Origin: an uncultured Lentisphaera sp. | GTDB taxonomy: Bacteria > Verrucomicrobiota > Lentisphaeria > Victivallales > GWF2-50-93 | Direction: 5' to 3' | Assembly: GCA_964426675.1 (NCBI GenBank) | Contig: CAYRRM010000002.1 | Span: 22,671-86,670 of the forward strand | Length of the DNA: 64,000 bases | In this document: in pieces, positions 1 through 64,000 of the stretch | Numbering within the stretch: the first letter of the stretch is position 1 | Layout: the number at the start of each line of letters is the position of its first letter | Notes under the pieces: model-generated | Databases searched by the model: none | The model's input: only the letters and a program-made list of their open reading frames with translations | What the model was told of the DNA's origin: nothing | Position numbers and translations under genes: made by a program

Positions 1-756
1 ATTTGAATGATCTTTATATTTTATAATTAAAGTAGGATCTAATTTGAGACCAGAACTTTTTATGCCATTTTTGTAACCTTCTATTCGTGCTAACGCAGAT
101 GGAATGTGATTAAAATTCTTTGTAATATCAAAAAATGCAATACGTTGGTGTCCCATTGATACAAGTTTTTTAACGGCGGTATATATACAATACTCATGAT
201 TTACCTCAACATATGGAATATTTGCCCCATCAGACGGAGTACCGATACTAACGCAAGGAATATTCTTTCTCAAAATAGGCTCTACAAATTTTTTATCTGA
301 AAGAGAACCTGAGAGAATCACTCCACTACAACTATCTTTTTTTATACTATGTTCTACATAAGTTATAAAATCATTAGCTAAAGGAATATTTTTTAGGAAA
401 ACAGGACAGTCCTTATCAAGCAATCCTTCATGAACTCCAGACAAAATTTCAGTACCAAAGAAATCATGTATATGTGGATTTACGGTTATAACATAAACTG
501 GTTTAATTAATGGTGCTGGTACTTCTGTTTTTGACTTTATTACAACGGTTCCTTTTCCTTGAATACGTTTTAAATAACCTTTCTCAACTAAAACTGAAAT
601 AGCAGCACGAACAGTAACCCGACTTGCTCCAGTCATAGCCATTAAGTCATTTTCAGATGGAATACAAATTCCAGGAGGATATAAACCTGTTTCAATGGCA
701 TTCAAAAGCCGTAACTCTATCTGTTTTTTCTTGCTATGAACCACTTCATTAATCAT
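1..756 (-). CDS. GntR-type winged-HTH fused to a LacI/PBP1-type sugar-binding domain (AraR-like regulator); 3' end lies outside the window
   Basis: Absent from the ORF track because it runs off the left edge. My reverse-strand translation from the ATG at 756 gives MINEVVHSKKKQIELRLLNAIETGLYPPGICIPSENDLMAMTGASRVTVRAAISVLVEKGYLKRIQGKGTVV (GntR HTH), then a periplasmic-binding-protein-like segment. The frame stays open to base 1. Confidence 0.7.
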   Translation of the reverse strand, partial: MINEVVHSKKKQIELRLLNAIETGLYPPGICIPSENDLMAMTGASRVTVRAAISVLVEKGYLKRIQGKGTVVIKSKTEVPAPLIKPVYVITVNPHIHDFFGTEILSGVHEGLLDKDCPVFLKNIPLANDFITYVEHSIKKDSCSGVILSGSLSDKKFVEPILRKNIPCVSIGTPSDGANIPYVEVNHEYCIYTAVKKLVSMGHQRIAFFDITKNFNHIPSALARIEGYKNGIKSSGLKLDPTLIIKYKDHSN

Positions 757-1037
757 ATTTTATTAAAAAGTTGTATTATTTAAATATAAGATATTAATTT
801 ATCTAAAAATTTCAAATACAAAAAATATTTTTTTATATTTTTAAATGTAATTACTTTATAATTAATAAGTTATATTCTTAAAAAAAAATAAAAATATTTT
901 CTCTTTTAAAATTTGACTTTTAATTATTATAATTTATATTTATAATAAAAAAATATATATTTGTATTATTAAATTATTATCAAAATGATTGATTTTTCCA
1001 GAAAAGAAGTTAACTATTAATTAAAATGGAGAAGAAT

Positions 1038-1802
1038 ATGAAAGCTTATCTTAAAAAAGAGAAAATCATAGTTTATAAAATCTCCTTTACTTTGATAGAA
1101 TTACTTGTTGTTATCTCTATTATAGCTGTTTTATTAGCATTACTCCTTCCTTCTCTAAAAGCAGCCAAAGAGTTTGCAAAAAGTATTCAATGTAAAAATA
1201 ATCTGAGGCAAATTGGGCTTACGATGTTTAATTTTAGTTCAGAGCATGATGGTTACCTTCCGTGTACATTCACAAACGATAAGGTTTCTGATCATCAGGA
1301 TGAGTTGTTTCCTGAAGATGCTTATATGCTTCCAACTGGTAATCCACGTTGGTTTCAAAATTCTCCCAGCAATACTTATTGGGAATATTTTAAATCTTGT
1401 GCCAAATTATTATGTCCTTCAAACGCCAGACTAGATATTATTAGAACAAAAGCTTTGATAAATATTAATTCTGGTTCTGACGATGCAGTTACATATGCGG
1501 TATCTGATAGAATTTCCAGATGGCAGTGTTATGGGGCCTCTGTTCATTACAAAGCAAAACTGGATAAAATAGATCCCAAAAAATTTATGTTTACTGACAG
1601 ATCAGATTTTGCTACTACAACCGGTGGGGGACAGACAACATTTTTTTACGCTAAGTCAGTAATGACCGCAACTTTTGAACAAATAGGTTGGCCTCATAAA
1701 GGGGTAAATTCAATTCACTTTGATGGACATATTGATTTTTTTCATTTTAATCACCGCCCAATTTCTCAAAATGACCCACCATTTCAGCCATGGTTATTTT
1801 AA
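1038..1802 (+). CDS. prepilin-type N-terminal cleavage/methylation domain protein, DUF1559-like
   Basis: N-terminus [45 protein letters not shown]-terminal H-x8-DG ([12 protein letters not shown]). The track ORF starts at 1026, but the ATG at 1038 follows a GGAGAA RBS. Confidence 0.8.
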
Positions 1803-1941
1803 GAGGGGATTAATATTTTCAGGATTAATTAATACTTTCTCTTATTAGACCGTTCCAAAAAAAATCCTCGTTTTCCTATTGTTTTTAGAAGGGATTACTG
1901 TATAATTATGTATAATATAGACTACAAAAATCTCTTTTTAT

Positions 1942-2721
1942 ATGAAAATTAAAGGTTTGTTTACATTGATAGAACTTTTAGTTGTAATTGCAATAATAGC
2001 AATCCTGGCCTCTCTTCTTCTTCCAGCCTTACAAAGAGCTAAAGAAAGTGCGCGAACTATTGCATGTGTTGAAAATATGAAACAGATTGGTTATGCACAT
2101 AATTGTTATATAAGCGATTTCAATGAGTATATTACTCCTTCGTATATGACTGATAATGGACAGAAACCATCATATAACTATCCTGCGTTTTGGAGTCCAT
2201 GCTGGAGTTCATACGTTTTCTTGGGACAATATCTTTATACTGTAAAAGACCCTACGAACTATCTTAACTGTCCAAATGGTTATGGGTGGTGGGTTTTTAT
2301 CGACCCTAAATTTAATTGCCCTACAGGTCAACCTTTTTATGCTCCTTTAGGTTGGGATCATCTTGCTCAGATAAGATATGGGATGCGTACAGATATAGGA
2401 TGGATTGGCAGTATTGCGGATTGGAATACTAAGATGGTTCATATTTCAAGGATTCAAAGCGCATCGCGAGAACCTCTGATATTTGATTGTATTATCGAAA
2501 GATTCTGTCCAGGTTATTCTTGTGAATTCTATGGCACAAAAGATGGAACAGCAGATAATTGGGGCGCTGGAAATCCTACGTCTATGTACAATTGGGCAAG
2601 GAGGCATGGTGGAGGAAAGAATTCGGGTAATATTTTATTTATTGATGGTCATGTTTTAACTTCTTCTAATGTAAGAAATATGTATTTATCAGGAGATATT
2701 CTCTGGAAATGGTATCCATAA
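1942..2721 (+). CDS. prepilin-type N-terminal cleavage/methylation domain protein, DUF1559-like
   Basis: [46 protein letters not shown] at the N-terminus; C-terminal [10 protein letters not shown]. Confidence 0.85.
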
Positions 2722-2904
2722 AATTCCCATTTAGTCTTTTTATAGAGGAATGTCAATCAATATCTTTTTTTTATTATCTATATGTGACATATCAATTCCT
2801 GAAAGAGTCCTATTGTAGGGTCTGCTGAAAAAAGATTTTTGAGTTTTGGGCAAAAAGTTTTTTGCGCATACTTCTATATTTTATGAAAAATTTATCTTCA
2901 TTCC

Positions 2905-3174
2905 CTATGCGTCTAAGCCTTCGGCTTGGATCATGCTCTGACGATTGCGGTTGGTTTTCAGGTTCATTCCGAGAAGCCCCAGCTGCGTATCCAGCGCAGG
3001 ACGCCCAAGCCTGGAAAGCTTCGAGGCGTATTCACGCCCCTCCTCCCACGGAACCATGCCGGACATCTTCATCCACCTGTTATCCGGATCCAAGCCGCCA
3101 CCAAAAGGAAAAATATTCTGGAACAGCTCTCCGGTATACCTATTCTTTTTTCTGTATATCTGAATGTCCTCCAA
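2905..3174 (-). pseudogene. truncated N-terminal fragment of an IS5/IS1182-type transposase (DUF772-like region)
   Basis: The 89-aa ORF ...LFQNIFPFGGGLDPDNRWMKMSGMVPWEEGREYASKLSRLGRPALDTQLGLLGM resembles, from memory, the N-terminal DUF772 region of IS5-family transposases. No DDE domain follows. The patch is visibly GC-rich, and shadow ORFs occur in several frames. Confidence 0.5.
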
Positions 3175-3462
3175 TTTGACGGCTCAAGTGGGAGGTTTTT
3201 GAAGTGACATCTTGATATTCCTTGCAATTTAAACCATTTTTTGATAACATTATACTATATAAATATTTACTTATCAAGTTATTATATAATATTTTTTGAA
3301 TTTTTCAGTAAAGCCTAAATAGTTTTCTGTTTAATATTCAATTTTTTAGGCGGATTTTTTTTTGAAAACCAAGTAGAAAGAGTCTTTTTTAAGGGCTGGC
3401 AATGGAGCTAAGCGGAATTACCGTCCGTGTGCAGCGCCTTGTTAGGCATTTTTGCTTCGCTT

Positions 3463-3792
3463 TCATCCAAACGCAAACCCAAGTATCATGAGAAAGATCG
3501 TGCCCACAAGAGATACAACTGATAACACAGTGCCCAAGATAGCAAAAATCTTATTTCTATCTTTCTGCAAGAGCCCACCAATACCCAAACCAAGGGCGAG
3601 AAGGTCACCCGAAAGGAAGGCAAAAAGAAAAAGGCCAAGCATAACCGCGCCAGCAGACTCTTCATCAATACCTCCTGGAATAGATGCTTCCATAACTGCG
3701 CCGATTACGATAATCAGGAAAATGAAGGTTCCTGAGACGATGCTTATGATGAATGATGCAATTCCAAGCCCTGAGTGTTTTTGCTCTTGCAT
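3463..3792 (-). CDS. hypothetical small membrane protein
   Basis: 109 aa with about 3 hydrophobic helices (GIASFIISIVSGTFIFLIIVIGAV..., LGLFLFAFLSGDLLALGLGIGGLL...). The opposite-strand ORF is low-complexity. Lies in the GC-rich patch. Confidence 0.55.
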   Translation of the reverse strand: MQEQKHSGLGIASFIISIVSGTFIFLIIVIGAVMEASIPGGIDEESAGAVMLGLFLFAFLSGDLLALGLGIGGLLQKDRNKIFAILGTVLSVVSLVGTIFLMILGFAFG

Positions 3793-3828
3793 ATGTTAGT
3801 CCTTATTTTTTGATGCCTAACGTGGGCA

Positions 3829-4344
3829 TCAGCGGCGCGGTCCTTCCGCGTCCGCTGGAGTGCTTTGTTGGGCAATGGGATCTGACCATTTTCTTCTGCT
3901 TAAAATTCCAAATGGCGTAAACATTGGCCAGATCCACAATAGATTCCACCAATTCAATCCGATAGTGCTTAGACCGCCGTATGACCATATGGCCCAAGCT
4001 ACAGATAGGAAAAATATCCCATATGGCGCGAGCATTAGCTTCCAATAATGCGTTGAAGCAAAACGCCATGGTGAGAAAAAAAGAATTGTGAAAACAGAGA
4101 CGCCAACCAGAGCTATACCCAATACCCCCTGCTCTATTTTTTCTTGGAAAAGAAAGACAATGGAGAGTACGAGAACCCAGATAAAACCACCGAGCCAACC
4201 CGCCGTCCAACCGATTTTTTCACCTATTCTGTCTTTCACTGTTTCACCTCTTGATAAGAGCCCAACGTTCCGCATAACCGGCTGGCAATTGACAGCAGCG
4301 GAATTGCCAGTCCGAGTTGACGCGGTTGTTAGGTTTCCATTCAT
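3829..4344 (-). CDS. hypothetical membrane protein
   Basis: 171 aa with about 4 TM helices (WLGGFIWVLVLSIVFLF, GIALVGVSVFTILFF, LAPYGIFFLSVAWAIW). ATGA start/stop overlap with the upstream gene at 4341-4344. Confidence 0.55.
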   Translation of the reverse strand: MNGNLTTASTRTGNSAAVNCQPVMRNVGLLSRGETVKDRIGEKIGWTAGWLGGFIWVLVLSIVFLFQEKIEQGVLGIALVGVSVFTILFFSPWRFASTHYWKLMLAPYGIFFLSVAWAIWSYGGLSTIGLNWWNLLWIWPMFTPFGILSRRKWSDPIAQQSTPADAEGPRR

Positions 4345-4907
4345 ATTTCAAGCACATCAGGTGTTCGGCTACGGATGCTTTGAATGAAATAATTGAGTGT
4401 TTCTGGCCACAGAAGCGCTGCATTGGTTGGGCTCGCAGGGGGCGGTGCCCAGCTACCCGTAATCTTTCCTGCTTTGATCGAACCGTCAAGATACAGGAAC
4501 TCGTAAATTGGACCATCAACGTCGTTATCCATGCGTTGAAAGTCATTGCGATTTACCAGCAAGGGATCTTCGTCTATGAAAAGGCCGTTGAGGCGCAATA
4601 AGATCGGGGTCCAGCCGTTATCAGAATAACCCCAGACATCCATAACCTCATATAAAGACAAGTTTGTCTTGTTCTGTTTTGGCTTCAGATCGATCAGAAG
4701 GGTGCTGTCCAAGTAATCAGGATGTCTGCCCAATTCGCTAACTATATCGACATGCCATTTACAAGGTTCTCCTTGATCGGGCGGCAGCTTAAGGCCTAAC
4801 AGCCAGGGAATAAATCCATTATTAGATCCGAAAAGAGAGACTTGTTCTTTGAACTCATATCGATTTGCGTTTGTTGCGAGGCGAGTTCTTTTGTATAGGG
4901 CATACAT
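4341..4907 (-). CDS. hypothetical protein
   Basis: 188-aa ORF, first gene of the GC-rich three-gene minus-strand unit. I recognise no family. Confidence 0.5.
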   Translation of the reverse strand: MYALYKRTRLATNANRYEFKEQVSLFGSNNGFIPWLLGLKLPPDQGEPCKWHVDIVSELGRHPDYLDSTLLIDLKPKQNKTNLSLYEVMDVWGYSDNGWTPILLRLNGLFIDEDPLLVNRNDFQRMDNDVDGPIYEFLYLDGSIKAGKITGSWAPPPASPTNAALLWPETLNYFIQSIRSRTPDVLEI

Positions 4908-4958
4908 AACATCCTCCTAATGTTAATAGTTGGAAATCCTTTTCCTAGATTAGTATAT

Positions 4959-4971
4959 TGCGATATTCGCA
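4959..4971. repeat. iterated palindrome copy TGCGATATTCGCA (intergenic)
   Basis: Read directly: ttgcgatattcgcaa. Confidence 0.9.
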
Positions 4972-5103
4972 AAAGTCGAGCTTAAAATCTTTTGAACTGG
5001 CAATATTCTATTTGCTGAAAGGGTATAATTCAGTTTTATATTGGAATTACCATGTATATATGGAATTTTCAGATAAAGGAATTGGGCTTATTGATAGTAT
5101 TTC

Positions 5104-5595
5104 TTAATTATTTATTTGAGGTTTACTTATTGCTGCTCTACCGGTACGACTCATTTCTATTATTCCAAAAGGTCTTACAAGTTCAATAAAGTCTGAAATC
5201 TTTTCATCCCTTCCAGATAGTTCTATTCCAATTTCATCAATTCCAACACACACAATTTTCCCCTCAAATATTTCAACCAATTCTATAATCTGCGACCGCG
5301 TCTCAGCTGTAGTTTTAACTTTCATAAGTAAGAGTTCTCGTTCTATAAAATTTCCAGGACTGGTGAAGTCAATAACTTTTATGACATCTATCAGTTTGCT
5401 AACCTGTTTATCTATCTGCTCTATGATCCTATCATCGCCTGATGTTACAATAGTCATCCTCGATATTTTCGGATTTTCCGTTGTATTCACTGATAATGAT
5501 TCTATATTGTAACCTCTACCGCTAAAAAGTCCTGCAACTCTGGCAAGAACACCAAATTTATTTTCAACGAGAACTGATATGGTATGTTTTTTCAT
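5104..5595 (-). CDS. ilvN: acetolactate synthase small (regulatory) subunit
   Basis: MKKHTISVLVENKFGVLARVAGLFSGRGYNIESLSV...MTIV is the typical ACT-domain IlvN/IlvH N-terminus. 163 aa. Confidence 0.85.
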   Translation of the reverse strand: MKKHTISVLVENKFGVLARVAGLFSGRGYNIESLSVNTTENPKISRMTIVTSGDDRIIEQIDKQVSKLIDVIKVIDFTSPGNFIERELLLMKVKTTAETRSQIIELVEIFEGKIVCVGIDEIGIELSGRDEKISDFIELVRPFGIIEMSRTGRAAISKPQINN

Positions 5596-5628
5596 TTTTC
5601 TCCTTTTTCTCCCTTTTTTTATTTCATT

Positions 5629-6027
5629 CTATTCTGCTTGAGTGACAAGTGAAACTTCTTTTATTCCAGCTTCTTTTGCTACTTTCATAATTTCCATTAC
5701 TTCTTTATATTGCCTACTTCCATCTGCTCGAATCAATAGTGATAATTTATTGTTAAGAGTACGCGCTTTTATTAGCTCTTCTTTTAATTCGGAAATTATA
5801 CATTTTTTTTTATCAAACTGAATTATACCATTTTTATCGAGATTTATCACTTTAAAATTTTCATCAGGTAATTTTTCAGCGTTCATTTCTGGTGGGGTTA
5901 CATTAACGCCATACTCCATCAATGGGACTGTTATCATAAAGGTTATAAGAAGCAAAAAGGTAAGGTCTATAAGGGGCGTCATGTTAATATCATCTATAAG
6001 CCTTAATTGAGACCTTTGCCGTGGCAT
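5629..6027 (-). CDS. exbD: ExbD/TolR family biopolymer transport protein
   Basis: INMTPLIDLTFLLLITFMI TM motif, 132 aa, 2 nt downstream of the ExbB-like gene. Confidence 0.85.
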   Translation of the reverse strand: MPRQRSQLRLIDDINMTPLIDLTFLLLITFMITVPLMEYGVNVTPPEMNAEKLPDENFKVINLDKNGIIQFDKKKCIISELKEELIKARTLNNKLSLLIRADGSRQYKEVMEIMKVAKEAGIKEVSLVTQAE

Positions 6028-6029
6028 AA

Positions 6030-6755
6030 CTATTCTCCAAGTTGTTCTAATTTAACTTTCGCCATAAATTCCTCTACAAAGTTATCCATTGTAACAATCA
6101 TTTGCCTTATAGTATTTGATAGTAAATTATATCCTATTAATGAGGGAATAGCAACTACTAATCCGACTACAGTTGTGAGTAAAGCTCCACTTATACCTGG
6201 AGCCATTGCGTTGATTTCTGCCTTGCCATGTATTGCCATTGCACAAAAGGCCATCATAATCCCCCATACAGTTCCAAACAAACCTAAAAGAGGACTTACA
6301 CTTACTGCTGTTGAAAGAAAACCCATCTTGTCTTCAAGACGCACTATCTGATCTGCTACAGCTCTATCAAGAGTACTTCTTAAAGTTTCTATTTGTGCAG
6401 TAGAGAGTTTTTTTATTGGAATTTGTGTGCCATATTGTTCTGCAAACTCCAGCGGAATGCCGTAAAAAGCTAACAATTCATCTGCTCCAGCTTGATAAAC
6501 CCTTGCAACGGGCCCCTTAATTTCCATGCTCTTTCTGTATAGAGATAAAGGAAACTTTTTCTCTCTAAAAAGCCACGAAAATAAAAGAGAATTCCTTTTT
6601 GCCCTGTAAAGCAATATACCCTTGTCAATCATTATAGTCCAGGTAAAAATTGAAAATAGAATAAGTATCAACACTATCGCTTTTCCAACAGTATCTGACT
6701 GTTGATATGGATAATAAGGGCTAACATAAATAGCTGGTATCATGAGTAATTTCAT
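6030..6755 (-). CDS. exbB: MotA/TolQ/ExbB proton-channel family protein
   Basis: C-terminal LGLFGTVWGIMMAF...ISGALLTTVVGLVVAIP signature, 241 aa. Confidence 0.85.
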   Translation of the reverse strand: MKLLMIPAIYVSPYYPYQQSDTVGKAIVLILILFSIFTWTIMIDKGILLYRAKRNSLLFSWLFREKKFPLSLYRKSMEIKGPVARVYQAGADELLAFYGIPLEFAEQYGTQIPIKKLSTAQIETLRSTLDRAVADQIVRLEDKMGFLSTAVSVSPLLGLFGTVWGIMMAFCAMAIHGKAEINAMAPGISGALLTTVVGLVVAIPSLIGYNLLSNTIRQMIVTMDNFVEEFMAKVKLEQLGE

Positions 6756-6844
6756 TTTTGAAAGAATATCTCCAGTTTTTTTACGAATATTAACTTGAAA
6801 GAAAATAAATCAAGTATGAAATTTGTAATTTTAACACATTTGAA

Positions 6845-7582
6845 CTATTTTTTTCTTATATATACAGTTACTTTTGTGCCCACTCTTGGAACTCTCTCCG
6901 AAAAAATTTCAAGTACAGAATCATCAGTTGCATCATCGGAAGGATTATCTATAATCGTATTACCAAATGTCCATGTATTTGCTATATTTCCTTCTTCTTT
7001 TGCAAGACAAGTTCCATCATGAGTGAAATTTGAACCCACAAAAACCCAATCACTGAGTTGTCTTTCCTTTCCCGTCTTAATTTCTCGAATCCATTTTTCT
7101 ACTGGAATCCTCTTCCCCCCTTCAGGTTCAACTTCTATTTTTAGCAAGGTTCCTTGTTGTATATGGCCTCCAGGAGTTCTGAGACCATTTTCAGCCCCAA
7201 TAAGCAAGAGCGCTATTTGCAAATCGAGTGGTTCTAAATTTGTAATCAATAAACTTTCATGGGCTCTACCACCCGGTATACAAATTAGAACTTCAATTTC
7301 TCCTGCTTTCAAATTTACCTCAGCAGGGAATGAAATTTCCATTTTTTTTCGATCTATTTTTGCTAAACCTATTTTTATATTGCCATCTTCTAAGACTTCA
7401 CCCCCTAATTTTTTCAACAAATTTATTTCCTGTTCAGACAGAGGAGGAAGTTCTGCCTCTTTTTTTTCGTTTATGTTAGTATTTTCTTCAGAGTGAATTG
7501 ACTTACATCCACTGAACAAAATAGTTGATGCAAAAACTGCAAAAATAAAAAAATTTATAGAATTTTTACAAAATTTTTCCAT
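6845..7582 (-). CDS. hypothetical lipoprotein (possibly YdjY-domain-like)
   Basis: Signal peptide with lipobox FASTILFSGC. The family assignment is from memory only. Confidence 0.5.
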   Translation of the reverse strand: MEKFCKNSINFFIFAVFASTILFSGCKSIHSEENTNINEKKEAELPPLSEQEINLLKKLGGEVLEDGNIKIGLAKIDRKKMEISFPAEVNLKAGEIEVLICIPGGRAHESLLITNLEPLDLQIALLLIGAENGLRTPGGHIQQGTLLKIEVEPEGGKRIPVEKWIREIKTGKERQLSDWVFVGSNFTHDGTCLAKEEGNIANTWTFGNTIIDNPSDDATDDSVLEIFSERVPRVGTKVTVYIRKK

Positions 7583-7813
7583 ATATTTGAAATTAAAAAT
7601 TTTATCAATATACAGCGTGTATAACTTTTATCAAAATCCAGTTTTTTTCTGAAAAATTTATTGTATTGTAAACCATAACTTCTAAAAAGCAATGCACTAA
7701 GTCATCATCTTTCCGATTTAACCTGTTTTTTCATAAAAAAATCTGAAAAGCACTAAAAAACACTGATATCTTTTTTAGAGGATGATTTTTTATACGCAAT
7801 TTGTGACATTTCA

Positions 7814-7878
7814 TTTTTTCACATTTTCCCTATGGGAAAAGTATTGTGTCCCAGCTTCGTTATCAACTTGCAGTAGTT
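7814..7878 (+). other. conserved non-coding element, copy A (partner at 27545-27611)
   Basis: ttttttcacatttt...attgtgtcccagcttcgttatcaacttgcagtagtt. The 36-nt core matches copy B at 30 of 36 positions by my hand alignment. Confidence 0.6.
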
Positions 7879-8111
7879 ACTCCTATCGCATCTCAGTCCC
7901 TCACTGCTATGATATCCTGGCTTCCTAAAATATATTGAATAGCTTAACATCTTCATATCCTACAAGGTTATTACATAATACATTCTCTCTAAGAAATACA
8001 TAGAAGCTCAGGAAATATTAGACTGTTCCAAAAAGAAAAAAATAAAAAATTGATTTATTTTGATAATCTACAGTTATATTATTTTTGTAACATTAAATGA
8101 GGGAGATCTCT

Positions 8112-10595
8112 ATGAAAAAACAAAATATTATTCTAACTCCAACCCAATATTCATATTCTCCTCTGGAAAAAGTAAAAATTAGTGGAATAAAAGGTTTGAA
8201 ATTAATTGTTTTAGATGGGAATGGAGATGAATACATCAGGTTTGAAAAATTGTCATCAAATGAAGTTGATTTTTTCTGTGGAGCTACCGCTGGCATACAA
8301 ACGATTTTAATCTATGATAATGAGATATTGCTAAAAAGAATAAAAATAAGGGTAATAGTTAAAACGGAAATCATTGATAGCAAAAAAAAGTTTTCACGAT
8401 TATTAGACAATTTATTTTTAACTATGTGTAGATCATGTGGAGGAGATGGTGCCCAGTTTATACAGGTCAATGGAAAAATTTATAATTATTTCATCCGCTG
8501 GTTAAGAGATCATACCCATACTCTAAAAGGAATGAAGTATTTTTACCCTTTGATAAAACAAGGATTAGAAATTTATGCTGATACTCAAAGAAAAGATGGC
8601 ATGCTATTTGAACGGATAGCTCCCAAAAAAAAAGATGTTCAGGGATGGAGAGATTACACATTCAAAGAAGGGAACTTTATAAAGACTGTTTACTCTAATG
8701 ACAATAAGACAGGTATCCCATATACGCTTCAGAGAATTCCAGTAGAAAATGATGTAGAATATCTTTTTATAGAATGCCTTTACTATACCTGGAAAGCTAC
8801 AGGAGACACCTTATGGATGAGCAAATATCTCGACCATTGTATAAAAGCGGTGCATTATTCTACAACAAACAAATTCCGATGGAGTAAAAAATATGGACTA
8901 TTGAAACGTGCATATACTATTGATACCTGGGATTTTATACATAGTGATGACGGAAAATATACTCTTGGAGACAACTGTTTTGACAAAAACAGGACTGTCT
9001 TTGGAATAATGTTTGGGGATAATACAGGAATGGCAATGTCATGCAAATATCTTTCAGAAATGTTAGAATATGTAGGGAGAAAAAAAGAAGCTAAAAAATA
9101 TAAAAATTTATCTAAAAAACTCCTTGCAAATCTCGAAAAAATTTCATGGAATGGGAAGTTCTACAAACATCACGTCAGTGAGGATCCTTCCTTTAAGAGA
9201 GACGTTGGAAATACAAATGAAAATGAACAGGTTACTTTGTCAAATGCGTATTCAATAAATAGAGATATTGGACTTGATAAAAGCATTGCGATTATCAATA
9301 CATACAAAAACATAAGAAAAAATATGCCAAAGAATAGCCCTGGTGAATTTTACAACTGTTATCCTCCATTTGAAAAAGGATTTGGAGAACACAATTCAAT
9401 ATGGCAATATATGAATGGAGGAGTTTCAACTATTGTTGCAGGAGAACTTGCAAGAGGAGCATTTCTGTGCGGAGAAGAAGAATATGCTATCGATATAATG
9501 AATAGAATTTTAAATCTAGCCGACAAATATAATGGGCATCTGCATGTTTGTTTTAATGGTAACCCTCAAAAAAAAGCTCCTGACAGGAATTTTGACTGCT
9601 TAGACCTTGCGGATTTCGCGAACGTAAGCACAAAATGGCGTAAAGAAGCAGGTTGGGGTGAAAAAGGCAATGATTTATCTAATTTACCCACCGGTAGAAA
9701 AACTTTTTTAGAAATTCCTTTTCTTCTCAGAGAAAAAGGAATAGGATTATCTGAATTTCGTTCTGGTTACCATAAAGAAATATCATTACCTTTAGAAAAA
9801 AAATTTTCTTCTCTATACCTCTTACATACGTTTTCAGGACATGGGACAATAATAGCCGAATTAACGTTATACTATAGTGATAATACCTCGGAATCTGTTT
9901 ACATTCAGAATAAAAAAAATATAGGAAATTGGTTTATGCCAGATTCGGAGGAAATTGCACATATGTGTCATGAGCCCAAATTGGAAAAGGGTTGGCCTGA
10001 ATATCAGATTGCCTGGAGAGGTTCAAGTGGAAAATTTGATAATGTTGGTATTTATATATGGGGATTAGATAACCCTCACCCTGAGAAAGAAGTATCTAAA
10101 ATCTCTTTTAGCATTATGAAAAATAATACAGCTTATCTTGTATCAGGAATTACTTTATCAGATAAACCCGTCTGGTTTCAACAAAGTGAACTTTCTTTTG
10201 GCATTCCAGATGCATGGGGCGCTGCAGCTATAGTTTATTCGTTGATTGAAGGGCTTTCCGGAGTTACAGATAAAGGAATAGCCTTTGATAATGTCGAAAT
10301 ATCCCCAAGATGGGGATTTTTTGAAGAAAAAAAAGTCAAAGTATCTGTAACATACCCAGCTTCGAATGGTTATGTAACATATCTATGGGAAAAAAACTTA
10401 GACGAAGAGAAATTAATTTTTACTACATCTGCAGAAAAATCACTTATAAGACTACCTTTAACTAATAAAAAACATAAAAATTTATTCGTTAACGGAAAAC
10501 CTGTAAAATTTAACATTATCAAAATTAATGAGAAACTTTATATTGAAGCAAATATTTACAAAAAGGGCGTCCACAAATTAGTATTGAGTCCTTGA
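8112..10595 (+). CDS. large hypothetical protein, possibly an (alpha/alpha)6-barrel glycoside-hydrolase-like enzyme
   Basis: About 827-aa ORF. The ATG at 8112 follows an AGGGAG RBS (track start 8097). The fold suggestion is weak and rests on general resemblance (WLRDHTH..., DTWDF, GGVSTIVAGELARG). Confidence 0.6.
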   Translation: MKKQNIILTPTQYSYSPLEKVKISGIKGLKLIVLDGNGDEYIRFEKLSSNEVDFFCGATAGIQTILIYDNEILLKRIKIRVIVKTEIIDSKKKFSRLLDNLFLTMCRSCGGDGAQFIQVNGKIYNYFIRWLRDHTHTLKGMKYFYPLIKQGLEIYADTQRKDGMLFERIAPKKKDVQGWRDYTFKEGNFIKTVYSNDNKTGIPYTLQRIPVENDVEYLFIECLYYTWKATGDTLWMSKYLDHCIKAVHYSTTNKFRWSKKYGLLKRAYTIDTWDFIHSDDGKYTLGDNCFDKNRTVFGIMFGDNTGMAMSCKYLSEMLEYVGRKKEAKKYKNLSKKLLANLEKISWNGKFYKHHVSEDPSFKRDVGNTNENEQVTLSNAYSINRDIGLDKSIAIINTYKNIRKNMPKNSPGEFYNCYPPFEKGFGEHNSIWQYMNGGVSTIVAGELARGAFLCGEEEYAIDIMNRILNLADKYNGHLHVCFNGNPQKKAPDRNFDCLDLADFANVSTKWRKEAGWGEKGNDLSNLPTGRKTFLEIPFLLREKGIGLSEFRSGYHKEISLPLEKKFSSLYLLHTFSGHGTIIAELTLYYSDNTSESVYIQNKKNIGNWFMPDSEEIAHMCHEPKLEKGWPEYQIAWRGSSGKFDNVGIYIWGLDNPHPEKEVSKISFSIMKNNTAYLVSGITLSDKPVWFQQSELSFGIPDAWGAAAIVYSLIEGLSGVTDKGIAFDNVEISPRWGFFEEKKVKVSVTYPASNGYVTYLWEKNLDEEKLIFTTSAEKSLIRLPLTNKKHKNLFVNGKPVKFNIIKINEKLYIEANIYKKGVHKLVLSP

Positions 10596-10652
10596 AATTA
10601 TAGAAAAGAGAGATATATTCCCGAATGTTATTTTATTTATGAGGCTATTGCG

Positions 10653-11588
10653 ATGGAATTTGTAATTGAAGCAGAAAATTTAAGTAAAACATATGGCTCT
10701 TTTTTCTGGAAACAAAAGAAACCTGCATTAAATAAGTTAAATTTACAAATTCCCAAAGGTATTATTTATGGTTTTCTCGGACCCAATGGGGCTGGCAAGA
10801 CAACTACCATAAAGTTAATTATGGACTTAATAAGGCCAACTGAAGGCAAAGTACTTATTTTTGGTAAAGAACCTTCAGACACAGAATTGAAAAAACAACT
10901 CGGCTTTCTTCCAGATTACCCGGCTTTCAGCACTTATTTGACAGCCAGAGAATTCCTTAGCATCTGTGCTAAATTACTCCAGATTCCGCCTTTAGAACGC
11001 TCTACAAGGATTGAAGAGGTTCTTGATATTGTGAAAATGACAAAACATGCCGATACAAAACTTGGAGGTTTTTCAAGAGGTATGTTGCAGAGAATTGGCA
11101 TTGCACAGGCTATCTTGAATAAACCAAGCCTTTTAATTCTTGATGAACCTCTTACCGGACTTGATCCTCACGGGAGGCAAGAATTGATGCAGATTATTTC
11201 TGAACAGAAGAAAAAGGGTATCAATGTTTTCTTTTCAAGCCATATTCTTTACGATGTTGAAAAAATCTGCGATTATATTGGAATTCTAAATGAAGGTGAA
11301 CTGTTATGTTCAGGCCCCATAGAGTCTCTTTTATCAGAATCTGGGGCAAGAGTCCATGTAAAACATGGAGAAAACGAGATTGCACATATGCTGATGGATG
11401 ATGCTACCGGAAGCGTTAAACTGCCTGATGGCAGTTGGGACTTTGTTTTTCCTGCAAAACCAGAGATAAAAAAGAAACTTGAAGATTTTCAAAATAAATA
11501 CCCTTCTTCTTTAACAATTACCCCTTCTAGAGAAAAACTTGAAGATTTTTTCTTCCGAAAGATTGAAAATTCCAAAAACATAATATAA
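10653..11588 (+). CDS. ABC transporter ATP-binding protein
   Basis: Walker A GPNGAGKTT, signature FSRGMLQRIGIAQA, Walker B LLILDEP. Confidence 0.9.
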   Translation: MEFVIEAENLSKTYGSFFWKQKKPALNKLNLQIPKGIIYGFLGPNGAGKTTTIKLIMDLIRPTEGKVLIFGKEPSDTELKKQLGFLPDYPAFSTYLTAREFLSICAKLLQIPPLERSTRIEEVLDIVKMTKHADTKLGGFSRGMLQRIGIAQAILNKPSLLILDEPLTGLDPHGRQELMQIISEQKKKGINVFFSSHILYDVEKICDYIGILNEGELLCSGPIESLLSESGARVHVKHGENEIAHMLMDDATGSVKLPDGSWDFVFPAKPEIKKKLEDFQNKYPSSLTITPSREKLEDFFFRKIENSKNII

Positions 11589-11632
11589 ATTATAAAGTTT
11601 TTATTTACATATATAAATCTATGGAGGAAAAA

Positions 11633-12361
11633 ATGAGTGAAATTATGGCAATTGCCAGTAGTACCTGGCGTCGCATTCTCAGAATGAAGTCAGTGTATTT
11701 CCTGATACTCTGCACTATCATTTTGATTGCATGCGCTTATAACTACGATGTGCTCTCTATTGGGAGACATAAAGAACTAATGATGAACGTATCTCTCTTT
11801 CTCAATACTATCGCGGCAGTAATCGTTGCAATTTCATTAACATTTGAGTTACCCAAAGATATAAAAAGCGGAGTCGCTTCGACTTTACTTTCAAAACCTC
11901 TGGGCAGAACTCAGTATTTAATAGGAAAACTTGTTGGCACAATAATTACAGGTGTTATCATTTGCGCATTAATTACTGTTGGCTTTTCATTTGTATTTAA
12001 TACATTCTTTGAAAAAACGCCAATTTCAATGATTCAAGGACACATTATGATAATTGCCTCTTTATTGCCGATGTGTGCGATAGCCTTACTTTTTTCAGTG
12101 CTTCTACCGGAATCAATTGCTGCGATAGTGGCAGCAATAATTATTGCTCTATCTTTTTCCGCCACTAAGTTAAGCGCTATTAAGTATATATATGGCGGAA
12201 TTATTCCAGATTTAAATTTGTTTGATCTGAGGGGAGAAGCAGTTTGGGGAGCAAATATTAGCGTTACCTATATGCTACTCACTATTGTATGGGGAATAGT
12301 TTTTTGTGTATTTGCTTCTACTCTTGCAAGTTTAATATTCGGTTATAAGGACCTTAAATAA
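11633..12361 (+). CDS. ABC-2 type transporter permease
   Basis: Polytopic membrane protein directly after the ATPase. The ATG at 11633 follows GGAGGA (track start 11621). Confidence 0.7.
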   Translation: MSEIMAIASSTWRRILRMKSVYFLILCTIILIACAYNYDVLSIGRHKELMMNVSLFLNTIAAVIVAISLTFELPKDIKSGVASTLLSKPLGRTQYLIGKLVGTIITGVIICALITVGFSFVFNTFFEKTPISMIQGHIMIIASLLPMCAIALLFSVLLPESIAAIVAAIIIALSFSATKLSAIKYIYGGIIPDLNLFDLRGEAVWGANISVTYMLLTIVWGIVFCVFASTLASLIFGYKDLK

Positions 12362-12372
12362 GGGGGGATGAA

Positions 12373-13341
12373 ATGAAAAAAAAGTCTTTAATAATACATA
12401 TCGTTCTAATAATTGTAAGTGTAGTGGTAGGCGGAAAAATAGCTTCAACTCTCGTTAATGAGCAAGGTAAAATATGTATATCAAAACCATTCGAAAATAA
12501 TAGAAACTTTTTTGGTGTAAATAGATTTGCTGCAGATGTTCAGTGGATGCTGTTTGTAAATTACTGCGGAACAATTAACAGCGTTAATGCGGAGAATGCC
12601 CCAATCATTTATAAAAAAGTAATGAGTATAATACAGAATAATCCTGATTTTGAACAGGCGTATGAAATTGGGAGTCTAATGTTGTCTGTTGAAACACCAG
12701 AAAAAGCTGTTGAGATTTTAAAGAGAGCTTGTGATAATCCAAGGCTAAATAGAAATTGGGAGTTGCCATTTTTAGCTGGTTTCATAGTATCCCATCATAT
12801 GAAAGATAAAAAAATTGAAGGTAAAGTAAAGAAAGAGGATTTAGCTGAATATTTCTTTAGCCTTGCAGCTCAGAGATCATCTCCCCCAGAGCCACATGTA
12901 ATTTCTTCATATATGCGAGCAAAAGCCCAAAAACTAATCGGTAAAAAATGGAGAGGAATTCAGGTTACAAGCGACAGACAAGCATTTCTGTGTGCACTCA
13001 TTGATACTCATCTTGAAAATACAATCCGACCAGAAGGAGCTTATGCATCTTCATTTAATATAACTTCATTTGGGAAAATGACTATTATCGAGAAAATTCT
13101 ATCTGTTGCTCAATCTTTAAAAGAAGAAGAAAAAGATAATCAAAATGTAACAGCAACTATAGATAAAATGAAAGAGTTGGTTTTCAAAAATTCACATATT
13201 TGTGAACAATGCCTTACCCCATATGGTCCTGGAGAAAAATACTGTTCATCATGTGGTGCAAAAGTAGAAGTTTATGGAACTTGTAGTAAATGTGGTGCAG
13301 TGAAAAAAGGTAAATATTGCAGCAATTGTGGAGCTGAGTAA
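12373..13341 (+). CDS. membrane-anchored protein with a C-terminal double zinc ribbon
   Basis: N-terminal TM LIIHIVLIIVSVVVGG. C-terminus CEQCLTPYGPGEKYCSSCGAKVEVYGTCSKCGAVKKGKYCSNCGAE, i.e. four CxxC pairs. Confidence 0.65.
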   Translation: MKKKSLIIHIVLIIVSVVVGGKIASTLVNEQGKICISKPFENNRNFFGVNRFAADVQWMLFVNYCGTINSVNAENAPIIYKKVMSIIQNNPDFEQAYEIGSLMLSVETPEKAVEILKRACDNPRLNRNWELPFLAGFIVSHHMKDKKIEGKVKKEDLAEYFFSLAAQRSSPPEPHVISSYMRAKAQKLIGKKWRGIQVTSDRQAFLCALIDTHLENTIRPEGAYASSFNITSFGKMTIIEKILSVAQSLKEEEKDNQNVTATIDKMKELVFKNSHICEQCLTPYGPGEKYCSSCGAKVEVYGTCSKCGAVKKGKYCSNCGAE

Positions 13342-14050
13342 ATTAAATATAAAAATTAACAAAAGGGCTTTCGGTCTAATGATCGGAGCCCTTTTGATTT
13401 TATTTCTTTCTGAAGCTATACTTAGAGAAGCTTCAGTTGCTTCTCTCAAAACTAAGGAAAAAGATCTCGATAGTATTCTTGCTTCAGTTCCCTCTTTTTT
13501 AAGAGGAAGAATTAAATCACGCATTGAAATGATGCAGTTAAGAGATGCTGTAACACAGGCCAAAACTGATCAGGAAAAAATTAATGCCCTCTCTGCTCTT
13601 GCTGCTTATATCAAGGACGAGGATGAAAAAGAAAAATTGTATTTAGAAATATTAAAACTCCCCAGAATGGTTCAATCATATCCTGCAATGATATTTTTCC
13701 TCGAAAAAGATATTTCAAAACATAAAATTTCAATTGAAGAATATCACAATTTTATATTTAATTGTCCTACGTTAAACCGTTATTCATTATGGTCAATTGG
13801 CTTACAGGAACTTAAAGATAAAAAAAAAGAAAGAGACATTCAGTTAAAATATCTTATGCCTTTGCTTTCCATAAAACCAGACTTTTACGATTATAAACAA
13901 CTTTATAGGACTATATATGAACTTGCTGTGAGATTGGATGATAAAGAAACTGCAAAAAAAGCAGACGAATTGTCTATTATATGTGAGGAATTGCCAACCA
14001 TCTTTGAAGAAACGGAAAGAATTGAAAAAGAAAAAATGTCTTCAAAATGA
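13328..14050 (+). CDS. hypothetical membrane-anchored protein
   Basis: 240-aa ORF with a GTG start overlapping the previous gene. One TM (FGLMIGALLILFL). The start is uncertain; an alternative ATG lies at 13379. Confidence 0.5.
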   Translation: MELSKLNIKINKRAFGLMIGALLILFLSEAILREASVASLKTKEKDLDSILASVPSFLRGRIKSRIEMMQLRDAVTQAKTDQEKINALSALAAYIKDEDEKEKLYLEILKLPRMVQSYPAMIFFLEKDISKHKISIEEYHNFIFNCPTLNRYSLWSIGLQELKDKKKERDIQLKYLMPLLSIKPDFYDYKQLYRTIYELAVRLDDKETAKKADELSIICEELPTIFEETERIEKEKMSSK

Positions 14051-14835
14051 AAAAAGTATTTGCAATTGCTGAATTTACTATCAGAAAAGTAGAAGAACCT
14101 GCATTTATTATTCTTCTGGCGTTTGGCGTAATATGTGGTTATTTTGTTTCGGAAATGGAAGTTTTTAATTTAGGAAAAGAATACTTACAAATAGAAGCTT
14201 TTTCATCTCAATCAGAACAGGCATTACCACTCCTTGGAGGATTTGTTGTCCTAATTATGCTTACTCTTTTACTTTCCACTTTTTATGGGGCAACAGATGT
14301 CCCTAGAGAAATAGAGTCTGGAATAACAATGCTTCTGCTTGGAAAACCAATTTCAAGAACTGAATTTCTCCTTGGTAAATACCTGGGAATTGTCTGTATA
14401 TCGTTGCTTTTTTATTTCCTTTCATCTATTGCTCTTGTTGTTGGACACTTTTTCAAAACTGGTCAGTTTTTGGCTATAAACCTGATTTTGCGTCAATTAT
14501 TATTAATTCTCTTGATATTTCCACTAACAGCACTCAACATAACCTTCTCATGTTTTTTTAATGACCTAAGTGCTATTATTATTTCAGCAATATACTTACT
14601 CTTTTCACTTGCAGCCTCCTTAATCCCAATTGCACTAACTCTTATTCCAAAAAGTGCTGGTATAGATATCTGGCTGAATTTGATATATTATTTATTTCCA
14701 AATCTATTCTTTTTCCTGCTTCCTTCTAAAATACCAGGCGTCATATTCATCTCAATGATATTATATGCTATCTCATTATCTCTTTGTTTTCTCTTTATTG
14801 CTTCTGTTAAATTTGAAAACAAGGACTTAATTTAA
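14047..14835 (+). CDS. ABC-2-like permease / polytopic membrane protein
   Basis: ATGA overlap with the previous gene. About 6 TM helices. Confidence 0.6.
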   Translation: MKKVFAIAEFTIRKVEEPAFIILLAFGVICGYFVSEMEVFNLGKEYLQIEAFSSQSEQALPLLGGFVVLIMLTLLLSTFYGATDVPREIESGITMLLLGKPISRTEFLLGKYLGIVCISLLFYFLSSIALVVGHFFKTGQFLAINLILRQLLLILLIFPLTALNITFSCFFNDLSAIIISAIYLLFSLAASLIPIALTLIPKSAGIDIWLNLIYYLFPNLFFFLLPSKIPGVIFISMILYAISLSLCFLFIASVKFENKDLI

Positions 14836-14839
14836 AAAT

Positions 14840-15721
14840 ATGACTAAAATACTTAATTTAGGCTCGCTAAATATTGACTACGTATATTTCGTTGATAATT
14901 TCGTTAAACCAGGTGAGACAATGTCAAGCATTACCTTGTCCAAATTTGCTGGAGGAAAAGGATTAAATCAATCTATTGCCCTTGCAAATGCCGGCGCAAA
15001 AGTCTTTCACGTCGGAAAAACAGGGAAAGAAGCCAAATTCCTTATAAATACTCTAAAAAAATCCTCCGTAAATTGCTCCTTTATAGAACTTTCAAATGAT
15101 GAAAGTGGACATGCCATTATTCAGGTCAATAAAAAAGGCGAAAATTGTATTATAATCCACGGTGGTACAAATAAAACAATAAATATCAAATTATTAAAAA
15201 TGGCTTTTGCGAATTTCGCAGAAGGAGACTTCTTTCTAACTCAAAATGAAACTAATTTAATCTCGGAAGCATTCAATATAGCGAAAAAAAAGAAAATGAA
15301 AATTGTATTTAATCCGGCACCCATAACAAAAGATATCAAGAAATACCCTCTTGATATGGTCGATATCCTGATCCTGAATGAAAGCGAATTAGAAAAACTT
15401 TTTGGAAAAATACAAAATTTCAAAAAACTTATTGATATTAGAAAAAAATTCAATTTTGAAACAATAATTTTAACCCTCGGAGCAAAAGGCGCAGTAATTT
15501 GTGAACAAAACAACTTGCATTTTGAACCAGCCGTGAAAGTAAAAACTGTAGATACAACAGCAGCAGGCGATACTTTTGTCGGCTTCTTCATCGCCCAAAA
15601 AATGCAGGGAAAAAACTCTCTGGAAGCTGTCAAAATAGCAGTAAAAGCTTCCGCAATATGCGTCCAAAAAAAAGGAGCCTCTAACTCTATACCTAAACTA
15701 AAAGAAGTAATTCTCTCGTAA
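14840..15721 (+). CDS. rbsK: ribokinase
   Basis: GGKGLNQSIALANAG and the DTTAAGDTFVGFF PfkB/ribokinase motifs. Confidence 0.85.
   Translation: MTKILNLGSLNIDYVYFVDNFVKPGETMSSITLSKFAGGKGLNQSIALANAGAKVFHVGKTGKEAKFLINTLKKSSVNCSFIELSNDESGHAIIQVNKKGENCIIIHGGTNKTINIKLLKMAFANFAEGDFFLTQNETNLISEAFNIAKKKKMKIVFNPAPITKDIKKYPLDMVDILILNESELEKLFGKIQNFKKLIDIRKKFNFETIILTLGAKGAVICEQNNLHFEPAVKVKTVDTTAAGDTFVGFFIAQKMQGKNSLEAVKIAVKASAICVQKKGASNSIPKLKEVILS
15208..15220. repeat. iterated palindrome copy TGCGAATTTCGCA
   Basis: Inside rbsK, encoding A-N-F-A. Confidence 0.9.
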
Positions 15722-15760
15722 ATATAGCGTCAAAAACTACTCTCTTTTTCCGTCAAAATA

Positions 15761-17008
15761 ATGTCAAAAAACATTTTCCAAAAAATATCAATAGAAATAC
15801 CCGAAATAACCATTGATAAAATTGTTTTTGGGGGAAATGGAATTGGAAAAAATGACGGAAAAATAACATTTATTCCATCAGTAATTGACGGAGAAAAACT
15901 CGAAGCAGAAATTTATCAGAGAAAAAAGAATTTTGATTTTGCTTTTTGCAAAAAAATTTTAAAAAAGTCTTCTCATAGGATTTATCCTGAGTGTCCACAT
16001 TCATTAAGAATTGGAGAAAATCCTTTTTTGTACTGTTCAAATTGTTCATATCAGCATATTTCCTATGACTATGAAATAGAATTAAAAAAACAACAATTAG
16101 AATCTTTACTAAGGAAAATCGCTAAAATTAATGATATCCCTGAAATTGAAAAGATAGCTTCGCCCTCGCCATTATTCTATAGAAGAAAAATATCTATGAC
16201 TATAGGAGTCAATAAAGATGGTAGAAAACATCTCGGTTATATTGGACTTGACAATAAAACTATCGTAGAAATTAATGAATGTTTTTTAGCCGTTAAAGCA
16301 ATAAATAAAAGGATAAAAGAAATTTTAAGTGATAAAGTTCTTGATAATTACAAAGTTGGTGATCAGATATTCTGGCGTTGGACAGAAAATGATGGACTTG
16401 TAGAATGGATAAACCCTGGACCACAACCAAATAAGATTTTAACAGAAAATACGATAATCGGTAAGATAAGTTATCCTGCATCATCATTTTTTCAGGTTTC
16501 AACTTTTGCATCCGATATGCTTTTCAAAAAAGTTTTTGATATCATATCTGAGTTACAACCTGAGATAGTGATAGATTTCTATTGCGGATCAGGTATTTTC
16601 GCACTTTGTGCAATAAAAAACTCTGCGAAATTCGCAATTGGCATAGAGAATGATAAGAAATCTATTGAATGTGCTAAAATTAATGCCGCAAACCTTGGTG
16701 TTGCCGAAAAAGTTGAATTTCTTCACCAAACATCCGAAAAAGCCTCTCTGAAAATATTAAAAAAATATACCTCAAATAATTTGCTTGTTATCCTTGACCC
16801 CCCACGATCTGGACTTTCAAAAAAAGTTATCGAAGGTATTCTTGAAGTATCTCCTACTCAAATACTGTATATATCATGTTCACCTGATACGTTATCACGA
16901 GATATAAAATTATTATCTGAAAAATACAAAATTTTAAAACTTTTTCTATGCGATCTCTTTCCAAGAACACAGCATTTTGAAAGTATTGCTTTATTAAAAA
17001 AAAACTGA
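15761..17008 (+). CDS. TRAM-domain class I SAM-dependent RNA (uracil-5)-methyltransferase, RlmD/RumA-like
   Basis: DPPRSG motif, C-terminal CDLFPRTQHFESIALL, Cys cluster in the N-terminal half. Confidence 0.8.
   Translation: MSKNIFQKISIEIPEITIDKIVFGGNGIGKNDGKITFIPSVIDGEKLEAEIYQRKKNFDFAFCKKILKKSSHRIYPECPHSLRIGENPFLYCSNCSYQHISYDYEIELKKQQLESLLRKIAKINDIPEIEKIASPSPLFYRRKISMTIGVNKDGRKHLGYIGLDNKTIVEINECFLAVKAINKRIKEILSDKVLDNYKVGDQIFWRWTENDGLVEWINPGPQPNKILTENTIIGKISYPASSFFQVSTFASDMLFKKVFDIISELQPEIVIDFYCGSGIFALCAIKNSAKFAIGIENDKKSIECAKINAANLGVAEKVEFLHQTSEKASLKILKKYTSNNLLVILDPPRSGLSKKVIEGILEVSPTQILYISCSPDTLSRDIKLLSEKYKILKLFLCDLFPRTQHFESIALLKKN
16624..16636. repeat. iterated palindrome copy TGCGAAATTCGCA
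   Basis: Inside the methyltransferase gene, encoding A-K-F-A. Confidence 0.9.
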
Positions 17009-17282
17009 AATAACTTTTCTTACAGATGCAAATATAGTTTTGACTTGCAAGTTACAAATCATCGCATTTTTCCTCTATAAAATCATAGTTGAAGTATATT
17101 AGAAGCTTATTTTGTGTTTTAAAAAAATCATAAAATGAAGAGGTTAAAATTCGTAATTTTCTAATTGACTTTTTTTTTTGAAAGATTATTATTTTTCATT
17201 GTGATTATGTTATTTTTTTTGATTTATTTTTGAAAAAATAAAATTTTATAAAAGTTAAAAAAAGCAAAACAGGAGAGAAAAA

Positions 17283-18272
17283 ATGAGGCCAGTAACTTTA
17301 TTTACAGGACAATGGGCTGACTTAAAACTTGAATCACTCGCAAAAAAAGCCAAAGAATGGGGATATGATGGACTCGAACTTGCATGTTGGGGAGATCATT
17401 TTGAAGTAGATAAAGTAAACGAAAAATATTGCAAAGAAAAAAAAGAATTACTTGCAGATTATGGCTTGAAAGTTTTTGCTATTTCATCTCACCTCGTAGG
17501 ACAGGCTATTTGCGATAACATAGATATTCGCCATAAAAGTATTTTACCTGATTACGTATGGGGGGATGGAGATCCTGAGGGCGTTCGCAAACGTGCTGCA
17601 AAAGAGATGATAAAGACTGCGAAAGCCGCAAAAATGCTCGGTGTAAAAGTGGTAAATGGTTTCACCGGCAGTTCAATATGGCATCTTCTGTATTCATTTC
17701 CTCCTGTAAGTCCAGAAATGATAGACAATGGATATAAAGATTTTGCAGCAAGATGGATTCCAATACTCGATGAATTTAAAAATTGTGGAGTTAAATTTGC
17801 TCTTGAAGTTCATCCAACTGAGATAGCCTTTGATATAGCATCTGCAGAACGTGCAATTTCCGCCTTGAAAAATCACCCTGCTTTTGGTTTTAACTTTGAT
17901 CCAAGCCACTTCGGATATCAAGGGGTAGATTATATACAGTTTATATATAAATTCGCAAAAAAAATCTTTCACTGTCACATGAAGGATGTTTATTGGTCGG
18001 ATGTTCCAGTTGAAGTCGGAGTTTTTGGTGGACATATTGATTTTGGTGATAAACGCAGATTTTGGGATTTTCGCTCACTTGGAAGGGGAAAAATAAAATT
18101 TGAAGAAGTGATACGCGCCCTAAATAGAATTGGTTATAATGGTCCTTTATCTGTGGAATGGGAAGACAGTGGTATGGATCGTGAGCACGGAGCAGCCGAA
18201 GCGTGTAAATTCGTAAAGAAAATTGATTTCAAACCATCCGCAATAAAGTTTGATGGACAATTTGATAAGTAG
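17283..18272 (+). CDS. sugar phosphate isomerase/epimerase (xylose isomerase-like TIM barrel)
   Basis: 329 aa. [28 protein letters not shown] and [16 protein letters not shown] are typical of AP-endonuclease-2/xylose-isomerase-like TIM barrels. Confidence 0.75.
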
Positions 18273-19711
18273 TGAACATAGCGCTCGTATATCCTGATAT
18301 ATCAATAAGAGAACGATACGGCGCTGATATAGGGGAAATAGGAGGACGCCAGGCACCACTCGGCGTCCTTTATCTTTCTTCATTTTTGAAAAAAAAATCT
18401 CATAATGTAATTGTAATTGATGCTGCTGCAGAAAACCTCGATAACAATGAAATAATAAGAAGAATAATAAAACACGACGCAAAACTGGTTGGAATCTCTT
18501 CAACTTCTGTTGCTTTGCAAAATTCGAAGATACTGGCTAAGAATTTGAAGTCAGAGTTAAATGTGAGAACTGTTATAGGTGGACCGCATATCAGCTCAAA
18601 TCCCGATGATATCTCAAAACTTAATGAGTTTGATTTTGGAATAATTGGGGAAGGAGAGCTCTCTCTTGCAAATTTAGCAGAAAAGATACAAGAAAATTCG
18701 AACGATTTTTCAGAAGTTCCAAATCTTATATGGCGGCGTGGAGAAGAAGTTGTTCGAAATGAGAGAATTCAGTATATTGAGAATTTAGATATCCTGCCTT
18801 TTCCAGATCGAGATGCCCTCACTGATATAGAACTTTATCGTCCACCAATAGGCTGTTATTTGAGAGAACCTGTTGTGTCTATTATAACTTCAAGAGGTTG
18901 TCCATATCAATGTATATTTTGTGATAAGTCTGTATTTGGAAATAAAATAAGATTTTTTTCTTCTGAATATGTAATTTCAGAAATAGAAATGATAATAAGA
19001 AAGTACAAAGCGAGGGAACTTGCTTTTGTGGATGATACTTTTCCATGTAATAGAAAAAGATTCATAGAAATTCTTGAAAGTATTATCCGTAAGAACTTCA
19101 AAATCAGATGGTCGTGTATGTCAAATGCGAATGATCTTAATGAAGATATCATTATGTTAATGAAAAAAGCGGGATGCTGGCAAATTGCCATAGGTATAGA
19201 AAGTGGAGACGACGAAATCCTCAAAAAAATCAAAAAAAAGACCAATACTGAACAAATCAGAAGAATTGTAACATTTGCGCATAAATTAAATATCTTTGTA
19301 AAAGGATTCTTTATGATAGGACATCCAGGAGAAGACATGAAAAGTATTGAAAAGACAAAAAAATTTGCCCTTTCCATTCCATTAACCGATATAACATATA
19401 CAATTGCAACTCCAATAAAAGGCTCTGAATTCTATAATATGGCTATTTCAGGAAAATTTGGGTACTTTGAAAATGTTAAACCATCAGAACTAAATTACTG
19501 GAAACCAATATTCATACCAAAAAATCTAAATAAGGAAATATTATTAAAAAAACAAAAAGAATTTTTTAAAGATTTTTACTTAAGACCACAAATTTTATAC
19601 AGACAAATACTGAAAATAAGATCCATTAAAAATTTGATCAGGTTCATAAGAACTGCTATAAAAATTGTATTTATTGCTCTTCAACAAGGTAATTTTGAAA
19701 ATAACCAGTGA
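18272..19711 (+). CDS. B12-binding domain-containing radical SAM protein
   Basis: N-terminal B12-binding-like Rossmann segment, then SRGCPYQCIFCD (CxxxCxxC). The GTG start overlaps the upstream stop by 1 nt. Confidence 0.8.
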   Translation: MNIALVYPDISIRERYGADIGEIGGRQAPLGVLYLSSFLKKKSHNVIVIDAAAENLDNNEIIRRIIKHDAKLVGISSTSVALQNSKILAKNLKSELNVRTVIGGPHISSNPDDISKLNEFDFGIIGEGELSLANLAEKIQENSNDFSEVPNLIWRRGEEVVRNERIQYIENLDILPFPDRDALTDIELYRPPIGCYLREPVVSIITSRGCPYQCIFCDKSVFGNKIRFFSSEYVISEIEMIIRKYKARELAFVDDTFPCNRKRFIEILESIIRKNFKIRWSCMSNANDLNEDIIMLMKKAGCWQIAIGIESGDDEILKKIKKKTNTEQIRRIVTFAHKLNIFVKGFFMIGHPGEDMKSIEKTKKFALSIPLTDITYTIATPIKGSEFYNMAISGKFGYFENVKPSELNYWKPIFIPKNLNKEILLKKQKEFFKDFYLRPQILYRQILKIRSIKNLIRFIRTAIKIVFIALQQGNFENNQ

Positions 19712-21439
19712 TTACAAGAATTTTTCCCTCTCTGTTTTTAGAATATTTAAGATTTTTTCTGTAAGTCCTGTTATATCAAACATGTGCGACTCCTTATCTC
19801 CGCGCCGTTTAAACTCAACTTTATTTTCAGATATGGTTTTTGGGGAAATTACAATTCTAAAAGGAACTCCTATAAGATCTGCATCATTAAACATAAACCC
19901 GGCTTTTTCCCCACGATCATCATATAAAACATCTATTCCTGCAGAAAGTAAAGAATTATAAATTTCTTCTGCCTTTGAGCAAATATTATTTTGATTCAGA
20001 TTTAACACGCAAAGATGAACATCAAAAGGAGAAATACTTATAGGCCAAATGGGACCATACTGATCATAATTTTGCTCTATAACTGCTGCCATTGTTCTAC
20101 CTATTCCAATACCATAACACCCCATAATCATAGGATGTTTTTTCCCATTCGCATCAAGAAATTCACATTTCATAGAAGAAGAATATTTTGTCCCAAGCTT
20201 AAATATATTACCTATTTCTATTCCGCGCTTCATCAGGAGCGGCTGACCTGTTACTGGACATGGATCACCTTCTCTAACGCAAGCAATATCGGCTACGATA
20301 GCACCTTCAGGCATATCTCTATTAAAATTGAAGTTCTTTATGTGAAAATCAGGTTCATTAGCGCCAACAGTTAGATTTGATGATTCGGCAATTGAGCGAT
20401 CTACTATTATTTTTACTTTTTCAGGATTAAGATTCAGGGGAGATGCATAACCAGGCTCAGCTCCACAACTCCTTATTAAATCATCATTTGCAAATGAAAT
20501 ATCGTCTATCTGAAGAATCCTTCTGACCTTGCTTTCATTTACCTCAAAATCTCCCCTTATCATGGCAAATATAAGTTGATCTTCTTTGGTCTTGTAAAAA
20601 ACTGCTTTTCCTGTTTCCGATATATTCTGTCCTAAAAACTCTGCAACTTCTTCAATAGTTTTCTTTCCCGGTGTTGGAACTTTTTCAAGTGCCAAAGGAG
20701 GAGATTTTGAAAATTTCAATGCAGAATATGCAACTTCTTTATTGGCTTTATATGAACCATCTGGCGACATAAAAATAGTATCCTCTCCACAATCCGCTAC
20801 TGCCATAAATTCGTGTGAAATGTTTCCTCCCATCATTCCTGGATTTGACTCAATACATAAAAAATCTTTAAAGCCACAACGTCTAAAAATTTTTTCATAG
20901 GCATGCAAGGTCTGTGTATAAAATTCATCAAGGCATTCCTGGGTAGCGTGAAATGAATAAGCGTCTTTCATTTTAAATTCTCTTACTCTTATGAGTCCTG
21001 CACGAGGTCTGGCTTCATCTCTATACTTTGTTTGTATTTGATATAACATTATCGGCAATTGTTTATAACTATTTACTTCTGTTCTCGTAAGGTGCACTAC
21101 AGCTTCTTCATGAGTCATTGCCAATAGCATATCCTTTTTATTTCTGTCCTTGAATCTCAACAATTCTTCTCCGACACTGTGATACCTCCCAGATTCTTCC
21201 CATAGTTCGCTAGGAAGCACAACGGGCATTGTTACCTCTTGCCCGCCAATTTTATTCATTTCTTCTCTGATTATATTTTCAATCTTCGCACAAATTTTGT
21301 GCCCAAGCGGTAAAAGTGAATAAATTCCAGTAGAAACAGGTCTAATATACCCCCCCCTTATTAAGAATATATGACTTGGAGTTTTCGCATCTTTTGGAGC
21401 TTCTTTTATCCTTCTACCAACTAATTTTGACATTTTCAT
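19712..21439 (-). CDS. proS: proline--tRNA ligase
   Basis: MKMSKLVGRRIKEAPKDA..., class II motifs and the C-terminal anticodon-binding region. The track ORF extends to 21529, but the conserved N-terminus begins at the ATG at 21439 (or 21433). Confidence 0.9.
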   Translation of the reverse strand: MKMSKLVGRRIKEAPKDAKTPSHIFLIRGGYIRPVSTGIYSLLPLGHKICAKIENIIREEMNKIGGQEVTMPVVLPSELWEESGRYHSVGEELLRFKDRNKKDMLLAMTHEEAVVHLTRTEVNSYKQLPIMLYQIQTKYRDEARPRAGLIRVREFKMKDAYSFHATQECLDEFYTQTLHAYEKIFRRCGFKDFLCIESNPGMMGGNISHEFMAVADCGEDTIFMSPDGSYKANKEVAYSALKFSKSPPLALEKVPTPGKKTIEEVAEFLGQNISETGKAVFYKTKEDQLIFAMIRGDFEVNESKVRRILQIDDISFANDDLIRSCGAEPGYASPLNLNPEKVKIIVDRSIAESSNLTVGANEPDFHIKNFNFNRDMPEGAIVADIACVREGDPCPVTGQPLLMKRGIEIGNIFKLGTKYSSSMKCEFLDANGKKHPMIMGCYGIGIGRTMAAVIEQNYDQYGPIWPISISPFDVHLCVLNLNQNNICSKAEEIYNSLLSAGIDVLYDDRGEKAGFMFNDADLIGVPFRIVISPKTISENKVEFKRRGDKESHMFDITGLTEKILNILKTEREKFL

Positions 21440-21629
21440 AATTTTACCAACCTTTTTTTTGCGTAAATTAGAACAAAAAGTGAAAAGTTCCAACCAGAAG
21501 GAAGAAATATATTCAGGATTTTCCTGCATTTTCTAAGTTTATTTAAAAAAAAATTTGACTTAAATGTTTATAATTTTACATACTTTTGTATGATTTCTTA
21601 ATTATTATTCTGGAGGGTGATAAAAACAA

Positions 21630-23807
21630 TCATACTATCGTTAGTAGTTTTGCAGAATTTGGAGCAATATCTACTACCCCAATTTCTGACTGCATTGTGG
21701 CAAATGTATCACTGAAATTCGCAAGAAAAATATATTTCTTTTGATCAAAGCCTCGAACCCAAACAGCTTTTACTCTATTATTAGAATGAATCTGACCACA
21801 TTGAATCTTTTTTGTCTCTTCAGGCGAAGCATTAGAAAAAACAAGAAATCCAATATCTACCAAAATCTCATCTGAAACACATCGTTTCAAATTAGAATTG
21901 GCATTCGTACAAATTTCGTCTATAAAGAGAGTTTTATAACGACCACCGCGTCGGTTTTTAGAACGACTAATCTGCAAACAATCAGCTCCATAAATAAGTG
22001 ATATGCCAAGAATTTCATCTATATTTAGCCACTTGCTATTAATTTGCATCAAATAGTCGTTTGAAGGTGGAGATGACAATTCATAACTACCTTCAGCGGA
22101 AATAGTAACCCTTTTATAATTATTAAAGAGATCATTAGGAATATTAAGATGCAAAGCTTTTAATTCAATAATATATCCCACACGATTTGGAGATGCTATG
22201 ACATACTGAAGACAAATGCATGTTTTATTATCAGGCAATGCTGAAAAGGCTATATATGAAATTGCCTGATCCGTACAATAACCGCCTTCATCCACTACAA
22301 CGTCTACTCCTTCCATTATAGAACCATATGCAATAAAACCTCCATCAATGGCTTCTACCTTTCCTGTTAATAATCGACGATGCCTTGAAGGGAATAAACC
22401 ATCATCCCCAATAAATCGAACAACAGGACACATATTTAAAGACCATTCAGCAAGGTCTCCTTTTTGTGGCGGAAGGCATAACGCCTGGGCCAAACCATCG
22501 GCCCTCCACGAAAAAGAGCTAAAACGCGTAGGTGAACGATGCAGAACTGCTCCGTGTTCCTCCTCAATCCAGAGTACAGAACTCGATTCATTTAAATCTT
22601 TTTTTGGAATGGAACTATTTGCTTTTATCAAAGGTAAATAATTCAAAAGCATTGAGAGAACACATGCGCGGTCTGACTCAATTCTTGTATAATAATGAGG
22701 ATTTGTAAGGCGTAAATTCTCCAACCTTTTGCTATAAAAAGACCCATCCTCGTTTTCTACAGCTTCTCTTTCCATCAAGTCAAGCTGGGATTCCACAAGT
22801 TGAAATGCGTTAGAATCATTAAAAAAATCCATAGCAAAAAGTAATGATGGAAGAAGATATTCCTGACAATACGCATAACGCACCCGTGTATCTCCACCAA
22901 TTCGTGCCAATCTCCCATCTTCAAATATCATTCTGGAAAGCACATTCCAAAGATCAAGCTGATGATGATACAAACTTTCAGGAGGTCTTATTCCCAAACT
23001 TTTAAAATCAAAATGGAGTATGGCAGCATTACTTATACATATTACCATATATCCTACGTTTAAATATCCATGATGGTCCAACGCATATGAGGGGAAAAAA
23101 TTTGCCCCAACATGCCAATCTTTAACTGGAATACCAGAAATGATAGTTTGATCATCAGCATCTGCTTCAACTGAAATACCATTAACAAGATACTTATCAG
23201 CAAGTTTTAACCAGGCATTTCTATTTTTTTCATGAGGGTATAAATGGGCGATTCTATGTAAAAAGCAACCATTCCATATATTTGACTCTGGATTATTACA
23301 GCCACTACTATTCCATTTAGCAGCACATACTCCTTTATGATTGGCTCGCCTTCCATGATATAAAATCCAATCAGCTTCATTTATTAATAAACAGTGTAAT
23401 GAGGAAAGCTCGTCATTAGATAACAATGATTTTATATACTTTAATCCATGAAATGCACGTTCTATTCCGAGTATACTAATCCAACTATTGCCCCATTTTT
23501 TTCCATCATTTCCTACTTCTCTTCCAGTTATATGAGTATTTAGCGCAAAGCGAAGAGAAGCTATTGCACGTTTTTCTAGTGCAGACTTTTTATTCGGATC
23601 TAGAGTAAGAGAAGATAAAGTTGAAACTGCAGCAAGATAATTCCAATTAGACTGGACTCCCCAATGCAGATATCCTGGCCCAAAACATCCAGATGGTGCA
23701 TTATGATTAGCCTCATACCAGTAACAGTTCATCGCACTAATCCAATTCTCAAGTAGATTTTTAGCCCTATTAAGTATTTTATTTTTTCTGTTTAAATATG
23801 AGTCCAT
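21630..23807 (-). CDS. large hypothetical protein, possibly a polysaccharide-degrading enzyme
   Basis: 725-aa uninterrupted ORF. I recognise no confident family. Confidence 0.55.
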   Translation of the reverse strand: MDSYLNRKNKILNRAKNLLENWISAMNCYWYEANHNAPSGCFGPGYLHWGVQSNWNYLAAVSTLSSLTLDPNKKSALEKRAIASLRFALNTHITGREVGNDGKKWGNSWISILGIERAFHGLKYIKSLLSNDELSSLHCLLINEADWILYHGRRANHKGVCAAKWNSSGCNNPESNIWNGCFLHRIAHLYPHEKNRNAWLKLADKYLVNGISVEADADDQTIISGIPVKDWHVGANFFPSYALDHHGYLNVGYMVICISNAAILHFDFKSLGIRPPESLYHHQLDLWNVLSRMIFEDGRLARIGGDTRVRYAYCQEYLLPSLLFAMDFFNDSNAFQLVESQLDLMEREAVENEDGSFYSKRLENLRLTNPHYYTRIESDRACVLSMLLNYLPLIKANSSIPKKDLNESSSVLWIEEEHGAVLHRSPTRFSSFSWRADGLAQALCLPPQKGDLAEWSLNMCPVVRFIGDDGLFPSRHRRLLTGKVEAIDGGFIAYGSIMEGVDVVVDEGGYCTDQAISYIAFSALPDNKTCICLQYVIASPNRVGYIIELKALHLNIPNDLFNNYKRVTISAEGSYELSSPPSNDYLMQINSKWLNIDEILGISLIYGADCLQISRSKNRRGGRYKTLFIDEICTNANSNLKRCVSDEILVDIGFLVFSNASPEETKKIQCGQIHSNNRVKAVWVRGFDQKKYIFLANFSDTFATMQSEIGVVDIAPNSAKLLTIV

Positions 23808-24707
23808 AAACTTATATCCTCATTTTTTTACTTCTTACATCAATACAAAATTACCGAGCACTTCACCTAAATTTTCAAATTCTATTATCTAATAGATTAT
23901 AAATACCTAAATATAAAGATATTATAGATATCCAATGGTTTATTTTTTCTTCAAATTTTTGGCTAAATTCCCACAAGGTTCCAGCCAGGCCATTGTGTGA
24001 AGCACTGATTACGGAGAAAGATCTTCTATACCAGCGTCCTTTCTCCATTCTCATACTGACTAAAAGCAAAATATAGGTTAAAAAAAATTAAACACAAGAA
24101 CAAATGCATTTAAGGAAAAATAAATCATATGTTTGAATTTTCTACTTCTGAAAAAAAACTTTATTAAAACCTTTGTCTGTTTACCCAAATTTTGCACCTC
24201 AATCAGCCAGCAAGAGTTTTTCCTAAATTAAGCAGTTGGACGCATTTGCCGTAGATACCAGGTAGCGAGACAACGCTGTAGTAACTAAAATCGAAATTAA
24301 AGAAGTAGATACGATAAATGCGGACAAGCCCGCGCGAGTTAAAAAATTGTAAAAAAATCGTCAACCTAAAAGTTTGATGGAGCATAATCTATAAAAACCC
24401 TATTTTCATATACATAAAAATAAAAACAATTTTCAATTGCTTTTTTAGGATAATAAATGTGGTGTGAACTGCATTGCTGTTCACGAAATTATCCTTTTGT
24501 GCTATGCTGATAGAACTTGCAAGGAATCGCCTTGATTCCTCGCAACTATGCCATACTGGCAAAACGCAAGATATAGGCTAATTTCATAAATTTTTTGAAT
24601 TTAAGAATAAGTTTTTATTGAGAGTAAGGTACATTTTTTAATATTGATTAATCGCGTTTACGAGAGGATAGAAATGCCATCAAATATGACCACGTGAAAA
24701 CGGTAAA

Positions 24708-26534
24708 TTAAGGAAAGATCATAGCCTCTGAAAAAATCATCTGAAATTCTGGGTCCAGAGATATCTCAATATAATTAGTTTTTTCTGCAAGCTCCTCAGC
24801 TTTTCTTCTTCTTTCTCCAGAAAGCAGAGCTTCTTTTGCTCCTTCTGAAGAAGTATTGCCAACATATCTTATTTTATAATCTGGAATATTTGGAAGTAAA
24901 CCAATACGCACAGCATTATTTCTACGAATGAAATTTCCAAAACCACCTGCTACTAATACTGTATCAAGCTCTTCTGGAGTTATTCCAATTTTTTGTAACA
25001 AGATATTTATAGTTGCCCTTATAGCTCCTGTAGCAAGTTGAATTTCCCTGATATCTCTTTGAGAGATAAAAATCTTTTTTTTGTTATCTGCCTGGAGAAG
25101 AAAATCCCATGTCTGGCCATCATCTCGAGATATGAGCCTATCTTTTAAAATTTTTGGTAGAGATGATAATTCATCAGGTGATAAAATTCTACCTGAAGAC
25201 TCAAGAATGCCAATTTTCAGTAACTCTGCAGTTGAATCTATAACAGCACTTCCGCAAATTCCTAAAGGCGCTGTATTGCCTATGACATTTAAATGAACTC
25301 CTTCTCTGTTAATAATAACTTTTTCTATTGCTCCTTTTGAAGCTCTCATTCCGTATTCAATCCTTGCTCCTTCAAATGCTGGGCCTGCTGCAGCAGAAGC
25401 AGCAAATAAATTCCCTCCATTAGCTAAGACAATTTCTCCATTTGTTCCTATATCAATGAAAAGTGTGGGTTTTTCCCTTTCATCAAGTCTGCAAGCACTT
25501 ATTCCTGCGGTTATATCCCCACCAACAAATCCCCCTATCAGGGGGAATATATATACTGGTGCTTCTGGATTTATATCAATACCCAAATCATTGGCTTCGA
25601 ATAAAAGAGGTTTTTTAAATGGTGGGACAAATGGAATCTCTCCTAAGTTTTTCGCTGTTATACCGCAAAAGAAACATTCCATTACTGTGTTTCCTGCTAC
25701 CGCTGCAGAGTAGATATTTTTTTGTTTAATACCATTATCCTGACAAAGTTGTCGAATCAAATTATTAACAGCCTGAATAACAAGACTCTGAAGCTGTTCA
25801 AGATTTTCAGCAGACTTTTTTTCTGCCATTATTCTTGAAATAAGATCATCTCCAAATTTTGTTTGTGGGTTTAATGATCCTTTACTATCAATAGTTTTTC
25901 CTTTTACAATATCTATCAAGGAAACAACTATCGTTGTTGTCCCAATATCAACAGCAACTGCAAAATTAATGGATTCTGTATTTCCCTTATCCAGACAAAT
26001 AATTTTATTATCACTTAGTACCGCTGTCCCTTTGAAGGAATTTTCTCTTAAAAACATCGGAATAGTTCTTAGCGTCTCTAAAGATATATCCTGAACAGAA
26101 AGATCCTCACGAAGTGCCTCAAAATCTGCTTTTTGATTTTCGAGAGAAGGTGGAATAAGAGAAAAAAATTTCTTTCGCACAAGTGGGGAATTTTCTAATA
26201 AAAATGGCTTATCGTCCTGGGTTAAAATAAGCAATTCATTTTCAAAAATAGTTTCAGACGGTACATCAATTTCGAGATTATCTTTTATTTTTAGTCTGCA
26301 CGCAAGTCTCCAACCATTTTCAAGTTCTTCTTGAGAAAAAAACTTTTTGCACTGTTCATCTGGAGTAGATTCACCAGATATTACTCTTATTTTGCATTTT
26401 CCACATATACCCTGTCCTGCGCAAGGATTTTTTATCAAAATGCCAGCTCTCATTATACATTCGAGCAAAGAGGAGTCCTCCAAAGCATAAATTTCCTTTT
26501 TATAGTGGGGAAAATAAATCCTATAGTTCTTCAT
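24708..26534 (-). CDS. ASKHA-domain protein with an N-terminal 2Fe-2S ferredoxin domain (DUF4445 / corrinoid reductive-activase-like)
   Basis: CAGQGICGKCKIRV ferredoxin motif, then DIGTTTIV and DIGTNGEIV ASKHA phosphate motifs. Confidence 0.8.
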   Translation of the reverse strand: MKNYRIYFPHYKKEIYALEDSSLLECIMRAGILIKNPCAGQGICGKCKIRVISGESTPDEQCKKFFSQEELENGWRLACRLKIKDNLEIDVPSETIFENELLILTQDDKPFLLENSPLVRKKFFSLIPPSLENQKADFEALREDLSVQDISLETLRTIPMFLRENSFKGTAVLSDNKIICLDKGNTESINFAVAVDIGTTTIVVSLIDIVKGKTIDSKGSLNPQTKFGDDLISRIMAEKKSAENLEQLQSLVIQAVNNLIRQLCQDNGIKQKNIYSAAVAGNTVMECFFCGITAKNLGEIPFVPPFKKPLLFEANDLGIDINPEAPVYIFPLIGGFVGGDITAGISACRLDEREKPTLFIDIGTNGEIVLANGGNLFAASAAAGPAFEGARIEYGMRASKGAIEKVIINREGVHLNVIGNTAPLGICGSAVIDSTAELLKIGILESSGRILSPDELSSLPKILKDRLISRDDGQTWDFLLQADNKKKIFISQRDIREIQLATGAIRATINILLQKIGITPEELDTVLVAGGFGNFIRRNNAVRIGLLPNIPDYKIRYVGNTSSEGAKEALLSGERRRKAEELAEKTNYIEISLDPEFQMIFSEAMIFP

Positions 26535-26602
26535 TTTTTATTTTATATTTTACTAAATGGATTAATGTATATTCAAAAACTATAATCTCAAAAAAACAAA
26601 TT

Positions 26603-27274
26603 ATGAAGTTTTTGGATTTTCACAGCCATTTCAGGAATTTTTCTGCAAAAGAGACTGCAATTGTATCAATTTTTCCAAATGAATGCTCATGGGAAAATCG
26701 TAATGATGTCTACTTTTCCTGCGGAATACATCCTAATTTCATACCAGAAGATTGCAATGTTTTAAGTCAATACATTCATATTTTAAAAAAACGAATGGAG
26801 ACAAAAAAATTTTTAGCCATAGGGGAATGTGGACTGGATAGAACTTCTAAGTCCTCTATTGAAAGACAGATAAAGATATTAAATTTGCAGATAGAAATAG
26901 CTTGCGAATTTCGCAAACCAATAATTATACATTGTGTAAGAGCTTACGGCGAGATGTTGTCATTAAAAAAACAGTATAATAAATTAAGACTTCCCTTTGT
27001 AATTCATGGTTTCAGAGGATCAATAAAACTCGCAGAACAATTAACTGAAGCTGGTTTTATATTATCTTTTGGATATAAAATTTTAAAAGATCAAAATAAA
27101 ATGAATGTTATTTCTGAATTAAAGGATAAAATTTTTTTTCTTGAAAGTGATGAAGAAAAATATGGAGTAATCCCACTGTACCACGAAATAGCTAGATATT
27201 TAAAATGGGACGTAGAGGAACTAAAAGAAAAAATTAATATTTGGGCAAAAAGCTTATTCAATATCGATTTTTAG
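26603..27274 (+). CDS. TatD family hydrolase
   Basis: FLDFHSHF metal motif and GECGLD. 223 aa. Confidence 0.75.
   Translation: MKFLDFHSHFRNFSAKETAIVSIFPNECSWENRNDVYFSCGIHPNFIPEDCNVLSQYIHILKKRMETKKFLAIGECGLDRTSKSSIERQIKILNLQIEIACEFRKPIIIHCVRAYGEMLSLKKQYNKLRLPFVIHGFRGSIKLAEQLTEAGFILSFGYKILKDQNKMNVISELKDKIFFLESDEEKYGVIPLYHEIARYLKWDVEELKEKINIWAKSLFNIDF
26903..26915. repeat. iterated palindrome copy TGCGAATTTCGCA
   Basis: Inside tatD, encoding C-E-F-R-K. Confidence 0.9.
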
Positions 27275-27327
27275 ATTGCTTTTCAAAAATTATATTGTAT
27301 ATTTTGGAAATTCTTTACTTCATAAAT

Positions 27328-27404
<77 letters not shown>

Positions 27405-27544
27405 TTTTTTAATTCTTTCTAAGTAAAACTAAAACTGCAAAGAAATTCTCAAAAAAATTATTCTTTGATTTCTCTTTGATTCCGAAATTTGATGTATGTG
27501 TCCTTAATATCTACATTAAAAAAATCACATTTTTCGATATTTTA

Positions 27545-27611
27545 TTTTTTCGCATTTAAACTCGAAGGTAAAAACATTGTGTCCCACCTTTATATGCAAC
27601 TTGCAGTAGTT
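27545..27611 (+). other. conserved non-coding element, copy B (partner at 7814-7878)
   Basis: ttttttcgcattt...attgtgtcccacctttatatgcaacttgcagtagtt. Lies between tRNA-Val and the groEL terminator. Confidence 0.6.
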
Positions 27612-27701
27612 TTTAAACAATGTCGTTTTAACGCTTAATATATCTACGACTGTTTTTTGTAAAATGGCAGTGTGAGTGAAATTCAGCTTCTGGCAAGGTA
27701 T

Positions 27702-27730
27702 AAAAAAAAAAGGCGCGCAAGGCGCGCCTT
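27702..27730 (-). terminator. rho-independent terminator of groEL (hairpin is symmetric and could act bidirectionally)
   Basis: GGCGCGC-AAG-GCGCGCC stem-loop. On the minus strand it is followed by a run of 10 T. On the plus strand it is followed by TTTTCT. Confidence 0.8.
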
Positions 27731-27745
27731 TTCTGAGGAATTTAA

Positions 27746-29389
<1,644 letters not shown>

Positions 29390-29411
29390 TTATTTTATCT
29401 TTTACTTAAAT

Positions 29412-29708
29412 TTATTCAACTATTGCAAGAATATCGCTTTGACTAAGGATTTTATACTCTTTATCATTGTATTTTACTTCGGTTCCACCATATTTACTCA
29501 TCAGTATGGTGTCACCTACTTTTACATCGAATGGGATTTTATTTCCTTTTTCATCAAGTTTGCCAGTTCCCAATGCTATTACTTTTCCTTCCATAGGTTT
29601 TTCTTTTGCGGAATCAGGAATTACAATTCCGCCTTTAACTTGTTCTTTCTCTTCAACCGGTTCAACAAGGATACGGTCTCCGAGTGGTTTGATGTTGACT
29701 TTGCTCAT
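29412..29708 (-). CDS. groES: co-chaperonin GroES
   Basis: [17 protein letters not shown]...[13 protein letters not shown]. 98 aa. Confidence 0.97.
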
Positions 29709-29753
29709 TTTTTTCTCCTTTTTTTTTGTTTTTTTGGTTGAGTGTTTTATTTG

Positions 29754-31685
29754 TTAATTTTCATCGTCAATTACTTCTGCGTCAACGACTTTTTCATCGC
29801 TTTTTGTGTTTTGTTTATTTTTTTCTTCTTTTTTTTCCTTGTTTGAGTTTGTGAAAGAAGACGGGTCTGGAGTTTTCCCTGCGCCTCCTGCATTTTTATA
29901 TATTTCTTCTCCCATTTTTTGGAGAAGTGATTCGAGTTCACCGAGGGCTTTTTTCATTTCATCGGTATCGTCTTTATCTTTTGCTTTCTTTAGTTGTTCT
30001 ATCTTATCTTTTATTGGTTTTTTGACATTTTCTGGCAATTTATCTTCAAATTCCTTCATTTGTTTTTCGGTCTGATAAATTGTAGAGTCTGTTCTATTTC
30101 TGAGTTCAACTTTTTCTTTTTCAAGTTTATCTTGTTGAGAGTATTTTTCAGCTTCTTTTACCATTTTTTCAATATCTTCTTGACTCAGACCTGAACTTGC
30201 GGTTATCGTTATTTTTTGTTCTTTTCCTGTTCCGAGATCTTTTGCTGTTACGTGTAGTATCCCATTTGCATCTATGTCAAAAGTTACTTCTATTTGAGGA
30301 ACACCTCTTGGGGCTGGTGGTATTCCATCAAGTCTGAATCGGCCAATACTTTTATTATCTTTTGCCATTGGCCTTTCTCCCTGCAATACATGTATATCAA
30401 CAGAAGGTTGATTATCGGAAGCCGTGCTAAAAATTTCACTCTTTCTTGTTGGAATAGTAGTATTTCTTTCTATAAGTCTGGTCATCACACCTCCAAGGGT
30501 TTCAATTCCTAAAGAAAGCGGTGTGACATCGAGTAAAACGACATCTTGAACCTGTCCTCCAAGTACTCCTCCTTGAATAGCTGCTCCGATAGCGACAACT
30601 TCATCCGGATTAACGCCCTTATGAGGTTCTTTACCAAAGAATTTCTTTGCAGTTTCAATAACCCTAGGCATTCTGGTTTGTCCTCCGACAAGTATAACTT
30701 CTTTAATATCTGAAGTTTTTAAGCCGGAATCTTTCATACAATTTTCAACAGGCTTTATTGTTTTTTCAACCAGGTGGTCAACAAGTTCTTCAAGTTTTGC
30801 TCTCGTAAGTGTCATTGTAAGATGTTTAGGCCCAGAAGCATCTGCTGTAATAAAAGGAAGGTTTATCTCTGTTGTCATGTTCGTAGAGAGTTCGCATTTT
30901 GCTTTTTCAGCAGCTTCTTTTAACCTTTGAAGAGCTTGAGGATCTTTTGTTAAATCTATCCCATTTTCTTTCTTGAATTCGGCAACAATCCAGTTTATTA
31001 TAGCTTGATCAAAATCATCTCCTCCAAGGTGAGTATCTCCATTCGTTGCTTTAACTTCAAAAACACCATCACCAATTTCAAGAATGGATATATCGAATGT
31101 TCCACCGCCAAGGTCATAAACAGCTACGGCTTCATCTTTTTTCTTATCGAGGCCGTACGCAAGAGCAGCGGCAGTAGGTTCATTTATAATTCTTTTTACA
31201 TCGAGTCCTGCTATCTTTCCAGCGTCTTTTGTTGCCTGTCTTTGACTGTCATTAAAATAAGCAGGAACAGTGATTACAGCTTCTTTTATTTCTTCTCCTA
31301 AGTAGGCTTCAGCATCCGATTTAAGTTTTTGTAGTATCATTGCGGAAATTTCAGGCGGAGAATAAATTTTATCACCAATTTTTACATGAGCATCGCCATT
31401 TTTAGCTTCGACAACTTCATACGGAACTAATTCCAATTCTCTTTTTACTTCACTATATTTTCTACCCATAAAGCGTTTTATCGAAAAGATGGTGTTTTTA
31501 GGATTTGTAACAGCCTGGCGTTTTGCTGTCTGTCCCACTAATCTTTCACCACTTTTTGTAAAAGCCACAACAGAAGGAGTAGTTCTCATTCCTTCTCTAT
31601 TAGGAATAACTTTTATTTCACCATGATCCATTACAGCCATACAGTTGTTGGTTGTCCCCAAATCTATTCCAAGAATTTTACCCAT
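29754..31685 (-). CDS. dnaK: molecular chaperone DnaK
   Basis: [18 protein letters not shown]..., DLGGGTFD. The conserved N-terminus starts at the ATG at 31685, preceded by GGAG (track ORF extends to 31736). Confidence 0.97.
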
Positions 31686-31832
31686 AATCTTACTCCATTT
31701 TTTTTTGCCTAACTTCATTAGCAATAAATATGCCATATATTTTTAAAAAATTATAACATATTAAAGATAAATGAATTATAAATAAATGAATAAGAAAAAG
31801 GTAAATCAATATTCAGGTTTTTTGCTAAAACC

Positions 31833-31862
31833 TGTCTCACATATGAGACACTATGACACTAT
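31833..31862. promoter_or_regulatory. candidate operator upstream of dnaK: TGTCTCA-N4-TGAGACA inverted repeat, overlapping a tandem GACACTAT GACACTAT
   Basis: Read directly from the sequence, about 150-175 nt upstream of the dnaK ATG. No CIRCE consensus is present. Confidence 0.35.
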
Positions 31863-32093
31863 TTCACTTAATTCTCCTATTTCTTAGGATAAAATTCGTT
31901 TATTTATGTTTGTATATGAGTGTCACAGGATAATAGGTAGAGTTTCTTGTGCATTAAACATATACAAACAGTTAGAAATGCCAGGTCTCATTGAATTTGG
32001 AACTAAGCACAGGGGGAAAGCAATGAGGAGGTAGATTTATCGCAAAACGCGATATAATTAGGAATTTTTCAATAAATTACAGGGGGCACTGTT

Positions 32094-33134
32094 TTACCTT
32101 GCTTGCGACACAGAGGCTCTTTCTATTAACTTAGGTATCAACTTTAATTCGTGAATACTTTCAAAACCTTGTTGATTTTCTATTTTTGAGAATATTGTCT
32201 CAACAGCATTTTTACCGAGTGCTGCTCCATCTATTGCTACGGTAGTTAACGGAGGGTCTATCATTTCACCAAAAGAAATATTATCAAAACCAACAATTGA
32301 GATATCATCCGGCACTTTTACACCCATATTTTTAAGGGTTTTTATAAGATTAATAGCAATCATATCGTCGTATGCGAAAATCGCAGTCGGAGAATACGGA
32401 GAGTTAAAAATTCCTTCTATCATCTCAATATACTGATCTGAATCCCTATCTTCAGTGCATAAATTAACAACCTTACTTTCTAAAGAGGCGTTTTCCATAC
32501 TCATCTTGTATGCCGTAAATCTGACCTGTACTGTTAATTCTGGTTCTTCCGGACATAAATAGACGATTTTTTTATGTCCTTTTGATATTAAGTATTCTGT
32601 CATCATTTGAACTCCTAAAGAATCGTCGAAACTTACAATATCACATTTAAGTCCAAAAATCTTCTTTAAGGAAACGAGAGGTTTTTGAGACGCCACTTTG
32701 TTTAACATTTGTACAGTTTTTCTATGTTCACAAGGGGTGATTATTATCCCATCAACTTGTCCGGATTTCATTCGTGTGAGAATTTTCTCCTGATTTTCAA
32801 TGTTATTATCGACCAGAGATAATAAGGCAGAATATCCTTTTGATATTGTATACTTTTCTATTTCTGTTACCATTTCACATAAAAATGGATTTCTTAAATC
32901 TGGCACAATTATTCCTATGCACTCTGTTTTTCCTTTTACTAACCTTCTGGCACTCATATCTGGATAATATCCCATTCTTTTGGCTGCTTCAAGAATGCGT
33001 TGACGTGTTTCAGGATTTATATCTTTACGATTATCATTGAAGGCCCTGGACACCGTGCCTCGTGAGATTCCAAGGGCCGTTGCTACATCATTGATAGAAA
33101 TTTTCTTCTTTAATCTTTGCTTTTTTTTTAACAT
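32094..33134 (-). CDS. LacI family transcriptional regulator
   Basis: ISINDVATALGISRGTVSRAFN HTH plus a PBP1 sugar-binding domain. 346 aa. Confidence 0.9.
   Translation of the reverse strand: MLKKKQRLKKKISINDVATALGISRGTVSRAFNDNRKDINPETRQRILEAAKRMGYYPDMSARRLVKGKTECIGIIVPDLRNPFLCEMVTEIEKYTISKGYSALLSLVDNNIENQEKILTRMKSGQVDGIIITPCEHRKTVQMLNKVASQKPLVSLKKIFGLKCDIVSFDDSLGVQMMTEYLISKGHKKIVYLCPEEPELTVQVRFTAYKMSMENASLESKVVNLCTEDRDSDQYIEMIEGIFNSPYSPTAIFAYDDMIAINLIKTLKNMGVKVPDDISIVGFDNISFGEMIDPPLTTVAIDGAALGKNAVETIFSKIENQQGFESIHELKLIPKLIERASVSQAR
32373..32385. repeat. iterated palindrome copy TGCGAAAATCGCA
   Basis: Inside the LacI-family gene; the coding strand reads A-I-F-A. Confidence 0.9.
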
Positions 33135-33471
33135 ATAACTCGTGAGTGCTTTTCATTAGTTATTATAAGGCAAGAAAAATGAAATTCAAGTTTTTTTCTT
33201 AATCTTCCGTGAACGATAATTATTAGCCCTTTAATTTAGAAATTATTTTAAATCTTATTAATTTTGTAGTTCTATCGATAAAAGGAAGCAAATATTTCAT
33301 TCAATCATTTAATAAAAGTATTTGGATGCCTCAGGTAATATGGAGTACATTTTCCAAAAAAAATTGGAAAATAGCCTGCCAAATCTATTGCTGTTATACC
33401 TTTTAACTAAAGATTTCTCAGGATATTTTTTAAGGTTCAATGGAAAATTTAGGTAAAAAACAAAAAAAAAC

Positions 33472-33505
33472 TTGAAATTGATGTCGATATCAATTATAAT
33501 ATCGA
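33472..33505 (+). promoter_or_regulatory. sigma70-like promoter TTGAAA-N17-TATAAT with an overlapping inverted repeat TCGATAT-N8-ATATCGA (candidate LacI-type operator)
   Basis: -35 at 33472-33477 and -10 at 33495-33500. Inverted repeat arms at 33484-33490 and 33499-33505. Sits 25-30 nt upstream of the regulator ATG at 33530. Confidence 0.45.
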
Positions 33506-33529
33506 TATTAAAATTATTTGAGGTCTGTT

Positions 33530-34495
33530 ATGACATTAAAAGATGTTGCTGAGGATGCTGGTGTTGCTTTAAACACTGCGCGAAAAGCATTGCAAGGTGA
33601 TTCCAGTGTCAGACACTACATAAGAGATCGTGTTATAAGATCTGCGAAAAAGCTTTCTTACACGCCAAACATATTGGCGCGAGGTTTACGCGTAAAGAGC
33701 TTGAATCTTGTTCCAATATCTGTGATAAAGATGAATGAGGCTTATTTTGGCTCTCTCGCTATTAACATTTCGGATTGTCTTGTTTCTGCCGGGTTCGAGC
33801 CACTTCTCTGCACTCAGCCCTCTCGTTTGATTGAGATAAACAAAACACTACACTCTTGTGCGTGCATATTTTGTTATGCGGTTGATGAAACGATGGTAAG
33901 GTCTTTGGCAAACTCTCAGAAGGTTGTTACAATCAATGCTCCGGAATATTCAATTCACAATGCAGGTAATGTGATATGTGACTTTGACTCGGGTTACATT
34001 GATGCAACTAATTACGTTATTTCTACAGGCAGGACGAGAGTGGCCATTTTATCTGATTACTATACGGAATGTGTGGAATTGGGCAAGCCGCTTTTGAAAT
34101 TCGGAAAAGTTCCGGAAACGCTTGCTGACTCTGGTTTAAAACTTGTTTCGCCTCGGAACGTGCCATCGTTTAGAAACGAGGCCGAGCTCGCTGATTTTCT
34201 GTCAAGGTCAAGAAAAAATAAAGTGGACGCTGTTTTTTGCGAGAACGATGTCATCGCTGCAAAGCTATATTCTATTCTTGCATCGATGGGATATCGCATT
34301 CCGGAAGATGTTTTAATAATTGGTTGTGATGCGAATATTCCTTTGGAAGGATGCCTCAGCATGAAAATTGACTGTGCTGATATAGCCAAAAAGGCGGTTT
34401 CAGTTCTTAGGAAACTTTTCGAGGGAGAGGGAAAATCCATTATTGAACTTTCAATACCATATCTAGTTAATTCAAAAGGCAAAAGAATAATATAG
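33530..34495 (+). CDS. LacI family transcriptional regulator
   Basis: [26 protein letters not shown] plus a PBP1-like domain. The ATG at 33530 is preferred over the track's TTG at 33518. Visibly GC-richer than its neighbours. Confidence 0.8.
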
Positions 34496-34505
34496 GAGGT
34501 GGAAA

Positions 34506-35198
34506 ATGGTGAGAGAAAAAATGAGTAGTAAGTTCACTTTGATTGAATTGTTGGTTGTGATTGCGATAATTGCGATTCTCGCAGCGTTGTTACTGCCATC
34601 GCTCAAGAGCGCGAAGGACACAGCGAAGATGTCGCTATGCAAGAGCAACATGAAACAATTGTATTATGGATTTCAAAACTATGCCGACGACTGGAGTGGA
34701 TACATGCCCTACCTCGGAGAGGGTGCATCGTCTCGCTGGAATCAAAACCATGTCTCCAGAATCGCCGAATATTGGAGGAAAGGGAATCTCGTCCCATCGG
34801 CATCAAGCGTTGAATTTTGTCCCTCTTACACAAAATGGAAAGGGGATTACGCCTACAACAGAGGAGCAATAGCATGTAACCAGCAATTGGGCTCCACCCA
34901 GTTCTACGCAACTGTCAGAAGTTGGTATAAGATTGCCAGGCCGAGCCTAACCGTCGCCTTTCTCGACGGCCTCATCGAGCGCAGTTGTACATACTTCGGT
35001 CAGTTGCCGGGAATAACAGGACTCGATTGGAATACCAGCGAGAATGCAATGAACAGCAACTACAACTACGAGAAACGGCATTTCAGGGGGACGAACATCA
35101 TCTTTGCCGATGGCCATGCGTCCTATGCCAAGGAACTCAAGCCGATGAATCTATCCAAGGAACTAACCGTCCTCCACGATGCCAGCGATATCAATTGA
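34506..35198 (+). CDS. prepilin-type N-terminal cleavage/methylation domain protein, DUF1559 / H-X9-DG family
   Basis: [43 protein letters not shown]. Exact H-X9-DG ([12 protein letters not shown]). GGAGGTGG RBS. GC-rich. Confidence 0.85.
34571..34583. repeat. palindrome-pattern match TGCGATTCTCGCA (possibly coincidental)
   Basis: Encodes A-I-L-A of the conserved pilin helix. The spacer TTC is atypical. Confidence 0.5.
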
Positions 35199-35634
35199 AT
35201 AGTTTACGAATCCGGCTAATGGCCGGTTTCGCCGAAACCGCTGCGGACGGCTCGGAGAGCCATCCCTACCAGAGAATGTAAACAATATGATGACCTCATT
35301 AGTAACTGATGAGCCTGCTGCAATTTCTTACAAAGAGTAGGACAAGAAACGAAAAATTTAAGTCCTTCCCCTCTCATCCTACACATCAGACTCAGAAAAC
35401 GCAAAAATATGAATTAATACTGAATTGCTCATATCGTGTAAATAGGAATTAAGATGGAATTTCTTCAAATGAGAAAAAATAAAATTCTTCCCATTTCTGG
35501 GTAATAATGCCCCCAGCTACTCACTTACTTTGATTCCAATCCTGAGACACATCTCATAATTTTAAAAGTATTTTTGAATATATATTTACTGATGATAGAT
35601 TATAGCATTTTGAACTTATCATGGAAAGCGATTA

Positions 35635-36930
35635 ATGAAGATTTTAGATACAAAAAATAAAAACGATTTGAACAGCCTTTTTGCTCTTTTTAATAGAGAC
35701 GCTTATCCAAAGCAAATAGAAAAAGAGCTTTCTCTGATTCTTGAGGAAGTAGCGCAAAAAGGGGATAAAGCAGTTGCGAAGTTCGCAAGGAAATTCGATG
35801 GTATAGAATTACAAAAGGATATGTTCAGGATAAAGGAAGATGAATTTAAAGAAGCGGAAAAAAATCTTAATGATGAAGTGAAAAAAAGCATACTGTTTGC
35901 AATTAATAATATTCAAGATTTTGCGAAGAGACAAATTCCTAAAAGTTATAGATTTTCTCCGCGGAAAGGTGTTATTTTAGGGGAAAAATTCACACCTCTC
36001 AACAGAGTTGCTGTTTATATTCCCGGAGGGACGGCACCTCTTGTTTCTACCGCAATACACACTATCGCTATTGCAAAAATTGCAGGTGTTAAAGAAATAG
36101 TAGCTACAACACCCCCAGGAGAGAAAGGAAAGATTCCAGATGCCATACTTTTTGCAATGAAAAATGCTGGAATAACTGAGGCTTACAGACTTGGCGGAGT
36201 ATATGGAATTGCTGCTTTAGCTTACGGCACTGAAAGTATTAAAAAAGTTGAAAAGATTGTTGGCCCCGGTAATGCATATGTGACCGCGGCAAAGAAAATG
36301 ATTTATGGAAAAACCGGGATAGACATGGTCGCAGGCCCCTCCGAAATTATGATAATCGCTGATTCTTCCGCAAAATCAAAATTCATTGCTGCGGATTTAT
36401 TATCTCAGGCTGAACATGGAAGCGGATTTGAACAATCTGTCCTGCTTACAAATGATAAAAAACTCATCGAGAAAACTGCTCACGAAATAGAAAAATTGTC
36501 AAATGATATAATAAAAAAGTCAAAACCTTTAAAAAAAGTAATTGAAAACGGATTATTTCTCGTTTTAGTTAGAAATTTAGAAGAAGCTGCGAAAATCGCG
36601 TCTGAATATGCACCAGAACACCTTGAAATATTATGCGAAAATCCAGAACGAGTTGCAAATAAAATTTCAGCTGCTGGGGCAATTTTTATAGGATGTTGGA
36701 CACCTGAGGCTGTAGGTGACTATGTAGCAGGTCCGAGTCATGTATTGCCAACGGGAGGAACAGCAAAATTTTTTAATGGTTTGTCTACTGAACATTTTTT
36801 TCGCAGAAGCAGCATAATAAAATATTCAAAGGATGCCCTTAAGAAAGAGTCGAATGCTATCATGAAAATAGCTGAATTAGAAGGACTTGACGCTCATAAG
36901 TTAAGTGTAAAGCTAAGAGTTGAAAGTTAA
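35635..36930 (+). CDS. hisD: histidinol dehydrogenase
   Basis: 431 aa. GGVYGIAALAYGTESI, VGPGNAYVTAAKK, SQAEHG motifs. Confidence 0.92.
   Translation: MKILDTKNKNDLNSLFALFNRDAYPKQIEKELSLILEEVAQKGDKAVAKFARKFDGIELQKDMFRIKEDEFKEAEKNLNDEVKKSILFAINNIQDFAKRQIPKSYRFSPRKGVILGEKFTPLNRVAVYIPGGTAPLVSTAIHTIAIAKIAGVKEIVATTPPGEKGKIPDAILFAMKNAGITEAYRLGGVYGIAALAYGTESIKKVEKIVGPGNAYVTAAKKMIYGKTGIDMVAGPSEIMIIADSSAKSKFIAADLLSQAEHGSGFEQSVLLTNDKKLIEKTAHEIEKLSNDIIKKSKPLKKVIENGLFLVLVRNLEEAAKIASEYAPEHLEILCENPERVANKISAAGAIFIGCWTPEAVGDYVAGPSHVLPTGGTAKFFNGLSTEHFFRRSSIIKYSKDALKKESNAIMKIAELEGLDAHKLSVKLRVES
35775..35787. repeat. iterated palindrome copy TGCGAAGTTCGCA
   Basis: Inside hisD, encoding A-K-F-A. Confidence 0.9.
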
Positions 36931-36935
36931 TAGAT

Positions 36936-38270
36936 ATGCCAAAATTATCTCCATCAATTCCATTGGATAAAGATTTCGTTGAGAATGAAGTCAATAATCT
37001 GCATATAAAGTCTCTTTCTACAGCAAGTATCAGGGAAATTGTAAAACTCGCTCACAATATTGAAAATAAAAGTGGGCTTAGATTTATCCATATGGAAATG
37101 GGCGTTCCTGGTTTACCACCGAATCCAATTGGAGTAAAAGCTCAGATAAAAGCCCTTAAAAAGGGAATTGCCGCGAAATATCCCCATATTGAGGGTATTC
37201 CTGAACTAAAAGAGGCTATTGCGAAATTCGCAAAATTATTTATGAATCTCGATATTTCCCCAGAACATTGTTATCCTACTGTAGGTTCAATGCAAGGAGG
37301 ATTTGCCGCCTTTATGACATTGTGTCGGAGAGAAGCTAACAGGAAGACTTTATTTATTGACCCGGGCTTTCCAGTTCAGAAACAGCAGCACAGAGTTTTG
37401 GGGTTGAAATATGAAAGCTTTGATATTTACGATTACAGGGGTGAAAAACTTGAAAATAAACTTAAATCATACCTGGAAAATGCAGATATTTCTACGATAG
37501 TTTATTCCTCTCCAAATAATCCATCCTGGATAGTTTTTACCGAAGATGAACTTAAAATTATAGGTAAACTTTGTCAGAAATACGATGTTGTCGCAGTTGA
37601 AGATTTTGCGTACTTTGCAATGGACTTTAGAAAAGACTACTCAAAACCAGGTCATTTCCACCCAAGCATCTCAAAATATACTGACAATTACTTGATTCTT
37701 CTTTCAAGTTCAAAAGTTTTCAGTTATGCAGGGGAGAGAATATCGGCAATGATAATATCACCTGCTCTTGCTTCGAGGAATTTTCCAGAACTTATCAAAT
37801 TTTTTGGAACAGAAAATTTAGAACATGCTCTAATATATGGGGCTCTTTATACTCTTTCCTCAGGCACAAGCCATTCTGCTCAATATGCACTAAGTGCCAT
37901 GCTCGAATCAGCTAACAAAGGCGAAGATTTTATTACTCCAGTCAAAGAATATGGAAGGCGGGCAAAAAAAATGAAGGAAATTTTTCTTAGAAATTCCTTT
38001 AAGCTTGTTTATGATAATGATGCCGGTGAAGAATTGGCTGATGGGTTTTATTTTACCTTAGAATACCCCGGAATGAATAGTGAAGAACTCCTTCAGGAGT
38101 TACTTAGATACGGTATCAGTGCAATATCACTTAAAATCACGGGAAGTCAGAGCAACACTGGAATTAGAGCCTGTGTTTCAATGGTTGATGAAAAAAAAAT
38201 TGCTGACCTTGAAAAAAGGATTACACTCTTTTCTTCCCTGAACAAAAAAACTAACAATACAAGGAAATAA
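36936..38270 (+). CDS. pyridoxal-phosphate-dependent aminotransferase (class I/II)
   Basis: LSSSKVFSYAGERIS PLP-lysine motif. 444 aa. Confidence 0.8.
   Translation: MPKLSPSIPLDKDFVENEVNNLHIKSLSTASIREIVKLAHNIENKSGLRFIHMEMGVPGLPPNPIGVKAQIKALKKGIAAKYPHIEGIPELKEAIAKFAKLFMNLDISPEHCYPTVGSMQGGFAAFMTLCRREANRKTLFIDPGFPVQKQQHRVLGLKYESFDIYDYRGEKLENKLKSYLENADISTIVYSSPNNPSWIVFTEDELKIIGKLCQKYDVVAVEDFAYFAMDFRKDYSKPGHFHPSISKYTDNYLILLSSSKVFSYAGERISAMIISPALASRNFPELIKFFGTENLEHALIYGALYTLSSGTSHSAQYALSAMLESANKGEDFITPVKEYGRRAKKMKEIFLRNSFKLVYDNDAGEELADGFYFTLEYPGMNSEELLQELLRYGISAISLKITGSQSNTGIRACVSMVDEKKIADLEKRITLFSSLNKKTNNTRK
37220..37232. repeat. iterated palindrome copy TGCGAAATTCGCA
   Basis: Inside the aminotransferase gene, encoding A-K-F-A. 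Confidence 0.9.
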
Positions 38271-38273
38271 AAA

Positions 38274-39248
38274 CTACTTAGCGGATTCTTTTATCATATC
38301 CATTAATCTTGCAAAACGAAGTCCTACTTCAGCTGGACATGGATTATTTATCTTTCCTTCTCTGACTTTGAGGAATTGTTCCCAAACTCCTTTAGACTTT
38401 TCATATTTTACCTGTCGAAAATCACTATCCTTATCTTTTTTTATAAGTAATCTTTCACCCCAAATTCCTGTCATTATCACGCCTTTGTCACCGCATATTA
38501 TAACTTCTGAACTACAATGTACTGAATCTCCTGCTGCAAGCATAGAAATCATAATACCACTAACAGAAATCGCGGTTATGGATGAATTTATTTCGACAGG
38601 AGCTCCGCAATTATCAAAAATAGCGCTTACTTTTTTTATATCTTCTCCTAAAATATCAACTACAGTATTTAGCATATGTGAGCCGGTATCAAAAAGGAAA
38701 CCTCCTCCTGAAATTTCAGGATTTTGTCTCCACGTACCTTTTGTTCCACTTTTCCATTTTTGATATACGTATGCGGATATCGCTGAGACCCTTCCAATCT
38801 CTCCACGTCCGATAATTTCTTTTGCCTTTTTAATGGCTGGCGATAGACTTCCAGGAAAAGCAACAACAACAAGACGTTTAAGACGATCTCTCAATGAAAT
38901 AATCTTTTTTGCCTCAGACGTATTCATTACCATGGGTTTTTCAATGCAAACATCCATCCCTGCCTCCATACAATCTTTCGCATTTTCAAAATGATACTTA
39001 TGCGGAGAACAAATGAGCGCAGCATCAGCACTTCCCTGTGATTTTATAAAATCTGAAATATTTTCATAGAAAGGAGGACATTTTACTTTGTGCTCATTGA
39101 ATAATTCAACTGCTTTTTCTCTGGAAAATTGATTTGGTTCTATAAGGGCAACTATCTTTGTTGAATTTTTCATTTTCAGTAATATTGCATTAATATGATG
39201 GCGCGCAAAACCGCCAACTCCAACTATGATGCATCTTGTTTTTTTCAT
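38274..39248 (-). CDS. Gfo/Idh/MocA family oxidoreductase
   Basis: N-terminal Rossmann CIIVGVGGFARHH and a central EKPM motif. Confidence 0.85.
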   Translation of the reverse strand: MKKTRCIIVGVGGFARHHINAILLKMKNSTKIVALIEPNQFSREKAVELFNEHKVKCPPFYENISDFIKSQGSADAALICSPHKYHFENAKDCMEAGMDVCIEKPMVMNTSEAKKIISLRDRLKRLVVVAFPGSLSPAIKKAKEIIGRGEIGRVSAISAYVYQKWKSGTKGTWRQNPEISGGGFLFDTGSHMLNTVVDILGEDIKKVSAIFDNCGAPVEINSSITAISVSGIMISMLAAGDSVHCSSEVIICGDKGVIMTGIWGERLLIKKDKDSDFRQVKYEKSKGVWEQFLKVREGKINNPCPAEVGLRFARLMDMIKESAK

Positions 39249-39306
39249 ATTTTTTTTCCTCCATTTCTTTTTTGTATTTTTAAAAAAAAAGAGCTTGTAT
39301 AATACT

Positions 39307-40626
39307 CTAAATTAAATCAAGGAAAGCACCTTTTTCAATTAATTTTTTGCGAATTTCGCAACCATCAAGTAGATTTACCGGCTTACCTGTTTTTACTGAA
39401 GTAGCTGCAGCCATTCCCGCTGCTTGCCCAATTGAACATGCTGAAGGCATTACTCGGAAACTGCTATGGATTGCGTGATCTGCTGATATAGGTCTACCGC
39501 CTATCAAAAGATTATCACAGTCTTTTGGAACTATACAGCCATAAGGTATTTCGTACCATTCTGTTCTCGGCATATGTAATAATTCAGTACCAGTGCCATT
39601 AGGATTATGAATATCTATAGGATAATTTACTCTGCATATGGCGTCAGGGAATTTTTGTCTGTTTTTAAAAACATCAGATGTTATATAATTTAAGCCTTTT
39701 ATTCGACGAGTCTCGCGTACTCCAATATGATGAGCCATAGAAGATATTGATGCATTTTCAAAACCTGCCACATATTTCCTGAGGAACTTCACTAATTGTC
39801 TCACCTGTCTATGTCCTTCAAGTTCCGCTTCGGACAATTCAATCCCATTTATTCCATTTTTCTTTATAACTCTTGTCGAATTAAAATGAACTGTATTTTC
39901 ATCTATACACATGAAGAATAATACATCTTCTCGTGGACAAATAATTTCTCCGCTTTCTTTCGCTTTATTGTAAAGTTCAGTGATTTTTTCACGAGTTGGC
40001 ATTCTTTTTATGTCAACATTAGACATTTTAAAACATGTGGTCATTGGTTGACAATATCCAGACGGTCCACCTATTTCAAATTCGCAACCTGCTTTTGCTG
40101 CGAGGTCTCCATCTCCTGTACAATCTATATAATTTTTTGCCCGTGCTGCCGAATATCCTGATTTAGATAGCAAAACTATGAAGTCTATCTTTCTATCCTT
40201 CTTTTTTAAGTCAGCAAGCCAATGATGATAAATTATTTTTACTCCTGCCTCAAGGCAGATATCTTCAGCTGCTAAAGCTGCGATGTCTTTCTGAATCCTA
40301 AGGTCTTCTCGTGCTAACCCCTCTGATTTAAGTTTTTTAAATGGAGATGAATCAGGATAATATTCTTTCATTCTGCGTACCCAGTCAAAATAAACAGGTT
40401 TATCCATGGTATTGTCGGTAAAATGATTTGGCATAAAAGGTTGAACTTCGCCGATTGATGCCATTCCTCCCAGCACTCCATATCTTTCAATAAGAATGGT
40501 ATTTGCTCCTTCTCTTGCGCTCATTACTGCAGCCCCAATACCTCCTGGACCGCCTCCAATAACGATGACATCGGCCTCTGCAATAAGTGGTAAATCCACG
40601 TTAAATTCATAGTTCAATTTTTTCAT
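39307..40626 (-). CDS. FAD-dependent oxidoreductase
   Basis: DVIVIGGGPGGIGAA dinucleotide-binding motif. The ATG at 40626 follows AAGAGGTG; the track's GTG start at 40635 lies inside that RBS. Confidence 0.8.
   Translation of the reverse strand: MKKLNYEFNVDLPLIAEADVIVIGGGPGGIGAAVMSAREGANTILIERYGVLGGMASIGEVQPFMPNHFTDNTMDKPVYFDWVRRMKEYYPDSSPFKKLKSEGLAREDLRIQKDIAALAAEDICLEAGVKIIYHHWLADLKKKDRKIDFIVLLSKSGYSAARAKNYIDCTGDGDLAAKAGCEFEIGGPSGYCQPMTTCFKMSNVDIKRMPTREKITELYNKAKESGEIICPREDVLFFMCIDENTVHFNSTRVIKKNGINGIELSEAELEGHRQVRQLVKFLRKYVAGFENASISSMAHHIGVRETRRIKGLNYITSDVFKNRQKFPDAICRVNYPIDIHNPNGTGTELLHMPRTEWYEIPYGCIVPKDCDNLLIGGRPISADHAIHSSFRVMPSACSIGQAAGMAAATSVKTGKPVNLLDGCEIRKKLIEKGAFLDLI
39348..39360. 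repeat. iterated palindrome copy TGCGAATTTCGCA
   Basis: Inside the FAD oxidoreductase gene; the coding strand reads C-E-I-R-K. Confidence 0.9.
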
Positions 40627-40649
40627 TATAAACACCTCTTTTAATAATT

Positions 40650-41246
40650 TTATTTTTCACTTTCATCTTCTTCTGAGCTATTGTCGATGCTTCCTCCTTG
40701 AATGAATTGGAAGAATAAAAACATAACCCCCGAAAAAATTGCAACGTAAAAGTAAATATTTTGCATTCCACTAAACATTTTTTCGAGCCTATCGGAATAA
40801 AATGCCGGTGCTGGCCATTTTTGAATAGTATTTGAGATCCATTTTGAAAGAAAATGAATGGAAGGAAGAGCAAGCAAAATCCCCATAAGTGTCCATATAG
40901 AGTAAAACTTACCCGTCGCAAGACTCGCTACTGCAGAAGAAGGAAATTGCCCACATAATACCACCCCTGCCGCAAAGAGCATGCCCCCGATGAGAGCTCC
41001 CCAGAAGAAAGAAGGACGTGTCTGAATTGATACTAAACCATAATTTTTGGCAAAATAAAAAATTAATACCCCAAATGCAATTGATGAAAAAAGCACTTTG
41101 AAAAATTTCCCATTTTTCATAGAAAGTTGGTCTATTAATGTTTTTCTCCAACCCATTTCTGATTGAATGAGAAAAAAACCAAATGCTGTTCCTAACAATA
41201 ATCCAGCTAATAAACGATATGTTCCTTCAAGAGATAAAGGTGACAT
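40650..41246 (-). CDS. YeeE/YedE family (sulfur-compound transport-like) membrane protein
   Basis: Polytopic membrane protein paired with the upstream YeeE/YedE half. Likely start is MSPLSLEGTYRLLAGLLLGTAFGF at 41246 (track ORF extends to 41324). Confidence 0.65.
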   Translation of the reverse strand: MSPLSLEGTYRLLAGLLLGTAFGFFLIQSEMGWRKTLIDQLSMKNGKFFKVLFSSIAFGVLIFYFAKNYGLVSIQTRPSFFWGALIGGMLFAAGVVLCGQFPSSAVASLATGKFYSIWTLMGILLALPSIHFLSKWISNTIQKWPAPAFYSDRLEKMFSGMQNIYFYVAIFSGVMFLFFQFIQGGSIDNSSEEDESEK

Positions 41247-41250
41247 TAAT

Positions 41251-41781
41251 TTAATTCCTTTTTTTCTTCTTTTCCGAAAAATTACCAGCCACAGCTGCTC
41301 TTGCAAAACCAGAAAAAACCACACCCCAAATTATGAATGATAAAAGAAAAATCCATGCCCCTGTTGAAAGCTGTATTGCCGATGCCCATTGCCCTAAAAA
41401 AGAATCTCCAGCAAATTGCAAGCCAGTCATAACAAGAAAGCCTCCAATAAGATTCTGTATTACGGTTATTCCGAAAGCTCCCACAGGTCCACTGCCTTTG
41501 ACATCTTCAGGGATGATTCTAAGCTGAAAAGTCCCACTTGATAAGGAAGCTATAAATCCTCCTATCGCTATCCCTATTAAAAAAGCTGTCTGCCAATCAA
41601 ATGGGAAATACTCAGAAACTTTCCGCATATGAATTGACTCACGACAATACTCTGATATCTTTAAATATGCGTCCGACATTCCTACCGGGGTATTCAATAC
41701 ATAAAGGGAAAATATAAACAGAAATGCCGCCGTAAAACCTGATATAAATGCAGACCATTTTCCCTTGAAAAAGCTTAACAT
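41251..41781 (-). CDS. YeeE/YedE family membrane protein
   Basis: WSAFISGFTAAFLFIFSLYVLNTPVGMSDAY is the typical N-terminus. 176 aa. Confidence 0.7.
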   Translation of the reverse strand: MLSFFKGKWSAFISGFTAAFLFIFSLYVLNTPVGMSDAYLKISEYCRESIHMRKVSEYFPFDWQTAFLIGIAIGGFIASLSSGTFQLRIIPEDVKGSGPVGAFGITVIQNLIGGFLVMTGLQFAGDSFLGQWASAIQLSTGAWIFLLSFIIWGVVFSGFARAAVAGNFSEKKKKRN

Positions 41782-41902
41782 CCTATTACTCCATTAAAAA
41801 TAGTCTTAATTTAGTTTAATCCAGAAAAAAATAAATTCAAAATTCATAAATATTGATTTTCAACGTAAAAATGCTAAAATTGACAGAAAAAAATATAAAA
41901 AA

Positions 41903-42862
41903 ATGAAATTTTCTTTAAAGAGCGAATACAGTGACACAAATAAAAGAATTGACCTGTTTTTAACCGAAAAAATCCCGGATTTCTCAAGAGCAAAAATTCA
42001 GAATTTTATAAAAAATGGCAAACTTAAAATTAATGGTATTACCGTATATGAACCAAAAACAAAGCTACATGGAGAATCCTTTATAGAATTAGAATGCGAA
42101 AAAGAAGATTCAACTAAATTAACCCCTGAAAATATCAGTTTAAACATAATATTTGAAGATAAATATATCCTTGTTCTGAATAAAGCCACTGGAATGGCTG
42201 TTCATCCAGGAGCAGGATTGAGTCACGGGACAATAGTAAACGCACTTATCGCAAGATATGATAATTTTTTAGAAAAGTTTTCTGATAATATACGTCCCGG
42301 CATAGTTCATAGATTAGATATGGAAACAAGCGGCTGTCTTCTTATAGCAAAAGATGAAAAGACCAGACAACTTTTATCAAATCAATTTTCAAAACATGAG
42401 GTCCATAAAGAATATTTAGGCATTACTTATGGGCATCCAAAGGAAAAAATAGCTGTTATAGATACCTATTTTGGCAGGCATCCAGTCGTCAGAAACAAAA
42501 TGGCAGTACTGGCAAAATCAAATCGAAAAGCCATTACTGAATATAAAGTATTAGATGAATTCTATCTTGATTCTATAAAATGCGCCTTACTAAAAATAAA
42601 AATAAAAACTGGCAGAACCCATCAGATAAGAGTTCATATGGCTTATATACATACTCCAATTTTAGGAGATAAAATTTATGGAGGTAAACAGGACATTAAC
42701 ATTCCAAGACAAATGCTTCATTCCTGGAAAATCACTTTCTCTCATCCATACACAAAAGAAAAATTAGAGTTTGAGTGTCCTTTGCCGGAAGATATGAAAC
42801 GCATTCTCTCTCACTCACCGTCCTTCAGAAGCTCAGAAAGGAATTTGCTGATTTCAGATTGA
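41903..42862 (+). CDS. rluD: RluA-family 23S rRNA pseudouridine synthase (RluD-like)
   Basis: S4-like N-terminus, HRLDMETSGCLLIA catalytic motif, GRTHQIRVHM. Confidence 0.88.
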   Translation: MKFSLKSEYSDTNKRIDLFLTEKIPDFSRAKIQNFIKNGKLKINGITVYEPKTKLHGESFIELECEKEDSTKLTPENISLNIIFEDKYILVLNKATGMAVHPGAGLSHGTIVNALIARYDNFLEKFSDNIRPGIVHRLDMETSGCLLIAKDEKTRQLLSNQFSKHEVHKEYLGITYGHPKEKIAVIDTYFGRHPVVRNKMAVLAKSNRKAITEYKVLDEFYLDSIKCALLKIKIKTGRTHQIRVHMAYIHTPILGDKIYGGKQDINIPRQMLHSWKITFSHPYTKEKLEFECPLPEDMKRILSHSPSFRSSERNLLISD

Positions 42863-44463
42863 TTTGGATTGATTGTAAGAGACTTTTTCCAAAATCTTAT
42901 CGCCTCTGCCTTATTTCCTTCAATTGCCATGAGGGCTCCAGCTTTATTGTAGACACTCACATCCTTTGTTCCAATATTTATACATTCTAAAAAGTCTGAT
43001 AATGCTTCTTTATTTTTCCCAAGTTTTAAACGACAGTTCCCTCTGTTTCTCCATGCAGGAAGGTTAGAAGGATTGATTTCTATTGATTTTGTAAATGCTT
43101 TGTCTGCTTCTTCAATTAAATTTTTATCATACAATTGCAATCCATAGTTATTCCAGACTTTAAAGCTTCCGGGAGAAGTTTTTACTCCTGCACAAGCTAA
43201 CGAATATTGATCTCTCCAATCAGATATTCTAAGCGATAGGCGAACAAGAAATGAAAAGAAAATAGTAATTGCGAAAATCGCAACCATCTTTTTTGAAAGT
43301 TTCTTATTTTGCATATAAAAAATAACAATGGAAATAGAGAATATACATAAAAATACTCCTGGAAAATAATAAAGACGTTCCCCAAAAATCGTTCCTATAG
43401 GAGTCAATATATTCGCCGTCGGCAGGACAGAAATAAAATATGCTGTCAGATAAAAAAGTAAAGTTCTTAAATTTTTATTATAAAGAAATATTATCATTGA
43501 AATTAGAATTATAAAAAAGAGAATTATTTGCGAAATTCGCAAATCGTAGAAGCTGTTTATTGGAACTATTGCAGCATAGGAATAATCATGTGATAGATGT
43601 TTCGGAAAAATAAATTTCCAGACTGCAAAAACCTGAAGCCATAATGCAGTTGGAAGTCTATCCCAGAATTTCATAAGACCAAGATGATTATCCGACCAGT
43701 ACTGTGCATCTGAAAATCTTGGAAATAAATAACTTACAAGATATATTCGCATAAGAAAATATACTAGAACAGAAAGAAACACTGCTACATATGAATATAT
43801 TGATTTACTAAGTCCAAACATCTTTTTGCGAAAATCGCAAATAAAAAATAAATCGTATAATAATATGAGAGGCAATAATAATATGCCAGTTTCTTTTGAT
43901 AATATTGCTAAAAGCCCACAAATAAAAGTAAATAAATAACGAAATCTCCAATTGCTTACGTGAATTAAAATCCCACAAACAAGAAATAATGCTGCTAACA
44001 AATCAGCCCTGCCAGAAGCCGGTATTATAGCCTCTGAGTAAAGAGGATGAATTGCAAATAAAATCGCTGAAAAAAAAGCAATTAAACGGTCAGAAGAAAA
44101 CCTGTAAAAAAGTAAATAGAGTAAGGCGCAAAGAATAGAATTTATCAATATATTTGTAAAACGAAACCCCGGAGACTCTAAACCCCCAATTTTCACATTA
44201 AATAAATACGTGCACAACGTAATAGGCCTATATAAACCTTGTGAAAAATCTTTCCTCCACCATGTGCGAGTAAAACAATCAAAATAAGAACTTTGTGTAT
44301 CAGCATGATAAAATGGATCTGAACTTATAAGAGGAATATCATCAAAAACAAAATCTCCTTCAATTGCCGGAATATAAAATGTAAAAGAGGATAAAAAAAC
44401 TGCGAAAATCGCAAAAAAATCTATTCTTATTTTAATGAAAGTAATAATTTTATTCCTTATCAT
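42811..44463 (-). CDS. GT-C fold membrane glycosyltransferase with C-terminal TPR repeats (TMTC/DUF1736-like, putative protein O-mannosyltransferase)
   Basis: About 11 TM helices. N-terminal loop EGDFVFDDIPLISSDPFY. C-terminal TPR (AFTKSIEINPSNLPAWRNRGNCRLKLGKNKEALSDF...). ATGA-coupled to the upstream GT2 gene. Confidence 0.65.
   Translation of the reverse strand: MIRNKIITFIKIRIDFFAIFAVFLSSFTFYIPAIEGDFVFDDIPLISSDPFYHADTQSSYFDCFTRTWWRKDFSQGLYRPITLCTYLFNVKIGGLESPGFRFTNILINSILCALLYLLFYRFSSDRLIAFFSAILFAIHPLYSEAIIPASGRADLLAALFLVCGILIHVSNWRFRYLFTFICGLLAILSKETGILLLPLILLYDLFFICDFRKKMFGLSKSIYSYVAVFLSVLVYFLMRIYLVSYLFPRFSDAQYWSDNHLGLMKFWDRLPTALWLQVFAVWKFIFPKHLSHDYSYAAIVPINSFYDLRISQIILFFIILISMIIFLYNKNLRTLLFYLTAYFISVLPTANILTPIGTIFGERLYYFPGVFLCIFSISIVIFYMQNKKLSKKMVAIFAITIFFSFLVRLSLRISDWRDQYSLACAGVKTSPGSFKVWNNYGLQLYDKNLIEEADKAFTKSIEINPSNLPAWRNRGNCRLKLGKNKEALSDFLECINIGTKDVSVYNKAGALMAIEGNKAEAIRFWKKSLTINPNQSEISKFLSELLKDGE
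43270..43282. repeat. iterated palindrome copy TGCGAAAATCGCA
   Basis: The coding strand reads A-I-F-A. Confidence 0.9.
43529..43541. repeat. iterated palindrome copy TGCGAAATTCGCA
   Basis: The coding strand reads L-R-I-S-Q (third frame). Confidence 0.9.
43827..43839. repeat. iterated palindrome copy TGCGAAAATCGCA
   Basis: The coding strand reads C-D-F-R-K. Confidence 0.9.
44401..44413. repeat. iterated palindrome copy TGCGAAAATCGCA
   Basis: The coding strand reads A-I-F-A. Confidence 0.9.
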
Positions 44464-45182
44464 CGGTGAAATTTTAACCTTAATATCATTTTAAATAAAT
44501 CAAGAATGACTAAAATGCCGAGTTTACTTTCTCCTTTTTCACGGTTTCTAAATTTTATTGGAATTTCAGTTATTTTTGCATTTTTATCGTTCTTTTTTAA
44601 AAAATACAATATTTCAAGCATTATTTTAAATCCTTCTGCTTTGATATAGGGAGAAAGTCTTTGATATTTCTCATTTTTGATAGAAAAGAATCCTGACATT
44701 GGGTCGCTTATTGTTGTTCCTAAAATAAAATTTGTTGCGAAAATCGCAATTTTACTTGCAATTTTGCGGTAAAAAGGCCATTTAGCTGCAATTTTGGCTC
44801 CTTTTGTGAATCTACTACCAATCACCATATCAAAATTATCCGCAATTTTGATTAGTTCCAGAAGACAAGTTTCCTCGTGCTGTCTGTCTCCATCCATTAC
44901 AATCAGAATATCTCCACTGGCCACATTGAAGGCATCAACTACACTACGACTTAATCCTTTTTCCTTGCCAAGTCTCCTGAAAATTTTAATATTTGGGGAT
45001 TTAGATTCTATTGCAAAATTTTCAACAATTTGCCAGGTTAAATCGGGGGAATTATCATCAGAAACTATAATTTCATAATTTTGCGATTGGGAACCCAGAA
45101 TTTTCGTTATATCCTTAAGTAAAGGGACTATATTTTCGGCTTCATTATAAGTAGGGATAATAATTGAAAATTCTTTTTTCAC
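44460..45182 (-). CDS. family 2 glycosyltransferase, polyprenol-phosphate mannose/glucose synthase (Dpm1-like)
   Basis: IIIPTYNEAENI, VSDDNSPD, MDGDRQH motifs. 240 aa. Confidence 0.8.
   Translation of the reverse strand: MKKEFSIIIPTYNEAENIVPLLKDITKILGSQSQNYEIIVSDDNSPDLTWQIVENFAIESKSPNIKIFRRLGKEKGLSRSVVDAFNVASGDILIVMDGDRQHEETCLLELIKIADNFDMVIGSRFTKGAKIAAKWPFYRKIASKIAIFATNFILGTTISDPMSGFFSIKNEKYQRLSPYIKAEGFKIMLEILYFLKKNDKNAKITEIPIKFRNREKGESKLGILVILDLFKMILRLKFHR
44736..44748. repeat. iterated palindrome copy TGCGAAAATCGCA
   Basis: Inside the GT2 gene; the coding strand reads A-I-F-A. Confidence 0.9.
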
Positions 45183-45189
45183 AACTTCT

Positions 45190-45888
45190 TTACTTTCTTC
45201 CCATCATTCTGTCTAATTCTAAAATTTGTTCATCAGAAAGAGATAAAGTAGAGCCTTTAAGAACTCCTTCATGTAGAATTGTCATTTTAGCAGCTGCCTC
45301 TAAAACTTCAATGCGGTCAAAAGCCTGTAATAAATTTTTTCCGAGCGCTATAATTCCGTGATTTTGCATTACGATACAATCAGAATTTAGTGCAGATTTT
45401 GCCACTATTTTTGCCAGTTCAACAGACCCCATCAGATTATATTCTGCATATGTTATTTTCCCGAGAACCGCCCTTGTTTCAGCGATTAGATTATCTCGAA
45501 TTTTTATTGATGATGCCGAAAGCGCACTTGCATTGAGGGGATGCGCATGGACAATTGCTTTCACATCAGGGCGATTTTTATAGATTTCGATATGCATCCA
45601 TTTCTCAATGCTGACCTGCAATGTTTTATTTTGTGAGAAAGTATTTCCATTTAAGTCTATGGCAATTATTTCAGATGCTTTTATTCTGGCTTTATCGGTG
45701 GCAGATGCTGTTATTAATATTGTTTTTTCATCTGTAATTGCGGAGATATTTCCCCCTGATGTAGTTGTTAGAAATTGTCTGTATAACCTTCGCATAAAAT
45801 ATGCTATTTCAGATTTTAACTTTTCAATATTTTCATTACTTTTTGCGCTTTGCATTTGAACTCCGCTTTTTTTATTATAAAATACCAT
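45190..45888 (-). CDS. class II aldolase/adducin family protein (MtnB-like)
   Basis: TTSGGNIS and AIVHAHPLNASAL motifs. The start may be the internal M at 45855. Confidence 0.75.
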   Translation of the reverse strand: MVFYNKKSGVQMQSAKSNENIEKLKSEIAYFMRRLYRQFLTTTSGGNISAITDEKTILITASATDKARIKASEIIAIDLNGNTFSQNKTLQVSIEKWMHIEIYKNRPDVKAIVHAHPLNASALSASSIKIRDNLIAETRAVLGKITYAEYNLMGSVELAKIVAKSALNSDCIVMQNHGIIALGKNLLQAFDRIEVLEAAAKMTILHEGVLKGSTLSLSDEQILELDRMMGRK

Positions 45889-45917
45889 TGCTTTGCAGTA
45901 AGTAAAAGGAGAATTTT

Positions 45918-46805
45918 ATGAAATTAGGAGTAATTGGCGGTAGTGGGCTCTATGAATTAGAACACATTTCAAAAATTGAAATGTTAAAAATAAATACGCC
46001 TTTTGGAAATCCTTCTGATGAAATTGGACATGGAATAATAGGAACTACAGAGGTTTATTTCCTACCACGACATGGAAAAGGACATACGCTTCTTCCATCA
46101 GAAATAAATCACAGAGCAAATATATGGGCACTTAAAAAGTTGGGTGTAACACATATAGCAAGTATTTCAGCTGTGGGAAGCTTGAAAGAAGAACTCCGTC
46201 CAAGAGATATAGTAATTGTAGATCAATATGTTGATAGAACGAAAAGAGGCCTCGAACATAGTTTTTTCGGCAATGGAATTGCCGCTCATATCGCATTTGC
46301 AGACCCCGTATGTCCAGAACTAATGCACCTTTCGTATCGTTCAGCTCTCGAGGCTGTATCCGAATCCGCTAATGGGAAAAATAGGCCCAGTGTTAATCTC
46401 GGTGGAATTTACCTTAATATGGAAGGGCCAGCTTTTTCAACAAAGGCTGAGTCAAATTTATACCGTAAATGGGGAATGGATGTGATTGGAATGACCAATA
46501 TTGCCGAAGCAAAATTGGCAAGAGAAGCAGAAATATGTTATTGCACAATAGCTATGGTTACGGATTATGATTGTTGGCATCCTGAGCATGACTCAGTAAC
46601 CGTAGACCTTATAATACAAAACTTACTTGCAAATACTGCTCTTGCCAAGAAAATCATCGTTAAAATCGCAAATAAGCTAAGTGAATTACCAGGAAAATGC
46701 CAGTGCCCAAATGCCCTAAGCTCAGCAATAATCACTTCAAAAGATAAAATCACCAATGAACTTAAAGTAAAACTCGAACCTATCATATCAAAATATATAA
46801 ATTAA
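45918..46805 (+). CDS. mtnP: S-methyl-5'-thioadenosine phosphorylase
   Basis: MKLGVIGGSGLY..FLPRHGKGH..GPAFSTKAES..GMTNIAEAKLAREAEICY. Confidence 0.9.
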   Translation: MKLGVIGGSGLYELEHISKIEMLKINTPFGNPSDEIGHGIIGTTEVYFLPRHGKGHTLLPSEINHRANIWALKKLGVTHIASISAVGSLKEELRPRDIVIVDQYVDRTKRGLEHSFFGNGIAAHIAFADPVCPELMHLSYRSALEAVSESANGKNRPSVNLGGIYLNMEGPAFSTKAESNLYRKWGMDVIGMTNIAEAKLAREAEICYCTIAMVTDYDCWHPEHDSVTVDLIIQNLLANTALAKKIIVKIANKLSELPGKCQCPNALSSAIITSKDKITNELKVKLEPIISKYIN

Positions 46806-46814
46806 GGAAATAAA

Positions 46815-47192
46815 ATGAATGAAAATATAAAGTGTCACGTAGATTTTTCCTGCCTTGATCCAAACTGTAAATCACCCGTAGCATTTGACCTGATAGAAGC
46901 CATTGAAGACAATAAACAAATTTTATGTAAAAATTGTCATTGCCCTTATGAGTTTGATACTAACCTAAAGGAAAAACTTGAGAAATTGTTAAAACTTATT
47001 ATAGCAGTAAGGGAAGCTGAAAGCATTCTCGGCGACGTAAATGTCTGCGTTAGCACTCCTGGAGGAACAGTAAAAATACCATATCCTCTATTGTTAACTC
47101 GACTTAACACGTTGATTACCCTTGAAATGAATGGAAAAAAAGTTGAATTTCACCTGCGTATTGAACCATCCTCTCCAGAAACATTCAAATAA
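46815..47192 (+). CDS. hypothetical small protein with a CxxC...CxxC zinc-ribbon-like N-terminus
   Basis: CLDPNCKSP...CKNCHCPY. 125 aa. Lies 9 nt after mtnP. Confidence 0.5.
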   Translation: MNENIKCHVDFSCLDPNCKSPVAFDLIEAIEDNKQILCKNCHCPYEFDTNLKEKLEKLLKLIIAVREAESILGDVNVCVSTPGGTVKIPYPLLLTRLNTLITLEMNGKKVEFHLRIEPSSPETFK

Positions 47193-47237
47193 ATGTTAGT
47201 ATAAAATAAAAAAAATCAATAAAAATATAAAAAGGTA

Positions 47238-47266
47238 TTGACTTTTTTAGAATAATTTTATATAAT
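47238..47266 (+). promoter_or_regulatory. sigma70-like promoter TTGACT-N17-TATAAT
   Basis: -35 at 47238-47243 and -10 at 47261-47266, about 50 nt upstream of the DUF1559 gene. Confidence 0.5.
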
Positions 47267-47318
47267 TGGGGTAGATTTTCGGAGGAAATTAAATTTAACC
47301 ATAAAAAAGGAGAAAAAA

Positions 47319-47825
47319 ATGAAAAAAAGTCGTGGATTCACACTGATCGAGCTGCTCGTCGTTATCGCGATTATCGCGATTCTGGCTGGTATGCTACTCC
47401 CCGCACTCAATGCTGCACGTGAAAAAGCTCGCAGAATTGCATGTGCAAGTAATCTTAAACAAATAGGTCTGGCAATACATATGTATTCCCAGGAAAATTC
47501 TGAACAATTTATGGCAGGATCCGGTGTTAATACTGCTGCAAAAGCGTTTGAAATGCTCCGTTCTGGCGGATATCTTGAAACCCTTAAAGTTTATTGCTGT
47601 CCATCATCAGTAAACCCATTGGCAGAAGGAACTTATGTTTCAAGAACCGACTATACTTATGCTCCGGGATTGAGTGAAGCATCTTCAGTAGATAGTGGTG
47701 TGTCACAAGATAAAGATACAAACCATTCAAAATATGGTAATATCCTATTTATTGATGGTCACGTAGCTGGTTATGCCGGAACCGGTTGGATAAATAACAA
47801 CGGCAGTTGCAAGGTATTATACTAA
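47319..47825 (+). CDS. prepilin-type N-terminal cleavage/methylation domain protein, short DUF1559 / H-X9-DG family
   Basis: MKKSRG|[44 protein letters not shown]. Exact H-X9-DG ([12 protein letters not shown]). Confidence 0.88.
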
Positions 47826-47853
47826 ACAACTAAATGTTAACGTTTCCTCCGAA

Positions 47854-47885
47854 GGGGGTGCAGAAAATTGCACTCCCTTTTTTTT
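47854..47885 (+). terminator. rho-independent terminator
   Basis: GGGGGTGCA-gaaaat-TGCACTCCC imperfect stem followed by a run of 8 T. Confidence 0.7.
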
Positions 47886-48081
47886 AATGTATTTTTTATC
47901 TGATATTTTTAATTTCTACAATTTAAATTCTTGCGTGGGCTTTCAGAAAATTCTACAGCAAAATGCAGATTTCCAACCAGTATCAGAGGGAAAACAGCTA
48001 TCCTAATCCTGCTTTCAATTTAAATACGAACTGCGTTTTAGGTTATTTTGTACTTTCAAAAGAATTCTTAAAAACAAGCAG

Positions 48082-51000
48082 CTAATATGTTGGCATATCT
48101 CGTTTTTCTGAAATATGAAAAGGCACGTTTATTATTTTCCCAATAGAGATAAATGCGATTTTCGCATGGATTTTTTCTTCTGGGAGGTCAATGAGTCGAG
48201 AAAGAGCCTTTCGGTATAAATCAAGTTGTGCATAATGGTGTTCAACTGCTAAAGGAATCTCTGATTCTAAAGAAATTTCATCACTTTTGTAGTCTAAGAT
48301 AATAGCATCTTCTGCATTTCCAAACTCATCTTCTATAATAGTGACTCTGTCAAACTGTCCATTCACTAATTTATTATTGATTATTATAGAAAATGCTTTT
48401 TCTCGCCATAGTTTACATTTTTTCCCTGCAGGGAAAGATAATTCATTGCGAATTTCGCAAGCGTTAATAGCCTTTTTAAAAAGTTCAATAGCTTTATTTA
48501 TAACATTCTCATTGGAAATAATCTTTTTGAACTTAGGTTTACAACGCATTATAATATTTTCGACATTTTCATTATCAATCCATTCTATTTGTTCAAAAAG
48601 ATAATGAATTATTGTACCAATTTCCAGAGCTTCTTCTGCAGATTCTGAAAAAATCTTGTTTACAGAAAGATAACTTTCTGTTTTTATCGCAGATGGAGTT
48701 AAAGCTTCAGGTTCAGTGGAAAATAATTCTATAGGATGAATCTCTTTTTCTTCTTTTTCGTCGGCAATAAAATTCTCTTCTTTTTCCAGGCAATTAAACC
48801 AATCTTCATTTCCTTCTTCATATAGGAGCTGGAAAGTATTTTCATCTTCATTCTTTTTATCACCAGTTAGTGTTTTTATAAGAATATCCTGACTACGCAC
48901 AACAGCGGTCTCATTTTTTAACGGAGGGTCTGCAATCATATATAGCGCGTCCCTGGCACGTGTCATAGCTACATACAATACGCAAATATTTTCGTAAGCA
49001 GATTCAATATTAAGTTCACTTATCCATTTTTTTAATTCTGGGTCAATTTCTGAGATAAATTTTTCTGGGAAGAGAAATACGGTTTTTGTTTTCAGGTTTT
49101 TATCTCTTTTTTCTTTTATTCCATCGGATAATTTGTCGGTGATTATAGAATTTTGCTCATATAGTTCTGGTAAAAACACTATATCAAATTCAAGTCCTTT
49201 AGCTTTATGGATAGTTATGCATTGAACAAAATTCTCTGAATTATTTTTAGGTGCAGAATAGTTATTTATAAAGTTTATAAAGTTGCTGCAATTTTTATCT
49301 CCACTTTTATCAAAAATTTCCGCGGCTTCAATAAATTGCTTAATTCTCATTAAATTGAAATTATCAAATCTTATATTAGCCTCTTTCTCGAGTTTATTTT
49401 TCCAGAATATGATTGTTTTTGAAAAAGCCATTTGGTGAATTTGCTCCAGAATGAGGAGGATTAGTTTTTCTTTGTCGGTTCCAATTAATTCTCTGAAAGG
49501 GGTCATTTGCAAATGTTGCCATGCGAAGTTATCTATAGGGTGTTCTACAAATTTAAAAAGCGAGATAAATGCTGGTATTACGGCGTTATCGGTTAGTTTA
49601 TTTTCTCCTTCATAGATGGCTGGTATTCCAAGTAAATGCAAGTGTTTAGCAATTTCTTTTGCAGTGTCGTTTTTTCTACAAAGGACAGCCACAGAAAAGC
49701 CACGTTCAAGGGGGCTAATCATTCCTATTTTTTCAGAGATAAATTTAGCCTTTAGTTCTATTAAATTATCTTTTTTCAGCTTATCCGTATTTTTGATTTG
49801 AAATAGAGCGCAATATCCTTTGTTAGCTTCTGACCTTGGTGTATGTTGGCTGAACTTCCATTTTTCTTTCAGTTCTTGCGGCAAAAATTGTAAGTTTTGT
49901 ATATTAGCAAAAACTTTATTGATGGTATTTATAATTTCAGGAGATGAGCGATAGGATTTTGTTAACTCCCTCCGTTTAATTTTATCACTATACTTTTCTA
50001 ATATATTATCAAAAATTTCTGGTCTACCACCACGCCATGAATAAATAGACTGTTTCTGATCCCCTACATAAAAAAATGACTTCTTTCCACTTGTATCTTG
50101 TATTACTTCATCGATTAAGTTTTCGATAATCGCCCATTGTATAATACTTGTATCCTGGAATTCATCTATCAACCAATGACTAAATCTGGAATCAAGGCGA
50201 TAATCAATATAGAGTTTATCTGCACTATTTACTCTATGAGACGACAAAATATAATGGTTTTCGCCCAATATTTTATCTGGAGAAAGCAGGTATGGAATAT
50301 CCTGAAAAGTTATTATTCCACTTGATCGTATTACTGTGTCATAACTTTCTTCATAACGTTTTATGATTTTATATATGCCTGCTGTTTTATTGAGTTGTTT
50401 TTCGAACTTTATTTTTGCAATGTATTCAATTATTTTTGCAATTATTGCGCACTCTTCGTTGGAGAAAGTAATGCTTTTATGACCGACTTTGATGGTGGCG
50501 TTTCCTTGTTTAAAGCTCTCATACGCAGATATGATATTGCTGAAATTATTTGGACTTTGATCGAGTTTTAAAGTAGGGTTTGTATCAATTATGGATGCAA
50601 TTTCTGCAAAATCTGTGATTTTTTTTATTTCTTTATCGCCCAAATCTTTTCTTTTTTCTAATAGTTCTTTGAGTTTTGTGCTTAAACTATTAATATCATA
50701 TTTTTGAAAAATAATAGAATTTTTTTCCCATATCTTTTCTGGATTTCCCCACATACTTTCATCAGGACACAGTATATAAAGCTGGTGATGGCTTTCAATG
50801 TAGTTTTTGAGCAAGTTAAAAATTCTTTTTTCTTCTACACCAAATGTGGATTTTTTAAAATCCTCAATGAAATTTCTTAAATCTTGCTCATTAGAAATAG
50901 AATTTAAAACCTTCTTTAATACTGTCATTCTCACATAATCTTGCATCTGCTCATCTATTATGGAGATTTTTCCTGGAAGACCAAGTTCAAAGGCAAAGAA

Positions 51001-51321
51001 GGTCATAATTTTAACAAAGAAACTATCAAGTGTCCCTATTTGCAATTTGTGCATTGAAAGAAGGATATTAGATAATATTTCGATGTTTTTTTCTCGGGAG
51101 ATACTTAATTCATCCTTGTTTTTTTCCGGATTTTGTATTAATTGAATGAGGCGTTGAATTATTCGTTCAAAAATTTCACCTGCGGCATTACGTGTAAATG
51201 TGAGAACAACTATTTCTTCCGGTTTTGCTCCAGCAATCAGTAAAGATATATAGCGATTTACAAGCTGATATGTCTTTCCAGTTCCGGCGGAAGCAGAAAT
51301 AGCCTCATTTTGAATTATCAT
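48082..51321 (-). CDS. addA: UvrD-family helicase / PD-(D/E)XK nuclease, AddA-like
   Basis: Walker A SAGTGKTY, UvrD motifs, C-terminal nuclease ILDYKSD. The ATG at 51321 forms an ATGA overlap with the addB stop and follows GGAGGAA (track start 51336). Confidence 0.85.
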   Translation of the reverse strand: MIIQNEAISASAGTGKTYQLVNRYISLLIAGAKPEEIVVLTFTRNAAGEIFERIIQRLIQLIQNPEKNKDELSISREKNIEILSNILLSMHKLQIGTLDSFFVKIMTFFAFELGLPGKISIIDEQMQDYVRMTVLKKVLNSISNEQDLRNFIEDFKKSTFGVEEKRIFNLLKNYIESHHQLYILCPDESMWGNPEKIWEKNSIIFQKYDINSLSTKLKELLEKRKDLGDKEIKKITDFAEIASIIDTNPTLKLDQSPNNFSNIISAYESFKQGNATIKVGHKSITFSNEECAIIAKIIEYIAKIKFEKQLNKTAGIYKIIKRYEESYDTVIRSSGIITFQDIPYLLSPDKILGENHYILSSHRVNSADKLYIDYRLDSRFSHWLIDEFQDTSIIQWAIIENLIDEVIQDTSGKKSFFYVGDQKQSIYSWRGGRPEIFDNILEKYSDKIKRRELTKSYRSSPEIINTINKVFANIQNLQFLPQELKEKWKFSQHTPRSEANKGYCALFQIKNTDKLKKDNLIELKAKFISEKIGMISPLERGFSVAVLCRKNDTAKEIAKHLHLLGIPAIYEGENKLTDNAVIPAFISLFKFVEHPIDNFAWQHLQMTPFRELIGTDKEKLILLILEQIHQMAFSKTIIFWKNKLEKEANIRFDNFNLMRIKQFIEAAEIFDKSGDKNCSNFINFINNYSAPKNNSENFVQCITIHKAKGLEFDIVFLPELYEQNSIITDKLSDGIKEKRDKNLKTKTVFLFPEKFISEIDPELKKWISELNIESAYENICVLYVAMTRARDALYMIADPPLKNETAVVRSQDILIKTLTGDKKNEDENTFQLLYEEGNEDWFNCLEKEENFIADEKEEKEIHPIELFSTEPEALTPSAIKTESYLSVNKIFSESAEEALEIGTIIHYLFEQIEWIDNENVENIIMRCKPKFKKIISNENVINKAIELFKKAINACEIRNELSFPAGKKCKLWREKAFSIIINNKLVNGQFDRVTIIEDEFGNAEDAIILDYKSDEISLESEIPLAVEHHYAQLDLYRKALSRLIDLPEEKIHAKIAFISIGKIINVPFHISEKRDMPTY
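48154..48166. repeat. iterated palindrome copy TGCGATTTTCGCA
   Basis: The coding strand reads A-K-I-A. Confidence 0.9.
48447..48459. repeat. iterated palindrome copy TGCGAATTTCGCA
   Basis: The coding strand reads C-E-I-R-N. Confidence 0.9.
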
Positions 51322-54059
51322 AATTCCTCCACACATTTTGATACTTCATCCGGGAAGATTCTTTCAAAATCATCATATTTGACGTTTTCAGATGGTGGCC
51401 AGAAGACAGCATTTTCAATTTTTTCTATGATTTTTTCGGCGCAATTTCTGGCAGAAGTGATTTCTGATTCGCCAAAGTCTTCCCAGATTTCTATTCTGCT
51501 GTCCTCTAAGGCTTTAGGTAGGTTGAAATAAGCGCATATGATATTTTTGTCACAAAATTCATTGCATTGTTTTAACATAGAAGCGTAAAGAGGAAGTTGC
51601 AGGTCTAACCACGCTTTATTGCTGTTGTTTATTTTAAGAAAATCCGGAGTATCATTGGAAGAACTGCCAAGATGAACTTTTGCAGGATTTTCAGCTTTAT
51701 CAGAAGTTTTATAATCAATAATCATTATTGATTTTTCATCAGGAGATATATCAATTCTATCAATTCGACCTTTTATCTTTGTTTTGGATATAGTAAGTTC
51801 CAATGAAAACTCTGTTTTAACTATTTTCCATCCATTTTTATTTTGTTCTGATTGAATTTCTGCGAACTTCGCAAGTCGATTTTTCATAGTTTCAAGTTGG
51901 ATTAATACGCTTGCATTAGGAATTCTCCCATAGCGATGTGATATTATTTTATCGAGAGTTGAAAATAGGAATTTTCTTATTTCTTCTTTGTTTTGTGACT
52001 TTGATATTCTTCCCTCCTTTGCAAATTTTTCCAGGACGTTATGTATGATTTCCCCAAAATCAAAATGATCTAACTCGATTTTTTCATCGTATTCTTCCAT
52101 CTTTAATATTTTTTTAAGGTAAAATCTGAATGGACATATGATATAGGACTTAAAATCTGATACGCTGAGACTGTCCGGAATTTTTTTCTCGGAAACCTTC
52201 AATTTCCACGCTAATTCGGATGTTAGAAAATCATATTTTTTACGATTAAGAGCTTTAAAAAGTTTTTCTGCTCGTTTTATAAGTTCTTCTGGATCAGATA
52301 GAAATAAGAGCCTTGACGGCATAATAGATTCCTCATTGCAGTTAGTCTTACCTACTATACAACTAACGGCTCCTTTTTTTCTCGATTTCACTATAGATTG
52401 CATCAAGTATATATCTCTTGTAAAACGTTGCTTATTATTGCGGAGTCCTATTTTTTCTCTTACTGAATCCGGGAGAAATACGTGCCCTGAAAGTGATTCT
52501 GGCAAAAATCCCTCATTTACCCCGCATAAAATAATTTCATTTGAATTATCAAACTGAGCTTCAAGCCAGCCTGAGAGAGGAATGGCTCCTTTTTTGATTT
52601 CAGAATAAAGAGTTTTTCTTGCAATATCATTCAGAAAAATATAGAATTTTTCTTCTATAGGTAAATTTGATTTTTCAAGAGCCGAACCTTTGATTTCATT
52701 AATAGATTCTTTTAGCACATTAAATATATTGTCGGGAGAGACAAGAGAGTTAAATTCATATGATTCTAAATTTTGTTGAGAGGAAAAAATATTGATTACA
52801 AAGTTTTTTATAGCATGGCTAATAGGAGGTATTTTAAAATCAGAAGAGAGTTTTTGAATTTCTGATATTGCAATTTTTATATTCTTGTATTTTTCCGGAA
52901 TATTTTCTAAATCAGCATCTTTTGGTAAAGACTCGTTTTGAAATTTGTCTATTTCATCAAGAAGTTCTGGGATTAAAAACGAATATTTTGACTTTAAAAA
53001 TATTAAAACGGAGGAATTTCGCAAAAAATTTGCAAATGATTCAAAACTATTTGTTGAAAGAAAATCATAAAAAGATTTGAATAAGTAAAATATTGAAAAT
53101 GATTTAAATGGATATCCAGCGGGGTTGTAAGTATTTATGCCCCTTTCCATTAGAAATCGTTCAATATTTTGAGCGAGGTCATTGTTTAATAAAATGATTG
53201 AACAGCTATTGGAGGGCTTTTCTAAACTCTGGATTAATTTTTTTACAGTGAGCTCAGCTTGTTCAACTGGATTTCCCTCGATATAAATATTTTCAAGGTT
53301 TATTTCAATATTGCTATTTTCCCATTTTCCTGGCAATGGCCTGCCATAGTCATCAAACGAATCAACAAGCTCCGGAGGAGCATGTATCCATATTTCAATG
53401 TTTATTTTTTCTGCGAGTTTTTCTATTTTTCTTATGAATAAAGGAGTTGGATCACACAAGGCGAGAAGAATAATTTTCGAAATATTCCCAAGTTCTTCGT
53501 ATTTTATTTGTGAATTAATCTTTGTAATTTCAGGATCTTCAAAATTATTTTCTTTAAGATTTTTAAGATATAGATTTTCAAGTTCTGCCATAGCCTTCCA
53601 TCGTTCAATCTCCTCAATGCCAAATTGTTCTGCATTTTTAGCAACGGAATTGATTGTATGAGCATTTTCAGAAAGAGTTTTGCGTAAATCGCAAAAATCT
53701 TCTGCAAATCTAATTATAATGTCAATATTTTGAGTATTTCTTATTTTTAATGCATCTAATACTTCCTTAGGAGCTGTCCGAATCGTTTGAATCCATAGAA
53801 AAATAAGATCCTGTGAAGGAATATTTTTTTCCTTAAGACATAGTGATAAGAAAAAATCTGGTGTCACAAATAAAGGCGGTATAAAACCATTTACAAAATG
53901 ATTGGCAAGCGCTAATTTTATTCTCTTTCCAGAATTTTTAGTTTGGCTTACTACACAGGTAGAGCTTAAATCTGGCGGTTTTCCCTTTGCTTCTTTTGTC
54001 AATCTTTCAACAACTGTAGAGATTAAATTTTTATTCCAATTTAAAAATACTTTGTTCAT
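51318..54059 (-). CDS. addB: PD-(D/E)XK nuclease family protein, AddB-like
   Basis: Nuclease motif GRIDRIDISPDEKSIMIIDYKTSDK. One upstream Cys (YIICPFRF) plus C-x3-C-x5-C (QCNEFCDKNIIC) resembles the AddB iron-staple Cys pattern. No clear Walker A. Confidence 0.7.
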   Translation of the reverse strand: MNKVFLNWNKNLISTVVERLTKEAKGKPPDLSSTCVVSQTKNSGKRIKLALANHFVNGFIPPLFVTPDFFLSLCLKEKNIPSQDLIFLWIQTIRTAPKEVLDALKIRNTQNIDIIIRFAEDFCDLRKTLSENAHTINSVAKNAEQFGIEEIERWKAMAELENLYLKNLKENNFEDPEITKINSQIKYEELGNISKIILLALCDPTPLFIRKIEKLAEKINIEIWIHAPPELVDSFDDYGRPLPGKWENSNIEINLENIYIEGNPVEQAELTVKKLIQSLEKPSNSCSIILLNNDLAQNIERFLMERGINTYNPAGYPFKSFSIFYLFKSFYDFLSTNSFESFANFLRNSSVLIFLKSKYSFLIPELLDEIDKFQNESLPKDADLENIPEKYKNIKIAISEIQKLSSDFKIPPISHAIKNFVINIFSSQQNLESYEFNSLVSPDNIFNVLKESINEIKGSALEKSNLPIEEKFYIFLNDIARKTLYSEIKKGAIPLSGWLEAQFDNSNEIILCGVNEGFLPESLSGHVFLPDSVREKIGLRNNKQRFTRDIYLMQSIVKSRKKGAVSCIVGKTNCNEESIMPSRLLFLSDPEELIKRAEKLFKALNRKKYDFLTSELAWKLKVSEKKIPDSLSVSDFKSYIICPFRFYLKKILKMEEYDEKIELDHFDFGEIIHNVLEKFAKEGRISKSQNKEEIRKFLFSTLDKIISHRYGRIPNASVLIQLETMKNRLAKFAEIQSEQNKNGWKIVKTEFSLELTISKTKIKGRIDRIDISPDEKSIMIIDYKTSDKAENPAKVHLGSSSNDTPDFLKINNSNKAWLDLQLPLYASMLKQCNEFCDKNIICAYFNLPKALEDSRIEIWEDFGESEITSARNCAEKIIEKIENAVFWPPSENVKYDDFERIFPDEVSKCVEEL
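51861..51873. repeat. iterated palindrome copy TGCGAACTTCGCA
   Basis: The coding strand reads A-K-F-A. Confidence 0.9.
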
Positions 54060-54110
54060 GATATTAAAAATTTTCGTAATGTAAGTCTAAAAAATTAAAA
54101 GTAATAGCAC

Positions 54111-54731
54111 TTAAGATAGAGATTTCAATACTTCTGTAAATTCATCGAGTGATTTTGCTTTTAAAAAGGGATTTTTTTCTTTTTCTTCTTTTAGTGAACG
54201 AAATGGAACTGCACCATAATTATGGCCTGAAAATATTAAGTTAGAGTCTGGAAGGTTTTTTATCTTTTGAAGAGAATCAAACATTATCCGCGGTTTACAA
54301 TAACCAATATAATCTATGAAGAGAGTATCTCCGGTAAATATGCCTAAATTATCTGACAAGCGGTATGTGATACTATCCTCAGTATGTCCCGGCGTATAAA
54401 TAGCCTCTACAAATACTGAACCAAGGGGGATTTTTTCTCCATCGTTAATGTTATAATCTTTCTTGAAAGGCAATTTTGGATGCCCTGCGACTTTCGCACG
54501 GAAAAATTTTTGAATATCATTTAAACCGGAAATATGGTCGAAATGTCCGTGAGTGAGTAAAATGTATTTTGCTTTAATTCCGGGTATATTTTTAATTTCT
54601 TTTTCTATCAAGTTTATATCCCCGCAGGGGTCAATGACAATGGATTCTAAAGAGTTTTTTTCAATTATTAGATAAGAAAAATTATTATCAAAACCGCCTG
54701 TCAAGATTTGTTTTACAATGAATTCAGACAT
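54111..54731 (-). CDS. MBL-fold metallo-hydrolase
   Basis: LLTHGHFDH motif. The likely start MSEFIVKQ at 54731 avoids overlap with the FHA gene (track start 54758). Confidence 0.85.
   Translation of the reverse strand: MSEFIVKQILTGGFDNNFSYLIIEKNSLESIVIDPCGDINLIEKEIKNIPGIKAKYILLTHGHFDHISGLNDIQKFFRAKVAGHPKLPFKKDYNINDGEKIPLGSVFVEAIYTPGHTEDSITYRLSDNLGIFTGDTLFIDYIGYCKPRIMFDSLQKIKNLPDSNLIFSGHNYGAVPFRSLKEEKEKNPFLKAKSLDEFTEVLKSLS
54486..54498. repeat. iterated palindrome copy TGCGACTTTCGCA
   Basis: The coding strand reads A-K-V-A. Confidence 0.8.
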
Positions 54732-55827
54732 AACTAAGGATAAACTTTTCCTCTCCAAATTCTATTATGTCGCCTGGGTGAACAGTTCTTTTGCTGATGC
54801 GTTCTCCGTTTACATATGTACCATTTGTGCTGTAACAATCAAGGAGCATAATGCAATTCTCATAAACAATTACCTGTGCATGTTTTTTTGAAACGGTCTT
54901 ACTGTTGATAACAATATTTGCTTGAACCGGGTCTCTCCCTATAAATCCTGATTTTCCAGCGGCTGGCATATATAAGATACTCTTCTTTGTTCCGTCAGAA
55001 TTTTTTGTTGCTGGTAATAGAACAAGTCTTTCCGCATTTAATTTATCTATACCGGTACTAATTTTTATTTCTGCGCTATTTTTTGTATCTGGAAGTTCAA
55101 ATGTGGCAGTAGTTTTTCCAAGAGATATTGTTGAACCTCTAAGGATGAGCCTTGCCTCATTACAGGGGGCCGAATTTACGAGTATAGGAGTGGAAGGATC
55201 AAGAGGTTGGATAAAAAATTCTCTATTCTTCTCATAAATTGCTGCAATAAAGTCTGCTTCTCCAACAGTAAGGTCGGAGTATGAATGTTTTCCAATAAGG
55301 CATAATTTTTCTCTTAGAAAAGAGTGTTCTGTATCATTTATTTTTAATGCAAATTCATTATTAAAAGGAGGTCCTTGTTTGTTTAATTTTGTAGTTTTTC
55401 CATCATCATTCAGGGCTGATATGATAAAACTTGTTCCATTATTATTCATTATGAGAACTTTTTCACCTTTTTCCATTATAAAGTGGTTCAAAATTTGCCC
55501 ATTAAAAGAGAATTTTGCTGATGCCCTTCCGGTATTTAATATAACCCACTTGTCGTCGCATTTTTGCAATACAATGGCTCCGGAAAAATTTGGAATAAGG
55601 CTGACAGGTAAATCCGAATCAGCATTGTTATCTGTTATAAGCACCCGTTCGCGAGTTGGTTCAAAAAGTTTTTCTTTCCATCCTGTATGTGTATAGATAA
55701 GTATCGACAGGCGTCCCGAAGCTGGTTCTGTCTTAATAATCTGTTTTTTTAAATTTATGTTTGTCGAATCCCCTTGTGGGTTTATGACATCCATATTGAC
55801 CCCCAAATTTGAGTAAATATAGCTCAT
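54724..55827 (-). CDS. FHA domain-containing protein
   Basis: C-terminal FIGRDPVQANIVINSKTVSKKHAQVIVYENCIMLLDCYSTNGTYVNGERI is a canonical FHA domain. Confidence 0.8.
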   Translation of the reverse strand: MSYIYSNLGVNMDVINPQGDSTNINLKKQIIKTEPASGRLSILIYTHTGWKEKLFEPTRERVLITDNNADSDLPVSLIPNFSGAIVLQKCDDKWVILNTGRASAKFSFNGQILNHFIMEKGEKVLIMNNNGTSFIISALNDDGKTTKLNKQGPPFNNEFALKINDTEHSFLREKLCLIGKHSYSDLTVGEADFIAAIYEKNREFFIQPLDPSTPILVNSAPCNEARLILRGSTISLGKTTATFELPDTKNSAEIKISTGIDKLNAERLVLLPATKNSDGTKKSILYMPAAGKSGFIGRDPVQANIVINSKTVSKKHAQVIVYENCIMLLDCYSTNGTYVNGERISKRTVHPGDIIEFGEEKFILSYV

Positions 55828-55897
55828 AACTTCTCCTTTTTCAACTATGTTTAAAGTCTTTAGAGAAGTAATGTAGCAAAATTCATACCAGAATATT

Positions 55898-58222
55898 TTA
55901 TTTTTCCATTTTTATCTCTGAAAAAATTTTTCTCCCGCATAACGTTTTTGTAGTTCCATTAAATCCTTTTATTATTACTTCAGCTTTTTTGGGAATAGTC
56001 ATACTGGCTGATAATTTTTTGCCATCATTTATTATTTTTACCCTTACTGTTCCGAAAGGTGTTGGCGCTGAGCCTGATATTTCCGGGTATGGGGAAGGTT
56101 TTGGGGAAAAGAGAATTTTTTTAAAACCAGGTTCTGCAGGTTTAATTCCAAGAAAAACTGTGATAAACTCATAGAGGGGTGATGAACTCCAGGCGTGACA
56201 ATCACTTCGAGGAGCTACAGGTGTTTCAGGAAAAGTACTTAATCCAAGGTCGAGTTGTTGTTTCCAATTTTCCAATTGTTTCCAGAAATACTCAAAACAA
56301 CCGGTTTTTTCCCATGCTCTGAAGAGATAAAAAGAAAAATAAAGAGTTGCTTTACTCATTTTATTATCAGAATAAAGTCTTTTCGCAAGAGATACTGCGT
56401 CATTCCCTTTCGATGCTCCTGAAATAATAGCCCATGCGTTGCAATGCTGGCTTATAAATTTTTCCCCTGGAATATCCAGGTATACTCCATCACTTGTGCG
56501 ACAGAACTTGTTTACTGCAGAGATTGTTTTTTTTGCTAAATTCATAAAATATTTGGAGTCTTTTCCAATCTCGTTGGCAAGATATGAAGCATTCTGAAGA
56601 GCATAAGCATATTGTAAATTATTTATAGTAAGTGGAACGCATTTATCACGCCCCGGATTTCCCCCCGGCCATTCAGGCAACCAATCAGTAAAGTTCCAAT
56701 ATGGCAAATGTCCAATAAGTCCATTCGGCAACCTTCTTCTCTCAAACCAGTGTATAACGGAATAAATTCCCTCAAACAATTCGTTTATAAAATCCTTATC
56801 ACCAAAGTATTCATAGTAATCTTTTATCATCATAATCCAGTATAGGCTAAAACCCGGTATAACCTGTGTCCATGAGGACGGATACCTTGATTGTGTTATG
56901 CCCTCAGCAAGTCTGGATCTATCAAAATGCTTTATGGCTTGCTTTCCTAATCTCCCATCGCCTGTTAAACTGTATGATATTAAAGCTTGAATCCTTGTGT
57001 CTCCTACATATTGCAACTGCTCATAATATGGGCAATCAAAGTAATGCTCATTTGCGCATAATCTTGCAGTATGCCAGCCTATTTCCCAGATTTTGCGAAT
57101 TTCGCAATCTTTTGCATCAAAATTTGCTTTTAAATTAAAAGGATACATGCAGGTTCTGAAAGAAAAAGATTTTACTGAAAGCTTTTTATTGTCATTATTT
57201 TTAACTTCTATTTCAATAAACCTGAATGTTCTGAACCAAAAAGGTTCGAAGAGGTCTTCCAATCCACTTAAAATCAATTTATCGCTATAACCAAAGACTA
57301 CTCCATTGGGATCATCCCTTTTTATCTTTTTCCCATTAACGAATAATGCTTCTGAATATCTGATAATAACTTCAACCCCTTTTTCTCCTTTTAAGTTTAG
57401 AATAGGGAATGCTGTATAAAGTTTTCCCGCGTCCAATGTAATTTTTGCATTGCCATTGATCTGTAATTCAGTTCCTGTAAGAAGAGCATTTGCTGAGTCT
57501 AAAGTTATATTCTCGGTTTTCACTATTGAAGAAAATATCTTTTTTTCCTCTTCCATTTGTGGTATTTCACGTGGAATTAACCACCATCGACTTGTAGGAT
57601 TTTTAATATTTCCCTTCTGAAGTGCGGGGGAAAGTTTAATTACGGGTCTCCACGAAGGATCTATCTCAAAATTATGCACAGTTCTATCAATAAAGTTAAA
57701 GTTCACTTCTTCTTCCGGAGGACTTATTAAAAATGTTCTGAGAGAATATTCAGCATCATGAGGGCGATTTCTTACAGAGTTATCTTCTTTACAAAGCCAT
57801 TGTTCTGGAGTATCAAGGGAAATAACTTTTTTGCGCCCCAAGAATATTCCTCCCGCGCACACAAACGCAAGTCCAGTTCCAGTTTCTGCAAGGGCAACTT
57901 CTTTGCCTTCAATTGTTTGGGGCTTATCTCTGAATTGAATTACTTTTGCACATAGAACATGTTTCCCTTTTGTGAGGGAGATTTCATAGTTTTCGTAATT
58001 CCAATGGTGTAGATCACTCCTGCACGGACCTCTACCAATAACTTTTCCATTTAAATATAAAATATACCTATTATCAGCGGAAACGGAAATTTTCAATCTG
58101 GCGTTTTGAATTTTTACTTCAAAGCTTTGCCTGAACCAACAATGGGAAATATTTTTCTGATGCCAGTCTGGATGTGTGCACCAAAAGATTTCTTTTTCAT
58201 CAGGGAAAAACCCTTTAATCAT
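55898..58222 (-). CDS. alpha-L-rhamnosidase-like glycoside hydrolase (GH78-type six-hairpin)
   Basis: 774 aa. YFDCPYYEQLQYVGDTRIQAL matches, from memory, rhamnosidase-family catalytic domains. Confidence 0.65.
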   Translation of the reverse strand: MIKGFFPDEKEIFWCTHPDWHQKNISHCWFRQSFEVKIQNARLKISVSADNRYILYLNGKVIGRGPCRSDLHHWNYENYEISLTKGKHVLCAKVIQFRDKPQTIEGKEVALAETGTGLAFVCAGGIFLGRKKVISLDTPEQWLCKEDNSVRNRPHDAEYSLRTFLISPPEEEVNFNFIDRTVHNFEIDPSWRPVIKLSPALQKGNIKNPTSRWWLIPREIPQMEEEKKIFSSIVKTENITLDSANALLTGTELQINGNAKITLDAGKLYTAFPILNLKGEKGVEVIIRYSEALFVNGKKIKRDDPNGVVFGYSDKLILSGLEDLFEPFWFRTFRFIEIEVKNNDNKKLSVKSFSFRTCMYPFNLKANFDAKDCEIRKIWEIGWHTARLCANEHYFDCPYYEQLQYVGDTRIQALISYSLTGDGRLGKQAIKHFDRSRLAEGITQSRYPSSWTQVIPGFSLYWIMMIKDYYEYFGDKDFINELFEGIYSVIHWFERRRLPNGLIGHLPYWNFTDWLPEWPGGNPGRDKCVPLTINNLQYAYALQNASYLANEIGKDSKYFMNLAKKTISAVNKFCRTSDGVYLDIPGEKFISQHCNAWAIISGASKGNDAVSLAKRLYSDNKMSKATLYFSFYLFRAWEKTGCFEYFWKQLENWKQQLDLGLSTFPETPVAPRSDCHAWSSSPLYEFITVFLGIKPAEPGFKKILFSPKPSPYPEISGSAPTPFGTVRVKIINDGKKLSASMTIPKKAEVIIKGFNGTTKTLCGRKIFSEIKMEK
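57094..57106. repeat. iterated palindrome copy TGCGAATTTCGCA
   Basis: The coding strand reads C-E-I-R-K. Confidence 0.9.
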
Positions 58223-58224
58223 AT

Positions 58225-59121
58225 TTATTTCTCCTCTTCTTTATTTTTATAAAGCGGCTCTCGTTCTCCATTTGCATGATAAATTACAGTTTTTATTTTT
58301 TTTAGTTGAGAGTTTGCTCCATAGTAGAGATTGTTATCTTCATCATAAGAAAAAAGCCCTTTTGCAAAATCTGCAACAACTGGTGGAAAAACTGTCCAAT
58401 CCCCAAATATTTTCAATTTTTCCTGATGTTCTTTTGCTATTTCTTCAAGGGCATCTTTATAACCACCAGCAGGTTTTTGTAATGGCCTTTTTTTGCGAAT
58501 TTCGCAAAGCCTCTCGATGTCTATATTCAAGTTGATTGGTACTGGCTCTGAAATTCCAAGTATAGGTCCTGAATCCATTTCTCCTCCTCTCCCTGTATAA
58601 GGTTGTGCAACAATCACGCTTGAACGGAGTTGTTTGTGACCCGCAAGAATAGCCGTTTCTATTGGAATAGTATGTAGTCCCACCAGAAGGCGATGACCAT
58701 TTTCTTCAATAGTAAGATCTCCTGGATGAACATTAAGGCATGGAAAGTCTGCGCAGATATTTGTAAGGGGAACGAATCCTGCTAATATACCAAAATCTAC
58801 ACGGAAAGGTTTTAAAATCTTTCTCATTTCCTCTGTCCATTCTTCACGAATAGTACGTCTTTTTTCATTTATAAGAGCTATAGATTTCTCTCCTTTATCT
58901 GCGTAAAATCTCCTGATATCATGTAAAATTGCAGGAATCTTAAATCTTTGGCCTATTTCAAAAGCTCTACTTTGGGGATTATCAGTAAGTATCAAGGCTG
59001 CTTCCCATGTAGGTGAATTTTTTAGTGACTCGAGGAGTTTTTCTGCATTAGTTCCAGAGCCACTCATAAAAATTACAGCTCTAGGTCTTTGGTTTGTTCT
59101 TTTCTTGAGAAATTCTTTCAA
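58225..59121 (-). CDS. formyltransferase family protein (PurN-like N-terminal domain with a C-terminal extension)
   Basis: AVIFMSGSGTNAEKLL and LAGFVPL...CLNVHPGDL resemble PurN/Fmt motifs. 298 aa. Confidence 0.55.
   Translation of the reverse strand: MKEFLKKRTNQRPRAVIFMSGSGTNAEKLLESLKNSPTWEAALILTDNPQSRAFEIGQRFKIPAILHDIRRFYADKGEKSIALINEKRRTIREEWTEEMRKILKPFRVDFGILAGFVPLTNICADFPCLNVHPGDLTIEENGHRLLVGLHTIPIETAILAGHKQLRSSVIVAQPYTGRGGEMDSGPILGISEPVPINLNIDIERLCEIRKKRPLQKPAGGYKDALEEIAKEHQEKLKIFGDWTVFPPVVADFAKGLFSYDEDNNLYYGANSQLKKIKTVIYHANGEREPLYKNKEEEK
58494..58506. repeat. iterated palindrome copy TGCGAATTTCGCA
   Basis: The coding strand reads C-E-I-R-K. Confidence 0.9.
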
Positions 59122-59354
59122 TGGAAATAAAATTTGATTTTTATTAAAATAAATTTTAAAACTTTAAATCTTAAATTTTCAAATGCAATCTCTTTAAGAG
59201 AGTATTTTATGAAAAAAATGAGTTAGCTACTATTTTTTTTAAAATTTATTAATGGCTTTATAGAATGTAAATTTGATTTTTGTTTATTTCCTTATACAAT
59301 AGAGATATCTAAAAATACGAATATTCTATTAATTTGCAGTTCTGATGAGGTGTT

Positions 59355-61229
59355 ATGGCTATAGTTCGTCAATTCGCTTTCATCTTCTGTTTACTTTTCG
59401 CAATTCAGAGCTTATCTTTTATCAACGCAGAAAGTATTAGTATTGATGATATTGCTATAGCAATTAATAAGGCAGACAAAACTCATCCGCTGTTATTTGC
59501 CCGATCTGCAGACTTTGCAGTCTTGCGTGAGCATCTATCTACAACCGAAATCGGCAAAGCGGGATTGAGTCGCTTGTTATACGAAGCAGACCAGATACTC
59601 AAGGAAGAACCAGTAACTCGTAAAATGACAGGTCGTCGTTTGTTATCTATTTCTCGGAAAGTATTGCATCGGGTAACCGTGTTATCTATGGCTTATCGTT
59701 TGACTGATCGCGTTGAATATCGCGATCGTTGTATCCGTGAAATGAATGCGGCTTCTGCTTTCAGTGATTGGAATCCATCACATTTCTTGGACGTAGCAGA
59801 AATGACTCTGGCCCTGGCTATTGGTTATGACTGGCTCTATCACGATTTAGACGATAAAACTCGCCAGATTGTGGCTGAGGCTATCCGTGAAAAAGGCTTG
59901 CGAACTTCGCAAAAAAAGGCTGGATGGTGGGTAAAGGCAACTAACAATTGGGGGCAGGTCTGTCACGCAGGTATGCTTGCTGGAGCGCTTGCCCTGATGG
60001 ACAATGATGAGCAATTGGCTGCTGAAATTATCTACCGTGCTATTGTTAACCTCCCTATTTCTATGCACGCATTAGCACCAAAGGGGTCTTATCCGGAAGG
60101 GCCTGGATATTGGAGTTACGGAGTTACTTTCAATGTACTCGCAATTGATCTGCTCGAAAAAATATTCTCTTCTGACTTTGGATTAGCTAAACTACCTGGT
60201 TTTGCAGAGACCTGTGAATATCTTGATATAGTTACTGGTCCATCTGGACTCACTTTTAACTATTCTGACGGAGATTCAGGTCGTGGTTCTCAAGCAGCGC
60301 TTTGGTGGTATGCAAAACGTTATAATCGTCCGGATATACTGTTATTTTTTGAACGACAAGCATTTCTCAGATACTGCGAAAATCGCAAAGACATTTCAGG
60401 CAATCGGTTTTTTCCCTTTTGCCTTTTGTGGTTGCAAGAGTTACCGTCTAATCTCTCGATAAGGACTCCACTCAATTGGTTTTCTGACGGTGAAGTACCT
60501 ATTACCATTCACCGTACATCCTGGGACGATCCTGATGCTCTTTTCGTTGGTTTTAAGGCTGGTTCTCCTTCTGCCAGTCACGGGCATATGGATGCCGGTT
60601 CTTTTGTATTAGATGCGGGGGGAGTACGTTGGGCATATGATCTGGGAAGTGAAAACTATCACAATATTGAATCGCGAGGTATGAAGCTCTGGGATAGCGG
60701 TCAGAATTCTGATCGGTGGCGTGTATTTCGTTTGAACAATTTGAGTCATAATTTAGTTGTTGTTGATAATCAACTGCAAGTAGCAAAGGGAAAAGCCTTG
60801 ATTAAAGAATTTCAAGAAAGACCAAAACCACGGACTGTTCTTGACCTTTCTCCTGTCTATGCCAATGTTGCTAAGTATGTTACACGTAGTGGTACTCTCC
60901 TATCAAACTGTGAATTTCGCATTGATGATATGCTTGAAGGTTTAAAACCAGGTGCAAAGGTACGTTGGGGCATGGTTACTAAGGCTAATCCTGAACCAGA
61001 AATCAATGGATGTATGATTTTGAGCGAGAATGGAAAGCAGTTGCGTCTTAAGGCATTAAACAATGAGACTAATTGGCAAACATACGAAGTGGCTAAACCT
61101 CCCAATGAATGGGATTCGCCAAATCAGGGTTATGTGATGGTTGGTTTTGAAACTGTTGCCCCTGAATCTGGAAAGGTCGAATTATCTGTATTATTTACAC
61201 TAATAACACCTGCCACCAAGTCGCCTTAA
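59355..61229 (+). CDS. heparinase II/III family protein (secreted polysaccharide lyase-like)
   Basis: Signal peptide. THPLLFARSADFAVLREHL N-terminal region and HGHMDAGSFVLDAGGVRWAYDLG C-terminal heparinase II/III motif. GC-richer than its surroundings. Confidence 0.8.
   Translation: MAIVRQFAFIFCLLFAIQSLSFINAESISIDDIAIAINKADKTHPLLFARSADFAVLREHLSTTEIGKAGLSRLLYEADQILKEEPVTRKMTGRRLLSISRKVLHRVTVLSMAYRLTDRVEYRDRCIREMNAASAFSDWNPSHFLDVAEMTLALAIGYDWLYHDLDDKTRQIVAEAIREKGLRTSQKKAGWWVKATNNWGQVCHAGMLAGALALMDNDEQLAAEIIYRAIVNLPISMHALAPKGSYPEGPGYWSYGVTFNVLAIDLLEKIFSSDFGLAKLPGFAETCEYLDIVTGPSGLTFNYSDGDSGRGSQAALWWYAKRYNRPDILLFFERQAFLRYCENRKDISGNRFFPFCLLWLQELPSNLSIRTPLNWFSDGEVPITIHRTSWDDPDALFVGFKAGSPSASHGHMDAGSFVLDAGGVRWAYDLGSENYHNIESRGMKLWDSGQNSDRWRVFRLNNLSHNLVVVDNQLQVAKGKALIKEFQERPKPRTVLDLSPVYANVAKYVTRSGTLLSNCEFRIDDMLEGLKPGAKVRWGMVTKANPEPEINGCMILSENGKQLRLKALNNETNWQTYEVAKPPNEWDSPNQGYVMVGFETVAPESGKVELSVLFTLITPATKSP
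59899..59911. repeat. iterated palindrome copy TGCGAACTTCGCA
   Basis: Encodes L-R-T-S-Q (third frame). Confidence 0.9.
60375..60387. repeat. iterated palindrome copy TGCGAAAATCGCA
   Basis: Encodes C-E-N-R-K. Confidence 0.9.
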
Positions 61230-61639
61230 TCCGTGTTTGATGAATTAGGATTTGTTGATTTTTTTTGTTTTCGAGATGAGATTTCTGAATTTTATGCGGT
61301 TAAAATGCCTGTAAATTGATGATTTTGACAGATTTCCCCTTTCATTGTTGACATCGAGCTGGAAAAAACTCCTTTTCTAAACTATCCTGGGATAAAGATT
61401 GATTCGACGCATTAGTATGGAAAGCTCCAGTTCAAATTTCTGTCTTTTTGATAGCAGAAAAAAATCAGATTGAAAATTATCTACTGAAGCATTATATCGC
61501 ATAACTAATAAATTTCCTGTTTTTGATTTTCTGAATAATTTTTTACAAAAAAAATAAAAACTTGATTTTTATTTTTAATGATATATTTTAAAATTTCAAA
61601 TATTAAGAGTTCAAATTCAAACTTTTGGAGGATTATATT

Positions 61640-62275
61640 ATGAAGAAAAGGCATTTACTATTAAGCGTTGTCATGATTCTTTCAAGCACAATGATTGTTT
61701 CTGCGTGGGATTGGATGACTCCATTTAAAAGACCGAGTAAAGATATTAGAACACTTATTATGGTTGGAAATTATACAAAACAACGTATTCTGGCGGAATT
61801 AATTCAACAGGAAACAAGTCAGCCTATTTTGCTCCTTCCTGCTATGCCAGGTGGGAAAATATTCTTTATGCCAGCGAAAAAAGAGGCTCTTGAGATTGAA
61901 AATGCCAAATTTACAGATTTTGTAAAGTTTACAAAACCGGAAAGAATATTGATTATTGGAGATGGAGGCGCTGTTACTCAATCTTATATAGATAGAATTG
62001 ATCCATATCAAACAAAAATTTTAGTGTATAACAAAAATATGGAACAGGCAGCAATTGAAATTGGAAAGATTCTTGATTTAACTGATCTTGCTGATGACTT
62101 TGCCAAACTTAATAAAGACCTTGAAAGTGGTAAGTTATATAAACCAGGCAGCGCAGTTTCTAAACCTGAAGTAGCATTACCGGAATCAAGTATTTCAAAT
62201 CAGAGCCCCGTATTACCTCCTCTTCCAAAAAAGGAAGCAAAGCTTATAGATGAGAATGAAGTAGTTCCGAAATAA
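61640..62275 (+). CDS. hypothetical secreted protein
   Basis: MKKRHLLLSVVMILSSTMIVSA signal peptide. The ATG at 61640 follows GGAGGA (the track's TTG start at 61625 is unlikely). Confidence 0.6.
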   Translation: MKKRHLLLSVVMILSSTMIVSAWDWMTPFKRPSKDIRTLIMVGNYTKQRILAELIQQETSQPILLLPAMPGGKIFFMPAKKEALEIENAKFTDFVKFTKPERILIIGDGGAVTQSYIDRIDPYQTKILVYNKNMEQAAIEIGKILDLTDLADDFAKLNKDLESGKLYKPGSAVSKPEVALPESSISNQSPVLPPLPKKEAKLIDENEVVPK

Positions 62276-62297
62276 AAAGAAAAATAATAATAATATC

Positions 62298-62329
62298 AAA
62301 AAAAGCGCAAATTATTGCGCTTTTTTTTT
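62298..62329. terminator. bidirectional rho-independent terminator between convergent genes
   Basis: A-run, GCGCAA-ATTA-TTGCGC hairpin, then a run of 9 T. Confidence 0.75.
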
Positions 62330-62361
62330 GTAGCATATCATAAAAAATCTTCTTGAAAAAA

Positions 62362-63129
62362 TTAAAGTTTTAAAACAATGTAAATTAAAGCTGCAAAACC
62401 AAATAACATTCTACAGACCAGCCTAAAAAAGACCAGCTTAGACGGATGTATTGCAGAAGATATTATAATTAAATAGCCTGTGAAATATGGCAACAGAGCT
62501 AATAGAGAAAATAGAAATGCGAATTCTTTATCACAATATGGTAGAAAAAATATTGAAAACATCATTGGAAAAACAGCGAGCGACCACCATAAATCTTTGC
62601 CAAATTTAACTGCACCTGTGTGAATATTCTTTTTTAAATCTTCGTCGCAATGATAAGCATCATGGTGCATCGAACCGCCGAGCATAGCAAAAGCGAAGAA
62701 AAACGCTTCAGGCTTAAATAATTCAGCAGTGACTCCCAATGCAGATATACCAATGTAGTAATGCAAAAAACCGCCTAAAAAATTATGGAACATTGAAAGA
62801 AAAAACTTCTTTTTACCAAAAATAGAGTAAAAATCCCAATTAATAATTGTTATAAGTAAGAAAAAACCTGAAATAAAATTATAAGCAAAAACAAATGGAA
62901 GAAGAAAAAGCGGAAAAACTACTCCTGAACTGATTAAAACATTGCCTTCTTCACAATTGTCATTGAAAGTTTTTACATGCCAGCCACCGATAAATATTAT
63001 AAAAAAAAGTAATGGCAATGATGAGTAAAAATTTTGTCTGGATTTTGCGAAATTCGCAACTGCTAAAACAGGTATACCTGATGCAAAAAATATTTCTGCG
63101 ATTTTCGCAACAGTCTTATTTTTTCTCAT
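62362..63129 (-). CDS. polytopic membrane protein, tentatively UbiA-prenyltransferase-like
   Basis: About 8 TM helices. HCDEDLKKNIHTGAVKFGK resembles the second Asp-rich motif of UbiA-family enzymes. The first motif is not evident. Confidence 0.4.
   Translation of the reverse strand: MRKNKTVAKIAEIFFASGIPVLAVANFAKSRQNFYSSLPLLFFIIFIGGWHVKTFNDNCEEGNVLISSGVVFPLFLLPFVFAYNFISGFFLLITIINWDFYSIFGKKKFFLSMFHNFLGGFLHYYIGISALGVTAELFKPEAFFFAFAMLGGSMHHDAYHCDEDLKKNIHTGAVKFGKDLWWSLAVFPMMFSIFFLPYCDKEFAFLFSLLALLPYFTGYLIIISSAIHPSKLVFFRLVCRMLFGFAALIYIVLKL
63046..63058. repeat. iterated palindrome copy TGCGAAATTCGCA
   Basis: The coding strand reads A-N-F-A. Confidence 0.9.
63097..63109. repeat. iterated palindrome copy TGCGATTTTCGCA
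   Basis: The coding strand reads A-K-I-A. Confidence 0.9.
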
Positions 63130-64000
63130 ATAATAATTTCCAATCAGTTACGTTCATAATTAAATCCCTGAATATTCCGTTTGTCATATGCCCGGAACAA
63201 ATGATATAGTCATTATTATCAGGAATTTTTTTTGTTAGAAAATTTAATTTAACATCTCCCTTTCCAAATGGAGCTTGAGGAGAATTTTCTTCAACGTACA
63301 ATTTACCGACACTACAAGAATTATCTTTTACAGCAGGACTTAAGCCACTTTCTACGAATCTGAAATTGTGAGAGATGTATCGAATTCTGCCTGCAATTAT
63401 TCCCTTTACAGGAGGTAAAAGGCCGTAATTTTCCCATTGTAGAATTCGTAAAGATTCATAACTTAAAAATCCTTCAGATTCTTTGCTTGAAAAATTATAT
63501 TTTACTTTTTCTGAGGAGTGTGGAATAACAAGTGGTATAAAAATGATAATAGAAATAATTATGCTTAAAACATTTACAAACTTGCAATCAGGGGCTCTGT
63601 CATTTTCAAAAAGCATTGAATATTTTTCATTTTTTATAATGAGTGTATTCAGAATCAATCCAAACAGGAAAATCATAATTATCGGTTCAACCAAAAAACG
63701 ATATTGAGGAAAAGGGATAGCGATTATATGAACTCCTAAATAAAAAAAGGTAAATAAAATTAACCATAATTTTTCAAAAATCACTTTTTTCATACTACAG
63801 AAAATTTCTCTTCGTTTTTTTGCCAAAATTGCAAATAATAAACTAATCAGGAATAAATAAACAATTCCTTCAAAATCAATCAGTAAGAGAAAGAACTTTC
63901 CATAAATATAGATGGGATTGAAATATGCTTTTGGATGAAAAATTCTCTTATAAAAATCAGGGAAACACCACGCTCTAAAAATTCTATATGCACCAAAAAA
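63116..64000 (-). CDS. membrane protein, possibly the C-terminal part of a GT-C type glycosyltransferase; 5' end lies outside the window
   Basis: The track starts it at an internal TTG (63826). By my translation the frame stays open to base 64000 (FFGAYRIFRAWCFPDFYKRIFHPKAYFNPIYIYGKFFLLLIDFEG...). It overlaps the downstream gene by 14 nt. Confidence 0.45.
   Translation of the reverse strand, partial: FFGAYRIFRAWCFPDFYKRIFHPKAYFNPIYIYGKFFLLLIDFEGIVYLFLISLLFAILAKKRREIFCSMKKVIFEKLWLILFTFFYLGVHIIAIPFPQYRFLVEPIIMIFLFGLILNTLIIKNEKYSMLFENDRAPDCKFVNVLSIIISIIIFIPLVIPHSSEKVKYNFSSKESEGFLSYESLRILQWENYGLLPPVKGIIAGRIRYISHNFRFVESGLSPAVKDNSCSVGKLYVEENSPQAPFGKGDVKLNFLTKKIPDNNDYIICSGHMTNGIFRDLIMNVTDWKLLYEKK

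Follow-up and report, generated by a model that had tools for sequence, protein, structure and literature searches.

The 13-base palindromic word TGCGA-N3-TCGCA is a real, lineage-specific genome signature of the HIP1 and DUS class that acts on DNA itself: It occurs 24 times, about once per 3 kb, in the 64-kb stretch of DNA that we analysed (the window), whose source is an anaerobic-digester population of Victivallales. The signature, which resembles HIP1 as well as the uptake sequences known from Neisseria and Haemophilus, belongs to a group, the Lentisphaerota, for which we found no comparable signature in the literature searched; nor did we find any mention there of TGCGA-N3-TCGCA, in agreement with the original prediction, which knew of no described element with this sequence.

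Each of the 24 exact copies was recovered with the coordinate and spacer first reported (Table 1), and their number exceeds what every null model predicts. The expected count was 0.02 in 100 dinucleotide shuffles of the window, 0.02–0.12 under Markov models of order 1 to 6, 0.03 when codons were permuted inside genes, and 0.46 when synonymous codons were shuffled with all protein sequences kept, such that the observed count stands 50- to 800-fold above the codon-aware nulls. In an unbiased enumeration of all palindromes built from a 5-mer, a gap and its reverse complement, this word ranked first in the window. Isolated half-sites had also been described as numerous, but outside full motifs they occur at chance level (8 TTCGCAA and TTGCGAA versus about 7.6 expected in the window, and 42 TCGCA and 35 TGCGA versus 36 and 34), and the excess is therefore confined to the complete palindrome. 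This enrichment, at least 200-fold for 10–12 specified bases, falls within the range of DUS and USS. The spacing of copies is near random, including pairs 30–77 bp apart and two gaps of 10 kb, and their positions inside genes are uniform; the genes for GroEL, DnaK and ProRS contain no copy of the palindrome.

Table 1. Exact and near copies of TGCGA-N3-TCGCA in the window, with the gene or region containing each (strand in parentheses) and the peptide as which the word is read.
Copy	Position	Sequence	Gene or region	Peptide	Remark
exact	4959..4971	TGCGATATTCGCA	between ORF 4341-4907(-) and AHAS small subunit gene 5104-5595(-)		sole intergenic copy in window
exact	15208..15220		PfkB-family kinase 14840-15721(+)	A-N-F-A
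exact	16624..16636		tRNA(U5)-methyltransferase-like gene 15761-17008(+)	A-K-F-A
exact	26903..26915		TatD 26603-27274(+)	C-E-F-R-K
exact	32373..32385		LacI-family regulator 32094-33134(-)	A-I-F-A
exact	34571..34583		unannotated 230-aa ORF 34506-35198(+)	A-I-L-A
exact	35775..35787		histidinol dehydrogenase 35635-36930(+)	A-K-F-A
exact	37220..37232		aminotransferase 36936-38270(+)	A-K-F-A
exact	39348..39360		FAD oxidoreductase 39307-40635(-)	C-E-I-R-K
exact	43270..43282		TMTC/TPR glycosyltransferase-like gene 42811-44463(-)	A-I-F-A
exact	43529..43541		TMTC/TPR glycosyltransferase-like gene 42811-44463(-)	L-R-I-S-Q
exact	43827..43839		TMTC/TPR glycosyltransferase-like gene 42811-44463(-)	C-D-F-R-K
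exact	44401..44413		TMTC/TPR glycosyltransferase-like gene 42811-44463(-)	A-I-F-A
exact	44736..44748		GT2 glycosyltransferase 44460-45182(-)	A-I-F-A
exact	48154..48166		AddA 48082-51336(-)	A-K-I-A
exact	48447..48459		AddA 48082-51336(-)	C-E-I-R-N
exact	51861..51873		AddB 51318-54059(-)	A-K-F-A
exact	54486..54498		MBL-fold hydrolase 54111-54758(-)	A-K-V-A
exact	57094..57106		GH78 rhamnosidase 55898-58222(-)	C-E-I-R-K
exact	58494..58506		formyltransferase-like gene 58225-59121(-)	C-E-I-R-K
exact	59899..59911		heparinase II/III-like gene 59355-61229(+)	L-R-T-S-Q
exact	60375..60387		heparinase II/III-like gene 59355-61229(+)	C-E-N-R-K
exact	63046..63058		unannotated 255-aa ORF 62362-63129(-)	A-N-F-A
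exact	63097..63109		unannotated 255-aa ORF 62362-63129(-)	A-K-I-A	51 bp from 63046 copy
one mismatch	12121..12133	TGCGATAGTGGCA			absent from original list
one mismatch	17618..17630	TGCGAAAGCCGCA
one mismatch	36588..36600	TGCGAAAATCGCG
one mismatch	53681..53693	TGCGTAAATCGCA	AddB	C-D-L-R-K
one mismatch	60909..60921	TGTGAATTTCGCA			C-to-T change at CpG
two mismatches	9608..9620	TGCGGATTTCGCG

As originally read, 23 of the 24 copies lie within open reading frames (of at least 150 aa), whose gene identities are backed by Pfam, and the split among frames holds: 14 are read as A-x-x-A, seven as C-[DE]-x-R-[KN] and two as L-R-x-S-Q. Two copies just outside the window or near its edge lie in no open reading frame of at least 100 aa. 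The null models, the frames and the alignments described below together support a HIP1-like signature that is tolerated in all frames.

The consensus of the word is (T)TGCGAA-N-TTCGCA(A), i.e., two half-sites of 5–6 bp with a centre-to-centre distance of about 9 bp. Two classes of copies had been distinguished, and their counts stand for the 13-mer cores (13 with TGCGAA-N-TTCGCA and eight with an AAA or TTT spacer); the outer T...A included in both classes is not universal, being, as had been said of it in general, a usual flank that most copies have. The near copies already reported, four with one mismatch and one with two, were all found again, together with a fifth one-mismatch copy at 12121. 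One-mismatch copies number 33 in 194 kb, where a rough estimate (about 30 times the expectation for exact copies) predicts a few. Their mismatches mostly affect the outer T or inner A and seldom alter the GCG core, and C-to-T changes at CpG, which occur in four of the 33, are neither absent nor dominant.

Because the word is palindromic, both strands yield an identical hairpin, with a 5–6 bp stem and a 3-nt loop (–4.9 to –6.5 kcal/mol), which could act in RNA or single-stranded DNA as, e.g., a processing, pausing or priming signal. We regard such a role as very improbable: The stem is short and weak, it is the sequence and not just the pairing that is kept (compensatory variants are absent and the GCG core hardly varies), and copies are equally frequent on the two coding strands, whatever the frame or the position within the gene. 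A search of Rfam gave no match for the word.

The word arose in situ through point substitutions, which change residues only where no synonymous route exists. The codons that it needs are rare (GCG 11%, CGC 10%, TTC 24%), and nevertheless it is encoded at 23 of the 44 peptide sites in the window able to encode it, including 10 of 10 A-x-F-A sites, all with rare codons. Moreover, peptides compatible with the word are themselves enriched (10 vs. 0.47, and 32 vs. 7.8). Alignments with orthologues likewise show the word arising by substitution: There is no insertion at 12 AddA/AddB sites or at one TatD site. In TatD (26903), CEFR takes the place, without an indel, of the variable ATLE, ANLG, GKHS or EKYR of homologues; and in AddA (48447), again without an indel, there is a Cys where more distant homologues have K, Q, H or P.

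A trivial origin, be it chance, recurrence of a protein motif, a miniature mobile element or an artefact of assembly, has next to no probability, although A-K-F-A and L-A-K-I-A could plausibly belong to helices, the latter being found, for example, in an XRE-type HTH protein. All null models are exceeded, the copies use three frames and both strands, a few of them are intergenic, and the choice of rare codons at A-x-F-A sites is exclusive. The original prediction had likewise argued against a protein motif. The prediction had also argued that flanks diverge and that the copies are not MITEs or IS elements; indeed, there is no extended conservation around the copies, and neither flank homology nor any indel relative to orthologues. 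Finally, the word is found in independent assemblies (JGI, NCBI, ENA and Logan). These tests together refute a trivial origin.

In the sampled loci, the signature is a shared trait of one Victivallales clade. Six relatives, sampled at loci around a few genes each, have 6 copies in 23 kb, 5 in 5.2 kb, 5 in 7.8 kb, 8 in 23 kb, 4 in 23 kb and 2 in 13 kb, and the clade enriched in the word ranges from 34 to 52% G+C. Nearer outgroups have no copy in 42 kb, and 80 distant PVC loci have two in 1.16 Mb. Individual sites are a mixture, some being orthologous with the word in several genomes and others lineage-specific. The AddA site at 48154 has the word at the orthologous position in the relative L014, and for that at 48447, L011 has an exact copy and L014 a copy with a single mismatch. 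The AddB site at 51861 (R-L-A-K-F-A-E) shares the word with L014, as aligned, and has two mismatches in L011, and its peptide context recurs at matching relative positions, judged without alignment, in L095 and L096. The TatD site has the word at the same place in L341.

The word is also present in two tailed-phage contigs, within structural and replication genes and at a density like that of the host; contig A has two intergenic copies, and no integrase was seen in either contig. In several unrelated viral contigs, pairs of TTGCGA-WWW-TCGCAA lie 22–35 bp apart by promoter-like boxes and CI/Cro-like genes. Given this clustered, operator-like use beside CI/Cro-like repressor genes, HTH dimers that read this palindrome very probably exist. 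A possible, if doubtful, explanation of the whole signature is that an abundant homodimeric protein of the HTH type, specific to the clade, binds the word with high affinity, and that the sites are selected because binding benefits resident DNA, e.g., as a ‘self’ tag against a host nuclease or defence (somewhat Chi-like) or through a nucleoid-organising factor, with phages mimicking the tag. The operator-like sites in unrelated viral contigs, the host-like density in two phages, the distance of about one helical turn between half-sites, the enrichment of only the complete word and the recurrence of some sites at orthologous positions all accord with such a protein. However, orthologous recurrence would also result if a saturating drive acted on conserved peptides, as the A-x-F-A sites illustrate, and the placement of copies (their random-like spacing, close pairs and long gaps, and absence from GroEL, DnaK and ProRS) appears opportunistic. 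For known site-specific nucleoid factors (Noc, SlmA, MatP and ParB), a genome contains tens of sites, whereas extrapolation of the density here would give about a thousand; and no candidate protein was found.

The account that we favour, tentatively and short of calling it probable, is that the word is a tag of kin DNA, read by a dimeric protein in DNA exchange; we infer both that the reader is dimeric and that it acts in uptake or recombination. A sequence-specific force on DNA would maintain the word, and the tests run bear out the earlier claim that the signature acts at this level and not on protein or RNA. The duplex palindrome would be recognised by a putative homodimeric protein encoded by the Victivallales clade, and a homodimer reading double-stranded DNA would fit the requirement for a complete palindrome. 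If the word is read in the uptake and/or recombination of incoming DNA, word-bearing alleles would be preferentially fixed, i.e., by molecular drive, copies would accumulate wherever proteins tolerate them, and phages residing in these hosts would gain copies too. The near-random spacing and the three genes without copies point to an opportunistic build-up as with USS and DUS. The operator-like sites in unrelated phages make a dimeric HTH reader physically plausible, and the parallel with HIP1, which recent work connects with natural transformation, also speaks for this account. Against this reading, known uptake sequences are asymmetric, unlike the spaced palindrome here; and unless the phages are temperate, their copies would find a simpler explanation in a process that affects whatever DNA is inside the cell. 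In the approximately 81 kb examined, no gene for competence, a pilin receptor, a DNA methyltransferase or Vsr was identified. The candidates named in the original prediction (an orphan methyltransferase or repair bias, a nucleoid protein site, and an uptake or recombination signal) all remain live.

Like the word, HIP1 (GCGATCGC, cyanobacteria) is a hyper-abundant palindrome within unrelated genes, and its function is unresolved. HIP1 is over-represented 15- to 300-fold, can surpass one copy per gene, has a reported periodicity of 10–90 kb, and is conserved from genome to genome, although some lineages have variant sequences; according to the title of Robinson et al., it spread via nucleotide substitution. 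It is associated with two methyltransferases, and Elhai proposed a ratchet model; analyses of its conservation pointed to selection rather than biased repair, and recent work has linked HIP1 to natural transformation, with molecular drive now proposed. The half-sites GCGA and TCGC are identical in HIP1 and in the word (T-GCGA-NNN-TCGC-A), but the latter contains a spacer of 3 nt (reduced to 1 nt in the extended consensus), specifies 10–12 bases over 13–15 bp as opposed to 8 bp, lacks the GATC and CGATCG cores that HIP1-associated methyltransferases recognise, and resides in Lentisphaerota (Victivallales) and two phage contigs instead of Cyanobacteria.

By analogy, an orphan methyltransferase or other site-specific enzyme with linked repair, very-short-patch or methyl-directed, could resolve mismatches at near-cognate sites towards the full word in all replicons of the cell, including phages. 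We consider such a mutational ratchet unlikely, despite the precedent and half-sites of HIP1, the signature common to phage contigs, the near saturation of synonymous sites and the excess of one-mismatch copies over the rough estimate. A target of 10–12 specified bases with a 1–3 bp spacer is unusual for a methyltransferase, and known very-short-patch repair yields modest excesses, not the enrichment seen here. In addition, C-to-T changes at CpG neither dominate the one-mismatch copies nor are missing from them, the sequence examined showed no gene for a DNA methyltransferase or Vsr, and for HIP1 itself selection was favoured.

The DUS of Neisseriaceae and USS of Pasteurellaceae, words of 9–12 bases occurring about once per 1–3 kb, are mostly intragenic and in all frames; and like the word they are clade-specific, are placed where proteins tolerate them and distort peptide content. 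Work by Findlay and Redfield in 2009 and by Maughan et al. in 2010 is reported to show that uptake sequences are made by substitution and are explicable by molecular drive. They differ in being asymmetric and in belonging to demonstrably competent bacteria with defined uptake machinery, whereas competence of the host here is putative.

Phage CI/Cro-type (XRE) operators have the same architecture as the word and, in several unrelated viral contigs, the identical sequence, and the ‘stoperators’ of mycobacteriophage L5 lie scattered through a genome. Operators, however, are few, intergenic and promoter-adjacent, whereas the copies here are intragenic, lie about every 3 kb in chromosomal genes with diverse functions and are conserved throughout a clade of bacteria. 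Rickettsia palindromic elements, MITEs and REP are also palindromic repeats, sometimes within open reading frames, but consist of 30–150 bp of inserted DNA with flank or target signatures, unlike the word, which has neither indel nor flank homology. Chi and KOPS/AIMS are short words in excess in coding DNA, theirs through a chromosome-level function; these are 5–8 nt long, asymmetric, strand-skewed and few-fold enriched, whereas polarity is impossible for a palindromic word. With respect to Chi, the AddAB genes are themselves present in the window.

The 24 exact copies of TGCGA-N3-TCGCA listed in the original prediction were all recovered, with the same coordinates and spacers, by a pattern search of the 64-kb window; the one- and two-mismatch copies reported there are likewise all real, and there is one additional one-mismatch copy at 12121. 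The comparison with Markov and codon-aware null models that had been proposed at that stage gives 0.02–0.46 copies expected: the mean is 0.02 (maximum 1) in 100 dinucleotide-preserving shuffles, 0.02–0.12 under Markov models of order 1 to 6, 0.03 after permutation of codons within genes, and 0.46, against 23 observed in genes, when synonymous codons are shuffled with the proteins unchanged. In an unbiased enumeration of all palindromes made of a 5-mer, a gap and its reverse complement, the word ranked first in the window, and trivial explanations of its abundance have a negligible probability.

The position matrix yields the consensus (T)TGCGA-A-N-T-TCGCA(A), beyond which the sequences of the copies are unrelated; the spacer is mainly A/T, and 13 copies have the fully symmetric form TGCGAA-N-TTCGCA. 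Four further copies occur in 17 kb of the same contig outside the window. Many isolated half-sites had also been remarked upon, but once the full motifs are excluded these stand at the chance level, and therefore the complete palindrome is the unit under pressure. Because the word has two half-sites of 5–6 bp about 9 bp apart, and because only the complete palindrome is enriched, its architecture suggests that a homodimer recognises it as duplex DNA. A polar word of the Chi or KOPS kind, which is asymmetric and skewed by strand or replichore, is rejected, since the present word is a palindrome whose isolated half-sites are not enriched. A role as a hairpin, in RNA or in single-stranded DNA, is very improbable given the weakness of the stem that the word could form (−4.9 kcal/mol).

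Twenty-three copies lie inside open reading frames on both strands and, as claimed at the outset, in unrelated genes and in all three frames: 14 are read as A-x-x-A, seven as C-[DE]-x-R-[KN] and two as L-R-x-S-Q. One membrane glycosyltransferase-like gene rich in A-I-F-A holds four of them. There are 44 peptide sites in the window's proteins that the word could encode, and 23 are actually encoded by it, including all ten A-x-F-A sites and seven of the ten C-[DE]-x-R-x sites. In a genome of 34% G+C, the word requires codons that are rare (GCG, 11% of Ala; CGC, 10% of Arg; TCG, 6% of Ser; TTC, 24% of Phe). Peptides compatible with the word also occur far too often, with 10 C-[DE]-x-R-x peptides observed against 0.47 in residue-shuffled proteins and 32 of the A-x-x-A class against 7.8, so that the word shapes amino-acid sequences in addition to codon choice. 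A signature of this type can outweigh codon usage and change proteins, for example through added Cys residues.

AddA was examined in an alignment with 13 homologues, and a codon-level comparison with three relatives covered both AddA and AddB. Of roughly a dozen motif sites none contained a gap, and in AddA, AddB and TatD alike the alignment of orthologues, a check put forward in the original prediction, indicates that the word was made by substitution without indels. At the AddA C-E-I-R-N site, more distant homologues have K/Q/H/P-E-L-R-N/S, from which it follows that the Cys is derived and that the other residues were already near the word. In TatD, C-E-F-R stands in place of a variable ATLE, ANLG, GKHS or EKYR just before the conserved KPLIIHCVRAY block; at one lineage-specific site, L014 (the locus of a relative) has M-I-A-K-I-A-E-K against E-L-I-K-R-A-E-K in the window. 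Ungapped alignments at every tested site, together with unrelated flanks, rule out elements of the MITE, RPE or REP type, and the earlier argument that the copies are neither MITEs nor insertion sequences stands.

The spacing between copies (coefficient of variation 1.08, P = 0.19) is consistent with their being placed at random, and a periodic or regular arrangement is thus rejected at the 64-kb scale; one pair is only 51 bp apart, several are separated by 260–340 bp, and there are two 10-kb gaps. Copies are evenly spread along genes, with no preference for starts or ends, and this uniformity, with all but one copy intragenic, also rejects the operators of a transcription-factor regulon. The placement is opportunistic, unlike that of a positioned architectural element, and is a pattern familiar from uptake sequences. 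No copy occurs in the genes for prolyl-tRNA synthetase, GroEL and DnaK, which with their neighbours form word-free regions 10 kb and 5.5 kb long.

To our knowledge, hyper-abundant words that act at the DNA level are rare, and the uptake sequences of Neisseriaceae and Pasteurellaceae (DUS/USS) are the only cases with a known mechanism, namely uptake bias plus recombination. HIP1, the highly iterated palindrome of cyanobacteria, has been unexplained for thirty years. Like other members of the HIP class, which exceed expectation by one to two orders of magnitude, the word is a short, strongly over-represented palindrome (in the window, its flanks and six relatives), and it is intragenic in all frames and made by substitution; the proposal of a HIP1-like, DNA-level signature is borne out as to class. 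The word is neither GCGATCGC nor a contiguous 8-mer with GATC or CGATCG, it has no GATC core, and it differs from HIP1 in spacing and phylum. The half-sites GCGA and TCGC are the same, such that the word corresponds to GCGATCGC split by three bases (T-GCGA-NNN-TCGC-A), which may be a coincidence or may hint at related readers with another spacing of half-sites. The likeness to DUS/USS lies in a word of 9–12 bases, a frequency of about one per 1–3 kb, a location mainly in genes and effects on peptides; however, DUS/USS are asymmetric, often form inverted pairs in terminators and are defined by uptake bias, whereas the word is a palindrome, is intragenic in 23 of 24 cases and is likened to them from its sequence. 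It is almost certain that the word is a DNA-level genome signature of the class of HIP1 and DUS/USS, one that arises through substitution and is maintained by a force specific to its sequence. A search of the literature library that included a survey of spaced motifs found no mention of the word and no iterated motif in Lentisphaerota. As far as that search went, an iterated palindrome with a spacer and 12 specified bases, present in a PVC lineage and in phage contigs, is new within a known class.

The window's AddA is also encoded on five JGI metagenome contigs, among them Ga0116238_10000008 (343 kb), from samples that we take to be anaerobic-digester metagenomes; NCBI lists the protein under a Victivallales MAG. 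Over the common region the contigs are 99.9–100% identical to the window, save that one of them falls to 97.9% over a short stretch, and contigs of one population that are so nearly identical offer no polymorphism informative on gain or loss of the word. Beyond this population, the word is enriched at loci of relatives (see table; counts are for the loci examined) whose AddA is 42–50% identical or whose TatD is 55% identical. The next relatives, with an AddA of 38% identity, have no copies in 42 kb, and 80 more distant loci (at most 34% identity, among the matches listed in a metagenome scan with the AddA alignment), which provide a negative control, have two in 1.16 Mb; no new close relatives were among the matches listed in that scan. 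The word is absent from five Verrucomicrobiota and Planctomycetota loci, and among the species representatives reached by a GTDB genome scan with AddA there were only relatives of 27–31% identity, with the word in none. Since relatives are enriched at 34–52% G+C and outgroups lack the word or nearly so, the trait is old, is common to one Victivallales/Lentisphaeria clade and is independent of base composition.

Positions and word counts of the loci and features discussed
Sequence	Accession	G+C	Positions	Feature
L011	GCA_974336715.1	36%		6 copies in 23 kb
L014	Logan ERR14790952	34%		5 copies in 5.2 kb
L341	ENA ERZ6863929	41%		5 copies in 7.8 kb
L095	ENA ERZ27280308	49%		8 copies in 23 kb
L096	GCA_965085625.1	47%		4 copies in 23 kb
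L012/L013	GCA_001804815.1 (Lentisphaeria)	52%		2 copies in 13 kb, plus five one-mismatch
L095			6839-9871	addB, four copies
L096			6449-9265	addB, four copies
L014			2-1933	partial addB, four copies
L095			14030-14656	lexA
L096			13943-14569	lexA
Window			1026-1802	DUF1559 (SBP_bac_10) gene
Window			1942-2721	DUF1559 (SBP_bac_10) gene
Window			47319-47825	DUF1559 (SBP_bac_10) gene, also with prepilin-type N_methyl domain; adjoins addA
L340			4610-5356	DUF1559 (SBP_bac_10) gene
Window			47810-47842	strain-variable stretch, 3′ end of gene 47319-47825
Window			19712-21529	prolyl-tRNA synthetase
Window			27746-29377	GroEL
Window			29754-31736	DnaK
Window			27328-27404	tRNA-Val (anticodon TAC), sole RNA gene detected (Rfam and tRNA scans)
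Window			23808-24707	0.9 kb lacking ORFs of 150 aa or more
Window			24223-24449	230-bp repeat
L339 (outside window)			379-604	230-bp repeat
L299 (viral)			1280-2474	2–5 copies of TTGCGA-WWW-TCGCAA
L303 (viral)			7775-9877	2–5 copies, same form
L323 (viral)			1150-1202	2–5 copies, same form
L308 (viral)			512-546	2–5 copies, same form
L265 (viral)			6573-6618	2–5 copies, same form
L241 (viral)			10564-11942	2–5 copies, same form

Several orthologous positions hold the word in more than one genome: the AddA C-E-I-R-N site in the window and L011, the AddB R-L-A-K-F-A-E site in the window and L014 (aligned; the same peptide context occurs in L095 and L096), the TatD C-E-F-R-K site in the window and L341, and the AddA A-K-I-A site; there are also sites specific to one lineage. 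Because every A-x-F-A site in the window is realised, shared positions could reflect conserved peptides and a saturating force, and need not mean selection on particular sites. The AddB genes of relatives are rich in the word. In L096 AddB accounts for all four copies, and the other 20 kb of the locus are free of them. Such richness is reminiscent of the preference for genome-maintenance genes reported for DUS, but the loci were chosen around AddA, and the AddB word sites of L095 and L096 appear to be common to both and not independent.

A possible explanation, which we favour tentatively, is that the word is a tag of kin DNA: if it were read at DNA uptake or recombination, word-bearing DNA would spread by molecular drive. 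We know of no other mechanism for such enrichment at such a word length, and the opportunistic placement, the distortion of peptides and recent work on HIP1 all agree with this explanation; less easily accommodated are the palindromic form of the word and its occurrence in phages. A ratchet of methyltransferase and repair would act on every replicon, and yet it is improbable, in that the word would be an atypical target, no such enzyme was seen in about 81 kb and the mismatch spectrum lends no clear support. In the window and flanks (about 81 kb) we found no DNA methyltransferase, Vsr, competence gene (ComEC, DprA) or dedicated HTH protein, the methyltransferase-like genes there being of RNA-modification types (tRNA U5 and RsmD-like). 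The same sequence does include three DUF1559 (SBP_bac_10) genes, of which one has a prepilin-type N_methyl domain. Across 194 kb of motif-rich sequence, with 62 exact and 33 one-mismatch copies, changes fall mostly on two bases, the outer T and the inner A (12 of them A to G); the GCG core is seldom mismatched and C-to-T at CpG was seen four times, with no clear signal of a methylation-type mutation signature.

When IMG/VR was scanned for two forms of the 15-mer, most matches were single chance occurrences (the other viral loci of the first scan had just one additional copy in 1.09 Mb), and use of the word as a marker brought out two candidate phage contigs. IMGVR_UViG_3300037087_000031 (36.9 kb) has 8 copies in about 31 kb and encodes a terminase, major head protein, head-tail adaptor, tape measure, DnaB-like helicase and O-like initiator; L337, the second contig (33% G+C), has 5 intragenic copies in 10 kb and, judged by its ORF layout, resembles a head-tail structural module. 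In both contigs the word is read in the same three frames, with five of seven A-x-F-A sites realised, and the phage ORFs scanned included neither an integrase nor a repressor. The two contigs carry the signature at host-like density and presumably derive from phages of the Victivallales clade. The word could accordingly serve as a host marker, for contig binning and phage assignment, in this uncultured lineage.

The second scan returned unrelated, mostly G+C-rich viral contigs with paired copies of TTGCGA-WWW-TCGCAA, 22–35 bp apart. These contigs are mostly of 53–65% G+C, and the copies adjoin TTGACA/TATAAT-like boxes and either flank or separate CI-like (HTH plus S24) and Cro-like XRE genes, in one case with an ImmA-like protease as well. 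From sequence, the pairs look like classical, widespread phage operators identical to the Victivallales word, and they make it very likely that there are dimeric HTH proteins with exactly this palindrome as their target. Tracing the word's own reader through phage repressors that share the operator was dropped because HTH specificity cannot be deduced from homology. The operator analogy fits the idea that the copies are kept by selection because an abundant dimeric protein binds them, in the role of a self tag or a nucleoid factor, under which the phage copies would be mimicry; opportunistic placement and high copy number are not predicted by it, and we consider it rather unlikely. We thus place the kin-DNA tag first, selected binding sites second and the ratchet third.

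It is a real possibility, short of a probable one, that the Victivallales clade evolved its own spaced-palindrome tag for self or kin DNA, independent of HIP1 and DUS/USS, with a dedicated dimeric reader in uptake, recombination or defence, and that phages copy the tag. If so, a system of the HIP type would have evolved independently a second time, and it could help to explain HIP1. An independent case in another phylum, with a bipartite palindrome that is longer and more specific, offers a second system for testing drive, selection and repair ratchet against one another, and the reader should be easier to find than that of HIP1 because a 12-base site is very distinctive.

Other features of the region merit brief mention. 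A 230-bp repeat occurs, at 85% identity, in the window and about 7.5 kb upstream of it; it has no Rfam match, and the window copy lies inside a stretch free of long ORFs. DUF1559 genes are typical of PVC bacteria, and the sole reason for interest in those of this region is that ComP, the DUS receptor, is a minor pilin. Directly downstream of addA the higher-G+C relatives L095 and L096 have LexA where the window has a pilin-like gene. The strain-variable stretch at the 3′ end of that gene measures about 100 bp in contig L006 against about 31 bp in the window, and just past it contig L010 is 97.9% identical, compared with 99.9–100% elsewhere.
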